Source: a virus
Taxonomy: Duplodnaviria; Caudoviricetes
Reading direction: 5' to 3' (one strand)
IMG/VR virus record: IMGVR_UViG_3300032024_000059
Span: 1-47,426 of that record
DNA: 47,426 nucleotides
In this document: piece by piece, positions 1-47,426 of the stretch
How positions within the stretch are numbered: position 1 is the first letter of the stretch
How the letters are laid out: the number at the start of each line of letters is the position of its first letter
Notes under the pieces: model-generated
Seen by the model: only the letters and a program-made list of their open reading frames with translations
Told to the model about the DNA's origin: nothing
Databases searched by the model: none
Made by a program: the position numbers and the translations under genes

Positions 1-28
1 CAGGAATTTGATGACCATGATCAGCATT

Positions 29-82
29 CGCCCCTTCCCGTGGACGTGCTTCTCCTTACAGGTCGCGCAGTCCTTCTTGGGG
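29..82. repeat. 54-bp terminal overlap, copy 1 (circular assembly)
   Basis: CGCCCCTTCCCGTGG...TCCTTCTTGGGG is identical to 47373-47426; bases 1-28 do not match the sequence preceding the other copy. Confidence 0.95.
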
Positions 83-240
83 AGCTTGCAGACAATCCCC
101 TCCCGGTCGTACAGCATACACCAAGCGAGGATGTGCGGTGGCGGGATGAAGTTCTTGCACGGTCCACACGTCTCACGTGTGACCCGCCCTTCGAACCCAA
201 ACGGGCATGGCTGTGACGGGTAGTCAACCTTACACGCCAC
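29..240 (-). CDS. 5' part of a junction-spanning Cys-rich protein (about 175 aa; continues at 47372..47057)
   Basis: GTG at 240 overlaps the primase end; reads MACKVDYPSQPCPFG...CGPC...CATC..HVHGKG and continues in frame through the overlap into RLSVDGKVDW...MATFLEKNPDY. Confidence 0.75.
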
Positions 241-1723
241 GGTCCACCCGGAACATGCTCAGCAGTGCCATCGACTCCTCATCCAACGCGAACCGCTCCA
301 GCGAGTCCTGCGAGGAGGCGACCTTGTAGATGATGGCGGTGGCGTACTGGGTTTTGGGCTCCGGCATCACGATGGCTTCGATGTCATACGTGTGGTTGGT
401 CTCAAGCCCGTGACCAAGGTAGAAGAGTTGGCGGATGACGTACTCACTCCGCTCGCTGTCACAGTCAATCTCCGGGATGGCTTTGATGGACTCGACGTTC
501 GCATATTCCTTGACCGTCGCCTTGTACTTCTGGCACGGGTAGGGGACCTTCCCCAGTCCAGCGATGACCTTGTCCACGGTGAGTTGGTGGACGTTCACCA
601 TCGCAAGCAGGTTGGGGTCCCACTCGGGCATGGTGACATCGAGGACGCCCCCACTCCCAGCGATGCCACACCGCCCGCACATCTTCTCGCCCATCTCGCA
701 CGTGAAGCCGACGCGGTAGGGGACTTGAAACGGGGCGAGGTCCTTCCCTGCCACGAGGACGGTGGACGCGACCCTCTTACCAACGAAGCGGTCCTCCCCC
801 ACCTCACTCAGGTGGACCCGGGTGACCTCTGGGGAGGGTCCCACCACCTCCACAACGTGCTCAACCTTCTCCGCCTTGTCGAGGAGGGCTTGGAAGTCAT
901 CCTTGGTATGCCCAAGGTCCACGAAGTAATTGGTGATGTCCTTCTCATCAGATGTGCCACGCAGGCCGAGGTGAACCACCCGGACCTCCGCCGTCACCGG
1001 AGCGAGCTTGCGGGCGATGACCATCCCGGCCTTCTTCCCGGCCTCGTCATCGTCGTAGCAGATGTAGACGCGCTTCCCCTTGAACAGTGGGGTGAACTCG
1101 GCGAGCCACGTGTCTGCTCCGCCCGTGGTCGTGACCCCGGGGAACTCGTACTGCCGGAGGACAAGGCAGTCCATCTCGCCCTCAGTCAACACAAGCCAAT
1201 CGGACTCCAACGCTTGGACCGGGAAGAGGCGGGCCTTGTTGTACCCGGCAGCGTACGGGACCATCTTGTCCTTCTTGGCTCCCGGCTTGTACTTGCGCAC
1301 GTTGACGATGCCGCCGTCAGCGTCGTAGATGGGAATCCACACCCGGTCAGAATCGAAGCCGAGCTTGTGCTCTGTGATGGTCTCCATGGTGAGCCCACGC
1401 TTGGTGGTGAGCAGGTTGAGCATCTTCGATGACTGGAGCAGGACCTTGTGGAACCCCTCCACGGCGGACGGGTCGATGGGCTGGGAGGTGACGGGTCCCG
1501 CGTGGCCGCCCTCACCGTTGAGCATGGCGTCAAACTTCTTGTACCCACCACCCTTGGACCCGGGACAGTGTGGAGCGAAGCAGCGCCACTGACCTGTCTT
1601 GAGGTTGATGCTGAGCGAGGGTGACCCGTCCTTGTGGAACAGGCATGGAATGGCCACGTCCCCATCGGGGTTGGGCTCCGGCAGGTTCTTGATACGGGTC
1701 TGGAAGAACTGCGCGTATTTCAT
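230..1723 (-). CDS. DNA primase (CHC2 Zn finger + TOPRIM) with a C-terminal region resembling an MCM N-terminal Zn/OB domain
   Basis: CLFH...WRCFAPHC zinc finger; TOPRIM motifs EGEMD and YDDDEAG; C-terminal C-x6-CxxC...C; start ATG 1723 (GTG 1753 is an alternative). Confidence 0.9.
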   Translation of the reverse strand: MKYAQFFQTRIKNLPEPNPDGDVAIPCLFHKDGSPSLSINLKTGQWRCFAPHCPGSKGGGYKKFDAMLNGEGGHAGPVTSQPIDPSAVEGFHKVLLQSSKMLNLLTTKRGLTMETITEHKLGFDSDRVWIPIYDADGGIVNVRKYKPGAKKDKMVPYAAGYNKARLFPVQALESDWLVLTEGEMDCLVLRQYEFPGVTTTGGADTWLAEFTPLFKGKRVYICYDDDEAGKKAGMVIARKLAPVTAEVRVVHLGLRGTSDEKDITNYFVDLGHTKDDFQALLDKAEKVEHVVEVVGPSPEVTRVHLSEVGEDRFVGKRVASTVLVAGKDLAPFQVPYRVGFTCEMGEKMCGRCGIAGSGGVLDVTMPEWDPNLLAMVNVHQLTVDKVIAGLGKVPYPCQKYKATVKEYANVESIKAIPEIDCDSERSEYVIRQLFYLGHGLETNHTYDIEAIVMPEPKTQYATAIIYKVASSQDSLERFALDEESMALLSMFRVDRGV

Positions 1724-1724
1724 G

Positions 1725-1769
1725 TCCCGAGGATGGGGGTCGAACCCATCCACAACACCACGCCCGGGA
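1725..1769 (-). ncRNA. tRNA-like minihelix element (acceptor-like stem + T arm, no D or anticodon arm)
   Basis: TCCCGGG / GT-rich linker / GATGGG-TTCGACC-CCCATC / CTCGGGA, then C and the primase ATG. Confidence 0.5.
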
Positions 1770-1771
1770 GA

Positions 1772-1800
1772 CGGCCAGCCCTTGTCTAAGGGGCCGGCCG
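1772..1800 (-). other. GC-rich hairpin downstream of the SSB-like gene
   Basis: CGGCCGGCCCCTT-AGAC-AAGGGCTGGCCG; no U-tract. Confidence 0.5.
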
Positions 1801-1821
1801 GAAGACACCTTCTCCCTCTCC

Positions 1822-2850
1822 TTAGAAGGCGTCCTCTTCCGCACCGGCAGCGGGGGCAGCCGGCTTGGCGTTCACCGGAGCGTCATCGCTCCCGGGCTCG
1901 CGGTTGGTGACCTCGCCGTCCACGGTCTCACCATCGGTGGAGGCGGGCGTGGCCACCTCCTCATCGATGTCATCCGTGTTCGGCGTCCACGTCTTGCCTT
2001 CCAGCGACTTGAAGAACCCCTCAGCGGTGATGTACTGGTCACGGTCAACCCAGCCAATCCCCTTGAAGTCGTAGTTCTGGTAGGTGTACTTGCCGTTGGA
2101 CTCCTGCGTGGACTTGAGCTCGAACTTCTGAGCGAACATGTCCGTCTTGAGCTGGCGCGAGGTGGAGAGGAACCGCTTGGCCACCTTGACGTTCACGTGC
2201 TTGTTGCTCCACACGTACGCCCCCATCTCGAACGCCGGCAGGAGGACGATGATGTTGTAGAAGATGGAGCACCCCGGCTTCCCCTCCTCCTCATCGAACT
2301 CCTTGAACACGCACTTGGCGCAGTCGTTGGTGGGCTGGTCACCCTCGTCCTTCCCGATGCCACCCTTGCGAGCGGTGAGGGCATCGTCCGAACGGCAGAG
2401 GACGCCCTCGTCCTTGTCGTAGTCGCCGAAGTACATGCGCGACTTGCCGAGGACCACCGGGATGATGAGGAGGGACTCCCCAGCCTTGCAGAGGATGGTC
2501 TTTGACAGGTTGTCGAAGATGTCCCCCACATCGATGCCGTAGCCGTTGGTCGCCTTCTGGAGGACCTCCGGGGTCTGCGACTGAGCGAGCACGAGCCGGG
2601 GGAGGATGAAGTCCGCAGCATCCATCTTGTCATACCCACGAGGCGCCTGCTCGTTGGTGACCTTCACCAACCACGCGGGCATGGACCCGGTGGGGGCCGG
2701 GGACTGAGCGACGTTCTGCGCCAACGCCGTGGTCTCCGTCACGGGCGTGGGCGCCTGCTGGGGAGGGGCGTTGACGGTCTTCTCCACGGGCTTCGTGGTC
2801 GCCGGGGTGGACTTCGCTGCGGGAGTAACTGCCTTGCTCTTTGGAGCCAT
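1822..2850 (-). CDS. putative ssDNA-binding/recombination protein
   Basis: DFILPRLVLAQSQTPEV motif seen in phage SSB-like proteins, C..CxxC..C cluster, acidic C-terminal tail (EEDAF), position next to primase, AAGGA RBS. Confidence 0.6.
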   Translation of the reverse strand: MAPKSKAVTPAAKSTPATTKPVEKTVNAPPQQAPTPVTETTALAQNVAQSPAPTGSMPAWLVKVTNEQAPRGYDKMDAADFILPRLVLAQSQTPEVLQKATNGYGIDVGDIFDNLSKTILCKAGESLLIIPVVLGKSRMYFGDYDKDEGVLCRSDDALTARKGGIGKDEGDQPTNDCAKCVFKEFDEEEGKPGCSIFYNIIVLLPAFEMGAYVWSNKHVNVKVAKRFLSTSRQLKTDMFAQKFELKSTQESNGKYTYQNYDFKGIGWVDRDQYITAEGFFKSLEGKTWTPNTDDIDEEVATPASTDGETVDGEVTNREPGSDDAPVNAKPAAPAAGAEEDAF

Positions 2851-2883
2851 GGTTGTGTTGTCCTTGTGTCGGTGAGTGCTACG

Positions 2884-3561
2884 TTACGAGCGCCGGATGA
2901 GAGCGCGCTTCTGCTTGAAGTTGGTGAGAGACGCGGGAAGCGCCTTACCCTCCGCAAGCATTTCCTTCACAAGCGATTCAAGCCGCTTGTAGTGAACTGA
3001 CCGGGGCGCGAGCGCCCCCTGCCCGGTCTCATCGAGCCAGACAATGAAGGCGTCCTTGTCCGTGATGTTGGGGCGGTTGAGCTCTTGGATGTACACACTG
3101 CCCACCCCGGTGACTCGGAAGGAGTCCACGCCGTGAGACTCCATCGACTCAGCGAGACTGATGGAGAGCGAATCAATCTGAGTGTTGATTGCCTTAAGCT
3201 GCATCTCCAAGTCCTCCTTCTGGTCTTTGAGGGAGCGCAGGACCTTCGCCTGCTCAGCGTCGCTCGTGTTCTCGCTGAGCACGAGCTCCTTCTCCACCTT
3301 GTCCGGGATGAAGTCCGGGCGAGCGCCGAACCCCTCGGGGGCGTGGATGTCCGCCGGCATCACGGCGGGGTTCTCCAGCTTCTTGATGAGCTTGGACCCC
3401 TTCTTCTTGGCGAGCCGGGTGGGGTTCTCCGGGTCGTGGGCGACGTTGACCGCTTCGTTCTTCCGGTCCTCCTTGCGGGAGAGGTCATCCAGCTTGAGGT
3501 CTCTCTTGGTGAGAGTCGCACCCTCCGTGAGGAAGGCTTCGGCATCGTGCTTGCTTGTCAC
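2884..3561 (-). CDS. coiled-coil phage replication-module protein (Gam-like)
   Basis: coiled coil followed by MESHGVDSFRVTG...DKDAFIVWL...HYKRLESLVKE; GTGA coupling to the upstream gene. Confidence 0.55.
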   Translation of the reverse strand: MTSKHDAEAFLTEGATLTKRDLKLDDLSRKEDRKNEAVNVAHDPENPTRLAKKKGSKLIKKLENPAVMPADIHAPEGFGARPDFIPDKVEKELVLSENTSDAEQAKVLRSLKDQKEDLEMQLKAINTQIDSLSISLAESMESHGVDSFRVTGVGSVYIQELNRPNITDKDAFIVWLDETGQGALAPRSVHYKRLESLVKEMLAEGKALPASLTNFKQKRALIRRS

Positions 3562-3866
3562 TCGGTATCTCCTATGGCGATGGTCCTGACGAAATACTCC
3601 TGCACCTTCGCATCGTACACGAGAAGGCGCAGACGCTTGACATGGTCAGGGATGTACATGCCAGCGAACAACATTGACATCGCTCCACCGGAGAGGAGGA
3701 GGAAGTCCTCCTCCGTGAAGGTGCTGAGCGCGTTGAGCATCTGCTCTGCCACCTTGTCCGGGTTGAACACGTTGAGCTTACCGGAGGAGCACCGCACGAG
3801 CGTCCCGAACTTGGCTGCCATGTCGAAGTTCTGCCCTGCGTCGTTGGTGATGAACACGTTAGACAT
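3558..3866 (-). CDS. conserved small alpha/beta phage protein
   Basis: VFITNDAG..F..A.KFG.L...EDFLLLSGG pattern; overlaps both neighbours. Confidence 0.6.
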   Translation of the reverse strand: MSNVFITNDAGQNFDMAAKFGTLVRCSSGKLNVFNPDKVAEQMLNALSTFTEEDFLLLSGGAMSMLFAGMYIPDHVKRLRLLVYDAKVQEYFVRTIAIGDTE

Positions 3867-4071
3867 GGCGCCTCTTCAGATGAGCAACGTAACGTTCTGC
3901 GAGAGTCTTGGTCTGGAATGGACGAGGGAGGCGCTTCCGCTCCATCTCCCCATCGGCGTTGACCACAGGCGCCTCAATCCAGAAGCGGAACCCGGCAGGT
4001 CCAGCGACCGGCACAATCTTGTACTCCACGTCTGGGCGAGGGGGCTTCTGATACGGGCGTCGCGGAGTCAT
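3859..4071 (-). CDS. hypothetical protein
   Basis: ATGA overlap with the helicase stop; fills the operon. Confidence 0.55.
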   Translation of the reverse strand: MTPRRPYQKPPRPDVEYKIVPVAGPAGFRFWIEAPVVNADGEMERKRLPRPFQTKTLAERYVAHLKRRHV

Positions 4072-5777
4072 TCCGCCTCCAAGAGTTTGCGGGCGTCGCC
4101 CGTCACGATGTCTGCGATGTTCTTCTTTTCACGCAGGGCCTTGAGCACCGTCTTGTCGATGGTCCCACGGCACACGAGGTCAATGTATTCCACGGACCGC
4201 TTCTGTCCGATGCGATGGTGCCTGTCCTCTGACTGGAGGCGGTGCTCCAGACTGAAGCTGTTGGAGTAGTAGATGCACGTGCTGATGGCGGTGAGTGTGA
4301 TGCCGATGCCCGCCGTAGCAATCTGACCGATGAAGACTTGGGCGTCACCGGACTGGATGGAGTCCACCGCCTGCTGTCTCTGTTCCGCCGAGCGGTCGCC
4401 GTAGTAGGTGACCACGTTGAGCTTCTCTTCCTTGAGGGCGTCTTCAATGGCGTGGACCTCCCAGAGGAAGCGACACCACACCGAGGCTTTCTGTCCAGAC
4501 TCGATGGCAGTCTTGACCAGCTCCACGGCGGCATCGAGCTTGACACCATCGATGATGGGGAGCTCAGAGATGGTCTGCCCGTACTCGTCCATCTTCGGCA
4601 GGAACCCGGAGGTGATTTGTTGGAGGCGCATCATCCGGGTGAGGATGATGGGGGAGGCGAGCGTCCCTCCGGCGAAGTCCACAACCGCCTCGTCCTTCAT
4701 CTGCTTGTACAGGATACCCTGCTGGTCTCCCATCTCCAGCTCCACTGTGGTGTACACCTTCTCTGGGAGGTCGAGGCAGTCCGCTTTGAGGATGCGGAAG
4801 GAGTGAGGGGTGATGAGCTTGTTGAGCCTGTCGAGGTTCCGATAGCCAACCACGATGGGCACCGGGATGTTCTGACGCTTGACCGACACAGCGAACTCAG
4901 CCTTGAAGCTGGTGAAGGTCTGATGGCCGAGGATGTTCTTGTCCAAGAAGCGGAACTGCGCCCACGCATCGAGGGGTGAGTTGGCGATGGGCGACCCAGT
5001 CAGGATGATACGTGCCTGTCCAGTCATCCCGAGCTGGTAGGCTTCCTTGCTCGCGGCGCCCTTGTGACTCTTGATACGGGTGGACTCATCACAGACCACC
5101 GCTGCCTTGCGTCGCACACACAGGGTGCGGAACTCCTCGCCGAAGTTGAGGAGCGTCTCATAGTTGGTGATGACAAACTGTGCCGTGGCCTCCGCCTGAG
5201 CGATGAGCGCCCTCTTCTTGGCAGGGGTCCGTCCGGTCACCACCACCACCCGGCGCTTGTCAGGGGCGAGCGGGGAGAAGGTGGCAATCTCACGCTCCCA
5301 GTTGAGGAGGACCGCCTTGGGGCAGAGGATGACTGCCACGTCCACCTTGGAGAGCATCATCCAGTACGACAGCACGTCAATGGTCGCGCGGGTCTTCCCC
5401 GTCCCCATCTCCGCGAGGATGGCGAACTGTCGGCGCTTGCGTCCGAAGTCGAACAGGCGGACTTGGTGTTCATACGGCGGGTAGGGTTCCGTCTTGAACT
5501 GATAGTCCGTGATGACAGGCGCAGGCACAGTCATCTGGGTGGACTGTCGCTGCTTACTCAGCACCTCCTGATACTCAGGCGTGACTGACAGGACTCCCAC
5601 GGACATGAGCGTGCGGTAGATGTCGGTGGCATTCTTGACCGGGAACTTGAACGCCCCGAGCTCGGGCACCCAGACCTTCCCCGGCAGTGAATCAATGAGT
5701 CGCTTGCCCGGCCAAGTGAAGGCGTCCTGTTTGACGTATACGCAGTCAGGTCCGGTGCTGAGTGACAGCTTAATCAT
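4068..5777 (-). CDS. SNF2-family (SF2) helicase/ATPase
   Basis: AEMGTGKT (Walker A), CDES (motif II), LTGSP, QSEDRHHRIGQ (motif VI); probable start ATG 5777. Confidence 0.92.
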   Translation of the reverse strand: MIKLSLSTGPDCVYVKQDAFTWPGKRLIDSLPGKVWVPELGAFKFPVKNATDIYRTLMSVGVLSVTPEYQEVLSKQRQSTQMTVPAPVITDYQFKTEPYPPYEHQVRLFDFGRKRRQFAILAEMGTGKTRATIDVLSYWMMLSKVDVAVILCPKAVLLNWEREIATFSPLAPDKRRVVVVTGRTPAKKRALIAQAEATAQFVITNYETLLNFGEEFRTLCVRRKAAVVCDESTRIKSHKGAASKEAYQLGMTGQARIILTGSPIANSPLDAWAQFRFLDKNILGHQTFTSFKAEFAVSVKRQNIPVPIVVGYRNLDRLNKLITPHSFRILKADCLDLPEKVYTTVELEMGDQQGILYKQMKDEAVVDFAGGTLASPIILTRMMRLQQITSGFLPKMDEYGQTISELPIIDGVKLDAAVELVKTAIESGQKASVWCRFLWEVHAIEDALKEEKLNVVTYYGDRSAEQRQQAVDSIQSGDAQVFIGQIATAGIGITLTAISTCIYYSNSFSLEHRLQSEDRHHRIGQKRSVEYIDLVCRGTIDKTVLKALREKKNIADIVTGDARKLLEAE

Positions 5778-5865
5778 GTACGGCGACCCCTCTCGATATG
5801 CTGTATTGAACTGGGAAGTGACGGTCTCACGTCCCACTTCAGCGTACAATGGATTTTATTTGTCG

Positions 5866-5990
5866 AATAAAATCTCCCTCTACCATCACCTCCGGGTGTG
5901 TCTCGTATGACAAGAAGAAGAAAAGGTCATTCTGGTTTTACGTACACGTGAGGGCTGATTGGTGGTGGTAGAGGGGGGATTTTATCAGAC
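5866..5990. repeat. inverted-repeat element, copy A (about 24-bp arms, about 70-bp spacer)
   Basis: AATAAAATCTCCCTCTACCATCACC (5866-5890) ... GGTGGTGGTAGAGGGGGGATTTTAT (5961-5985); homologous to 28966-29090. Confidence 0.85.
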
Positions 5991-6092
5991 GGTTCCACAA
6001 CAAAGTGCCGATGTCCGGGAGGGTCAGAGGACCACCCAAACATCGGCACGAACGAGGGGAGGTCCCCAGTTCTCCACGAGGGCGACTGGGGG

Positions 6093-6713
6093 TCACCCTC
6101 CCGGACGGTTCGGGTCCTTCTGTCCCGCCACGAAGGCGACCGGGATGGCGACGCTGGCCGTCACGACCATCGCTGCGATGGTGACCACCACCACCTTCCA
6201 GACGGGCAGCCCCACGTTCGGCTCCACTTCCTTGAGCGTGGTCTCGCAGGCGACGATGCGCTTGGCGGTGCTCACGTGCAGGGCGTTGTTGTAGATGAAC
6301 CCGTTGACCGGAGCGGGCTCACCCTTGTGGACCTCCAGCAGGACGGGGGCATCACTGAGGTCCTGCTGAGCGAACGCCGGAGCCGAGAAGAGGCAGGTGG
6401 CGCCGATGAGCATGGCGATGAGGACCGGAGGGACGTTGGTGTTGTTGAGGATGACGGCGCTGGCCTTGTCGATGGAGTCCACCTTCGCTGCCTCGGCGGC
6501 ACCCTTCGCCTTCGCCGCGTCGAGGTAGTTGGACCCGAGCATCATGACCCCGGCGATGCCGGCAATCAGTTCCATCTGGAGGTCCGTCAGGGACACGCCG
6601 AACTTGTCGTGGAGGGCAACGGCGGCGATGGCGGTGAGGCCGGTGACAAACCTCTTGGCGGACCGGGGGTCCTCCGAAAGGCCGAGAGTGAGGAGCTGCG
6701 CGAGTGGATTCAT
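6093..6713 (-). CDS. holin-like multi-TM membrane protein (possible holin fused to a second lysis domain)
   Basis: several hydrophobic segments; directly downstream of the lysin; start MNPLAQLL at ATG 6713. Confidence 0.6.
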   Translation of the reverse strand: MNPLAQLLTLGLSEDPRSAKRFVTGLTAIAAVALHDKFGVSLTDLQMELIAGIAGVMMLGSNYLDAAKAKGAAEAAKVDSIDKASAVILNNTNVPPVLIAMLIGATCLFSAPAFAQQDLSDAPVLLEVHKGEPAPVNGFIYNNALHVSTAKRIVACETTLKEVEPNVGLPVWKVVVVTIAAMVVTASVAIPVAFVAGQKDPNRPGG

Positions 6714-6721
6714 GTTGTCTT

Positions 6722-7249
6722 TCAGCCGAGGAAGGGAACGATGGACCGGAAGCCTCGGAAGTCTGGCCGGTACAGGTGAGTCTGCTTGACCTTGTACATC
6801 GCACGGCGGTTGGAAGCGATTTCGAGCGTGGTTGTCTTGGAGTCCCCGCCCGATGAACCTCCTACCACAACGAGACCATCCACCGTACCAATGACCATCT
6901 CGATGTGCCCGATGTACAGGGCCGCATCTCCGGGGAGCGGGGACCCGATGGGAGGGAGGTCCTGCCAGTAGCGACCCGTGTGCCACGCGTCGAGGTTCGG
7001 ACCACCCGCCCGCTTGATGGCCTCACCGAACGCCCCGGAGCAGTCGAGGGCGAACCCTCCCGGGGAGGGCTCCCACTGGGAGGGCTTCCCACTCCCCGCC
7101 CACTCCGGTCGCCAACCGATGTTGTCAGGACCCTTCGCCCACGCGAGGTAATCGGCAGTCAATCGCTGACCACCCTTCGCCCCCCACAGGTACGGCGTGC
7201 CCTTGAGGTTCAGCGACTCTGCTACGATGCGAGCACGGAGGAGAAGCAT
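6722..7249 (-). CDS. NlpC/P60-family cell wall peptidase (endolysin)
   Basis: GTPYLWGAKG, LDCSG (catalytic Cys), GHIEMV (His). Confidence 0.88.
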   Translation of the reverse strand: MLLLRARIVAESLNLKGTPYLWGAKGGQRLTADYLAWAKGPDNIGWRPEWAGSGKPSQWEPSPGGFALDCSGAFGEAIKRAGGPNLDAWHTGRYWQDLPPIGSPLPGDAALYIGHIEMVIGTVDGLVVVGGSSGGDSKTTTLEIASNRRAMYKVKQTHLYRPDFRGFRSIVPFLG

Positions 7250-7258
7250 GGTTCCCTT

Positions 7259-9205
7259 TCAGAGAGCGTTCAGCATGGACTGATTGTACGGGACATCCAC
7301 GAAGCACATCCCGTTGAGCTCAACCTCAAACAAGTCGCCTTCAAGGTTGTTGGTGATGGCGCGCGAGCTGGTCAGGTTCCCACGCAAGTTGAGCGTGCCC
7401 CAATAGGAAGCGTCCACGTACTCCGGCCCATACCAGACGGACTCGTGGTCCTCACGGTTGGCGTTCCCACGGATAGGCCACTGCCCAATCATGGTGGACC
7501 CCGAGTACAGGCGGAGGTTGCCGTTGTTGACGAAGCCCTCCTCCTCGATGAGGGGACCCTGCGTCCCCTGGTCGAACGCTGCCATGTTGTACGGACGGCA
7601 CCGCTTCCCACGACACCACCCCTTGACCTGAGCGCCGGACGGAACGGCGAGGAGAGCGGGAGGGGAGTAGTGGACAATGCCCACCCGCTTCCCGTGCGTC
7701 TCCTGAGCGAGGTCAGCGGGCGCGGGCCACGTGGTCATGGTGGTCCACCCCACGAGCGCGTTCCCGTACGGGAAGTAGCCTCGCCCATCTCTGTCGTTGG
7801 GGTCGGTGTTGCCGTGTGAGTCAGCAACCGTGGTCTGCGCCATGACCGTGATGTTCTTCATCTGGCCAAGGTAGTAGTTGGCGCCTGACCCACGGGTCCA
7901 GTCACCCGGCATGTACTCATCGGCGAACGTCAGGTCCAACCCCACTCGCTTGTACGTACGGTGGCGCCAGTCCTGTACGAGGGTCTTGGTCCGGTTCATC
8001 GCAAGCCACAGGATGTTGGCGGCGAGTTCCCGCATGGTCTCCCGGGTGACCTCCTTGTTGGCGCCGAGACCCGCCTCATCGATGGGCACGAAGTTGGCAG
8101 GCGTCGCCGTACCGGAGGGCATGGTGATGGTCTGCGAATACTCCCACGCGAACACGCCGTCCACGATGGTCCCCCAGTTGCCGGACTCAGCGGTGGACTT
8201 CGCCTCCACAGTGATGATGACTTCGGCACCGGGAGTCAGGCCGGCGATGGACGCCCACGTCTGCGTGGACTTCCCGGCAGCCAGAGCAGCGAAGGTCTCC
8301 TTGACCACGCCACCCACGAGGACACGGACCTCGTTCCCTGCTCCACCATGAGTGCAGAAGGTGTCGAACCTGCCACGGATGGTGTCACACTGGGGGCCGA
8401 GCGTGACCTTGTACCTGCCCACCTCAACGAACACGTTGGTGTTGTTGTGCGTGTCCCCGAAGTACCCGCCGATGATTTGCGGGGGACGGTAGGCGTACAG
8501 GTGGAGGAGGTTCTTGGCGAGCGTGCGGAGGAGCGCCGTGGTCATCGGCGGGTTAGTCCAATTGGTCCCGTCCACGTAATCGAAGCACACAGGCTGGAAG
8601 GTGGTGGGGACGGTGTCACCTGAGAGCAGGTTCGCTGCCGACCCTTCCCCGTACCTCGCGCAGAAAGAGAGCAGGGCGTCACTGTCCGTACCACTCACAA
8701 GCGTGGGGTCAATCCACACCTTGAGCTGGTACACCTTGTCCTGCGGGATGGAAATCTCCTGCTTCCAATCGTTGTTCCCGCCAGCGGCATAGGTCCACGC
8801 CTTGACGAGGCCGGTGTAGTTGTCCTGCAGGTCATAGACGGCGACCACGAGCTTGCCCACCATGGTCCCCGAGGACTGGACGAGGAAGCTCCTGCCGGTC
8901 ATCTCAAGCACACCGTTGGGTCCCCAGTTGGGCGGGACGATGAACGAGGCGAGGAGTTTGGCGGTGACGCTCCCATCCGGGGGGAGGTCGGTGAGCAGGT
9001 TGACGGACGGGTCAGTCACGCCGTAAGTCAGCTTGTTCCCGTGTCCCTCGTACCCGGTGAACCCGTAGTAGCGGACCATGTTCGCCCACAGCCAGTTACA
9101 TGCCGCAGCAAGGTAGCGAACCTTGGTGGCGCGGTTGGTCTTGTAGGAGTTGAAGTCAGCCAGCCGGAAGACAGGGAACGAGGTGGGCAGTGTGCGGATG
9201 GTCAT
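7259..9205 (-). CDS. tail tip / receptor-binding protein
   Basis: 648 aa, beta-rich, last gene of the tail block, three internally repeated module starts. Confidence 0.6.
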   Translation of the reverse strand: MTIRTLPTSFPVFRLADFNSYKTNRATKVRYLAAACNWLWANMVRYYGFTGYEGHGNKLTYGVTDPSVNLLTDLPPDGSVTAKLLASFIVPPNWGPNGVLEMTGRSFLVQSSGTMVGKLVVAVYDLQDNYTGLVKAWTYAAGGNNDWKQEISIPQDKVYQLKVWIDPTLVSGTDSDALLSFCARYGEGSAANLLSGDTVPTTFQPVCFDYVDGTNWTNPPMTTALLRTLAKNLLHLYAYRPPQIIGGYFGDTHNNTNVFVEVGRYKVTLGPQCDTIRGRFDTFCTHGGAGNEVRVLVGGVVKETFAALAAGKSTQTWASIAGLTPGAEVIITVEAKSTAESGNWGTIVDGVFAWEYSQTITMPSGTATPANFVPIDEAGLGANKEVTRETMRELAANILWLAMNRTKTLVQDWRHRTYKRVGLDLTFADEYMPGDWTRGSGANYYLGQMKNITVMAQTTVADSHGNTDPNDRDGRGYFPYGNALVGWTTMTTWPAPADLAQETHGKRVGIVHYSPPALLAVPSGAQVKGWCRGKRCRPYNMAAFDQGTQGPLIEEEGFVNNGNLRLYSGSTMIGQWPIRGNANREDHESVWYGPEYVDASYWGTLNLRGNLTSSRAITNNLEGDLFEVELNGMCFVDVPYNQSMLNAL

Positions 9206-11664
9206 GGGAAGTACCTGAAAGCGGGGCGAGCACCGAAGGCGTCAAGCACGAGGTCCGAGTCCACGAGGAACACGAAGTAGCGGTTGATGAGAGCAGTGGC
9301 ACCATCAGCGTTGTCATGGATGGGCATGACGTAGTCGCCGATTGAGAACCACCCCGGGAAGCTCGTGGTGATTTCAACCCACGGGTCAGGGTAGCCGCCC
9401 GAAGGAACCGAGTCGTGTGAGGCGTGCGTGACCTGAGCGGTATTGGCGAAGTCCTTGGACACCAGCAGGAGTTGGTCAGTGTATTGGAGGTAGTCCGCCA
9501 GCCAGTCGTACTGATTGCCGTCGATGTCCACAAGAATCTGGTCATTCTGTGCCACGCCGGTAGCGTGGATGGCATCGGTGAAGGCGTTGGTCTGGACGAG
9601 CATCGTTGGGTCGTAGCTGATGTCCATCACTTGGAGGGCAGGGCACACGTACCCGAAGTCACCCACGCCAAAGCCACAGTCTTGGAGCGTGACCTCCACC
9701 GTCTTGGACGCTTCGTTCACAGTCTTGCGGAGGACCCGCATGGTCTGGAGTGACACACCACGGAGGCCGTCTTGGATGCGCGGGATGTTCGCCTGCGACA
9801 GGTGGACGAGGTCACCCGGCTCGATGTCCAACCAATCGTACCGGAGGCGGAGGTTGATGATGGGAGGCGGGAGAGTGAACCCCTGCTTGAAGAACTCCAA
9901 CCGCTCAGCGAGCACGAGCTCAACGTTGGGAGTCCCTCCCAGCGGAGGACGCCCCGGGATGGGGGTCGGTCCCTTTGAGTACAACTGGGGAAGCTCGTAC
10001 GTGAGGCGCCGTCCACGGCCCTGAGCGTACGCCTTGCCGAGTCCGTTGATGAACACGGAGTGGCTTGTCCACTTCCCAAACTGCACATCCCGGTTGTAAT
10101 AGAACTCCACCTCCTGCACGAGGCCGAGGAGGTTGGCGTCCCACCCGAGCTTGGACTTGCTGATGATGGCGGTGTTGTCGATGTCCCGGGTGGTCTGGTC
10201 TGGGAGGGGAGGTTGGAGCCTGCGAACGGTCCAGAGGTCGCCGATGAGCGTGACTCCGTAGAACCCGAACGGAGCGAGACACTGCTTGGCGAACTCGGTG
10301 AACTTGACAGGCTTGTCCCAATACCCGTTGAGCACGAGGTCCGGGGTCTCGTTCGCCAGCGCCATGATTCCCTGCACGTCAATCCTGTCATACGGGATGC
10401 CGAGTCCCCACGATGCTGGGAGCACGTCGTAGTTCCGTCCGCCGTCGTAGTTGGTCCCATTGCCGGTGCTCAGGAGGATGCACAGGAGGGCGATGAGCGG
10501 GTGGTCACCAGCGGCCTGACTGACGGTGTTCGGGGCGGAGGTGAACTTGGTCTGCGCGTGTTCCCACAGGACGGAGGACCCCACGTACCGAGCACAGAAC
10601 GCCACCTCCTGCATCTGGAATCCCTCGCGGTGTTCCTCGGGAGGGGTCCCCATGAGCGCACGTGCCACCATCTTGAGGGACGAGGGCAGGGTGGTCAGGG
10701 CGGACTGGAACATGATGAGTTCCTTGTCCACCCTGAACATGTAGTACGCCCCGTTGACGAAGTGGGACGTGCCCCCCTCATCGAGCTGGGTGATGTCCCC
10801 TCCGTACAGACGGTCACACGTGGAGGGGAGGGTAGCACCGGGGTCGCCCGGGAACCTGATGCCAGCCTTGGTGTAGTCGGTCCCCACGATGCCGCGGTTG
10901 CCGTCATCGCGGATGGTGCGGAGGTCCCGGAAGATGTCGCGAGTGAGCTCCTTCTCCAATGACAGGCAGGTCAGCTTGTACGTGGTGAGGTCTTCGTCCA
11001 GCGTGAGGTTCTCAACCGTCCCCGAGAACCGCAACACCTTGTCAGCGTCCGTGGGGGCAGTTCCACCCACGGCTTGAACGCACTGATAGTACCAGACCCG
11101 GCGACCGTACATGGCGTAGGGCTTGTGGCTGATGATGGACCCCGCCACCCACGCCTGTGCCTTGGAGCGGTACTTCCCACGAGTGCATCCAGTGAACTCC
11201 TTGGTGCCTGTGTTGTGGGCGGTGTACGTGATGGTCTCATTGCCGATGTAGATGGTCCCGCCACCGAGCGGGAACGCCGTGGTGTCAGCCGCCACACCCG
11301 TGTACTTGATGGTCACGGACGCGGCGGTGATGACGCCATCCATCTCGCGCGTGTACGTATTGTCCCACGCACCCGCCCACAACGTCTGCTCACCCTCCAC
11401 GTCCACGATGGCGAACTCAGTCTGACCCATCACCTTGGCCATGCCATCGAGGACATCCAACTGAGCATCAAAGGAGTCCGGCGTGCCCTCGAAGTACGGC
11501 TTGATGGTGAGGAACCGGAGGAGGGCAGTACGTGCCGTGAACCACCCAGCATCCTTGGACCACGACCCGAAGGCGTTGGGCAGACCTTCAATCTCCAGCC
11601 AGCGGTTGACTGTGAAATGGTCCTTGTTGCGGATGGTGTCGGTGAACTGCGTTGGCAGGGTCAT
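9202..11664 (-). CDS. large tail protein (hub/central tip)
   Basis: about 820 aa, two genes after the tape measure; C-terminal LEPGDLV-type (DIEPGDLVHL) hub motif; ATGA coupling. Confidence 0.7.
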   Translation of the reverse strand: MTLPTQFTDTIRNKDHFTVNRWLEIEGLPNAFGSWSKDAGWFTARTALLRFLTIKPYFEGTPDSFDAQLDVLDGMAKVMGQTEFAIVDVEGEQTLWAGAWDNTYTREMDGVITAASVTIKYTGVAADTTAFPLGGGTIYIGNETITYTAHNTGTKEFTGCTRGKYRSKAQAWVAGSIISHKPYAMYGRRVWYYQCVQAVGGTAPTDADKVLRFSGTVENLTLDEDLTTYKLTCLSLEKELTRDIFRDLRTIRDDGNRGIVGTDYTKAGIRFPGDPGATLPSTCDRLYGGDITQLDEGGTSHFVNGAYYMFRVDKELIMFQSALTTLPSSLKMVARALMGTPPEEHREGFQMQEVAFCARYVGSSVLWEHAQTKFTSAPNTVSQAAGDHPLIALLCILLSTGNGTNYDGGRNYDVLPASWGLGIPYDRIDVQGIMALANETPDLVLNGYWDKPVKFTEFAKQCLAPFGFYGVTLIGDLWTVRRLQPPLPDQTTRDIDNTAIISKSKLGWDANLLGLVQEVEFYYNRDVQFGKWTSHSVFINGLGKAYAQGRGRRLTYELPQLYSKGPTPIPGRPPLGGTPNVELVLAERLEFFKQGFTLPPPIINLRLRYDWLDIEPGDLVHLSQANIPRIQDGLRGVSLQTMRVLRKTVNEASKTVEVTLQDCGFGVGDFGYVCPALQVMDISYDPTMLVQTNAFTDAIHATGVAQNDQILVDIDGNQYDWLADYLQYTDQLLLVSKDFANTAQVTHASHDSVPSGGYPDPWVEITTSFPGWFSIGDYVMPIHDNADGATALINRYFVFLVDSDLVLDAFGARPAFRYFP

Positions 11665-12413
11665 ACGTACGCCCTCAGTCTCCAAGGCCCGATGCGATAG
11701 ACCTCCTTGCCGATGTACATCCGCTCAGGCTTGAACCCCTCCTCAATCACCGAGCCGTCAAGGAAGTAGTCCGCATAGGTCCCCTCGGTGGCGCCGTCCG
11801 GCCAGTACCGGAAGCGACCACGACCGTAGCGCCACCACCGCTCCATCGCTCGGTTGACGTAGGTGGTCGAGCCTTCATCCGCCATGAAGACCCACTCCTT
11901 GTCAAGGAAGTGGAACTCCAGCTCACGCACGGTGAGGGTGGTCTCTTGGATGGACTTGCTGTTCCCGTTCACGCTGATGGTGGTGACGGAGTTGGGCTCC
12001 TCGAACATGTTGCGGGTGTCCTTCTTCACCGCCGTGTGAGGATACCACCCGTTTTTGTGCTGGTACGGAGCGGTCACCACATCAGCCGTGGAGGCGTAGT
12101 CAACCGCGAAGAACCCAAGCTCCGTGTACGGGTTGTTCGCTGCGGTGAACTTGATGGTGAAGTCCGTGCCGTTAGAGGAGGAGAAGAAGACCAACCCGGT
12201 TGAGTCATCGAGCGTGAGGAACCACGGGTCCGCCACGGCAGACACCGCGTCCATCGCAGACTTGATGGCGGCGAGGAGGGTGTCCATGGAGTAGTACGTG
12301 GCGCTGGCGATGGTGCCAATCCGGTCAGCCACATCCCCAGCCTCACGGAAGTTCAGCTTGTTGTTGGTCGCATCGATGGTCAGCGGCCAGAAGACCTTGG
12401 GCTTCACGGTCAT
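11661..12413 (-). CDS. distal tail-like protein
   Basis: immediately follows the tape measure gene. Confidence 0.55.
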   Translation of the reverse strand: MTVKPKVFWPLTIDATNNKLNFREAGDVADRIGTIASATYYSMDTLLAAIKSAMDAVSAVADPWFLTLDDSTGLVFFSSSNGTDFTIKFTAANNPYTELGFFAVDYASTADVVTAPYQHKNGWYPHTAVKKDTRNMFEEPNSVTTISVNGNSKSIQETTLTVRELEFHFLDKEWVFMADEGSTTYVNRAMERWWRYGRGRFRYWPDGATEGTYADYFLDGSVIEEGFKPERMYIGKEVYRIGPWRLRAYV

Positions 12414-12416
12414 GGG

Positions 12417-14492
12417 TCAGGCTCCAGTCTGGAGTTGGGCGTGCTTGCGACGGAGGCGGTCAAGTTCCGCCGCCTGTCCCACGTCAGTCATCCCTGAGAT
12501 GCCGAAGTAGTAGACGTATTGGTTGACGCCGGGTCCGGTCTTCGCATCGGTGGTCTGGGAGGCTCGCTCTTTCTTCTCAGCGTCCCGCTTCTCCAGAGAC
12601 TTGATGGAGTCCTTCTCCTCGCGAGTCATCCCACGAGAGCCGGAGATACCCGCTGCCGCGGCACCTGTGGCGACGGCGACCGCAGCGAAGGCACCCGCTG
12701 CCACACCGTGTTGAGCAGCACCAGGGTAGTCGTACTTGGCAAGCGAGGCGATGGCCTCAGCGGCCTCCATGATGGCACGGACCCCGGCCTCCTTAGCGAT
12801 GGAGGCGAGGAACTCAGCGAGACGCTTCTGCTCAGCGGCCTTCGCCTCTGCCTTGAGTTCCTTCTCGGCATCGGCGGAAGTGTACTTGGCATCCGTGAGG
12901 GCGTTGACCTTGTCAATCTCCTCGTCCGTGAGTGCTCGCTTGAGCTCGTGGCTGAGCTTGTCCTGCTCCTCTTCCTGCTTGTCGATGACCCGGCGCTCAA
13001 CTGACGCTGCGAAGTAAGCGTCATTGTACGCCTTGTTCTGAGTCAGCTGCTCTGCGATGAGGTTGCCAACGAAGTCGAGCGCCTGCTTGGCGTACCCGGC
13101 GAGCTCGTTGAGGAGGTCCGCGTAGAACTCCTTCTCCCGCTCGCGGGCCTTGTCCTGCATCGCCATCCGCTTGTTCTCGGCCTCGACGGCCAGCGAATGT
13201 TCCCACTCGTACTTGGCAGCTTGAGCGGCCCGGTACTCGTTGACCTCCTCCTCATTCAGGTCGCCGAGCTTCGCAATCTTCTCGCGGGTGGCCGTGAGTG
13301 CCTTCGCTTCGTCGAGCTTCTCCGCATGTTCGAGGTTGGAGGCGCTCGTGGCGAACAGCGTCTCTTTCTCATCGAGGTACTTCTTGTTCTCCGCAATCGC
13401 CTTCTTCTGGGCGGCCTTCTGGGCGGCCTTCTCCTCGTCCGTCATGACGTGGACGGGAGTGCGGATGGTGCCTGCGGTCTTGAGGTCGTTGAGCCACTTC
13501 GGTTGGAGGTCCTTCTCCAGAGCAGCCAACCGCTTCGCGGCCTCCTTGAAGGGGAGGACCACTTGGTCCTCGATGGCGGGACCCCACGTCTTGTACATCG
13601 TGACCTTGCCCGAAAGGTGCTGGCGGAGTTGGTCTGCCTCCACCATCTGCTGCGCCTTGAGCTTCTCGGGGGACGTGTCCTCCAGCTTGTTCTGAGCGGT
13701 CGAGTTGGTCAGACGGTGAAGCGTCCACCCAAGGGTGTCAATGACTGACGCCACCTTGTCCATGGCGCCGGCAGTGTTGACGGCGTTCGACACCACCCCG
13801 CCGAGCGTTTCCTTGAAGGTCTCCCACGCTCCCTTGAGGTTGTTGACGGACTTGACCTGCTCAGGAATCTCGGTGTGCAACCCGCCGAACCTCTGCTCCA
13901 CCTGAGCGAGGACGGCCTTGAACCCCTGTGCTTGGAAGGTGGTCTCATCCACCGCAATGCCATACTTCTTGAGCTCATCCTTCCCCTCCGCATGAGCGCG
14001 CGCGAGGAGCTTCGCTGCCATCGTGGCGTCCTGACCAGTCGCCGCGGCGAGGTCAAGGGCAGCACGAGTGAAGCGATTGAGTTGTTCGGGTGCCACACCG
14101 AACGTGGTCAGGAGCGTCTGGAGTCCGGCGTAGTATTCGTCATCCACCCCGGTGAGTCGCTCGAAGGCAGAGGCAGACTCCGCCAAGCGGTTGTTCCACT
14201 TCTCCACGTCCATCGTGACGGACTTGAGGGCGCGCGCCCGTCGCATGTCCGCCTGCTCTGCCTCGTGGTAGGCGGTGACGGAGTTCTTGAGAAGCTCCGC
14301 ACTCGCGGAGATTCCCGCCGACAGAGCAGACAGTGCCGCGGTCCCGGCTGCCCACGCGGCACCAATGGCGAGCATCTTGAGCTTGCCATCTTCAGCGGTG
14401 GCGCTGAACTCCAGCTGACCCATCGCCAGCTTCTTGAGTTGGTCAATGGCGTTAGAAGCATCGAGCTCGTAAACGTCACGTTCTGTCGTCAT
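12417..14492 (-). CDS. tape measure protein
   Basis: Ala-rich helical 691 aa; ALDLAAATGQD...ELKKYGI...F motif; follows the tail chaperones. Confidence 0.88.
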   Translation of the reverse strand: MTTERDVYELDASNAIDQLKKLAMGQLEFSATAEDGKLKMLAIGAAWAAGTAALSALSAGISASAELLKNSVTAYHEAEQADMRRARALKSVTMDVEKWNNRLAESASAFERLTGVDDEYYAGLQTLLTTFGVAPEQLNRFTRAALDLAAATGQDATMAAKLLARAHAEGKDELKKYGIAVDETTFQAQGFKAVLAQVEQRFGGLHTEIPEQVKSVNNLKGAWETFKETLGGVVSNAVNTAGAMDKVASVIDTLGWTLHRLTNSTAQNKLEDTSPEKLKAQQMVEADQLRQHLSGKVTMYKTWGPAIEDQVVLPFKEAAKRLAALEKDLQPKWLNDLKTAGTIRTPVHVMTDEEKAAQKAAQKKAIAENKKYLDEKETLFATSASNLEHAEKLDEAKALTATREKIAKLGDLNEEEVNEYRAAQAAKYEWEHSLAVEAENKRMAMQDKAREREKEFYADLLNELAGYAKQALDFVGNLIAEQLTQNKAYNDAYFAASVERRVIDKQEEEQDKLSHELKRALTDEEIDKVNALTDAKYTSADAEKELKAEAKAAEQKRLAEFLASIAKEAGVRAIMEAAEAIASLAKYDYPGAAQHGVAAGAFAAVAVATGAAAAGISGSRGMTREEKDSIKSLEKRDAEKKERASQTTDAKTGPGVNQYVYYFGISGMTDVGQAAELDRLRRKHAQLQTGA

Positions 14493-14800
14493 CTTCCGCC
14501 TCCCTCAACAAAGCTTCACAGTACAGCAGGCCGTGGTACAGCTTGCCCGGCAACTTCACCACCTCCAAGGGGAGGGTCCTTCGCAGGGTCCCCATCCGAG
14601 CGAGACCGGCCACGTACTCCTCCCGCTCCCCGTACTGCGCTACGGGGCAGGTCTTGAACTCGAACCCGGCGAACGCTGCGACCACCCGCGGGAGTTCTTC
14701 GGTACACCCACTCAGCTTTGCGAGGCGGGTGACTCGGGTGCAGTCTCCGCAGTTGAACTTCCGCCTGTCTGTGAAGAGGCAGGCGGCGAGTCTTTTTTTT
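14476..14800 (-). CDS. tail assembly chaperone, -1 frameshift extension (GT)
   Basis: -1 frame is open from the A8 run to the stop at 14476: RLAACLFTDRRKFNCGDC...GC...KTCPVAQY. Confidence 0.75.
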
Positions 14801-15233
14801 CGGACTCCTCCAACGTGTGGAGCTTTCGGCAGGCGTACCAGACCTGCTCAAGGAGGCCGGGCAGGAGGGAGTACCACTTCATGGTCTCGGGCGAGACCAC
14901 CCCGTCCTTCGCCACGTACGGGACTGGGGACCTGTCCTTCTTGAGCAGCCCCCTGTGTCCACGGATGCACAGCTTGGAGACCGCCTCCCAGACGTGGAAC
15001 GAGTCTTCCCGGAACTGGATGTCCATCGCCATTTCCATGGGGACTGCCATCTCGTTCTCGTTCTCCGGTCCCACTTTGGCGATGGCTCGCCGCTGTGCGT
15101 CACGGTAGACGGCGCCGTAACGGTGGTTCATCCGCTCCCACGTACCTGCGTCGAGAACACCCACGGTGAACGTCGCCCCTCGCAGAGCGACCCCCACCGT
15201 GGCATCTGGGTCAATTCCAATCAGCGGTTCCAC
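14712..15233 (-). CDS. tail assembly chaperone (G)
   Basis: AAAGGAG RBS + GTG 15233; lies between tail tube and tape measure; slippery GAA AAA AAA G near its end. Confidence 0.8.
   Translation of the reverse strand: MEPLIGIDPDATVGVALRGATFTVGVLDAGTWERMNHRYGAVYRDAQRRAIAKVGPENENEMAVPMEMAMDIQFREDSFHVWEAVSKLCIRGHRGLLKKDRSPVPYVAKDGVVSPETMKWYSLLPGLLEQVWYACRKLHTLEESEKKDSPPASSQTGGSSTAETAPESPASQS
14792..14801 (-). other. programmed -1 ribosomal frameshift site
   Basis: G AAAAAAAA G (A8; contains A AAA AAG) in a GC-rich genome at the canonical G/GT position. Confidence 0.8.
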
Positions 15234-15243
15234 GGTGCTCCTT

Positions 15244-16383
15244 TCAGAACTGGCAGAAGGTGAAGTCCACGGCGGTGCCGTTGTTGCGCGCGGCCCACCC
15301 GATGGACTCGCCCACGAGACCGTTGCGGTTCTCGAACGTGGGGGCCATGTACTGCGCGCGGGGAACGTAGAAGCCGAACCCCGTGGTGGTGGACCCGACA
15401 GCCACGCACAACTCCACCGCCGTCCCGGCGAGGAACGTGGTGAGCCGGGTGGCACCATAGTACGGGTGAATCACCCCCACGGGAGCAGAGCTCACGATTT
15501 CCACGTCAGCCCTGCCCTGTGTCCCGGCGATGGAGTCTTGGAACACGAGCTCAACGCCGGGGTCCACCTCCAACTCCGCCGTGACCTCCTCCGTCCCATC
15601 GATGGTGACGCTGCCACCCTTGACGCACGGACCCTTCACGGCCGTGATGCCGGTGAGGGTGGTGGCGGGCAGGCTCGCCTTGGTGGTCTCGCTCCAGCGG
15701 TCCACCTCCACGTCCACCTGCATGAGGGCAGTGCCGCGGGCGGTCACACCCGAGACCTTGAACTTCGCCTTCCCGCCAAGGAAGGTGTACTCAATGCCGT
15801 CCCGCTTCGCGACGAACGCCAGGGACTTCTGCGCCGTGTTCGAGCGGTAGAACATCGAGGACGCCGTCAGCACCGTGGCGGCAGCGGGGGTGGAGGAGAG
15901 CGCCTTGTTGAGCACCACCGTGGACCCGATGATTTGCTTCACGAAGCGGGTCTCGCCCGAGACGGAGACCATCATCCCCACCGCGACACCGGCCACGGAG
16001 GTGAGGGTCAGGGGCGTGCCCACCGAACCGTCCCCCGTTCCCGTGCAGGTGGTGCCGGTCCCACGAGTGACCGCACCCAGCACGGCCTCGATGATGGGGC
16101 TGGACTCGCTGGCGATGGCGGCGACCGCAGACACGGCAGCGGTCCCGCTCGCCTTCATCTCCAGCGGGAACGAGAGGGTGCCACCCTGAGCGCCCACCAC
16201 GTGGTCCTGCGTGGTCAGGTCGTTGGTCTGACCCGGCCGTTCGAGAACGTCAGCGTTCGGCTGGAACGTGATGTCTCCAGCGACCTTGAGGAACTTGTAG
16301 TCCGAACCATCGGCGTCCGGGTCGGTGGCGAACGTGGTCTCCTGCGCCATCCAGAGTGCGGCAATCTTGAACTTCTTGGCCAT
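15244..16383 (-). CDS. major tail tube protein
   Basis: 379 aa, T/A/G-rich, AQETTFATDP N-terminus, position upstream of chaperones and TMP. Confidence 0.8.
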   Translation of the reverse strand: MAKKFKIAALWMAQETTFATDPDADGSDYKFLKVAGDITFQPNADVLERPGQTNDLTTQDHVVGAQGGTLSFPLEMKASGTAAVSAVAAIASESSPIIEAVLGAVTRGTGTTCTGTGDGSVGTPLTLTSVAGVAVGMMVSVSGETRFVKQIIGSTVVLNKALSSTPAAATVLTASSMFYRSNTAQKSLAFVAKRDGIEYTFLGGKAKFKVSGVTARGTALMQVDVEVDRWSETTKASLPATTLTGITAVKGPCVKGGSVTIDGTEEVTAELEVDPGVELVFQDSIAGTQGRADVEIVSSAPVGVIHPYYGATRLTTFLAGTAVELCVAVGSTTTGFGFYVPRAQYMAPTFENRNGLVGESIGWAARNNGTAVDFTFCQF

Positions 16384-16385
16384 GG

Positions 16386-16862
16386 TTACTTCCTCCTGAG
16401 TTCAGCGAGAATGCGGCGTGTCCACTTGGCTGCGAAGCCGGGTGGGAGTTTCGTGAAGTCGCGTGCAGGCATCTTACCCTCGCCGGTGATGTGAATCATG
16501 GCGAGTCTGCGGTTGGTTATCTTCCCGTTGTTACCACGGAACCGAATCTTGATGCTATAGATTGCTCCCCGGGAACGCACCTTCACCTCGTGGTACATCG
16601 AAGCGGCCATCGCTCCTGACGCCTTGAGGATTGGATAGACGTGTCCGAACTCCTGCGCCTTCTGAACCTTGTACTTGGGGGAGAGGTCTTTCACCGTGCC
16701 GGGTGTGAAGTTGTCGATGGTGCGGTTGTACTCGTGGATGATTTCGTCCGCCATCTTCACCACGTGACGGCGAAGCGTGTGTCCACGCAGACGCTCAATC
16801 CTGTCGGTCACCTTCTGTTGAAGGCGCTGGAACCCGGCAGTGTTGATGTGGACGTAGGACAT
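16386..16862 (-). CDS. neck/tail completion protein (virion morphogenesis family)
   Basis: LSPKY..QK...ILKASG.M..S and A.IH..G.GKMPARDF motifs. Confidence 0.75.
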   Translation of the reverse strand: MSYVHINTAGFQRLQQKVTDRIERLRGHTLRRHVVKMADEIIHEYNRTIDNFTPGTVKDLSPKYKVQKAQEFGHVYPILKASGAMAASMYHEVKVRSRGAIYSIKIRFRGNNGKITNRRLAMIHITGEGKMPARDFTKLPPGFAAKWTRRILAELRRK

Positions 16863-16863
16863 G

Positions 16864-17307
16864 TCACGTCTCGATGGCTGAGTTGAGCACTACTCGGAAG
16901 AAGAGCTCAGTGACCCACCAATTGGGGTTGCCCTTGTTGGTGATGGCGTCCTCATACCAGACGCCGAGCGTGCCCACGGGGAAGGCGTACGCCTCAAAGA
17001 TGTCGGCGATGCGGTCCACGTCCCGGCTCACGTAGGTCTCTCGCTGGTAGTCCTTCCCGAACGGTCCGTGTCCCAGGCGCACGACCATGTAGAACTGCTC
17101 CTCCTTGATGCCGGTCGTGCCGAAGGCGTGGAGGAGAGTCTTGCGTGTGTTGATGATTTCAAACGCTTCGACCTTCCCAACCGGGGCGGTGTCGAACGGT
17201 TGGTTGGTCTTGTGCTCGATGAACAGACTTGCCGCGTCACGGTTGGTCGCCACGGTCGCCAGCTTCGCGCGAGCGGCGACGCAGATGGCATCCGGGGTGG
17301 TGGTCAT
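16864..17307 (-). CDS. putative tail terminator
   Basis: size and position; ATGA overlap with the upstream gene. Confidence 0.55.
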   Translation of the reverse strand: MTTTPDAICVAARAKLATVATNRDAASLFIEHKTNQPFDTAPVGKVEAFEIINTRKTLLHAFGTTGIKEEQFYMVVRLGHGPFGKDYQRETYVSRDVDRIADIFEAYAFPVGTLGVWYEDAITNKGNPNWWVTELFFRVVLNSAIET

Positions 17308-18026
17308 ACTGACCACCGCTTCCGAGCGGGGGCGACGGTCTCGCCCTTCTCTGGGAGGGCGTCTTCGTCCCGGTCGTACTTGAGCTCACCGAGACCTGCC
17401 ATGAGGTCCGCGTAGGCCTTCATGTGCTTGGCCGAGCGAACGTCCCAGAGGTCACCGACCTCACGCACGAGCGCGTCACACGCGAACGCCAGGGACACTC
17501 GGGTGCCTGGGTTGACGAGGCGCCCACGGTCAAGGATGAGACTCGGGCGAGACCCGTTGCTCCGCAGATTGTCGAGCATGTGACTCCACCCGCGCTTGAT
17601 GAACTTGAGCGGGTTCGACTCGCCCACGGCCAGCAAGTGCTCCTCGATGTCTGGGTAGAACTCCTGCAGGTCGTTGGTGTCGATGAGACACGGCAGCTTG
17701 GTCTTGACCACATCGAAGAACTGCCGGTCCGTGTGGACCACGGCAGACTCCTGCCACTCCCAGTCCACCACGTAGTCCTCAGCGAGGTCGTAGTCATCGT
17801 CCGCCCACGTACGTGTGTACGTGAGGACCCCTGTGACCGCTTGGGTGACCCCCACCTGAGTCCGCTCCACCACGGTGGTCCCGTTGGGGTCCTTGACCGT
17901 AGCGTACACGGAGGCGAGGTCTGGGTTGATGAGGGCACCGTCCCGCTTGAGGTAGAAGCGAACGGTGTCCACCGCGTCAATGAGCACCTCCGCCTTCTGG
18001 TCAATGCCCTCAGCCGTGTACGCCAT
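17304..18026 (-). CDS. putative head-tail adaptor with an N-terminal Ig-like region
   Basis: start MAYTAEG (ATG 18026); position upstream of neck/tail genes; helical C-terminal half. Confidence 0.55.
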   Translation of the reverse strand: MAYTAEGIDQKAEVLIDAVDTVRFYLKRDGALINPDLASVYATVKDPNGTTVVERTQVGVTQAVTGVLTYTRTWADDDYDLAEDYVVDWEWQESAVVHTDRQFFDVVKTKLPCLIDTNDLQEFYPDIEEHLLAVGESNPLKFIKRGWSHMLDNLRSNGSRPSLILDRGRLVNPGTRVSLAFACDALVREVGDLWDVRSAKHMKAYADLMAGLGELKYDRDEDALPEKGETVAPARKRWSV

Positions 18027-18418
18027 TACGGGCCTCCATCCGGGGTGACTGGGAGGGGCCTCTCCAGTCGGTACTGACGCTCCCCAGTCATGACTGCTTT
18101 GTAGAGCGCCCGGTTGTCCGCCGCCATCTCGGACTTCCACTGAGCGTCAGCCCGCTTCGCCTCGGCATCGTCCTTGAGGTGCTGCTCGAAGCGTTCGGTG
18201 AGCACGTCCACCGCCTTCGCCGTTGGAGCGATGCCAGCGTCAATCTGAACCTGAGCACTCTGCGCCATGGAGTCCCGGCTCTTGAGAGTGACATAGGCGA
18301 TGGCACCGATGGCGGCGAAGATGACCACCGTGTCCCGACCCCACAGGCGCTTGAGGAACGTGGTCAGCATCTCTTGGATGGACTCCTTGTCCTTCTCTTC
18401 CTTCTTCGGCTCGTTCAC
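18026..18418 (-). CDS. single-TM membrane protein with coiled coil
   Basis: GGAGG RBS, GTG 18418; TM segment VVIFAAIGAIAYVTL. Confidence 0.65.
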   Translation of the reverse strand: MNEPKKEEKDKESIQEMLTTFLKRLWGRDTVVIFAAIGAIAYVTLKSRDSMAQSAQVQIDAGIAPTAKAVDVLTERFEQHLKDDAEAKRADAQWKSEMAADNRALYKAVMTGERQYRLERPLPVTPDGGP

Positions 18419-18966
18419 AGGTCCACCTCCGGGTCTTCGCCCAACGTGGCGCTGCACTCACACGGTTCGCACATCAGTGGCGCGTCCGCTTCCGCACGAG
18501 GGAACACGTTACGGTCGCCAAAGCTGTAGACACCACCATCCCCACGCATGCGGAGGCAGGTCAACCCAGCAGACAACTTCGCTCGTACACACCTACGCGA
18601 AGCTGCACCCGGAAAGACAAACGGCACACCAGCATCCCACCTACTTGTGACACCCGGGAAAGACGCAGCGGGGTCGATGGTACATTCGCGCCAGTCTTTG
18701 ACCGTCACCAGTCCACGAAGCCCGTCCATCTCTGGCGGGATGTCAAACGAGAGTCCACCATCCGAGAGCGCACGACGTACTACGCCAAAACGGATGAGCT
18801 CATTACGCTTGAGGTCGAGTCCCGCCTCACGCGCTACAGCGAGTCCACGGTCCGTGAGGCGGACTGGACATGTGGCCACACGGTTGGCGGTATCATTGGA
18901 CGTGCCAACGAAGATGGCCACCGTGGTTCCACCGGCCAAAACAACCGCAAGGAAGAAGCGACGCAT
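18415..18966 (-). CDS. Cys-rich protein with N-terminal signal/anchor
   Basis: MRRFFLAVVLAGG N-terminus; several Cys; DGG/DAG motifs. Confidence 0.65.
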   Translation of the reverse strand: MRRFFLAVVLAGGTTVAIFVGTSNDTANRVATCPVRLTDRGLAVAREAGLDLKRNELIRFGVVRRALSDGGLSFDIPPEMDGLRGLVTVKDWRECTIDPAASFPGVTSRWDAGVPFVFPGAASRRCVRAKLSAGLTCLRMRGDGGVYSFGDRNVFPRAEADAPLMCEPCECSATLGEDPEVDL

Positions 18967-20834
18967 TATGGCACCGTGCTTGGACAGCGAAGGTACAAAT
19001 CGTCGAGGCAGATGTCTGTGATGATGGAGTCCGTCTCGTTTCCCGGGGCGTTGTAGGAGCCCACATAGAGCCGTCCGGTCCCACCTGCGGTGGTGATGGT
19101 GGCACCCACCCCCACCCCATTACAGACTGGAGCGTTGTTGTTCATGGACATGCAGAGTTCTGGAGTCGGTGTACGGTACTGCGAAAGGCGGGTTGGCACA
19201 TTCGCCGTCAGGAGATTGCCCGTCAGAACCACTTGGTCCAACGTAGATGCCACGTACGTGAAGGCGTAAGGCTGCATCCCCGGAAGCACGTACGACTCCC
19301 ATATGTCAGTGCTCGCAACGTGGGCAGTAAGCAGCGCCGCTGAGGGTGAGTGTCCACCCGGAGCGGTCACAGTCAGTGCCAGTGAGCCAAAACTGAGTCC
19401 GTTGGGGAGGGCGAAGTAGGGGGTCGATTCAAGCGCACGGTCGAGAGGGACGGTTGTGACTGGGGCGTAGCTCGTCGGGTACCTGTCAACCGTGTTAGCG
19501 TAAGACTCCCCCTGAACCCCCCACACCAACAGGTCGGCGGCAACGCGAGCCACACCACCGTTCTGATTGCTATTGTTGCCAAGCTTACAGTACCGCGTGA
19601 CAGACGTGGCACCTGCCGCACTCTTCGAGCATCTGCTGTAACCACCATCTCCCGTGAAGGCACAATTTCCACAGGTCCACGCAGCACCCGTGTACGCGCA
19701 GATATCAGTTGTCCCATCTTGTGCTACGCCCCCATCCATTGGGCGTTGTCCAGTGACGAAGGCAGAGCAGCTCACAGCATCGGTGGAAAGCGCAGCATTC
19801 CACGTCTGAAAGATGTCTGCGTAGCCAATCCCAGAGGTGGCGCCGAAGTGGATGGCCTCTGCAGTCTGCGAACCATTGGGAGCACCACCATCGTTCACCC
19901 ATACACCGACTGGAGTGATGCCTGCGCCCGCTTCCTTGGTCCACACCACGTTGTCAATGGCCTCAGTCTGAAGGCAGTAGCTCCTTCGCAGAGATTCGAC
20001 AAGGGGGCCCCGCTTGCCATTGAGTGAGTCCCACTCGATGCGTGGTTGATTGTTCGGCATCAGGACCAAGTCCCCGGGTGAAATGCCACTCGTCGCGAAA
20101 CCACCGGAGGGGGTCTTCGTGCAGTAGGCGACCCCCGCGCGGGTGAACACAAACGCCTCGCCCCTCGCCCCCTTGGGTGCGAACCCCATCGCCGCCGTAG
20201 TGGTCCTCACGTACTCCGCTCGTGTGAGACCCGCGTTACACTGCATCCCCCACAAAAGGACATCAATGGCAGGGTAGGACCCCTCGGCGACGGCACCACT
20301 TGGTCCAATGTACCAATTTTCACCACCCGCACCTGCCGTAGTCGCGCTCACTGAGCACAGTGTCCAGTCAGCAGCGGTGAACGAGCACACGGCCTTGGTG
20401 TTCGGGAACCCGGTGAGGAGGTACATCGGGATGGAGCCACTCCCGCTCGTGCCCTTGAACCATGCACTGCAGGTGGCGGGACCACCGAGCCATCCCGTCG
20501 TGATACCTTGGAGGATGTGAGAGTATTGCGCGGGCGCGGTGGTGGCGGGGATTTCAAGCCTATCCGCCGTCATGTCTCCGATTGGGCTGAGAGCGTAATT
20601 GGCCGTTCGGGTGGTGTTGCGCGGCGCCGAGTCGGAGTTGTTGGTCCAAGTCGTGGTGATGTCTTCGCTCTGAAGAATCCAATTCGGCAAGGGACACGCC
20701 TCCCCTGCCCCAGCACCACTGGCTGTGAACGCAGCGAAGTCTGGGAGTGCCTTGACCTGCAGGGGTGGAGGGAAGTCCACGAACGCCCCAGCCACGAGCG
20801 AGAACAGGGCAACCGTGAAGAGCAAGCGACGCAT
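18966..20834 (-). CDS. large signal-peptide protein with two tandem carbohydrate-binding-like domains and a LamG-like C-terminus
   Basis: GGAGG RBS + ATG 20834 (MRRLLFTVALFSLVAGA); repeat N.ILQSE..T.W...A...TA..L...LWG.Q....TSY..TT occurs twice; LYVGS near the C-terminus. Confidence 0.7.
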   Translation of the reverse strand: MRRLLFTVALFSLVAGAFVDFPPPLQVKALPDFAAFTASGAGAGEACPLPNWILQSEDITTTWTNNSDSAPRNTTRTANYALSPIGDMTADRLEIPATTAPAQYSHILQGITTGWLGGPATCSAWFKGTSGSGSIPMYLLTGFPNTKAVCSFTAADWTLCSVSATTAGAGGENWYIGPSGAVAEGSYPAIDVLLWGMQCNAGLTRAEYVRTTTAAMGFAPKGARGEAFVFTRAGVAYCTKTPSGGFATSGISPGDLVLMPNNQPRIEWDSLNGKRGPLVESLRRSYCLQTEAIDNVVWTKEAGAGITPVGVWVNDGGAPNGSQTAEAIHFGATSGIGYADIFQTWNAALSTDAVSCSAFVTGQRPMDGGVAQDGTTDICAYTGAAWTCGNCAFTGDGGYSRCSKSAAGATSVTRYCKLGNNSNQNGGVARVAADLLVWGVQGESYANTVDRYPTSYAPVTTVPLDRALESTPYFALPNGLSFGSLALTVTAPGGHSPSAALLTAHVASTDIWESYVLPGMQPYAFTYVASTLDQVVLTGNLLTANVPTRLSQYRTPTPELCMSMNNNAPVCNGVGVGATITTAGGTGRLYVGSYNAPGNETDSIITDICLDDLYLRCPSTVP

Positions 20835-20849
20835 TGTGAACCTCCGAAA

Positions 20850-20896
20850 GTGACGGCGGGGATTCGAACCCCTGCAGCCCAACAACACACCATCAC
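20850..20896 (-). ncRNA. tRNA-like minihelix element (7-bp acceptor-like stem + T arm)
   Basis: GTGATGG / TGTGTTGTTGGGCTGC / AGGGG-TTCGAAT-CCCCG / CCGTCAC; ends 4 nt before the GGAGG RBS. Confidence 0.55.
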
Positions 20897-20899
20897 CGT

Positions 20900-21049
20900 T
20901 TAACGCCCGGCTGGCAGAGTCCGTGCTGAAGTATCGCGGGTCACCCCTCCCGCGAGTATCGGCAGAGGGACTCTCAGTACCGCCCTTCGATGAGCACCGT
21001 GTGGAGGGACGTGGTCCCGGCGTCGTTGCCGAGCGAATCGGGTCTTCAT
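20900..21049 (-). CDS. possible small basic protein (49 aa) or structured RNA
   Basis: AAGGAG RBS + ATG; MKTRFARQRRRDH...; the region also has several stems. Confidence 0.35.
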   Translation of the reverse strand: MKTRFARQRRRDHVPPHGAHRRAVLRVPLPILAGGVTRDTSARTLPAGR

Positions 21050-21081
21050 TTGCGTGCTCCTTGGTTGTGCTGTGTTCGGTG

Positions 21082-21462
21082 TTACGGGACGCCCTTGAAG
21101 GCGACACACGTGCAGGTGCCAGTCACGCAGAGCACGTCCACGTAATCGTGGCTGTTGTTGAGCTGACGGTAGAACTTCTCCCCCAGCGTGAAGTTGACAC
21201 GGTCACACGTGGTTGACGTGCAGGCGATGGAGACGGTCCCGGTCCCCACGTAAGCGTCACCACCTGTGCAGGTGACCTTGAGGTAGATGCCCTTCTCCAC
21301 GAGGTTGAGGCGGGTGTGGGTCGGCGACGTGGAACTGATGGTCCCCTTGACCACGTAGTCCCCATCCCACCTGCCCGCCCACGCGAGGCTCGCCGCGGTG
21401 AGACAGAGGAGCGCCCCGATGAAGCAGGCGAGCTCGATGACTGCCCAAATTTTCTTGTTCAT
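21082..21462 (-). CDS. small Cys-containing protein with signal peptide
   Basis: GGAGGAG RBS; MNKKIWAVIELACFIGALLCLTAASLAWA signal-like N-terminus. Confidence 0.75.
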   Translation of the reverse strand: MNKKIWAVIELACFIGALLCLTAASLAWAGRWDGDYVVKGTISSTSPTHTRLNLVEKGIYLKVTCTGGDAYVGTGTVSIACTSTTCDRVNFTLGEKFYRQLNNSHDYVDVLCVTGTCTCVAFKGVP

Positions 21463-21477
21463 TTGTGTGCTCCTCCA

Positions 21478-21540
21478 AGATGGGTGACGGCTACGAAACC
21501 GTCCAGCGAGGCTCGTGAGGCCGCGCTGCCCTGACCCACC
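21478..21540 (-). ncRNA. D-armless tRNA-like element (CT-CAC-GA loop)
   Basis: GGTGGGT / CAGGG / CAGCGCGGC-CTCACGA-GCCTCGCTG / GACGG-TTTCGTAG-CCGTC / ACCCATC T. Confidence 0.55.
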
Positions 21541-21566
21541 ACGACCGGGCTACTCCCCCAGTCCCG

Positions 21567-22187
21567 TCAGCTCTCCTGCTCCACGATGGTCTCGCAGAGC
21601 ACGTACTGCGGACCTCCCTCGGGGTGCCGGTGGTTGGGGTCCCACGAGCACACGGCCTCGAACGCCGTGCCATCCGGGGAGCTCATCACGACCGGCTGCC
21701 GGTCCTTGTCCTTGATGATGTTGAGCGGGTAGTGGCACGCCCGGTGAGCGCACTTGGTCCGGCCCTGCTCCTTCCACTTCTCGAACTTCGCGCGCTGGGC
21801 GGGGTCGCCCTTCACGAGGACCACGCCCTGCGCGTTGCGAACGTCGCGCGCGGGAGGCGGGTACGAGAGGCCATCAACCCGGTCGATGGTCTGCTTGACC
21901 GGACCCCTCGCCACGAGCTGCTTGCGGAGGTGGTCCACTTCCTTGGTGGCGTCCTTGCTGACGGCCTCCATCTGAGCGCGGGTCTCCTCGGTGACGCGCT
22001 GGACCTCGCTCTGCGCGGACCGGAGCCCATCGTCCTTCTCGTTGAGCTGGTGCTGGAGGGACTCCTTCTCCTCCGTGAGGGCGTTGACCTGCTCCTCCAG
22101 CTCGGTGACACGAGCATCGAGCGGGTTGGCCTCGGTGGCCGGGGTCTCGACGGCTTCCTTGTTCTCGTTCTTCGGGGCTTTCGCCAT
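21567..22187 (-). CDS. coiled-coil protein with C-terminal Cys/His cluster
   Basis: AAGGA RBS; heptad region then CAHRACH...C...H.H...C. Confidence 0.7.
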   Translation of the reverse strand: MAKAPKNENKEAVETPATEANPLDARVTELEEQVNALTEEKESLQHQLNEKDDGLRSAQSEVQRVTEETRAQMEAVSKDATKEVDHLRKQLVARGPVKQTIDRVDGLSYPPPARDVRNAQGVVLVKGDPAQRAKFEKWKEQGRTKCAHRACHYPLNIIKDKDRQPVVMSSPDGTAFEAVCSWDPNHRHPEGGPQYVLCETIVEQES

Positions 22188-22221
22188 GACGTGTTCCTTG
22201 TTGAAGTGCAGCGGGTGGTAC

Positions 22222-22260
22222 TACAACGCCCCGCCCACCGTTGCGGGCGAGCGGGGCGGA
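22222..22260 (-). terminator. hairpin after the capsid gene (weak intrinsic terminator or stabiliser)
   Basis: CGCCCCGCTCGCC-CGCAAC-GGTGGGCGGGGCG followed by TTGT. Confidence 0.45.
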
Positions 22261-22279
22261 GAAGCTCGAGCGTCGCCGG

Positions 22280-23221
22280 TTAGCTGGTCACGCCACGGAG
22301 CACGTAGTCCCCGTACAGGAGACCCCACGCTTCGAGCGAAACCCAGAGCAGGCGAATCTGCCGCTGGAAGTCCGTGTCATCCGCGTAGCGGATGCTCGGC
22401 TCCATGATGACGCCGTGACCCTCGTGGTACGGACCGAAGGCGAGCGACTGGTAGCCGGTGACGGCACCCGCGGCACCCACGGCGGCGGTGGGCATCAGCG
22501 TGTCCACGAAGAAGTCGAAGCCTTCGTAGAACCCGAGCTGCCCGGAGACGATGATGGGGTTGGCCTGCGCGAACTCGCGGAAGGCCTTGTTGATTTCGTC
22601 ATCGTTCTTGAGGTCGCGCTCATCCTTGGTGCTGATGATGAGCTTGTGCCGACCGTTCGGGAAGGTCGGAACGAGGTTGTCCTTCATCGTCTTGTTCATG
22701 CGACGGAGCCACGCAGCGCTGGCCACCTGCCCAGCAGCGATGGCACCTTCGGCGGAACCGTCGGCCGTCTCCACCACGGTCGTGGTGAGCAGGTCGTTGC
22801 GGATGACGGCGTCCATCCACTTGTTGCGGTCGCGACGCATGAACGTCCCCACGATGGGAATCATGTCGTGCTTCGCCATCTTGAGCAGCTTCTCCGTGAG
22901 ACCGAACGGGGTCACGGTGCCGGCCACGTCAGGCCCGCCGTACTCGCGGAACGTGAGGGTCTTCGTGCTCATCGTGATGGCCTTGGACGCGGCCGTGATG
23001 GCCGTGCCTTCGGTCAGCCGACGCGCGGCCTCGGTGTACGTCCCGGACGGGAGGTCCGGCTGATTGAAGGTCACCGTCTTGGCGCCGGCATCGATGGTGC
23101 TCGGTGCCTGCGGGATGACCTGCTGGAGCACGGTGAAGTTGTCATCAGCCTTGATGAGCATCTCCGCCGCGATTGCATCGAAGGTCTCCTGCGTGAGACC
23201 GGACATCATCGTGAGAGCCAT
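22280..23221 (-). CDS. major capsid protein (HK97 fold, N4-gp56-like)
   Basis: 313 aa after the scaffold; LTEG, EYG, GQLGFYEGFDF, DFQR...W...AWG motifs. Confidence 0.85.
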   Translation of the reverse strand: MALTMMSGLTQETFDAIAAEMLIKADDNFTVLQQVIPQAPSTIDAGAKTVTFNQPDLPSGTYTEAARRLTEGTAITAASKAITMSTKTLTFREYGGPDVAGTVTPFGLTEKLLKMAKHDMIPIVGTFMRRDRNKWMDAVIRNDLLTTTVVETADGSAEGAIAAGQVASAAWLRRMNKTMKDNLVPTFPNGRHKLIISTKDERDLKNDDEINKAFREFAQANPIIVSGQLGFYEGFDFFVDTLMPTAAVGAAGAVTGYQSLAFGPYHEGHGVIMEPSIRYADDTDFQRQIRLLWVSLEAWGLLYGDYVLRGVTS

Positions 23222-23289
23222 TGCGTCACTTCCTTTTCAGGTGCTGCGTTGATGTGATGGCGAGATGTCCGGTCTCACTGGTCTGCCGA

Positions 23290-23955
23290 CTACTTCGGCA
23301 TCCCCTTGAGGATGGCCTGACTGTTCTCGCCGTAGAACTTCGTCGCCTCAGCCGTCTGGCCAGTCGCCTTGAGCTGCTGCCACTTCTTGAAGGGTTCGGT
23401 TCCAGCAGGAGCGCCACCCCCGTCCGGGGGCGACTTGGGCGCGGGCGGAACCACCACGGTGGACCCCTGAGCGGGGGCCGGAGGAGCGAAGAGGAACGGG
23501 CGCGAGGTCTTGAATTCAGCGACCTTCGCCTTGAGCGACTCCGTGTCAGCTTTCCCCGTCGCGAGGTCCACCGTCACAGTGCTCAGTTCATCCTTGAGGG
23601 CACCGAACGCAAAGTCCGCATCGTGCATCTCCTTGGCGGCGATGGACACGAACGCTGACTTGAGGTACGCCTCTCGCACTCGACTGTCGGCCTTCTGCTT
23701 CTCCAGCGCCACGGGGTCGGCTTCAGTGTCCGTCCCGGTTGCGATGGCGAGCGCCTTCTTGTTGCGCTCGGCGAGGACCTTCAACTCCCTGGCCTCCAGT
23801 CGGTGCTTCTCGCTCTCCTTGTTCAGTTCAGCGATGCGCTTGTTGGCGGCATCGAGCTCAGGGTTTCCAGCGGGTGGAACAACGACTGCGTCCGGCTTCT
23901 TTTCCTCGCCCGGCGTCTCGCTGGGCTTGGGGGGCTGCTGTGTCGGGACCGTCAC
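23290..23955 (-). CDS. capsid scaffolding protein
   Basis: GGAGG RBS + GTG 23955; IAELNKESEKHR, helical body, RPFLF then Pro/Gly tail. Confidence 0.75.
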   Translation of the reverse strand: MTVPTQQPPKPSETPGEEKKPDAVVVPPAGNPELDAANKRIAELNKESEKHRLEARELKVLAERNKKALAIATGTDTEADPVALEKQKADSRVREAYLKSAFVSIAAKEMHDADFAFGALKDELSTVTVDLATGKADTESLKAKVAEFKTSRPFLFAPPAPAQGSTVVVPPAPKSPPDGGGAPAGTEPFKKWQQLKATGQTAEATKFYGENSQAILKGMPK

Positions 23956-24030
23956 GGTCACCTCCATGGTTGTACTGTGGAATGGCGTACAGTGTACAGC
24001 GCCGGGCAAGGGCTTCCCCTGACGCGGGTA

Positions 24031-24546
24031 CTATTCAGGGTTCTCCTCATCTCGGCGGGGGATGATGTGGTGCTCTGACTTGTGGAGACCGCAGCGGCAC
24101 TCCTTCTCACACACGAGCGCGGATGACCCCGGAAGGCCCAACCGCTTCCACTCTCGCATGGACTTCGTGCGTCCGTGTCTGGGCTCACAGGAGGGGCACA
24201 TCCCAACCCCCACGCCAATCCACGTCATCTCATCGTCAGGGCTGAACTTGCTGGCGCGGTACTTCTGGATGGCTGTCTTGACCTGCTGACGGAGGTAGGC
24301 AGCGGTCTCTCGCTCAATCTGTTTGTCCACCGCCTCCCACTGTGCCTCGTCCGGGATGACGCCTTGGTCAAGGATGGCATCGAGCTTCTCGAACGCCTTG
24401 TTGGCTCGGGTGTACAGGGCGTTGGTGTCAACGTCGAGGCCGAACCGGGCGAGCGTTCGGTTGAGCTCATCGGGCCCCTTGTTGATGAGGTTGCGGAGTT
24501 CTGGGAGTCTCCCGCTCCCAATCCCCTTGGGCTTACTTGCCGCCAT
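24031..24546 (-). CDS. head morphogenesis protein (SPP1 gp7/Mu F-like C-terminal motif)
   Basis: W......MCPSCEPRHG...LPG....CEKECRC. Confidence 0.75.
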   Translation of the reverse strand: MAASKPKGIGSGRLPELRNLINKGPDELNRTLARFGLDVDTNALYTRANKAFEKLDAILDQGVIPDEAQWEAVDKQIERETAAYLRQQVKTAIQKYRASKFSPDDEMTWIGVGVGMCPSCEPRHGRTKSMREWKRLGLPGSSALVCEKECRCGLHKSEHHIIPRRDEENPE

Positions 24547-24925
24547 TGGTCAACCCCGCCTTCTCCGCCTCGCGCGCTTGGATGTCTGGGTTGCGAATGG
24601 CTGGGATGGTGTTGAGAGGTTTGCCGTACTTCGCAATCTCCTCGGCCTGCGCCTTGAGGTGCTCGTCTGTCTTGTCCTGAACCTCGATGGCCAGACGGGC
24701 GTACTCCAGCAGAACGAGGCTGATGTAGCCCTCTCGCATGAGCGCCTTCCCCTGAGCAGCGATGATGACCCCTGCCATCACCCGGGCGTGGACCTTCCGA
24801 GCCATGGACACGAGGCGGTCACTCAGTGCAATCCCCGCCTCGTGTGCTTCGGCAGCCAACGCCTTGGCGTCAATCTGCTCATCGATGATGGCGTCAACCA
24901 CGCCCTTCTGCTCAGGGGTCGCCAT
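24533..24925 (-). CDS. hypothetical helical head-module protein
   Basis: between portal and head morphogenesis gene; overlaps the latter. Confidence 0.6.
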   Translation of the reverse strand: MATPEQKGVVDAIIDEQIDAKALAAEAHEAGIALSDRLVSMARKVHARVMAGVIIAAQGKALMREGYISLVLLEYARLAIEVQDKTDEHLKAQAEEIAKYGKPLNTIPAIRNPDIQAREAEKAGLTNGGK

Positions 24926-24928
24926 CGC

Positions 24929-26881
24929 TCACTTCCCCTTGGGAGGGAACCCGCCAGCCTTCGGGGGACCCTTGGGGGGACCACCACTCGGCGGACCGTC
25001 CTCGCCCGGGGGAGGACTGTCACCACCACCGACCTGCCCGAAGCTGCCACCCACGTTCGCCCGCGTGGCGAGGAGGTCAGTCAGCTTCATCTGGTCAGTG
25101 GTCATGAAGGCGTCATTGATTCGCTTGTTCTTGTACGCCATCTCAACAAGCTCTACGTCGTTGAGGTCCGGCTCCTTCCGGCGCATGATGTCGATGATGC
25201 TGACTGCGTTGTACTTGAGCTCGATGGCGTCAGTACGGGCCTGCGTCTGGGGGTCCTCCTCGAACGTGGGCTCACTGAAGTCCACCTCCAGCTCCGCCAC
25301 CGGGTCGAGCTTCCCAATCGCAGGCATCGGGTACTCCTCCAGCGTCTTGGCGATGTTCTGGTAGAGGTCCTGCTCCGCCTTGGTGAAGAACTTGCGCCGG
25401 CGAGTGGACTCCCTGAGCACCTTGTCTTGGTCGAGCTTCTTGGCGAACCCGGACTCCGGGTGTCCCTCAGCCTTGTACGTCGCCGCGTTGATGCCGTACG
25501 TGGCAGCGAGCGAGACCTCCCGCTCCTTCCACATGTCGGTGAAGGCTTCCAGATTCGGTTGGAGGTCGAGCACGCCTGCGGTGTTCTCCTCGCCCAGCAT
25601 GATGGGGATGGGACCACCCATCACGGCGTCTTGGTCCACGCCCGCCGAGTCGCCAGTGATGAACACTTGCTTGAACGCGCTGTCTTTGGTCCGGCTGTTC
25701 TGCAGGGTCTTGAGCAGGTTGAGCTCAAGCGTCGCCTCCTTGAGGTCGTCCCCGATGTTGTCCACGAAGTAGCCATTGCGTGGGAACTGAATGCGGAACG
25801 GGGTGATTGGAAGCCGGTCCATCCCGTGCGGCTCAGTGGAGATGAGCTTCCATTCAGTGTCGAACTTGATGTAGTCGTGCCGGCTCCAGAAGTGGATGAC
25901 CCGCACCATCTTCCCCAGCTTGGAGTTGAACTCCTCGCCGAAGTAGTAGAATGCCATCGCCTCGCTGGGCATGGTCGGGTCGAGCACCACGTCAGCACAG
26001 TCGGGCGTGTAGATTTGGAACGTGAGCTTGGCCGTGCTCGCGTCGTTCTCCACCTCCGGCTTCTCATCGGTGGGCTTGGTCTTCTCGTACGTCACGATGG
26101 GCCGCACCCAGACAACCGGGCAGACCATGCACAGCTTCTCCACCGTGTCCAAGAGGACATCGAGGTCATACGCCTTCTGCAGCTTGTCGAACGGCGTCTG
26201 CTCCGTCTCATCCTTCGCCCCCGACAACTCCAGCACATCCGCCAGGGCATCGATGTCGGGGTCACCCGTCTGCGGTCCATCCGGGTTGGTGGGCTCGGGC
26301 TTCTCCTTGTCGCCGGGAACCGGGGCGCTGGGGGTCTTCCCCTTGGTGGGGTCCGCCGCCTTCTGCTGCTCCTTGAGGGGAGACGCCTTGCCGGGTGGGA
26401 GCGCCTTCTTCTGTCCCGGCTTGTCCGTCGCTGACCCTTCGGTCTGCGTGACCTGCTTCTCTTTCTCCTTGAGAGTCCGCTTGGCAGGGTTCTGGTAGAG
26501 GATGGACACGTCATTGATGACACGCAGCATCACGTTCGAGCTCGTGTGCCGTACCCAGTACATGCGGGCGAAGTTCTCAGGGTGGAAGGCGAGCCGGAGC
26601 TTGAGGTCAAGCTGTGGCGCAATCTCACCATCGAAGATGGCCAGCTTGTCCTTGGTCGCAGCGACGCGGGACTTGATGACCGGGTCATCGATGCGAGCAC
26701 GAGCGAGCTTCTGCGCCATCTGCTGAAGCGCCTGACCCTGCACTCCGGCGAGCGGCGTGATGATGATTTGCGAACCACCTCCCCCAGAGAACACGCTCCG
26801 AAGCCAATCGAAGATACGCCGGAAACCCTTGACCCCGCCCGGGTCGTTGCCCTCTGACGGTCCGCCGATGATGGTGCTCAT
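24929..26881 (-). CDS. portal protein
   Basis: about 650 aa directly after TerL (ATGA overlap); ESGFAK and EVDFSEP motifs of SPP1-like portals. Confidence 0.85.
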   Translation of the reverse strand: MSTIIGGPSEGNDPGGVKGFRRIFDWLRSVFSGGGGSQIIITPLAGVQGQALQQMAQKLARARIDDPVIKSRVAATKDKLAIFDGEIAPQLDLKLRLAFHPENFARMYWVRHTSSNVMLRVINDVSILYQNPAKRTLKEKEKQVTQTEGSATDKPGQKKALPPGKASPLKEQQKAADPTKGKTPSAPVPGDKEKPEPTNPDGPQTGDPDIDALADVLELSGAKDETEQTPFDKLQKAYDLDVLLDTVEKLCMVCPVVWVRPIVTYEKTKPTDEKPEVENDASTAKLTFQIYTPDCADVVLDPTMPSEAMAFYYFGEEFNSKLGKMVRVIHFWSRHDYIKFDTEWKLISTEPHGMDRLPITPFRIQFPRNGYFVDNIGDDLKEATLELNLLKTLQNSRTKDSAFKQVFITGDSAGVDQDAVMGGPIPIMLGEENTAGVLDLQPNLEAFTDMWKEREVSLAATYGINAATYKAEGHPESGFAKKLDQDKVLRESTRRRKFFTKAEQDLYQNIAKTLEEYPMPAIGKLDPVAELEVDFSEPTFEEDPQTQARTDAIELKYNAVSIIDIMRRKEPDLNDVELVEMAYKNKRINDAFMTTDQMKLTDLLATRANVGGSFGQVGGGDSPPPGEDGPPSGGPPKGPPKAGGFPPKGK

Positions 26882-28248
26882 GCTGCCTTCCTTCCTGTGG
26901 AGTTGGACTGCCGAAGCGGGAACTTGCGCCAGCACTTGTAGCCGAGCGCGTCATTGAGATGGTCAAAGCCCTGCGTCTTGTCAGGGGCCGGAGGGTCAGA
27001 GTCAGGCGCCCAAATCTGCTTCTCCAACGAGTCAGCGAGCTCGGGTGCTCCAGCGCAGTCAACGAACAGACGAGGGTGCTTGCTGTACATCGGCGCCAGC
27101 AGGCCATTCACGCAGTTGACCCGGTCCTTGACCATGGGGTTGCGGGGTGGCGCGCTGACTGTGTACTTGGCGTCCCGGAGGATTCGGAAGTCTGACTTGC
27201 CTGACGTTGAGCGAGCACCACCCGCTGCGTCTGGGAAGAACGTGACGTTGGCCTTGGGGATGCGGTGCTGGGAGATGAAGGCGTCCACGAACCTCGCCAG
27301 CGCGGGCGTGTCACTGTTCGGCTCCTTGCGGGAGAAGAACACGTGCGACCCCTCGGCCCCATCGGGCGTGGTGAAGGGCTGAGCGAACACGGACGCCATC
27401 GGGTCCACGTTGAAGTCCTGCCCAATCCACAGTTCACGCTTCGGGTCGATGACCCATCGGCGGTTGTGCTTGGCTCTGGTGAACGAGTGGTACACGAGGC
27501 CGCGCCCACGGATGAACCGCGCGCCTACCTCCTGAGCGTGCGTCTTGGAGTCGAAGCGGTCAGCGAGACGGATGATACCCTCACGCTTGATGTACGTGTT
27601 TTCGGTGCTCTCCCAATGCACCACACGAATACGCTTGTCCCCTCGTCTCGCTTCCTCGTACAGCTCATACACCCAGTTGAACCCGCTCGGCGTGGTCGTA
27701 ATCCAGCACGGTCCGTTCGAGTCAGCGAGGCGTCCTTGGATGACCTCCCACGCGTAAGAGGCGATGTACGCGCCCTCATCAATCCAAGCACTGAGCGCCT
27801 TGATGCCACGAATCTTGTCCGGGTCGTGCATCGACACGACCTTGATACGCGTGACCCCGCCGTCCTGTGCCGCGAGGATGAACGTACGCTCAGAGCGCAC
27901 GTACCTGATGAGCGGGCAGATTGGGAAGATGGCCTTGTCATAGAGGAGCTTAAATACCTTCTCCACCGGGACGCGGCTCATCTGGTACGTGGGCGAGCAC
28001 ACCAAGTGGCACTCATCCTCTGAGCACGGATGAGTCATGGCGTTGATGATGCACTTGAGCGCCCCTACGTGAGTCTTCCCTCCACGGATGCCTGCGATAG
28101 CGAGGGTGATGTCTGCCTCACTGAGGAAGACCCGGAGCTGCTTGCGAGTGAGACTGATGGCGGCTTGGTGACCCTCTTCGGTCAACCGTTCGAGCTCAGC
28201 GTCAGCCCATACGGCCTGCTCCGCTTCAGTGGAGAGGAGCTCACTCAT
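26878..28248 (-). CDS. terL: terminase large subunit
   Basis: AGIRGGKT Walker A, WIDEG Walker B, TTTP, GQDFN nuclease Asp, DHLNDALGY. Confidence 0.95.
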   Translation of the reverse strand: MSELLSTEAEQAVWADAELERLTEEGHQAAISLTRKQLRVFLSEADITLAIAGIRGGKTHVGALKCIINAMTHPCSEDECHLVCSPTYQMSRVPVEKVFKLLYDKAIFPICPLIRYVRSERTFILAAQDGGVTRIKVVSMHDPDKIRGIKALSAWIDEGAYIASYAWEVIQGRLADSNGPCWITTTPSGFNWVYELYEEARRGDKRIRVVHWESTENTYIKREGIIRLADRFDSKTHAQEVGARFIRGRGLVYHSFTRAKHNRRWVIDPKRELWIGQDFNVDPMASVFAQPFTTPDGAEGSHVFFSRKEPNSDTPALARFVDAFISQHRIPKANVTFFPDAAGGARSTSGKSDFRILRDAKYTVSAPPRNPMVKDRVNCVNGLLAPMYSKHPRLFVDCAGAPELADSLEKQIWAPDSDPPAPDKTQGFDHLNDALGYKCWRKFPLRQSNSTGRKAA

Positions 28249-28867
28249 CCTCATCGTACCCACTGCTACGCTTCGGTGGTTCGGCCTTAGGCGTGAGGAC
28301 ACCCATCGGCTCTTCGTCATCCTGTGGAGCGTCCTCCGTCAGGTTGGGGACCTCGTCAGTGTCTTCGGCCTTCGCTCCATCACTGACCTTGATGGTGAAC
28401 GTCAGGTGCCCGCCGATGTCTCCACCCGGCTTGATTTCCTGTTGCGACTTGGCCAGCGCGCGAACGGTGAGCAGCGCCTGCTGGTACAGGTTGTCAACGC
28501 TGATTCCTCCGGTGGCGCCGATTGAGATTTCGTTGATGCCCTCGCTGAGCAACGTGGCGTACCGGATGACTTGGTTGCGCGCGACGGCGAGCTCATTGCT
28601 CAGGTCCGTGGTCTGGGGAACTGCGTAGAAGACCTCCGGCGGAATCCCAAGCTTCTCCATGCAGGCGCCGATGGTCGAGAGGTACACGCCATGCTTGAGC
28701 GCGTTGTGACGCTGAGCCGCTTTCCCCTCCGGCGACTTAGCCCCGGTCGATGCTCCACCGTGTGCTTGGCAGCGGGTCTTCCCCGTCATCGCAATGCGTT
28801 CACACAGTTCACCTGCCGGGCGTCCCCGAAGTTGCGCTCCACACTTGGGTCGCTGCTGGGTCGGCAT
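28241..28867 (-). CDS. terS: terminase small subunit (HGGxSTG type)
   Basis: CGA...C...RCQAHGGASTGAKSPEGK...NALKHG; directly upstream of TerL. Confidence 0.8.
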   Translation of the reverse strand: MPTQQRPKCGAQLRGRPAGELCERIAMTGKTRCQAHGGASTGAKSPEGKAAQRHNALKHGVYLSTIGACMEKLGIPPEVFYAVPQTTDLSNELAVARNQVIRYATLLSEGINEISIGATGGISVDNLYQQALLTVRALAKSQQEIKPGGDIGGHLTFTIKVSDGAKAEDTDEVPNLTEDAPQDDEEPMGVLTPKAEPPKRSSGYDEDE

Positions 28868-28965
28868 GAAGGGTATGTTCCTGACGGAGCACCCTTGTAC
28901 GGGGGTATCACTCGCCTCGTCCACCCTTCACATCCGCTAGGGGACCTTTCCCAATTCACGCTTCA

Positions 28966-29090
28966 AATAAAATCTCCTTCTACCACCACCCGGAGGGACC
29001 CCGTACACACGAGAAGACAGAAAGACCCTTTTTCTATTCTCCTGTACGTGACCTGTGTGTAACTGATGGTAGAAGGTGATTTTATTAGAC
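28966..29090. repeat. inverted-repeat element, copy B
   Basis: AATAAAATCTCCTTCTACCACCA (28966-28988) ... TGATGGTAGAAGGTGATTTTATT (29064-29086); same orientation as copy A. Confidence 0.85.
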
Positions 29091-29273
29091 ATTTCTAAGT
29101 ATTCCGAGGACTTGGATTTTAGACACGCCGAATCAGTCAGCGAACCCTCCCAGTGTTCCTGATGAAATCCTAAAAAGAGGAGTGGGCATGTTTCACGTGG
29201 CGGTGCGTAACATACATCACTTTTCGGCGCTTTCGGCCTTGCGTCCCACCCATCACCGCCTTACTGTACCCTC

Positions 29274-29477
29274 ATGAGCAACGACGCCGGTGTGGAAGAG
29301 ACCCTCAAGTACCTCGCCGAGATGAAGGCGAAGGAGGTCACCTCACCCCTCTCGGCAGAGGCGCTCGCTCTCCTCGACGAGGATGACGCTGGGAGTCTGC
29401 CCCCACCCCAGTGGTCACCACGGTGGAGGGTCACCTCCACGTGCTTGGGCATCCTCGCACGCTTGGACTCGTCGTGA
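29274..29477 (+). CDS. hypothetical protein
   Basis: isolated plus-strand ORF with genome-typical codons in its 5' half; competes with minus ORF 29261-29491. Confidence 0.35.
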   Translation: MSNDAGVEETLKYLAEMKAKEVTSPLSAEALALLDEDDAGSLPPPQWSPRWRVTSTCLGILARLDSS

Positions 29478-29499
29478 CACTCCCAATCCACCTCTTGGG

Positions 29500-29982
29500 T
29501 TAGACGCCGTCCATGTAGAGGAGGTGCCGAACCCTCTGGCAGGTCTCCTCACCAGCGAAGAGCATGTCCATGTGAATCCACCTCGCCGGCTGAGGGAGGT
29601 GGAGGATGTGGAGACGCCGTTCCATCCCGAGCACCCGCGCGGTTGCATCCCGGCAGCAGTCGAGGACGGCGGGGCAGGGGAAGCTCGCCACGGCGTCGTT
29701 GGTCTTGAAGTACACGAGCACCCCAGCGTTCGCCCCCGCCTCCTCCAGTTGGCGGAGGGTGTGCTGCTGGAGCTTGGTGACCGTGGAGGGGTCCCACTCA
29801 AGTCCGTCACACGCCTTGAGCTCAAAGAACCCCACACGACCGCTGAGCACGAACTCGCAGTCCACGAGACCAGAGGAAAAGGCGTTCCCGTGGTTCTTCT
29901 GGATGTATGAGCGCCGCCCGAATGCCCCCTTGACACCCTCGCAGAACTTCTTGCGGAACTTGTTCTCAGGTCCCGAGCTCAT
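29500..29982 (-). CDS. PD-(D/E)xK nuclease (VRR-NUC/Holliday junction resolvase-like)
   Basis: ENKF...GLVD...FFELK...VTKLQ..L....G motif order. Confidence 0.8.
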   Translation of the reverse strand: MSSGPENKFRKKFCEGVKGAFGRRSYIQKNHGNAFSSGLVDCEFVLSGRVGFFELKACDGLEWDPSTVTKLQQHTLRQLEEAGANAGVLVYFKTNDAVASFPCPAVLDCCRDATARVLGMERRLHILHLPQPARWIHMDMLFAGEETCQRVRHLLYMDGV

Positions 29983-30407
29983 GGGTGGTGCTCCGTAATG
30001 GAGAAGCCCAACGCGCTCTCCCCACGCTCGAAGGAGATGGCCATGGGGATGAGCCACCTCACGTTGGGGACAACGGTGAGAGCAGGAAGGGTGGGAACAG
30101 TGAAGATGCTCACAAGCTCATCTGTCTTGGACTCGATGGCGTGAAGCATGAGTCCCTTGGACTTGAAGAAGGAGACCACCCACCCCGGACCATTGAGCGT
30201 AGCGAAGGGAATCCAATCCTTCACGATGACGCCCGCCTCCTCGTGGAACTCTCGCTCCATCGCTTCGAGCGGAGTCTCACCGGGCTCAACCTTGCCACCA
30301 ACGGCGTTGAGCTTATCTACAATGGTCTTGGGTCCCCTCCGCTTACGAATGAGCACCACGAGGGAGTGTTGAGCGTTGAACAGGAACCCAGCGACGTAGT
30401 GAATCAC
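29979..30407 (-). CDS. Nudix hydrolase
   Basis: Nudix box GGKVEPGETPLEAMEREFHEEAG. Confidence 0.92.
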   Translation of the reverse strand: MIHYVAGFLFNAQHSLVVLIRKRRGPKTIVDKLNAVGGKVEPGETPLEAMEREFHEEAGVIVKDWIPFATLNGPGWVVSFFKSKGLMLHAIESKTDELVSIFTVPTLPALTVVPNVRWLIPMAISFERGESALGFSITEHHP

Positions 30408-30814
30408 AGGAGACCTCCTTGGACGATGATGGTGTGGCGGAAGCCCTTGAGGTCCACCCTGAACCCCGGGACGCCCCTCTGCTGGCACTGCTGGACCATG
30501 TTGAGGGTCCCTGTGCTCTTCGTGAGGTCGTTGTGGAAGGCGATGAACCGGGTGGGGTGCCCTTCATCGAGCATCTGTGTGTTGCGGATGGGACCGGCGC
30601 CCTTCCCGTAGCGGGTCCAGTCAGCTGGGAAGCGAACCACCTTGAGACCGAGCGCCTCTGCTGCCTTCCTCGCGAGGATGTCAGCGCCCTCGGCCTCACC
30701 CTCGATGATGACGGCGTCAGGGTTCCCACGAGTCTCCTGACGGAGCACGTTGTGGATGAGGACGTAGTGGCGCCACCGCCTATCCCCCGTGACAAGGATG
30801 CGGTCGTGACTCAC
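30404..30814 (-). CDS. SLOG-family (DUF2493/YspA-like) protein
   Basis: ILVTGDR, EGEAEGAD, PADW..YGK.AGPIRN.QM, STGT..M. Confidence 0.88.
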   Translation of the reverse strand: MSHDRILVTGDRRWRHYVLIHNVLRQETRGNPDAVIIEGEAEGADILARKAAEALGLKVVRFPADWTRYGKGAGPIRNTQMLDEGHPTRFIAFHNDLTKSTGTLNMVQQCQQRGVPGFRVDLKGFRHTIIVQGGLL

Positions 30815-31083
30815 GGACCCCGCCTCCACGCCCACCCGTTGACGGCGGCGAGGTGGTAGCAGCGGGAGCACCGACACTCATCAGAGTGGTAGTACCGCAC
30901 GAGCCAGTCACGCACCCACCCCCACGGCTTGGGAGGGGGAGGAGCGGTGTACTCTTGACGGCGACTCACAACGCCCTCCACAGCCAGCCAGTGACAGCGA
31001 TGGTGATGGAGCGGGCGCCGATGACAGCGAGGATGACCAACAACACCATCGCCGCCAGCTTCCTCCCACGTGGTGCGCTTCAC
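30811..31083 (-). CDS. small hypothetical protein(s)
   Basis: fills the operon; CRCSRC motif; start uncertain, may be two short genes. Confidence 0.35.
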   Translation of the reverse strand: MKRTTWEEAGGDGVVGHPRCHRRPLHHHRCHWLAVEGVVSRRQEYTAPPPPKPWGWVRDWLVRYYHSDECRCSRCYHLAAVNGWAWRRGP

Positions 31084-31595
31084 GCGACACCAACGAGGAG
31101 GTCACCACTGTCCACGAGGTGAGCGTGGCGAGTGAGCCAGTGACGGGTGCCCAACTGGAAGAGGCGCTTGGACCCCGGACCGTCGCTCAGCATCCCACCA
31201 CACATGGTGAAGGCGAGGAAGTCAGTCAGGGACGCCACGAGGGTGTCTGTGAGCGAGGGATGCCACAGGTGGAGCACCACGTCAGCCGGCGTGAGCAGGT
31301 GGAGGGGGTTCTCCGTGGTGCCGAGCGTGCGGTCCATGTCCGGGGGCTGGCACTCGGGGTTGAGGGCGCGGACCAAGACCTCCCAGCGAGCCTCGGGGAA
31401 CTGACGGTGAGGGGCGCTCATCCCGGGGATGTCCCGAAGGTGGCACGAGCTGATGACGTAGTGGTGCCACGGGGTGAAGTCGTGGCTCTGATGGATGAGG
31501 AGCGTTCGAATGACTGCCGGACGCCCCGCGTGGGTCTCATATGACGCCCTCCACGCAACCCCGCCCTTGCCTCGGATGTCTGGGTTGCGCTTCAT
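31080..31595 (-). CDS. hypothetical protein
   Basis: coupled ORF in the minus-strand operon. Confidence 0.55.
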   Translation of the reverse strand: MKRNPDIRGKGGVAWRASYETHAGRPAVIRTLLIHQSHDFTPWHHYVISSCHLRDIPGMSAPHRQFPEARWEVLVRALNPECQPPDMDRTLGTTENPLHLLTPADVVLHLWHPSLTDTLVASLTDFLAFTMCGGMLSDGPGSKRLFQLGTRHWLTRHAHLVDSGDLLVGVA

Positions 31596-31747
31596 CGGAG
31601 CCCCATGATGTACTGCGCCATGGCGAACACGGCGTCATCAGAGACCATGACGCACCTTCCCTCCACGAGACACTTGGCGGCGAACAGTGCCTTCTGTTCG
31701 ATGGTCTCTGGCGTGGGAAGAACCACGGGTCGGGTCTGGTCAGTCAT
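31592..31747 (-). CDS. small hypothetical protein (MTDQTRPVVLPTPETIEQKALF...)
   Basis: ATGA overlaps at both ends; below the ORF-track size cutoff. Confidence 0.5.
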   Translation of the reverse strand: MTDQTRPVVLPTPETIEQKALFAAKCLVEGRCVMVSDDAVFAMAQYIMGLR

Positions 31748-32214
31748 CGGGGTGCCTTCTTTCCGGGTGCTACGTTGTCATCCGGCTGACAGCGCCGGCA
31801 AATCGGGTGGATGTTGGTGTCACGACAGGTGGGGCAGAGAGTGCTTCCACAGTTGGCGCAGGAGACATCCTCCCCCAGTGGAGTCACCGCTCTACACGCA
31901 TCACATTTGACCCCTACCGTGAGGGGTCGAACACGTGCGAAATGACCGTACAGAGTCCCCACGGGGGACCCATGAGGGAAGCTGGGGGACCCATCCACCC
32001 ATCCGTGGAAGGTGAACCCCGCTTGATGGCACCTGACCAACTTCCCAAGGGTCGCCGCCGCCCACTTCGCCTTGGCGTTCATGTCGGCGAGGACGCTAGT
32101 GCCCTTGGTGTAGTGGGGACGAGGTGGAGCCCTGAGCAGGTAGAGGTCGCCGGGACTGTTCGCGCTGAAGCGCGCCCGGAGGAAGCGGTGGTCATCTGAG
32201 CGGAGGGTGGTCAT
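31744..32214 (-). CDS. hypothetical protein with C-terminal zinc finger
   Basis: CxxC...CxxC...CxxC...CxxC. Confidence 0.55.
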   Translation of the reverse strand: MTTLRSDDHRFLRARFSANSPGDLYLLRAPPRPHYTKGTSVLADMNAKAKWAAATLGKLVRCHQAGFTFHGWVDGSPSFPHGSPVGTLYGHFARVRPLTVGVKCDACRAVTPLGEDVSCANCGSTLCPTCRDTNIHPICRRCQPDDNVAPGKKAPR

Positions 32215-32570
32215 CGGCGAGCTCGTTGGATGTTCTGCTGGATTCGGGTGTACACATCAGAGCCGTGCTTGGGGTCGTACAGGACAGGAGCAGGCGAGGA
32301 GTAGGGGACGGTCTCTCGGCGGATGCGAGCGTGGAGGTCTGCGGGCCACTTGTTGAGCACCTCCAAGAGCGTCCACAACACTCCACGCCTCACCTCAACC
32401 CCCGCCTCCTCCCGAGCCTCATCCCTCACGTATCGCGCGTAGCAGAGCTCACAGAGGGTGTAGGGGCGCTTCCCCTCACGACCCTTGGCGACCCAATGCC
32501 AGCGCGGCTCGCGGTCAGCGAGGTCACGCTGGCAATCAGAGCACCAAGTGAGGTGAGGGTATCCAATCAC
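32211..32570 (-). CDS. hypothetical Zn-finger protein
   Basis: CSDC...LCELC; coupled overlaps. Confidence 0.55.
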   Translation of the reverse strand: MIGYPHLTWCSDCQRDLADREPRWHWVAKGREGKRPYTLCELCYARYVRDEAREEAGVEVRRGVLWTLLEVLNKWPADLHARIRRETVPYSSPAPVLYDPKHGSDVYTRIQQNIQRARR

Positions 32571-33169
32571 AGCTGCTTGCCACCGTGGCGGAAGGGCCGG
32601 GACTTGTTGTACTCGTGTTTCAACCGCATGACCTCGATGAACTTGCCGGTGGCCTTGATGCTCTCCGTGTAGTCGAGGATGCGGATGACCACGTCAGCGA
32701 ACTCACTGAGCACGCCCTCTGGCTTGGACGGTTCGCGCTCGTACCCAATGGCGGGTTCCTTCAAGCTGAACAGCCGGTCCCTGAACTCGCCCGGGGCACG
32801 GAACGCTTCGAGCGCCTCACTCACCTCGCTGTGGATGAGGGCAACGTAGTCGCCGAAGGTCTTCTCCTTGTCGTGCCACCCGTGGGCGACGGAGTTGGCG
32901 TGGCACTCCACCGCGAAGGGCTGGAGGATGAGACCCTCCTCCATGGCGGACACGAGCTCGCCGGCCTCCAAGAGGCTGCGCTCCTTGACCACGGCGTCCG
33001 CCTCCAGATTGGCGAGCTTGAACCCCTGCTCTGTGACCTTGAGGTTGAGGTTGTTGAGCGCCCCATCGCTGAGTATGGCGTAGTCCAGCGCCTTCTTCAG
33101 CAACTCCGTCTGATTGCCGAAGGTGGGGTTGGCGAGAAGACCTCTGAGGGTGTCGGTGAGCAGTGACAT
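32567..33169 (-). CDS. MazG-like nucleotide pyrophosphohydrolase
   Basis: ALIHSEVSEALEA...EFADVVIRILD...K..YN..R...HGGK. Confidence 0.88.
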   Translation of the reverse strand: MSLLTDTLRGLLANPTFGNQTELLKKALDYAILSDGALNNLNLKVTEQGFKLANLEADAVVKERSLLEAGELVSAMEEGLILQPFAVECHANSVAHGWHDKEKTFGDYVALIHSEVSEALEAFRAPGEFRDRLFSLKEPAIGYEREPSKPEGVLSEFADVVIRILDYTESIKATGKFIEVMRLKHEYNKSRPFRHGGKQL

Positions 33170-33176
33170 GGTGGTG

Positions 33177-33653
33177 TTACTCCTTGGGGAAGATGTAGCC
33201 GTCACCCATGCAGGTGTGACAGACGTGGTTGTGGGGACCGATGCCGCGGCAGGAGGAGCAGTACGTGATGCCCCTCCCGTCGCAAGCGGAGCAGCGGTTC
33301 TTCTCCGTCCGCTGCTTCGTGACGGCGTGGTGCTTGGCGGAGTGAACCGCTTGCGGTGAGACGTTGAGTTCAGCGGCGATGGCGGACACGGTCTTGCCCT
33401 CCTTGAGTTGAGTGATGACGTGATGCTGACGAGGTGAAAGCTCCTTCACCCGTGGACGGCCCGGGGGGAGGCGGTTGAGCTTCTTCTTCTTGCGACGCTT
33501 ACGGAGGGTCCCGAGGGCAATCCCCAGATGCTTCCCGAGGCGGGCGACATCACCGGGTGAGTTGGCGATGGTGAGCCACGTGTCCACGAACTTCCACTTG
33601 ATGGACCCGTCCGCTTCACGCACGTCCTCGGGTTTGAGGTTGGGCAGCTTCAA
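33177..33653 (-). CDS. HTH DNA-binding protein with CxxCxGxG zinc finger
   Basis: LSPRQ...GKTVSAIAAELNVSPQAV (LuxR/sigma-region-4-like HTH); three CxxCxGxG repeats. Confidence 0.75.
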   Translation of the reverse strand: MKLPNLKPEDVREADGSIKWKFVDTWLTIANSPGDVARLGKHLGIALGTLRKRRKKKKLNRLPPGRPRVKELSPRQHHVITQLKEGKTVSAIAAELNVSPQAVHSAKHHAVTKQRTEKNRCSACDGRGITYCSSCRGIGPHNHVCHTCMGDGYIFPKE

Positions 33654-35466
33654 GGTTCAACTCCTGCAGGTGGGCCCAGTCGGTATCGTAATACTCAGCG
33701 GAGGCGAGCATGGGGACCTTGAACTCAGGGTTGTGCTCCATCACTCGCTTGACCTCCCGGAGGACTGGGAGGTGGTCCTCCCTCCGGCCCGGGAGTTTGA
33801 ACTGTGCTTCATCGTGGATGGTGACGGTCATGTGCCCACCCGCGGCCTTGACCAACGGGTACACGTTCACGAGCGCGCGACGCATGATGTCAGCGCCACT
33901 CATCTGACAGAGGGTGTTCAGCGCCTTGTACGCCTCGTCCAAGGTGAGGTGACGACACCCACCGAGGGCGTCCCGGACGATGCCGCTCCGTCTGATGAGG
34001 TCTTCCAGCTTCCGCTTGAGCGCCTTCGCCGACGGAATCTTGGCGTGGTAGGCGTCAAGGATGGCCTTCGCCTTCTCCTTGGTGGTGAGGAGCTTGCGCG
34101 CGAGCTTGTCGAGTCCCATCCCGTACAGGATGCCGAAGTTGATGTGCTTGGCGAGGTCACGGAGGAGGTTGAGCATCAACCCCACTTCGGCGTGGATGTC
34201 GAACAGCGGGTTGTTCAGGTAGCCCTGAATCAACCGAGGCTCACCCGAGTAGTGGGCGAACATGCGGTACTCAACCTGCGAGTAGTCGAACGAGTAGTTG
34301 ACCCAGTCCGTCTCGCAGACGAAGACCTCACGGATGAGCTTCGCCCAATCGGAGCGGTACGGGATGTTCTGGAGGTTGGGCTTGGACGCCGTGAAGCGAC
34401 GTGTGCCGGCGATGCACTTGTTGAGGTTGCCGAAGAGGACGCCGTCCACCTGATGCTCGTAGCTCCACGGCAGGAGGAAGGTGCTGAGCAGGGTGTCACA
34501 CTCGCGCCACTCCCGGACTGACTCGATGAGAGGCGTGTAGGGACCCTTGAGCGAGCTCAGCCACTTGAGCACGTCATCGTCAAGTGAGCCCTCCTTCTCC
34601 AAGTCCTTGTGCATCGGGAGGCCGTACTCGCCGAAGAGGATGCCAAAGAGAGCGGTGTGCGAGGAGAGGTCCACCGGGCGACCGATGGTGGAGGTGATGG
34701 ACTTGTAGTGTGCACCCTTCTCCGCACCAATCTGCTGGATGAGTTGCTCTGCCCGGTCGCCGTCGTACTGGAGTCCGGTCTCCTGCATGTCAGCCACAGC
34801 GCGGTTGAGCTCGCTGTCCGTCAGGACAAGCTGGAGCATCCCCGCCTTCTCCACCATCGGGCGGAAGTGCTTGTAGAGGTCGTATGCGTCAGTCACGTCC
34901 TCAATGTTGTACGGGACCTCCAGCTCCATCGGGTTGAGCTCGTGACCCCTCTGGTGAGTGCCGAGGTTGAGGTCCATCCACGTGTGGAGGGCATCGGCGT
35001 AGGGGGTCCCACGCTTGAGGAGGGCCTCGACGAGGGCCTTTTGGCCGTGCGACTCCATTCGCTCATCGAGGGCGAAAGCGGCGTCGAGGTTGTCCCAAAG
35101 CTGGCCACCGATGTCGAACCCGAGCGCCCACGAGTGGCTGAGCTCGTTCGTGAGGTTGTGCCCGATGGTCAGACCCGTACGAGCACGGAGACCATCGGCG
35201 ACCGCACGGAGACCGTTCTCCCCAGTGAGGCGGAAGTCCACCACCCTGGCGCCCTTGTCGGGGGCGAAGAACCCGGCCATGAACGAGCGGGCCCCGCGTC
35301 TGGTCTCCAGACCATCCGCCTCGTAATCGAGCACGAGCACTGGGGACCCAGCGACCCACTTGGAGAGGGCCTCAAGGTGATGAGGGCGCACGAGGCGCTT
35401 GTCATCAATCCACTGAGGTCCGCTCGCAGCGGCCATCGCTGCCCCGAGCCCGAGCTCGCCGCTCAC
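33616..35466 (-). CDS. DNA polymerase family A with 3'-5' exonuclease
   Basis: Exo I LDYE, motif A FDYSQVEYR, motif B R..AKHINFGILYG, motif C IHDE; start GTG 35466 or ATG 35436. Confidence 0.95.
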   Translation of the reverse strand: MSGELGLGAAMAAASGPQWIDDKRLVRPHHLEALSKWVAGSPVLVLDYEADGLETRRGARSFMAGFFAPDKGARVVDFRLTGENGLRAVADGLRARTGLTIGHNLTNELSHSWALGFDIGGQLWDNLDAAFALDERMESHGQKALVEALLKRGTPYADALHTWMDLNLGTHQRGHELNPMELEVPYNIEDVTDAYDLYKHFRPMVEKAGMLQLVLTDSELNRAVADMQETGLQYDGDRAEQLIQQIGAEKGAHYKSITSTIGRPVDLSSHTALFGILFGEYGLPMHKDLEKEGSLDDDVLKWLSSLKGPYTPLIESVREWRECDTLLSTFLLPWSYEHQVDGVLFGNLNKCIAGTRRFTASKPNLQNIPYRSDWAKLIREVFVCETDWVNYSFDYSQVEYRMFAHYSGEPRLIQGYLNNPLFDIHAEVGLMLNLLRDLAKHINFGILYGMGLDKLARKLLTTKEKAKAILDAYHAKIPSAKALKRKLEDLIRRSGIVRDALGGCRHLTLDEAYKALNTLCQMSGADIMRRALVNVYPLVKAAGGHMTVTIHDEAQFKLPGRREDHLPVLREVKRVMEHNPEFKVPMLASAEYYDTDWAHLQELNLEAAQPQTRGRA

Positions 35467-35711
35467 AGTGGCCACCCGTTGACCGCGAAGTACGCCACGG
35501 CAGCGGCGAGCATCGCGGCACCAAGTCCGAGGAACGCCCCCGTGATGACGCCGCTCTTGTAGGAGTCCCACCGGCGACCCGTGAGGTCATTCACGATGGC
35601 GAAGTGGAACTCCTTGGTGACCATCCCGCTACTGTGGGAGCAGACATAGACGTGGTGCATGTCCACGTCCATCTTCCCACAGTACGCACAGCACGTTCGG
35701 AGCGAGGGCAT
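35463..35711 (-). CDS. small membrane protein
   Basis: CAYC N-terminus, C-terminal TM segment; TGATG overlap with the clamp gene. Confidence 0.5.
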   Translation of the reverse strand: MPSLRTCCAYCGKMDVDMHHVYVCSHSSGMVTKEFHFAIVNDLTGRRWDSYKSGVITGAFLGLGAAMLAAAVAYFAVNGWPL

Positions 35712-36736
35712 CACGGACTCAGGGGGGCAAGGAGGGCTTCGTAGCCTGCGGTCTCCCCGCAGAAGTAGAAGGGAATCTGAGCGCCGTTCCCGGGCGCCCA
35801 ACTCTCGGCGTACTGGATGAGTTGGTTGGCGAGCTCAGCGTTGATGCCCTTGTAGGGGAACGAGGTGCCCTCTGGAGCGAGCAACTCATAGCCCTCGGCC
35901 GTGGAGGACTTGAGCGTCAACTCCAGCCCAAGCGCCTTACAGGACATCCAGACCTGTTTCAGCGGCTCACCCGTGAGCAGGCTCAAACGAGTGAAGGCGG
36001 AGACCATCCCGTCCGGGATGGGAGTGACCACCCGTCCCTCAGCGACCATGCCGAAGAACTTGTCAAACTGAGCCTGCGGGTACTCGGCGCCGTCACGGAG
36101 ACGGGCGAGGAAGGTGAGGTTGACGTAGTCGAACACCGCGAGCGAGTCCCGGACCGCCACGCGCTTGGGGTTGCCGAGGCGGATGAGTTCCCCCACCGCC
36201 TTCTTGGGGAGCATGAAGGGGGCGACGTTGAGACCGGGGACAGTGCAGCGGACCACCTGCTTCCCGTTCCCGCCGTACACCTTGTCCCCCGAGACGAAGA
36301 GGGAGGAGAGCGAGCGGTTGTTCTCATCGTCGCTGACGCCGATGAGGCACCGCTCCACCGCCTCCTTGAACCCGGCCGGGACCTCCCTCCAGTCCTCCGG
36401 CTTGACGGAGACCTTGGGCTTGGGGAACTCCTCGTTGAGCTGGGCGATGTGGGACGTGTGGCGTCCACACTTGATGGTGATGCGCTCGCCCACGGTCAGC
36501 TCAATCTCCTCCTCCTCCAACTGCTGGAGCAACTGGAGGAAGGTGGACGCCTTCACGTTGAAGGACTTCTCCACGGTGGTGGTCATCTTCGCGCGGATGC
36601 CAATCTCAGAGTCGTAGCCGAGCACCGAGTCACCAGAGACGAGGACGTGCGTGAGGATGGGCACGAACCCCTTGGCAGCGACGGCGCCCTTGACTTGTTC
36701 GAGGGCCTGCACCAGCTCTGTGCGGGAGACCTTCAT
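35711..36736 (-). CDS. dnaN: DNA polymerase III beta sliding clamp-like protein
   Basis: VSRTELVQAL..V..AV......PILTHVL...YDSEIGI; EEFP; LIARL..G.YP-type motif; 341 aa. Confidence 0.82.
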   Translation of the reverse strand: MKVSRTELVQALEQVKGAVAAKGFVPILTHVLVSGDSVLGYDSEIGIRAKMTTTVEKSFNVKASTFLQLLQQLEEEEIELTVGERITIKCGRHTSHIAQLNEEFPKPKVSVKPEDWREVPAGFKEAVERCLIGVSDDENNRSLSSLFVSGDKVYGGNGKQVVRCTVPGLNVAPFMLPKKAVGELIRLGNPKRVAVRDSLAVFDYVNLTFLARLRDGAEYPQAQFDKFFGMVAEGRVVTPIPDGMVSAFTRLSLLTGEPLKQVWMSCKALGLELTLKSSTAEGYELLAPEGTSFPYKGINAELANQLIQYAESWAPGNGAQIPFYFCGETAGYEALLAPLSP

Positions 36737-37026
36737 CGCTTGGACTCGGCGAGGACCTTCTCCACGAACTCCGTGGCCTCGGTGTTGAGGCGGGAGAGAA
36801 GCTCGGCAGCGTCATCCTCGGGGAGTGCGGTGGCGTAGTCCGTCACCACCTTGAAGCACTCGATGAACCCCGCGAAGAACGCCTTGCGCATCTCATCCTG
36901 CTGGAGGGGAGACGCGTTGAGGGGGAGGACCGCCTGAGCGAAGAGCGCCCAGAGGAGGTTGATGCTCATGTCCTTGGACTGGACGAGGTCAGGGTAGTTC
37001 AGCGGGCGGGGAGTGGTGGTGCTCAT
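36733..37026 (-). CDS. conserved hypothetical phage protein
   Basis: W......VLP..A...Q..EMRKAFFAG pattern; ATGA overlaps. Confidence 0.6.
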   Translation of the reverse strand: MSTTTPRPLNYPDLVQSKDMSINLLWALFAQAVLPLNASPLQQDEMRKAFFAGFIECFKVVTDYATALPEDDAAELLSRLNTEATEFVEKVLAESKR

Positions 37027-38027
37027 TCTTTCCTCTTCGGTGGTGTGTAGCTGGGGAACGGGACCCCATCGATGATGTCCATGACGGCCTTCCACATCGG
37101 CGTGGGCTTCACCTTCTGTGCGTGATACGTGAACATGCGGTTGAGACGCTTGGTGTACAAGAACTCCTCAATGGCCATGTCCAACATGCCAGCGAGGTAC
37201 ATCGTCATCTGTGGCCACGGCCACGAGGGGTTGGGTCCGAAGGTCCTCCCGTAGGACGCCTCCTCGTACGCCATGGTGAAGAGGGACGCCTCCGGGTTCG
37301 ACCACTCACGGAGCTTGAGCACCCGGGCGTACTCATCGTAGGTGACCGCACAGAACTCACGGCGTGACCAGTGCTGATTGATGAGCTCCTCCATGGTGAA
37401 CCCGTATCGCTCCACCTCTTTGCGAATGGCCGCTTGATTGGCGGGGGTCTCTGTGTTGTAGTGCTGCCCCGCGTCTGCCGTCCGGGGGGACTTCCCCGAG
37501 ACCTGCACCCGCCACGGCTTCCCGTCCCGGGTGTACACGATGGACCCGAAGGCGCCCACTTGGAGCCACGCAGACGAGTCCACCGAGTACCACGGGTAGC
37601 GGGACATCAGCTCGAACGTGGTCAGGCCGAAGCCGTGGACCTTGATGACCGGCTCTCCCTCAGCGTTGGTGAGGTAGTTGTCAAAGAGCTCATCGAGCCA
37701 CGGGAAGAGGTCGCGCTTGTTGATGGGCACCATCCCACCGAGCGCGATTTGGTCATGCCCCTTGAGGAGGTACTTGATGAGCCACTTGGGGTCCTCCCCG
37801 TAGTGGAAGCAGGGGACGGGAGTGAGGCCAGCATCCTCCATCCGGTTCTGCGCCTCCCACGTCCCCTCAGCAGACCCGATGACATCGAGGACGGCGTAGT
37901 GGTCAATGTAGCGAGCGTGCTTCTTGAGCCACTCACAGTAGTGGGGGAGGGACTGCTGCTCCCCCAGTGTGAAGGCTGAGAAAGCACCCGAGTCCATCCA
38001 CACCATCTGACGTCGTTCGGTGGTCAC
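37023..38027 (-). CDS. dpdA: DpdA / TGT-like DNA base-exchange transglycosylase
   Basis: MDSGAFS, LDVI, VPCFH.GE, ALGG, VHGFG, YPWYSVDSSAW; adjacent to queC/folE/queE/queD. Confidence 0.85.
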   Translation of the reverse strand: MTTERRQMVWMDSGAFSAFTLGEQQSLPHYCEWLKKHARYIDHYAVLDVIGSAEGTWEAQNRMEDAGLTPVPCFHYGEDPKWLIKYLLKGHDQIALGGMVPINKRDLFPWLDELFDNYLTNAEGEPVIKVHGFGLTTFELMSRYPWYSVDSSAWLQVGAFGSIVYTRDGKPWRVQVSGKSPRTADAGQHYNTETPANQAAIRKEVERYGFTMEELINQHWSRREFCAVTYDEYARVLKLREWSNPEASLFTMAYEEASYGRTFGPNPSWPWPQMTMYLAGMLDMAIEEFLYTKRLNRMFTYHAQKVKPTPMWKAVMDIIDGVPFPSYTPPKRKE

Positions 38028-38031
38028 CCGT

Positions 38032-38844
38032 TCACCCCGGCCCGCAACACTCATTGCACCCGACGCCGTTGCACAGGCAGCGGGAGTGGGTGGTGGTTGG
38101 TGCCTTCACCGGGGGCAGGTCATCGAGGTCATCCACGTTCGGCTCAGGCATGTACGCCGTGGGGTCCTTCACGTGGGCGAGGGCGAACGCCTCCTTGCGC
38201 TCCACGCACGTCCCACACTTCCCACAGTGGAGGACGTGGCGGCCGAAGTCCGAGAAGGGCTGGGGGTCGTAGCAGGACCACGTCTCCTCAAAGGGAGTCC
38301 CGAGCCGGGAACCGATGGAGCAGATTTGTGCCTTGGTCATGTCGATGAACGGAGCAGCCAACCGCACGTGCGTCCAGTCAGCGAGGATGATGGCCTTGGC
38401 GAGCGCCTCAGCGAAGGCGGGCCGGCAGTCAGGGTAGATGGCGTGGTCACCACCGTGGGCACCGTAGGCCAGCGTCTCCGCCTTGATGCTCATCGCGTGA
38501 CCAGCGGCGATGGAGAGCATGACCATGTTGCGGTTAGGCACCACGGTCTTCTTCATCGTCTCATCCGTGTAGTGGCCGTGCGGGACCGGGATGGACGAGT
38601 CCGTCTGGGAGGACCCTCCCAGCACCTTCCCGAGGGAGGAGAGGTTGACCTCCGTGTGAGAGGCCGACTTCCCGAAGTGGGCGACCGCACGGGCCGATTC
38701 GAGCTCTCGGCGGTGACGCTGCCCGTAGTCGAACGAGATGGTGTGGACCTCGTACCCAAGCGCCTTGTAGAAGGTGAGCAGGACTGCCGAGTCCATCCCA
38801 CCGCTCAGGACCACCACGACCTTGGAGGGCTCAGAAGTCGGCAT
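38032..38844 (-). CDS. queC: 7-cyano-7-deazaguanine synthase
   Basis: LSGGMDS, FDYGQRH, VPNRN, YPDCR, TWSCY, CGKCGTC..R. Confidence 0.95.
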   Translation of the reverse strand: MPTSEPSKVVVVLSGGMDSAVLLTFYKALGYEVHTISFDYGQRHRRELESARAVAHFGKSASHTEVNLSSLGKVLGGSSQTDSSIPVPHGHYTDETMKKTVVPNRNMVMLSIAAGHAMSIKAETLAYGAHGGDHAIYPDCRPAFAEALAKAIILADWTHVRLAAPFIDMTKAQICSIGSRLGTPFEETWSCYDPQPFSDFGRHVLHCGKCGTCVERKEAFALAHVKDPTAYMPEPNVDDLDDLPPVKAPTTTHSRCLCNGVGCNECCGPG

Positions 38845-39049
38845 TGGCGTCCGCCGGGGTGTTCACGTCATCGGGGCAGTCCGTCAGGAGCATCAGCGTC
38901 TGCTCAGTCAGGGCGATGACCTCGCCGAGCTTGCGGTAGCGGTTGAACTGCTGCTCCCTCCCGCTCGTCTTGAGGGGAGGCATCGTCTCCAAGGCGTGGG
39001 CTTGGTCGGCCTGCACCGAGCGGAGGAACGAGGTGAGGTCTCTTTTCAT
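38831..39049 (-). CDS. small hypothetical protein inside the que cluster
   Basis: ATG 39049 (MKRDLTSFL...), overlaps the queC start. Confidence 0.5.
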   Translation of the reverse strand: MKRDLTSFLRSVQADQAHALETMPPLKTSGREQQFNRYRKLGEVIALTEQTLMLLTDCPDDVNTPADANADF

Positions 39050-39068
39050 CTCTGCGGTCTTCACGGTG

Positions 39069-39839
39069 CTACTCCTTGGTGACGTGAGCCATGAACTCGG
39101 CTCGGGTGGACGGTTGGGACATGAAGCGACCGGACAGTTGCGGGGTGACCATGAAGGCGTCATCCTGTCGCACACCACGGGACATCATGCAGAAGTGTTG
39201 GGCCTTCATGACGCAGGCCACGTCATCGGTCTCCAGCAGTTCACCGAGGGCCTTGACCACCTGCGACGTGAGGCGCTCCTGATTCTGGAGACGGCGAGCG
39301 TACATCTCCACGAGGCGAGGGAGCTTGGAGAGACCGATGAGCTTTCCATTGGGGATGTAGGCGACCCACGCCTTACCGAAGAACGGGAGGAGGTGGTGCT
39401 CGCAGGTCGAGTAGAACTGGACCGGACCCACGCACACCATGCCCGTGAAGTGCTCATCATTGGCGAACACGGTGAGGAGCTTCTTGGGGTCCGCCGTGTA
39501 CCCGGAGGTAATCTCCCGCCACGCCTTCACCACCCGGCGAGGCGTGTCAAGCAGTCCTTCACGGTCCGGGTTCTCCCCCAGCGCCCGGAGCATGATTTTG
39601 ATTCCCTTCTTGCGTTCCTCATCGAGGATGTGCTCTGCTTCGACCTTTTCCACGCGAGCCATCACGGCCTCCACGAGGCCAGCGGGGTTCTCGATGAAGC
39701 GACCACCCTTCCCGTCACACTGACGGCAGAGGGCAGTCTCGTACTCGTTGTTGGTGCCGACGATGCCCCCGCCCTTGCACTCGGAGCACTTCACCCACTT
39801 GCGGTCATCGTCTCCTGTGAGGTGGACGTGTCCGGTCAT
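39069..39839 (-). CDS. folE: GTP cyclohydrolase I with N-terminal CxxCxGxG zinc finger
   Basis: [50 protein letters not shown]. Confidence 0.95.
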
Positions 39840-40585
39840 GGGTTGCCTGCCATCTTGTGGGTCTGGAGGGAGAGGGAGTACCGAGCGGGGTGAGCCATGA
39901 TGAGCTTGGACGCACAGAGCGTCCACTTGGGGGAGAGTGACTCCGGCTGGAGGAAGTTGCGACACCCGGAGACCCAGAGCTGGTCAGGGTCCTCGTTGTA
40001 CATCTTCATGAACGCAGCGTTGACCACCCACTTGACCTCATCAGCGCACATGAGGAGTGGGAGGGGGACAAGCCTGAGCGGGACCTTGGGAGACACACAG
40101 ACGTGGTCCAGCTCAGACATCCACGGAGACCACACGGTCCCCCCAGTCTCGATGCAGACCCGGAACCCGGAGGACTGGAGGACGGCGATGAGCGGCCCAC
40201 AGTTCTGGAGGCCCGGTTCCCCTCCGGTGAGGATGACCAGCGGGTTGAGTTCCCGGAGGAGCTTGGGCATCCACTCCGGGGAGACAGCCGGCGAGCCGGG
40301 TTCACCGAGCGAGCTTGAGGGGATGACCGGGACCATCGACCGGACCCGATTGGCGATGTCCTCCACGGGTCGCTTGGTGAACGCCTCGAACTCAGTGTCA
40401 CAGAACTTGCAGGCGAGGTTGCACTTGGCCAGACGGATGAACACCGCCGCCCTCCCAGTGTTCTCCCCCTCGCCCTGCAGCGAGTAGAAGACCTCATTGA
40501 TGAGGAGGGTGACCCCGGTGGGGTCGAACTGCTGGGGGTCGTACTTCCCCGCAACAACATCGGGACGGAACTCAGGGTCACTCAT
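39836..40585 (-). CDS. queE: 7-carboxy-7-deazaguanine synthase (radical SAM)
   Basis: [32 protein letters not shown]. Confidence 0.95.
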
Positions 40586-41025
40586 GGAAGCCTCACGTAG
40601 TCTGCGTAGGAGGTGGGGGTCTCGTACAGGCGCGCTCGCACGACTGACACCACGCCATCCGTCTCGTGGTGGAGCATCTTGTGGGCCTGCTCAGCGAAGA
40701 ACCGGACGAGGTTCTCTGCCGTGGTGGGCTCATGGAGCCAGAACACCTTGAGCTTGAGCTTGTCGGCGAGGTCTGCGATGGGGTCAGCGTCCGGCCCGGC
40801 CTCGTGGGCGAGGAGTCCGTGGTCAATGACCCGGTCAATCCACCCGCCCACCACGGTCTTGATGACGCCGAAGTCCACGACCCTGCCCACGTCATCGAGC
40901 TTGTAGTTGGGACGCACGGTCAACTCCAGCACATAGCGGTGACCGTGGAGGTTCTTGCACTTCCCCTCGTGGTTGAGCAGCCGATGGGCAGCGTCAAACT
41001 CCAGCCTCTTCGTGATGGTCAGCAA
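40582..41025 (-). CDS. queD: 6-carboxy-5,6,7,8-tetrahydropterin synthase
   Basis: FDAAHRL, CKNLHGHRY, VDFG, DH, PTTAENL, ETPTS; probable TTG start at 41025. Confidence 0.93.
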   Translation of the reverse strand: MLTITKRLEFDAAHRLLNHEGKCKNLHGHRYVLELTVRPNYKLDDVGRVVDFGVIKTVVGGWIDRVIDHGLLAHEAGPDADPIADLADKLKLKVFWLHEPTTAENLVRFFAEQAHKMLHHETDGVVSVVRARLYETPTSYADYVRLP

Positions 41026-41084
41026 TTGATGTCCCTCTCCCTGTATGTGAGGACTGAACCCTAATTGGTGTTCGGGTCCTTGTA

Positions 41085-41131
41085 CACAAAACAAAACGGC
41101 GACCCCGCGTGTGCTCTGCGGGGTCGCCGTT
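41085..41131 (-). terminator. intrinsic terminator after the H1-like gene
   Basis: 13-bp stem ACGGCGACCCCGC/GCGGGGTCGCCGT followed on the minus strand by TTTGTTTTGT. Confidence 0.8.
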
Positions 41132-41148
41132 CCTAGAAATCGAGCGGA

Positions 41149-42192
41149 TTACTTCTTCTTGGTGGTCGCCGCGGCGGGGGCCTTGGAGACGGTGGCACCG
41201 GGGACGTTGACCGTCACGCCCTTCGCCTTGAGGTCGGCAGCCGCCTTCTCCGCGGCAGCCTTCGCCTTCTCGGCGTCCTCCTTCGCCTTCGCCTCGGCCT
41301 TCTCGGCGGTCGCCTTGAGCTTCTCCGCCTTCTTCGCGGCCTTCTTCGCGGCCTTCTCCGTCTCCTTGACGGCCTTCGCCGCCTCGCGGAGCTTGTCGGC
41401 CTCGGCCTTCTTGAGCGCGGCCTCCGGGCTCAGGATGCGCACCTTGGAGTGACCCACGATGTGGATGCCGTAGCGGCCCTTGTCATCGCGGCCGATGGTG
41501 AAGGAGCGGTCCTTCGGCATCCGGTTGAGCTGGGTGTTGATGGTGACCATCATGTCATCCGGCTTGCGGTCCGGGTGAGCCTTGACGAGGCGGGCGAGGA
41601 TTTCCTCCTTGGTCGCCCCGCCCTTGAGGTCGAACGCGCGGTAGATGTTCAGCAGGACGGAGTTGTCCCGGAACTCACCGTGGGCGGTGGTGATGACCTT
41701 GTGCTTCGGCGCCTTCGCCGGGGTCGTGGTGGTGGTCGTTGCGGGGGGAGCATCGGGGGTCTTCGACATGGCGGCTTCTTCCTCGGGTGTGATGTCCACG
41801 ACGAGCATGGACTTGGGGGACAGACCTGCGCGGGAGACCATCTCCCGAATGAGCTTGCCCTTCGCAGCGGTGTAGTCGTTGAGGCAGTTCTTGTCAACCA
41901 CGTACTTCACACCTTCCACGGCGGGCGGGTTGGCGGGACCGTACTTGGCGATGAGGCCGGGGAGGATGGTGGTCATGGCCACCTTCTGCCCTTCCAACTG
42001 GAACTGCTTGAACTGCGCCTGAGTCGCTCGGGGCAGACCGTCAGCGTCCACCTTGACGAACTTGTCCGTGACGGAGGGGAGGTTGGTCACCACCGTCACG
42101 CCCGGAGCGGGGTGAGCGATGGTCATCTTGGCAACCGGGGCGGTGGACTTCTTGGAGGTGCCAGGGGTCTTCTTCGTGGTCTTGGTCGGCAT
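41149..42192 (-). CDS. basic DNA-binding protein with winged-helix-like core and histone-H1-like Ala/Lys tail
   Basis: CAGGAG RBS + ATG 42192; ATKEEILARL...M..TINTQL core; KAAKKAAKKAEK tail. Confidence 0.75.
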   Translation of the reverse strand: MPTKTTKKTPGTSKKSTAPVAKMTIAHPAPGVTVVTNLPSVTDKFVKVDADGLPRATQAQFKQFQLEGQKVAMTTILPGLIAKYGPANPPAVEGVKYVVDKNCLNDYTAAKGKLIREMVSRAGLSPKSMLVVDITPEEEAAMSKTPDAPPATTTTTTPAKAPKHKVITTAHGEFRDNSVLLNIYRAFDLKGGATKEEILARLVKAHPDRKPDDMMVTINTQLNRMPKDRSFTIGRDDKGRYGIHIVGHSKVRILSPEAALKKAEADKLREAAKAVKETEKAAKKAAKKAEKLKATAEKAEAKAKEDAEKAKAAAEKAAADLKAKGVTVNVPGATVSKAPAAATTKKK

Positions 42193-42229
42193 GGTGTTTC
42201 TCCTGTATCGTGGTTGGTGCAGCGACTCG

Positions 42230-42264
42230 AACTTACTGCGGTGGAGCGGGATGTCAAGTCCCGC
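42230..42264 (-). promoter_or_regulatory. sigma70-like promoter with -35 inside an inverted repeat
   Basis: TTGACA-16 nt-TAAGTT; the -35 is flanked by GCGGGA/TCCCGC. Confidence 0.5.
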
Positions 42265-42267
42265 GAT

Positions 42268-42337
42268 TGGACCCAGAGGGACTCGAACCCTCTTGCCGTG
42301 GATTCTAGGTTCCCGGCAAGTCACCCGAACTGAGCCC
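42268..42337 (-). ncRNA. D-armless tRNA-like / tmRNA-TLD-like RNA with G3-U70 and A73
   Basis: GGGCTCA / GTTCGGGTGAC / TTGCCGGGA-ACCTAGAA-TCCACGGCAA / GAGGG-TTCGAGT-CCCTC / TGGGTCC A; no encoded CCA. Confidence 0.65.
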
Positions 42338-42343
42338 GACTAC

Positions 42344-42619
42344 TTACAGCGAAGCGAAAAACTTGACCATCCCGGCGGGAGACACCGACCACTCAGGGAT
42401 GCCGCAGTCAAGAGCGAGACCGTGCTTTTCCAGTGACGCGCGGTCCTTCATCAGGGTGGCGAGGTAATACTGGCCAGTGGTCGGCTGACCGTATCCCGTG
42501 TGGCCGTAGCGGGTGTCATAGAACGTCACCTTGTCACCGACCACCACCGCGTTGAACTTGATGTTGCCGACCGCGCCATCGACCACCGTGACCTTGGGGG
42601 TCTCGCCGACCGGCACCAA
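42344..42619 (-). CDS. hypothetical protein
   Basis: VTFYDTRY...GQ....YYL.TL...GL.L..G...W pattern; frame is open upstream to 42679, start uncertain. Confidence 0.55.
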   Translation of the reverse strand: MVPVGETPKVTVVDGAVGNIKFNAVVVGDKVTFYDTRYGHTGYGQPTTGQYYLATLMKDRASLEKHGLALDCGIPEWSVSPAGMVKFFASL

Positions 42620-42684
42620 CTGCCAGCAGTTGATTTCTTTTTGATTTAGTTCGCCGATTCTCCCAAGGGTGGCGGACAGTTACA

Positions 42685-42994
42685 CGTAAGCCGACTTGCC
42701 AGAAAAATCAGCACGAGTGGAATCAACGGCTTAGCTTTGCTGTTGGGACGGTAATCGTCCACGACCGCTCAGGAACGCAGAGGAAGGGACCACCTCCTAG
42801 ACCCCTCCAGATGAGGCGGAACCTCCACCCCGGCGACCACAGGACCCTCTGGGAGGTCTCCCCTCCCTCCTGAGCGGTGGGGTTCCGTCTGCCGGTCCAC
42901 ACCTTTCTACTGTGCGGTCCAGCGGGTCCGGTAATTCGACCCGTAATTCTAAGCCGTTGATGTTCCTTGAAAAGCCGATTTCTCGTAAGCCGAC
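42685..42994. promoter_or_regulatory. divergent control region with nested inverted repeats
   Basis: ATCAACGGCTTAG (42722-34)/CTAAGCCGTTGAT (42949-61); ACCGCTCAGGA (42764-74)/TCCTGAGCGGT (42868-78); strand-switch point. Confidence 0.6.
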
Positions 42995-43083
42995 CTTACG
43001 CCCAAGCCCCCGGACTCACTCGGGATTGCCCGTAGAGCATGCGAATCTGACGCAAAAATTAAATCCGGCGAACACCATATAGT

Positions 43084-43287
43084 ATGGGCACGATGATTCT
43101 GACGGCGACGATGTGGGCGACGGTGATGGAAGACTCCAAGCCGGTTCGTGTTCAGGCGCTGCCGGCTGGCACCGAACTCTGGTTTGTCAAGGAGTTTGCC
43201 GGTCAGTGGTTCTTCACGGCCCTCCTCGCCCGCAACAATGACGAAGACCTCACCCTCCTCTGCGTTGCCAACTCCAAGCCGGTCTGA
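43084..43287 (+). CDS. small protein, paralog 1
   Basis: LPAGTE...FFTALL...DL..LCVANSKPV. Confidence 0.7.
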   Translation: MGTMILTATMWATVMEDSKPVRVQALPAGTELWFVKEFAGQWFFTALLARNNDEDLTLLCVANSKPV

Positions 43288-43497
43288 AAGGATACGCACA
43301 TGATGACCACCAAGTCCCTCGTCTGCGTCGGAACCTGCGGCAACGTGACCAAGACCTTCCTCCTCCCCAAGGGGACGGAGATTGGCGAGGTGACGCAGGT
43401 GGGTGAGGAGTTCCACTTCACCGCACTCGTGGGTCACTTCCGTGACCTCGCCATCTGTGTTGCCACCACCAAGCCGGTCTGAAAGGATACGCACATG
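43274..43497 (+). repeat. 29-bp direct repeat x2 (43274-43302, 43469-43497) carrying stop, RBS and start
   Basis: CCAAGCCGGTCTGAAAGGATACGCACATG is identical in both copies. Confidence 0.9.
43300..43482 (+). CDS. small protein, paralog 2
   Basis: LPKGTE...FHFTALV...DL..CVATTKPV; AAAGGA RBS. Confidence 0.75.
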   Translation: MMTTKSLVCVGTCGNVTKTFLLPKGTEIGEVTQVGEEFHFTALVGHFRDLAICVATTKPV

Positions 43498-43815
43498 GAC
43501 ATCGTTCTGACGACCCCCGCTGAAGTTGACGTGATGAAGACCCTGGCGCAGTTCGTGGTTGACGCCGGGACCGACACTGAGGCGGAGGCCCGAGCCATGT
43601 TGGTCATCCTCGGAACGATGGTCTGCGAGGACTGCTCCAACCCTCATGTCCGTCACGCCCCTGATGGTGACAACGCCTCCATCGAGGTCTCCTCCTCCAT
43701 GCTCACGGACCTGCAGATGGTCGTGGAACTGGTGATGGAGGACTCCGATGAGGCCAAGTTCGATGAGGAGAAGGCGGAGGCGTTCGCCGACCTCGCGGAG
43801 CAGATTCTCAACTGA
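43495..43815 (+). CDS. acidic hypothetical protein
   Basis: AAAGGA RBS; very D/E-rich 106 aa. Confidence 0.7.
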   Translation: MDIVLTTPAEVDVMKTLAQFVVDAGTDTEAEARAMLVILGTMVCEDCSNPHVRHAPDGDNASIEVSSSMLTDLQMVVELVMEDSDEAKFDEEKAEAFADLAEQILN

Positions 43816-43825
43816 GGTCAGCAAC

Positions 43826-43854
43826 TTGACCGCTACCCGGTCCCGCCCTAGTGT
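43826..43854 (+). promoter_or_regulatory. sigma70-like promoter
   Basis: TTGACC-17 nt-TAGTGT upstream of the CAGGAG RBS. Confidence 0.45.
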
Positions 43855-43883
43855 CGGGACCTTCACTCATACAGGAGACCGCA

Positions 43884-44132
43884 ATGCCCTCGATGCTCAC
43901 CCGTATCCTTGCCGCGATTCTTGAAGCCGTTGACGCCACCCGGGATGACGGCGTCCCTGATGGTCCGCTCTACATGATGCTCCAGTCCCTCTTGGGTTCG
44001 GCGTGGTCGCTCGATGTCCACACCAAGGTCATCGCCGGGATGGTGATGGAGGGTCTGCTCACGAACACGCACGACGTGCTCAGGGTGACGGAGAAGGGTC
44101 GCAAGTTGCTCAAGGCTGGGGGTGTGTGGTGA
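43884..44132 (+). CDS. small winged-helix-like protein
   Basis: CAGGAG RBS; G.PDGPLY...L...GLL......VTEKG. Confidence 0.65.
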   Translation: MPSMLTRILAAILEAVDATRDDGVPDGPLYMMLQSLLGSAWSLDVHTKVIAGMVMEGLLTNTHDVLRVTEKGRKLLKAGGVW

Positions 44133-44515
44133 GTTCCTTCCACGCCGGGTTTGGGATGAGGACCCACGAGGGGAAACGGTACGCCAGGGTCCACCTCACC
44201 GCCGACCGTCCCCACTTCCACGTGAGCGCAGACCTCGCCGAGAAGTCTGACCTGCTGGCTGAAGTGTTCGCGTGGTTCCGCCGTCAGGAGCACGAGCTCG
44301 CTGTCAAGCGTGGTCTCGTGGTGGGGTGGAAGTATCGCGGGAGCACCACGCAGATTCACACGGTCTGCCCGAACTGCATCACGAGCACCACGGACGGGAG
44401 GGCATACCCGCTGTTTGCCCCGAGCCGGGAAGTCCCCAGTCTCACCACCGCCCGCCTTCACTGTGACGTGTGCGGTACTGACTTTGACGCTGACCTGTCT
44501 CGGAAGTGGTACTGA
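44129..44515 (+). CDS. hypothetical protein with CxxC...CxxC
   Basis: GTGA overlap; VCPNC and HCDVCG. Confidence 0.55.
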   Translation: MSSFHAGFGMRTHEGKRYARVHLTADRPHFHVSADLAEKSDLLAEVFAWFRRQEHELAVKRGLVVGWKYRGSTTQIHTVCPNCITSTTDGRAYPLFAPSREVPSLTTARLHCDVCGTDFDADLSRKWY

Positions 44516-44537
44516 CCCGTCTCAAGCGAGGTTGGAC

Positions 44538-44759
44538 ATGTGGCGACTGCTGGGAGTCTTGGCGTTGACGGCGTGTGGTGGGGTCTCGAACCGGGATGGA
44601 GTTCCGTGCTCCGGCGAGCGCCTCCCCATCACGTGTGACTGCGTGGTCTCCTGCGTCGCCACTCGTGATGACGTGCAGGTCACCTACTTCGATGACGAGG
44701 GGTGTTCACCCCTCTGCCGGGGCGAGGGTGGGGTGCTCCTCTTCACCGTGGTGAAGTGA
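44538..44759 (+). CDS. small Cys-rich lipoprotein
   Basis: GAGG RBS; MWRLLGVLALTA-C lipobox. Confidence 0.65.
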   Translation: MWRLLGVLALTACGGVSNRDGVPCSGERLPITCDCVVSCVATRDDVQVTYFDDEGCSPLCRGEGGVLLFTVVK

Positions 44760-45627
44760 GGGCGTCCACCTTCGCAATCCGCTGGCCAATCCACCTCATC
44801 ACGGGAACGGCCATCGAGTTCCCCAACGCTTCCCACCTGCTCCCAAGACTGGACCCTGGCGTGTCCGTGTAGTGGTCTGGGAATCCCTGCACTCGCTCCG
44901 CCTCCACCGCTGTGAGGCGTCGAGCCCGGCCACCATCCACCACGAGGTTCTCTGTGTAGACACGGCCGGACTGCTGCCCGGTCATCAGGGTTTTGGCGAC
45001 TGCCTCACACACGCGAGGAGTCCCGTCAGGAGCCAGTCCGGCACGTGGTGCCCATTCTTCTGAGCTCGCCGCAACATCCCTGACGCGGCCTTCTGGCTCA
45101 AAAAGAACTGCTCCGGCACTGGCGCTGGAACCAAGGCGTCCAACAAGAAAGACACGGCGACGTGCTTGGGGGACTCCAAAGTATCGAGCATCCAACACTC
45201 TCCACGCGAGACCATACCCGATGTCTGCCAACGCCCCGAGTATGGAGCCAAAGTCCCGTCCTCCGTTCGAGTCGAGGGCGCCGGAGACGTTTTCCCACAG
45301 TACCCACGGAGGACGAAGAGCGTCAGCCACTCTGCAGTATTCAAGGGCGAGGTTACTGCGCTCGTCAGCAAGTCCAAGTCTGAGACCAGCGGAGGAGAAT
45401 GCTTGGCATGGGGTTCCTCCAACAAGGAGTCCGATGCTGCGGTCTTCTCCAACAAGGCGAAGAGCGAGGCCTGAGAGGGTGCCATGGTTGCGGACCTTTG
45501 GGTAGTGATGGGCAAGCAGCGAAGAGGGGAAGGGACCAATCTCTGAGAACCACGCCGGCGTCCACCCGAGTGGGTGCCACGCTACGGTGGCCGCTTCAAT
45601 CCCGGAACAGACGGACCCGTACCTCAC
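44743..45627 (-). CDS. DNA (cytosine-5)-methyltransferase
   Basis: SVCSGIEA (I), GGTPCQ (IV), ENV (VI), QARRRVF (VIII), RRLT..E.ER.QGFP (IX), LGNS (X). Confidence 0.92.
   Translation of the reverse strand: MRYGSVCSGIEAATVAWHPLGWTPAWFSEIGPFPSSLLAHHYPKVRNHGTLSGLALRLVGEDRSIGLLVGGTPCQAFSSAGLRLGLADERSNLALEYCRVADALRPPWVLWENVSGALDSNGGRDFGSILGALADIGYGLAWRVLDARYFGVPQARRRVFLVGRLGSSASAGAVLFEPEGRVRDVAASSEEWAPRAGLAPDGTPRVCEAVAKTLMTGQQSGRVYTENLVVDGGRARRLTAVEAERVQGFPDHYTDTPGSSLGSRWEALGNSMAVPVMRWIGQRIAKVDALTSPR
44985..45485 (-). CDS. nested alternative-frame MTase partner polypeptide (M.EcoHK31I beta-like)
   Basis: fully inside the MTase gene, same strand, different frame; W..SGM...GECW.L...ESP......L...L....P..F.LS..A..G.LRRA. 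Confidence 0.7.
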   Translation of the reverse strand: MAPSQASLFALLEKTAASDSLLEEPHAKHSPPLVSDLDLLTSAVTSPLNTAEWLTLFVLRGYCGKTSPAPSTRTEDGTLAPYSGRWQTSGMVSRGECWMLDTLESPKHVAVSFLLDALVPAPVPEQFFLSQKAASGMLRRAQKNGHHVPDWLLTGLLACVRQSPKP

Positions 45628-46142
45628 CGCTTCATCCTGCTCACGAAGTAGTCAAGCCCTTCCTTCATCACCGTACGCCTCGCCTCATCATCAGGGGCGG
45701 AGTCAGCGGCCTCACCCCACGCCTTGAACTCCGCCCACATGAGGACGGGTTCCCACCTGCCGAAGCGGTTGAAGCAGTGAGACCACGCTCGCTGAGTCAT
45801 CGCCACCACGATGGAGCAACCCATCTGGGGAAGGTTGACGGCGAACCACGCATGGTGAGAGGTGAGCAGCTCCTCATCAGAACGGAGCGTCTCCGTGGTG
45901 CTCTGCTCCGGGCTTGTACTCCCGGAGGAACCGGATGAACGCCGGGAGTTTGTAGTAGCCGAACTTCCCCTTGCGGATGCACCTGCGACGGACGAGGAAG
46001 GAGGCGAGCTCGCCGGCCCCGTCTCGGGAGATGTTGGCGAAGTCTTGGAGGTCGGCGACGGTGAAGCTGGGGGCGTCGTTGAGAAGTCCCCTAAAGTCAG
46101 CTGGGAGTCTGTCGAGTTGGTCTTGGACGGCTTTCGGCTCAT
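45624..46142 (-). CDS. hypothetical protein overprinted on the MCM 3' end
   Basis: GGAG 10 nt before ATG 46142; S/P/T-rich N-terminus; rare codons in the overlapping MCM frame; GTGA coupling to the MTase. Confidence 0.55.
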   Translation of the reverse strand: MSRKPSKTNSTDSQLTLGDFSTTPPASPSPTSKTSPTSPETGPASSPPSSSVAGASARGSSATTNSRRSSGSSGSTSPEQSTTETLRSDEELLTSHHAWFAVNLPQMGCSIVVAMTQRAWSHCFNRFGRWEPVLMWAEFKAWGEAADSAPDDEARRTVMKEGLDYFVSRMKR

Positions 46143-47154
46143 TGAGGGTGCTCTCCGATATCTTCGCTTGACTGTACAGGTCGAACGCCATGCTGGGCTT
46201 GTTGAACACCCGGATGAGGAAGTCTGTCACGAACTCCACGTGCTCCTCCGTGACGTACACGCTCTGCCCGTCCTCCGTGGTGCTGAACACTCGGGCCGCG
46301 GCAGCGACTGAGAGACGTGCCATCTTGATGCGCTGCTCTGCTCCCTCCACGAGAGGGGCGACGTAGCGCCGGCTGATTTCAGTGGCGTCCCGGAGGACCC
46401 TGTCCTGCGCTCCGGGTGCCCACTTGACTTGGTCAGGCTTCCGAGACCAAGCCCAGTACACCAGAGCTCGGCACGCCTCGGTGGTGTACACGTGGGGGAC
46501 GGGTTCCCGTGAGCTCACGTTGATGACGCTGAGAGGGACCTCCCCCAGTGCCACGGTCATCGCGGCATCAAAGCGGGCGATGTCCTCCGGGTGACCAATC
46601 AAGTCCTCGATGGCGGAGATGCCGGAGGTGAAGGCGGCGATGGGTCGCTTCCCCCGGGGGTTGGACATCCAGAGCAGGCGGACCCGGGCGAGGGTCTTCT
46701 CTGTCTGAATCTTGGTTATCTCAGCCACGCCCTGCGAGCGGATGCCAGACATCTTGGCGATGGCTTCCTGTGGGAGTCCGCTGAGTTCATCGATGACGAG
46801 CATGCGTCTGTCGTTGAGCGGGAGCTTCCCCCACGTGATGGACCATGTCTTCTGGGTCTGCTGGAGTCCGCCGACCAACCCCGCGTAGGTGGCACTCTCG
46901 CCTGTCACGAGTTCACCGCAACGGTAGTGCTCCATCAGCTTGGACACGGTCTCTGACTTGCCACAGCGAGTGTCGCCGACCACCAACCCCTCAACCCAGC
47001 CCTTGCGAACGAGGTCACCACCGAACTCGAACTTGAGGACGCTGTGCGCGACAAGGTCAAACAGCGTCATCAGGTCCCGGCGCTGGTAAATCTTGGTCAC
47101 GTTCGATTCGAGGTCCCTGTGTATCGCTTCGAACTTCGCTTGTACGCTGTTCAT
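45877..47154 (-). CDS. MCM-type AAA+ replicative helicase domain
   Basis: VGDTRCGKS (Walker A), SATYAGL, IDEL (Walker B), SNP, RFD arginine finger; start MNSVQAK at ATG 47154. Confidence 0.9.
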   Translation of the reverse strand: MNSVQAKFEAIHRDLESNVTKIYQRRDLMTLFDLVAHSVLKFEFGGDLVRKGWVEGLVVGDTRCGKSETVSKLMEHYRCGELVTGESATYAGLVGGLQQTQKTWSITWGKLPLNDRRMLVIDELSGLPQEAIAKMSGIRSQGVAEITKIQTEKTLARVRLLWMSNPRGKRPIAAFTSGISAIEDLIGHPEDIARFDAAMTVALGEVPLSVINVSSREPVPHVYTTEACRALVYWAWSRKPDQVKWAPGAQDRVLRDATEISRRYVAPLVEGAEQRIKMARLSVAAAARVFSTTEDGQSVYVTEEHVEFVTDFLIRVFNKPSMAFDLYSQAKISESTLNEPKAVQDQLDRLPADFRGLLNDAPSFTVADLQDFANISRDGAGELASFLVRRRCIRKGKFGYYKLPAFIRFLREYKPGAEHHGDAPF

Positions 47155-47372
47155 CCCGTTCCCTCTTCTTCTTGTCGTAGTGTCGCTTGGATGCCGCCCG
47201 CATCTTCTCTCGATTGGCGGCAGCGTACTTGGTGAAATAGTCCGGGTTCTTTTCGAGGAAGGTCGCCATGGCGAGCTCCTTCGCAGACGGGTCCTTGAGC
47301 TTCGCTCGCTCCCTCCAGTACGCGCGGACGGACTCGGGGTCAGTCCAGTCAACCTTGCCGTCTACAGACAGG
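47057..47372 (-). CDS. 3' part of the junction-spanning Cys-rich protein
   Basis: in-frame continuation of 240..29; basic helix KYAAANREKMRAASKRHYDKKK. Confidence 0.7.
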
Positions 47373-47426
47373 CGCCCCTTCCCGTGGACGTGCTTCTCCT
47401 TACAGGTCGCGCAGTCCTTCTTGGGG
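47373..47426. repeat. 54-bp terminal overlap, copy 2
   Basis: identical to 29-82. Confidence 0.95.

Follow-up and report, generated by a model that had tools for sequence, protein, structure and literature searches.

Four tRNA-like elements between the genes of an uncultured phage

The window analysed here (47,426 nucleotides) belongs to the record IMGVR_UViG_3300032024_000059 of an uncultured phage from a cave biofilm. Four elements, E1 to E4, lie on its minus strand, the sense strand, all of them between genes, as the original prediction had claimed. E1, E2 and E4 consist of an acceptor-like stem and a T arm with a canonical T loop; E3 is the weaker case. The D stem is absent from all four, and none encodes CCA, which had also been foreseen.

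E1 (1725..1769, minus strand) has a 7-bp acceptor-like stem, a 12-nt linker and a 6-bp T stem closed by the loop TTCGACC, and can alternatively be read in a 6+6-bp register with U-1 and A73 paired instead of 7/6; both the D arm and the anticodon arm are missing. E2 (20850..20896, minus strand) has a 7-bp acceptor, a 16-nt linker and a T arm of 4 bp plus an A.G mismatch under the loop TTCGAAT. The linkers of these two elements thus stand where a D arm and an anticodon arm had been said to be replaced, and the other two carry a lower hairpin and no D arm, likewise as described beforehand. E3 (21479..21540, discriminator 21478, minus strand) has a 7-bp acceptor, a 5-nt linker, an 8-bp hairpin closed by a 7-nt loop (CAC) that looks like a canonical anticodon loop and, after a 0-nt junction, a 5-bp stem whose 8-nt loop (TTTCGTAG) is non-canonical and does not match the T-arm motif. 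E4 (42269..42337, discriminator 42268, minus strand) has a 7-bp acceptor, an 11-nt linker, a lower hairpin of 9 bp with an 8-nt loop, and, joined to it by a 0-nt junction, a 5-bp T stem with the loop TTCGAGT. Measured against a canonical tRNA top half (7-bp acceptor, 5-bp T stem and 7-nt T loop), E4 agrees in full, E1 is 7/6 or 6+6, E2 has one mismatch and E3 departs at the loop. The proposal of an acceptor-like stem on a T arm with a TTCG-type loop therefore holds for E1, E2 and E4 but not for E3. The companion claim, that the sequences differ while the fold is shared, stands insofar as none of the 20 largest repeat families shown unites the four, and is weakened by the same loop of E3. As expected, ARAGORN called no canonical tRNA gene across the window (0 genes); Rfam returned nothing relevant over the window and no tRNA match. 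Contigs assembled from four DNA runs showed no variants, and those from the two runs that may be the source have unchanged letters over all four elements.

The elements sit close to coding sequences, and the predicted spacing of three 3′ ends, 0-4 nt from an SD or start codon, is borne out for E1, E2 and E3. Upstream of E1 lies a Pam3 gp34-like gene (1822..2850, minus strand) whose stop codon is 52 nt before the element; directly after this stop comes a purine stretch that offers an alternative pairing partner for E1's 5′ strand, and a GC-rich 9-bp hairpin without a U tract (1773..1799, minus strand) ends 3 nt before E1. Downstream, the ATG of the primase gene (230..1723, minus strand) adjoins the E1 discriminator base (1724). 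This ATG has no SD, in contrast to six other starts compared, and is backed by close homologues with the same MKY-type start position. E1 is predicted to bury the region around this start: mean unpaired is 0.32 there and 0.85 once the AUG has been freed.

E2 begins 3 nt past the stop of a 49-codon ORF (21049-20900), and the SD GGAGG of the 622-aa gene downstream (18966..20834, minus strand) lies 3 nt beyond its discriminator. Despite an open upstream frame we ruled out E2 as coding sequence, because homologues of the 622-aa gene align solely downstream of its ATG. Between E3 and E2 lies a gene for a 126-aa protein of unknown function (21082..21462, minus strand); E3 is preceded by a hairpin and followed by an SD 1 nt beyond the discriminator. 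E4 starts 6 nt past the upstream stop codon, and 3 nt past the element itself lies a 6-bp hairpin whose loop holds TTGACA (42246..42264, minus strand). A weak -10 stands 16 nt further on; the promoter scan did not call it. Promoter and terminator scans gave no excess over shuffles.

Chance occurrence and predicted folding

We scanned for a T loop on a stem of at least 4 bp with a 7-bp acceptor, and the matches in the window are exactly E1, E2 and E4. Among 300 whole-window shuffles the mean was 0.26 matches, with three or more in 1/300. In 12 hand-picked sense-strand spacers (1830 nt) the same three matches compare with one match in 28/3000 shuffles and more than one in 0/3000, so that these three folds are well in excess of chance. 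The published T-arm motif GGTTCRANYCC occurs four times in the window vs 0.66 expected, a number reached in 0/100 shuffles; the occurrences are E1, E2, E4 and one antisense match inside the polymerase gene with merely a 3-bp stem. For E3 a relaxed pattern was used that had been fitted to it after the fact, and this gave 4 occurrences vs 1.4 per shuffled genome (60 shuffles), with matches in 104/3000 spacer-set shuffles and in 1/3000 shuffles of E3's own spacer. Chance is excluded for E1, E2 and E4, and less so for E3.

For E1, E2 and E4 the structure of lowest predicted energy is not the tRNA-like one (z -0.5 to -2.0). Predicted acceptor pairing probabilities in context are 0.0-0.01 for E1, whose acceptor is predicted to be out-competed by upstream pairing, 0.06-0.32 for E2 and 0.35-0.93 for E4; in the same test 21% of 71 real tRNAs likewise fall below 0.1.

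Origin of the top halves

The acceptor, T arm and discriminator of E4 are identical at 32/32 positions to those of the tRNA-Ala(cgc) of phage Rctr197k, and at 31/32 to two tRNA-Ala(tgc) from IMG/VR; the 27 nt at its 3′ end are an exact tRNA-Ala end, and it carries G1-C72, G2-C71, G3.U70 and A73. The 38-nt middle is unrelated to tRNA-Ala, since 581/2000 shuffles score as high, and therefore the top half appears to have been kept and the bottom replaced. By sequence, E4 is demonstrably tRNA-derived. Searches for an isotype origin of the others gave a best match of 26/32 for E1, no better than the library nearest-neighbour median of 25/32 (117 top halves), and 23/32 for E2, not above that median; BLAST of E2 gave a Ser-like match at E=5, and the origin search with E3 returned coding chance matches alone. 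IMG/VR had 0 matches to the exact 3′ half of E1, 0 to that of E2 and 0 to the 5′ part of E4. The E1/E2 linker motif was rejected as a family: its 53 IMG/VR loci are, among the matches listed, mostly ordinary tRNAs and tmRNAs.

Relatives and an analogous slot in Microbacterium phages

Close homologues were seen as proteins (capsid 57-78%, primase 46-79% identity), and DNA searches for close relatives yielded, among the matches listed, either distant loci or none. None of 15 distant primase loci (27-38% identity) has an element before the primase, and of five capsid-relative records (34-49%, all fragments or incomplete) none contains GGTTCGANNCC. One of 83 primase N-terminal stretches could encode the T-arm motif (P0074, 46% identity), where it would end about 2 nt before the start of its subgroup; this is a hint only, because about 1/83 is expected at 0.0015 per residue.

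A further comparison comes from the EA phages of Microbacterium, in which the T-arm motif occurs in 18/18 spacers upstream of DNA polymerase I, with an acceptor of at least 6 bp in 17/18 and one mismatch, judged by eye, in the remaining one. These elements have several unrelated lower halves and are annotated Ala, Phe, Ser, Undet or nothing; G3.U70 and CCA are present in some and missing in others, and the anticodon varies. G3.U70 is kept in EA4, EA5 and EA6 elements and missing in EA1, EA2 and EA3, so that charging is not what stays constant. In the majority EA1 type (7 distinct sequences) 99.5% of cells pair, and 8/27 pairs changed on both sides, including 2/6 in the acceptor and 2/5 in the T stem. 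Rfam on six EA loci gave sub-threshold tRNA, tmRNA and mascRNA scores alone. In the available sections of PMC7302621 the slot is annotated solely as a single tRNA-Ala or none, and the portions of the literature covered held no description of it as a processing element. We take the EA evidence as an analogy, not as homology.

Proposed role as cutting marks and its alternatives

The elements are tRNA top halves that lack a functional D/anticodon half and are sited at gene junctions. Their likely source is captured tRNA genes that lost the lower half (E1, E2) or had it exchanged for another (E4, E3). We consider it somewhat probable that they resemble t-elements in acting in cis, as marks at which host RNase P, alone or together with RNase Z, cuts the transcripts. 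Because the EA slot keeps the acceptor/T-arm unit while anticodon, G3.U70 and CCA vary, and because E4 is an exact tRNA-Ala top half on a foreign bottom half, structure-reading RNase P and RNase Z are favoured over decoding or charging. In the sections of PMC11143913 available, hairpins made of an acceptor stem, a T stem and a T loop are cut at the canonical position by E. coli RNase P, which finds its site by measuring 12 bp from the T loop; phage M3 and C4 RNAs, as well as mRNAs, are among its substrates. According to the corresponding sections of PMC7479834, RNase Z cuts CCA-less substrates after the discriminator, with contacts to the T arm and acceptor, not to the D arm or anticodon.

RNase P would bind the T loop and cut 12 bp away at the 5′ end of each element. 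The upstream message would then end just past a hairpin at E1 and E3 and just past a stop codon at E2 and E4; at E2 and E3 the downstream message would begin with a base-paired tRNA-like cap ahead of the SD. Such ends and caps may set the relative stability of replication and virion mRNAs. At E1, a 3′ cut of the CCA-less RNase Z type could release a leaderless primase mRNA starting at the AUG or one base before it. The excised mini-RNAs would be by-products. Several points count against cutting marks: distant relatives are devoid of the elements; contact with RCCA matters for bacterial RNase P (PMC11143913, in part) and E1-E4 are CCA-less; E1 has no G+1, and its acceptor is predicted to lose out to the upstream pairing; a C right after the discriminator suppresses RNase Z (PMC7479834, in part), which applies to E1's second register; and when the T loop is replaced, RNase P cleaves less and at a shifted position (PMC11143913, in part), while the loop of E3 is no T loop. 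A fuller scheme, a phage counterpart of mitochondrial tRNA punctuation in which host RNase P and RNase Z cut all four junctions, the primase is translated only from the leaderless message that the RNase Z cut creates and E4 yields a free, anticodon-less mini-RNA that can be charged with alanine and has a role of its own, seems to us doubtful.

The general tRNA-mimic reading of the original prediction is supported and sharpened by E4's tRNA-Ala top half and the compensatory changes in the EA phages. Its suggestion that the elements tune translation survives for E1 alone; at E2 and E3 the element does not include the SD, whose predicted accessibility a cut leaves unaltered. Decoys against anticodon nucleases are a poor fit, because E1 and E2 have no anticodon and a canonical anticodon loop exists only in E3.

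The excised RNAs could themselves be the point, with E4 gaining CCA and being alanylated like the tRNA-like domain of tmRNA, and E3 or E4 serving in trans as decoys for tRNA-targeting defences or as ligands of EF-Tu or the ribosome. In E4, G3.U70, G2-C71 and A73 are listed alanine determinants (PMC9976931, in part), and the 11-nt linker contains GG and has GAC as its last letters, as is also seen in the stemless D loops of the tmRNA loci compared; among the IMG/VR matches to the 3′ end of E4, one looks to us like the end of a tmRNA. E3 adds its canonical-looking anticodon loop, and the EA4, EA5 and EA6 elements their G3.U70. Yet alanine identity is absent from E1-E3, E1 and E2 lack an anticodon, E4 lacks the 3-nt variable loop of tmRNA and also lacks G4-C69, Rfam tmRNA and mt-tmRNA gave no match, the EA1, EA2 and EA3 elements do without G3.U70, and single-copy siting at junctions suits a role in cis; we judge this improbable. 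We give an equally low chance to the elements being inert remnants, deletion or recombination scars of captured tRNA genes with no present function. Decay should hit a whole gene, yet E4 combines an intact 32/32 top with a new 9-bp hairpin in the middle, E1 and E2 have lost a large stretch but retain the pairing between their two acceptor strands, and the EA phages maintain the acceptor/T-arm unit through compensatory change. What speaks for remnants is the tRNA derivation of E4, the want of a common sequence among the four, their absence from distant relatives, the modest folding z-scores and the degenerate T loop of E3.

Slightly less credible still is that the structures stay uncut, their T-loop elbows binding a phage or host protein as operator, antiterminator or exonuclease block and so controlling translation or mRNA stability. 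The buried primase start at E1, the competing fold there, which might be switched by a ribosome as it terminates, and the lack of CCA in all four would suit such a function, and tRNA-mimic operators exist, e.g., the thrS operator; but a 12-bp acceptor/T stack with a free 5′ leader and 3′ trailer is the known shape of an RNase P substrate, and no candidate RNA-binding partner was identified in the phage. Very improbable, and already largely excluded, is that the elements are attP-like DNA attachment sites copying tRNA 3′ ends, or chance hairpins. The exact tRNA-Ala end over E4's 3′ 27 nt is what an attachment site would show, but the 5′ acceptor strand is retained too, the four elements differ in sequence and no integrase family occurs among the 78 ORF translations scanned; chance is countered by the shuffles for E1, E2 and E4, less so for E3.

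The genes for tRNAs in phages are a long-standing puzzle, for which codon supply or the evasion of defences is the usual explanation. A third use, as mRNA cutting marks, is pointed to here because the elements keep just the part that tRNA-processing enzymes read. Under the fuller scheme that we hold doubtful, many phage 'tRNAs' that occur singly and bear odd annotations (Undet, Phe-AAA) would likewise be marks of this kind, not decoders. tRNA finders overlook or mislabel such elements, and we found no description in the literature of tRNA-like top halves in phage operons. The EA phages of Microbacterium are cultured on a laboratory host that is harmless, which opens the idea to direct test, and a 45-nt cassette able to give an mRNA a defined end, or to leave it leaderless, would be of use in expression work.

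Comparison with known systems

The EA slot resembles the present elements in joining a tRNA top half to interchangeable lower halves at a replication-gene junction, preceded by a GC hairpin with no U tract; it differs in belonging to an unrelated phage group, with one element seen per genome and 45-110 nt to the start codon. Among bacterial RNAs, tmRNA and mt-tmRNA resemble E4 alone, through its alanine identity (G3.U70, A73), stemless D-loop-like linker and lower helix, whereas E4 lacks the mRNA-like domain, the tag, the variable-loop GAC before the T arm and CCA, and the covariance-model test gave no ARAGORN or Rfam match. According to the available parts of PMC4201824, the YrlA Y RNAs of bacteria and phages have a tRNA-mimic domain with T arm and acceptor, and in one of them RNase P cleavage occurs and CCA is added; unlike the phage elements they keep a D arm, and we found no Ro60/TROVE among the 78 ORF translations, no Ro60-binding module and no Rfam match.

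Host RNase P is known to cut phage RNAs, namely M3 RNA, the P1/P7 C4 antisense RNA and T4 gene 32 mRNA (PMC11143913, in part). Those are single regulatory RNAs, whereas here several tRNA-derived top halves sit at coding-gene junctions; the window has no Rfam C4 match. The synthetic RNase P substrates AT1 and pMini have the same 12-bp stack under a T loop, but as described in part of the same source they are engineered and end in RCCA, while the phage elements are natural, lack CCA and have their two stems separated by a linker or a foreign hairpin. The plant mitochondrial t-elements are non-canonical tRNA-like folds with GGTTCRANYCC, dispersed and without encoded CCA, that lie at mRNA ends, set those ends and are proposed to act in cis as signals to the enzymes RNase P and RNase Z (PMC1920247, in part). 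E1, E2 and E4 have this motif inside a tRNA-like fold and E3 does not. The phage elements differ from t-elements in sitting in a bacterial virus, where bacterial enzymes would read them, in being known here from sequence, and, for E1 and E2, in measuring merely 45-47 nt with no lower arm.

Detection of the elements and chance controls

Searching the window for a TTCRA T loop combined with a T stem of at least 4 bp and a 7-bp acceptor gives exactly three tRNA-like elements, E1 (1769-1725), E2 (20896-20850) and E4 (42337-42269), all of them intergenic and on the sense (minus) strand. Whole-window shuffles reach three elements in 1/300 cases (mean 0.26) and, in 12 hand-picked spacers where three elements are observed, none of 3000 shuffles yields more than one. 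The t-element motif GGTTCRANYCC occurs four times in the window versus 0.66 expected, the fourth occurrence being antisense and within a gene. The tRNA-like elements are a real feature of this genome. The original prediction counted four of them; E1, E2 and E4 exceed shuffles, but E3 (21540-21479) does not reach the same standing. It has the three-way layout of E4, but with an 8-nt loop, and the looser pattern that accommodates it turns up often in shuffles of the whole genome (mean 1.4 per shuffle) but seldom in those of its own spacer (1/3000 shuffles), so its place among the tRNA-like elements is probable, not established.

As the original prediction anticipated for canonical genes, ARAGORN calls no tRNA or tmRNA over the window, and the three Rfam matches over the window are all unrelated and at chance level. 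In thermodynamic models the tRNA-like fold is not favored for any of E1, E2 and E4, which carries little weight because 21% of 71 real tRNAs, put through the same in-context test, also have an acceptor probability below 0.1.

Origin of E4

A BLAST search of INPHARED with the E4 spacer gives 27/27 identity to tRNA-Ala of Virus Rctr197k (E 2e-4), with an annotated tRNA-Ala in 14 of the 20 matches listed. Counting the two acceptor strands, the T arm and the discriminator (42268), E4 is identical to the Rctr197k tRNA-Ala(cgc) at 32/32 positions, and this top half (acceptor stem plus T arm) agrees at 31/32 with two IMG/VR tRNA-Ala(tgc) genes. The 22-nt 3′ end has seven exact IMG/VR matches, for which ARAGORN calls four tRNA-Ala and one tRNA-Ile, with two uncalled at the match. 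The 38-nt middle of E4 aligns with the 40-nt middle of tRNA-Ala no better than shuffles do (581/2000) and folds into a new 9-bp hairpin. Judged from these alignments, E4 is a tRNA-Ala top half joined to a foreign bottom half. Neither E1 nor E2 could be assigned an isotype.

Geometry at gene junctions

The primase ATG (1723) lies immediately 3′ of the E1 discriminator (1724), and most close primase homologues start at the same MKY-type position. This start is without a ribosome-binding site (SD), whereas the six other starts printed have one. In a 12-bp register of E1, U1769 becomes N-1 and A1725 becomes N73, with a single C before the AUG. E1 is predicted to cover the primase start region (mean unpaired 0.32 versus 0.85 for the freed AUG). 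E2 starts 3 nt past the stop codon that closes a 49-codon ORF, and the SD of E2 begins 3 nt past the discriminator; E2 was also considered as coding sequence and rejected, because alignments with homologues of the downstream protein are confined to the part past that protein’s ATG. The SD of E3 begins 1 nt past its discriminator. At both E2 and E3, cutting leaves the predicted accessibility of the SD unchanged. E4 starts 6 nt past a stop and has a hairpin and then a 75-nt leader on its 3′ side. GC hairpins without U tracts precede E1 and E3.

Several other features lie near these junctions. Within 20900-21081 (minus strand), the 49-codon ORF has a good SD and overlaps a second frame that resembles a gene end; this stretch is possibly a deletion remnant between E3’s downstream gene and E2. 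Similar CGCGGG-type hairpin stems occur on the minus strand at 42246-42264, just after E4 and with TTGACA in the loop, and at ~20925-20955, upstream of E2. Another TTCGA loop, on a short stem, lies near 42225-42240.

Genome setting and relatives

The window is a complete virus record of 47,426 bases, with a 54-base terminal repeat and a G+C content of ~62%, and the listed sequencing runs that contain it carry cave and biofilm metagenome labels and may be its source. The minus strand carries nearly all genes, including those for primase, Pam3 gp32-34-like proteins, SNF2 helicase, capsid, terminase, polymerase A, beta clamp and a dpdA/queC/folE/queE/queD cluster. This cluster (37023-41094, minus strand; dpdA is TGT-like) is as expected for 7-deazaguanine DNA modification, and there is in addition a C5 methyltransferase gene at 44743-45627. 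Primase (230-1723) and MCM-like helicase (45877-47352) are separate minus-strand genes on either side of the circular junction, each matching part of phrog_18685; many relatives are proteins of ~950 aa, likely fused forms. In a small plus-strand gene block, both copies of a 44-nt direct repeat (43259-43302 and 43454-43497, 93% identity) end at ATG starts, a possible start-associated or promoter element. The sole clear intrinsic-terminator-like structure seen by eye is a long GC hairpin followed by a U-rich tail, 3′ of a 347-aa gene (41085-41135, minus strand), which is absent from the terminator scan because its loop is 9 nt.

The phage has a clade of ~45-kb phages around it that is known here from proteins, with capsid identities of 57-78% in 17 of 36 other matches. 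No element was found before primase at 15 distant primase loci (27-38% identity), nor in five capsid-relative records (34-49% identity). In one primase homologue, an extension at the N terminus is able to encode a T arm that ends ~2 nt before the start of the homologue’s subgroup; this is no more than a hint, because chance would give ~1 such case among the 83 primase stretches covered. A partial homologue of the 18966-20834 product, the protein P0239 (44% over 18% of the query), takes its name from an Archangium MAG and hints weakly at a myxobacterial host.

Microbacterium EA phages as an analogue

In Microbacterium phage Peppino, a member of the cultured cluster EA, the unannotated spacer upstream of DNA polymerase I gave a weak T-arm match (E 4). 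We sampled 18 EA phages, 11 chosen for diversity from 125 BLAST records (60 listed) and 7 from other subclusters. Their pol I-upstream spacers carry the T-arm motif in 18/18 and, by scan, an acceptor of at least 6 bp in 17/18; the lower halves are of several mutually unrelated types, depositors’ labels are Ala, Phe, Ser, Undet or none, and ARAGORN calls two, both Phe(AAA). In the majority EA1 type (nine sequences, seven distinct), 99.5% of cells pair, and both sides change in 8/27 pairs, including 2/6 in the acceptor and 2/5 in the T stem. No shuffle out of 500 matches this structure and slid structures pair at 30-38%, controls that flatter it in that it was derived from these same related sequences.

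At gene junctions the EA phages thus retain an acceptor/T-arm unit even as its anticodon, its identity and CCA drift, and their slot is an analogy to E1-E4, not a homologue. The annotated EA tRNA-Ala, Phe, Ser and Undet genes are probably not decoders. In PMC7302621 the listed tRNA count is 0 for EA1 phages, while other subclusters have one tRNA, a tRNA-Ala; PMC9583789 and PMC10927691 report Undet and Phe calls. Rfam gives no match to the EA elements at gathering level. These spacers (L088, L091-L107) are a naturally occurring set in which tRNA top halves stand on exchanged lower halves; in the majority EA1 type, the loop of a 4-bp D-like hairpin can kiss that of a covarying 7-bp hairpin.

Proposed processing and alternatives

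RNase Z cleaves after the discriminator of CCA-less precursors and makes contact with the acceptor and the T arm; cytidines directly after the discriminator suppress it (PMC7479834). Extending the cited systems to this phage, we lean towards a reading in which RNase P would cleave at the 5′ end of each element, upstream messages would then finish in a hairpin or a short tail and downstream ones begin with a paired cap, and a 3′ cut at E1 would give a leaderless primase mRNA.

It is unlikely that the elements are instead trans-acting or chargeable mini-RNAs. The main alanine determinant is G3.U70 (PMC9976931); encoded CCA and G3.U70 each occur in some EA elements and are missing in others. That they are inert remnants is likewise doubtful; uniform decay does not yield the pattern of E4, which is instead what selection on its top half, or a swap made very recently, would give. 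Structures that act in cis and stay uncut are quite improbable. Att sites or chance are very improbable indeed.

Comparison with known systems

By the features tested, none of canonical tRNA, tmRNA, YrlA (PMC4201824, in the part consulted) or attP fits. Listings of the openly accessible literature gave no account of tRNA top halves dispersed through the protein operons of a phage. Plant mitochondrial t-elements, found by the GGTTCRANYCC motif, coincide with mRNA ends (sections of PMC1920247). Processing of E1-E4 by RNase P would be alike in working mode, although E1-E4 are known from sequence geometry, whereas the ends at t-elements are mapped mRNA ends.
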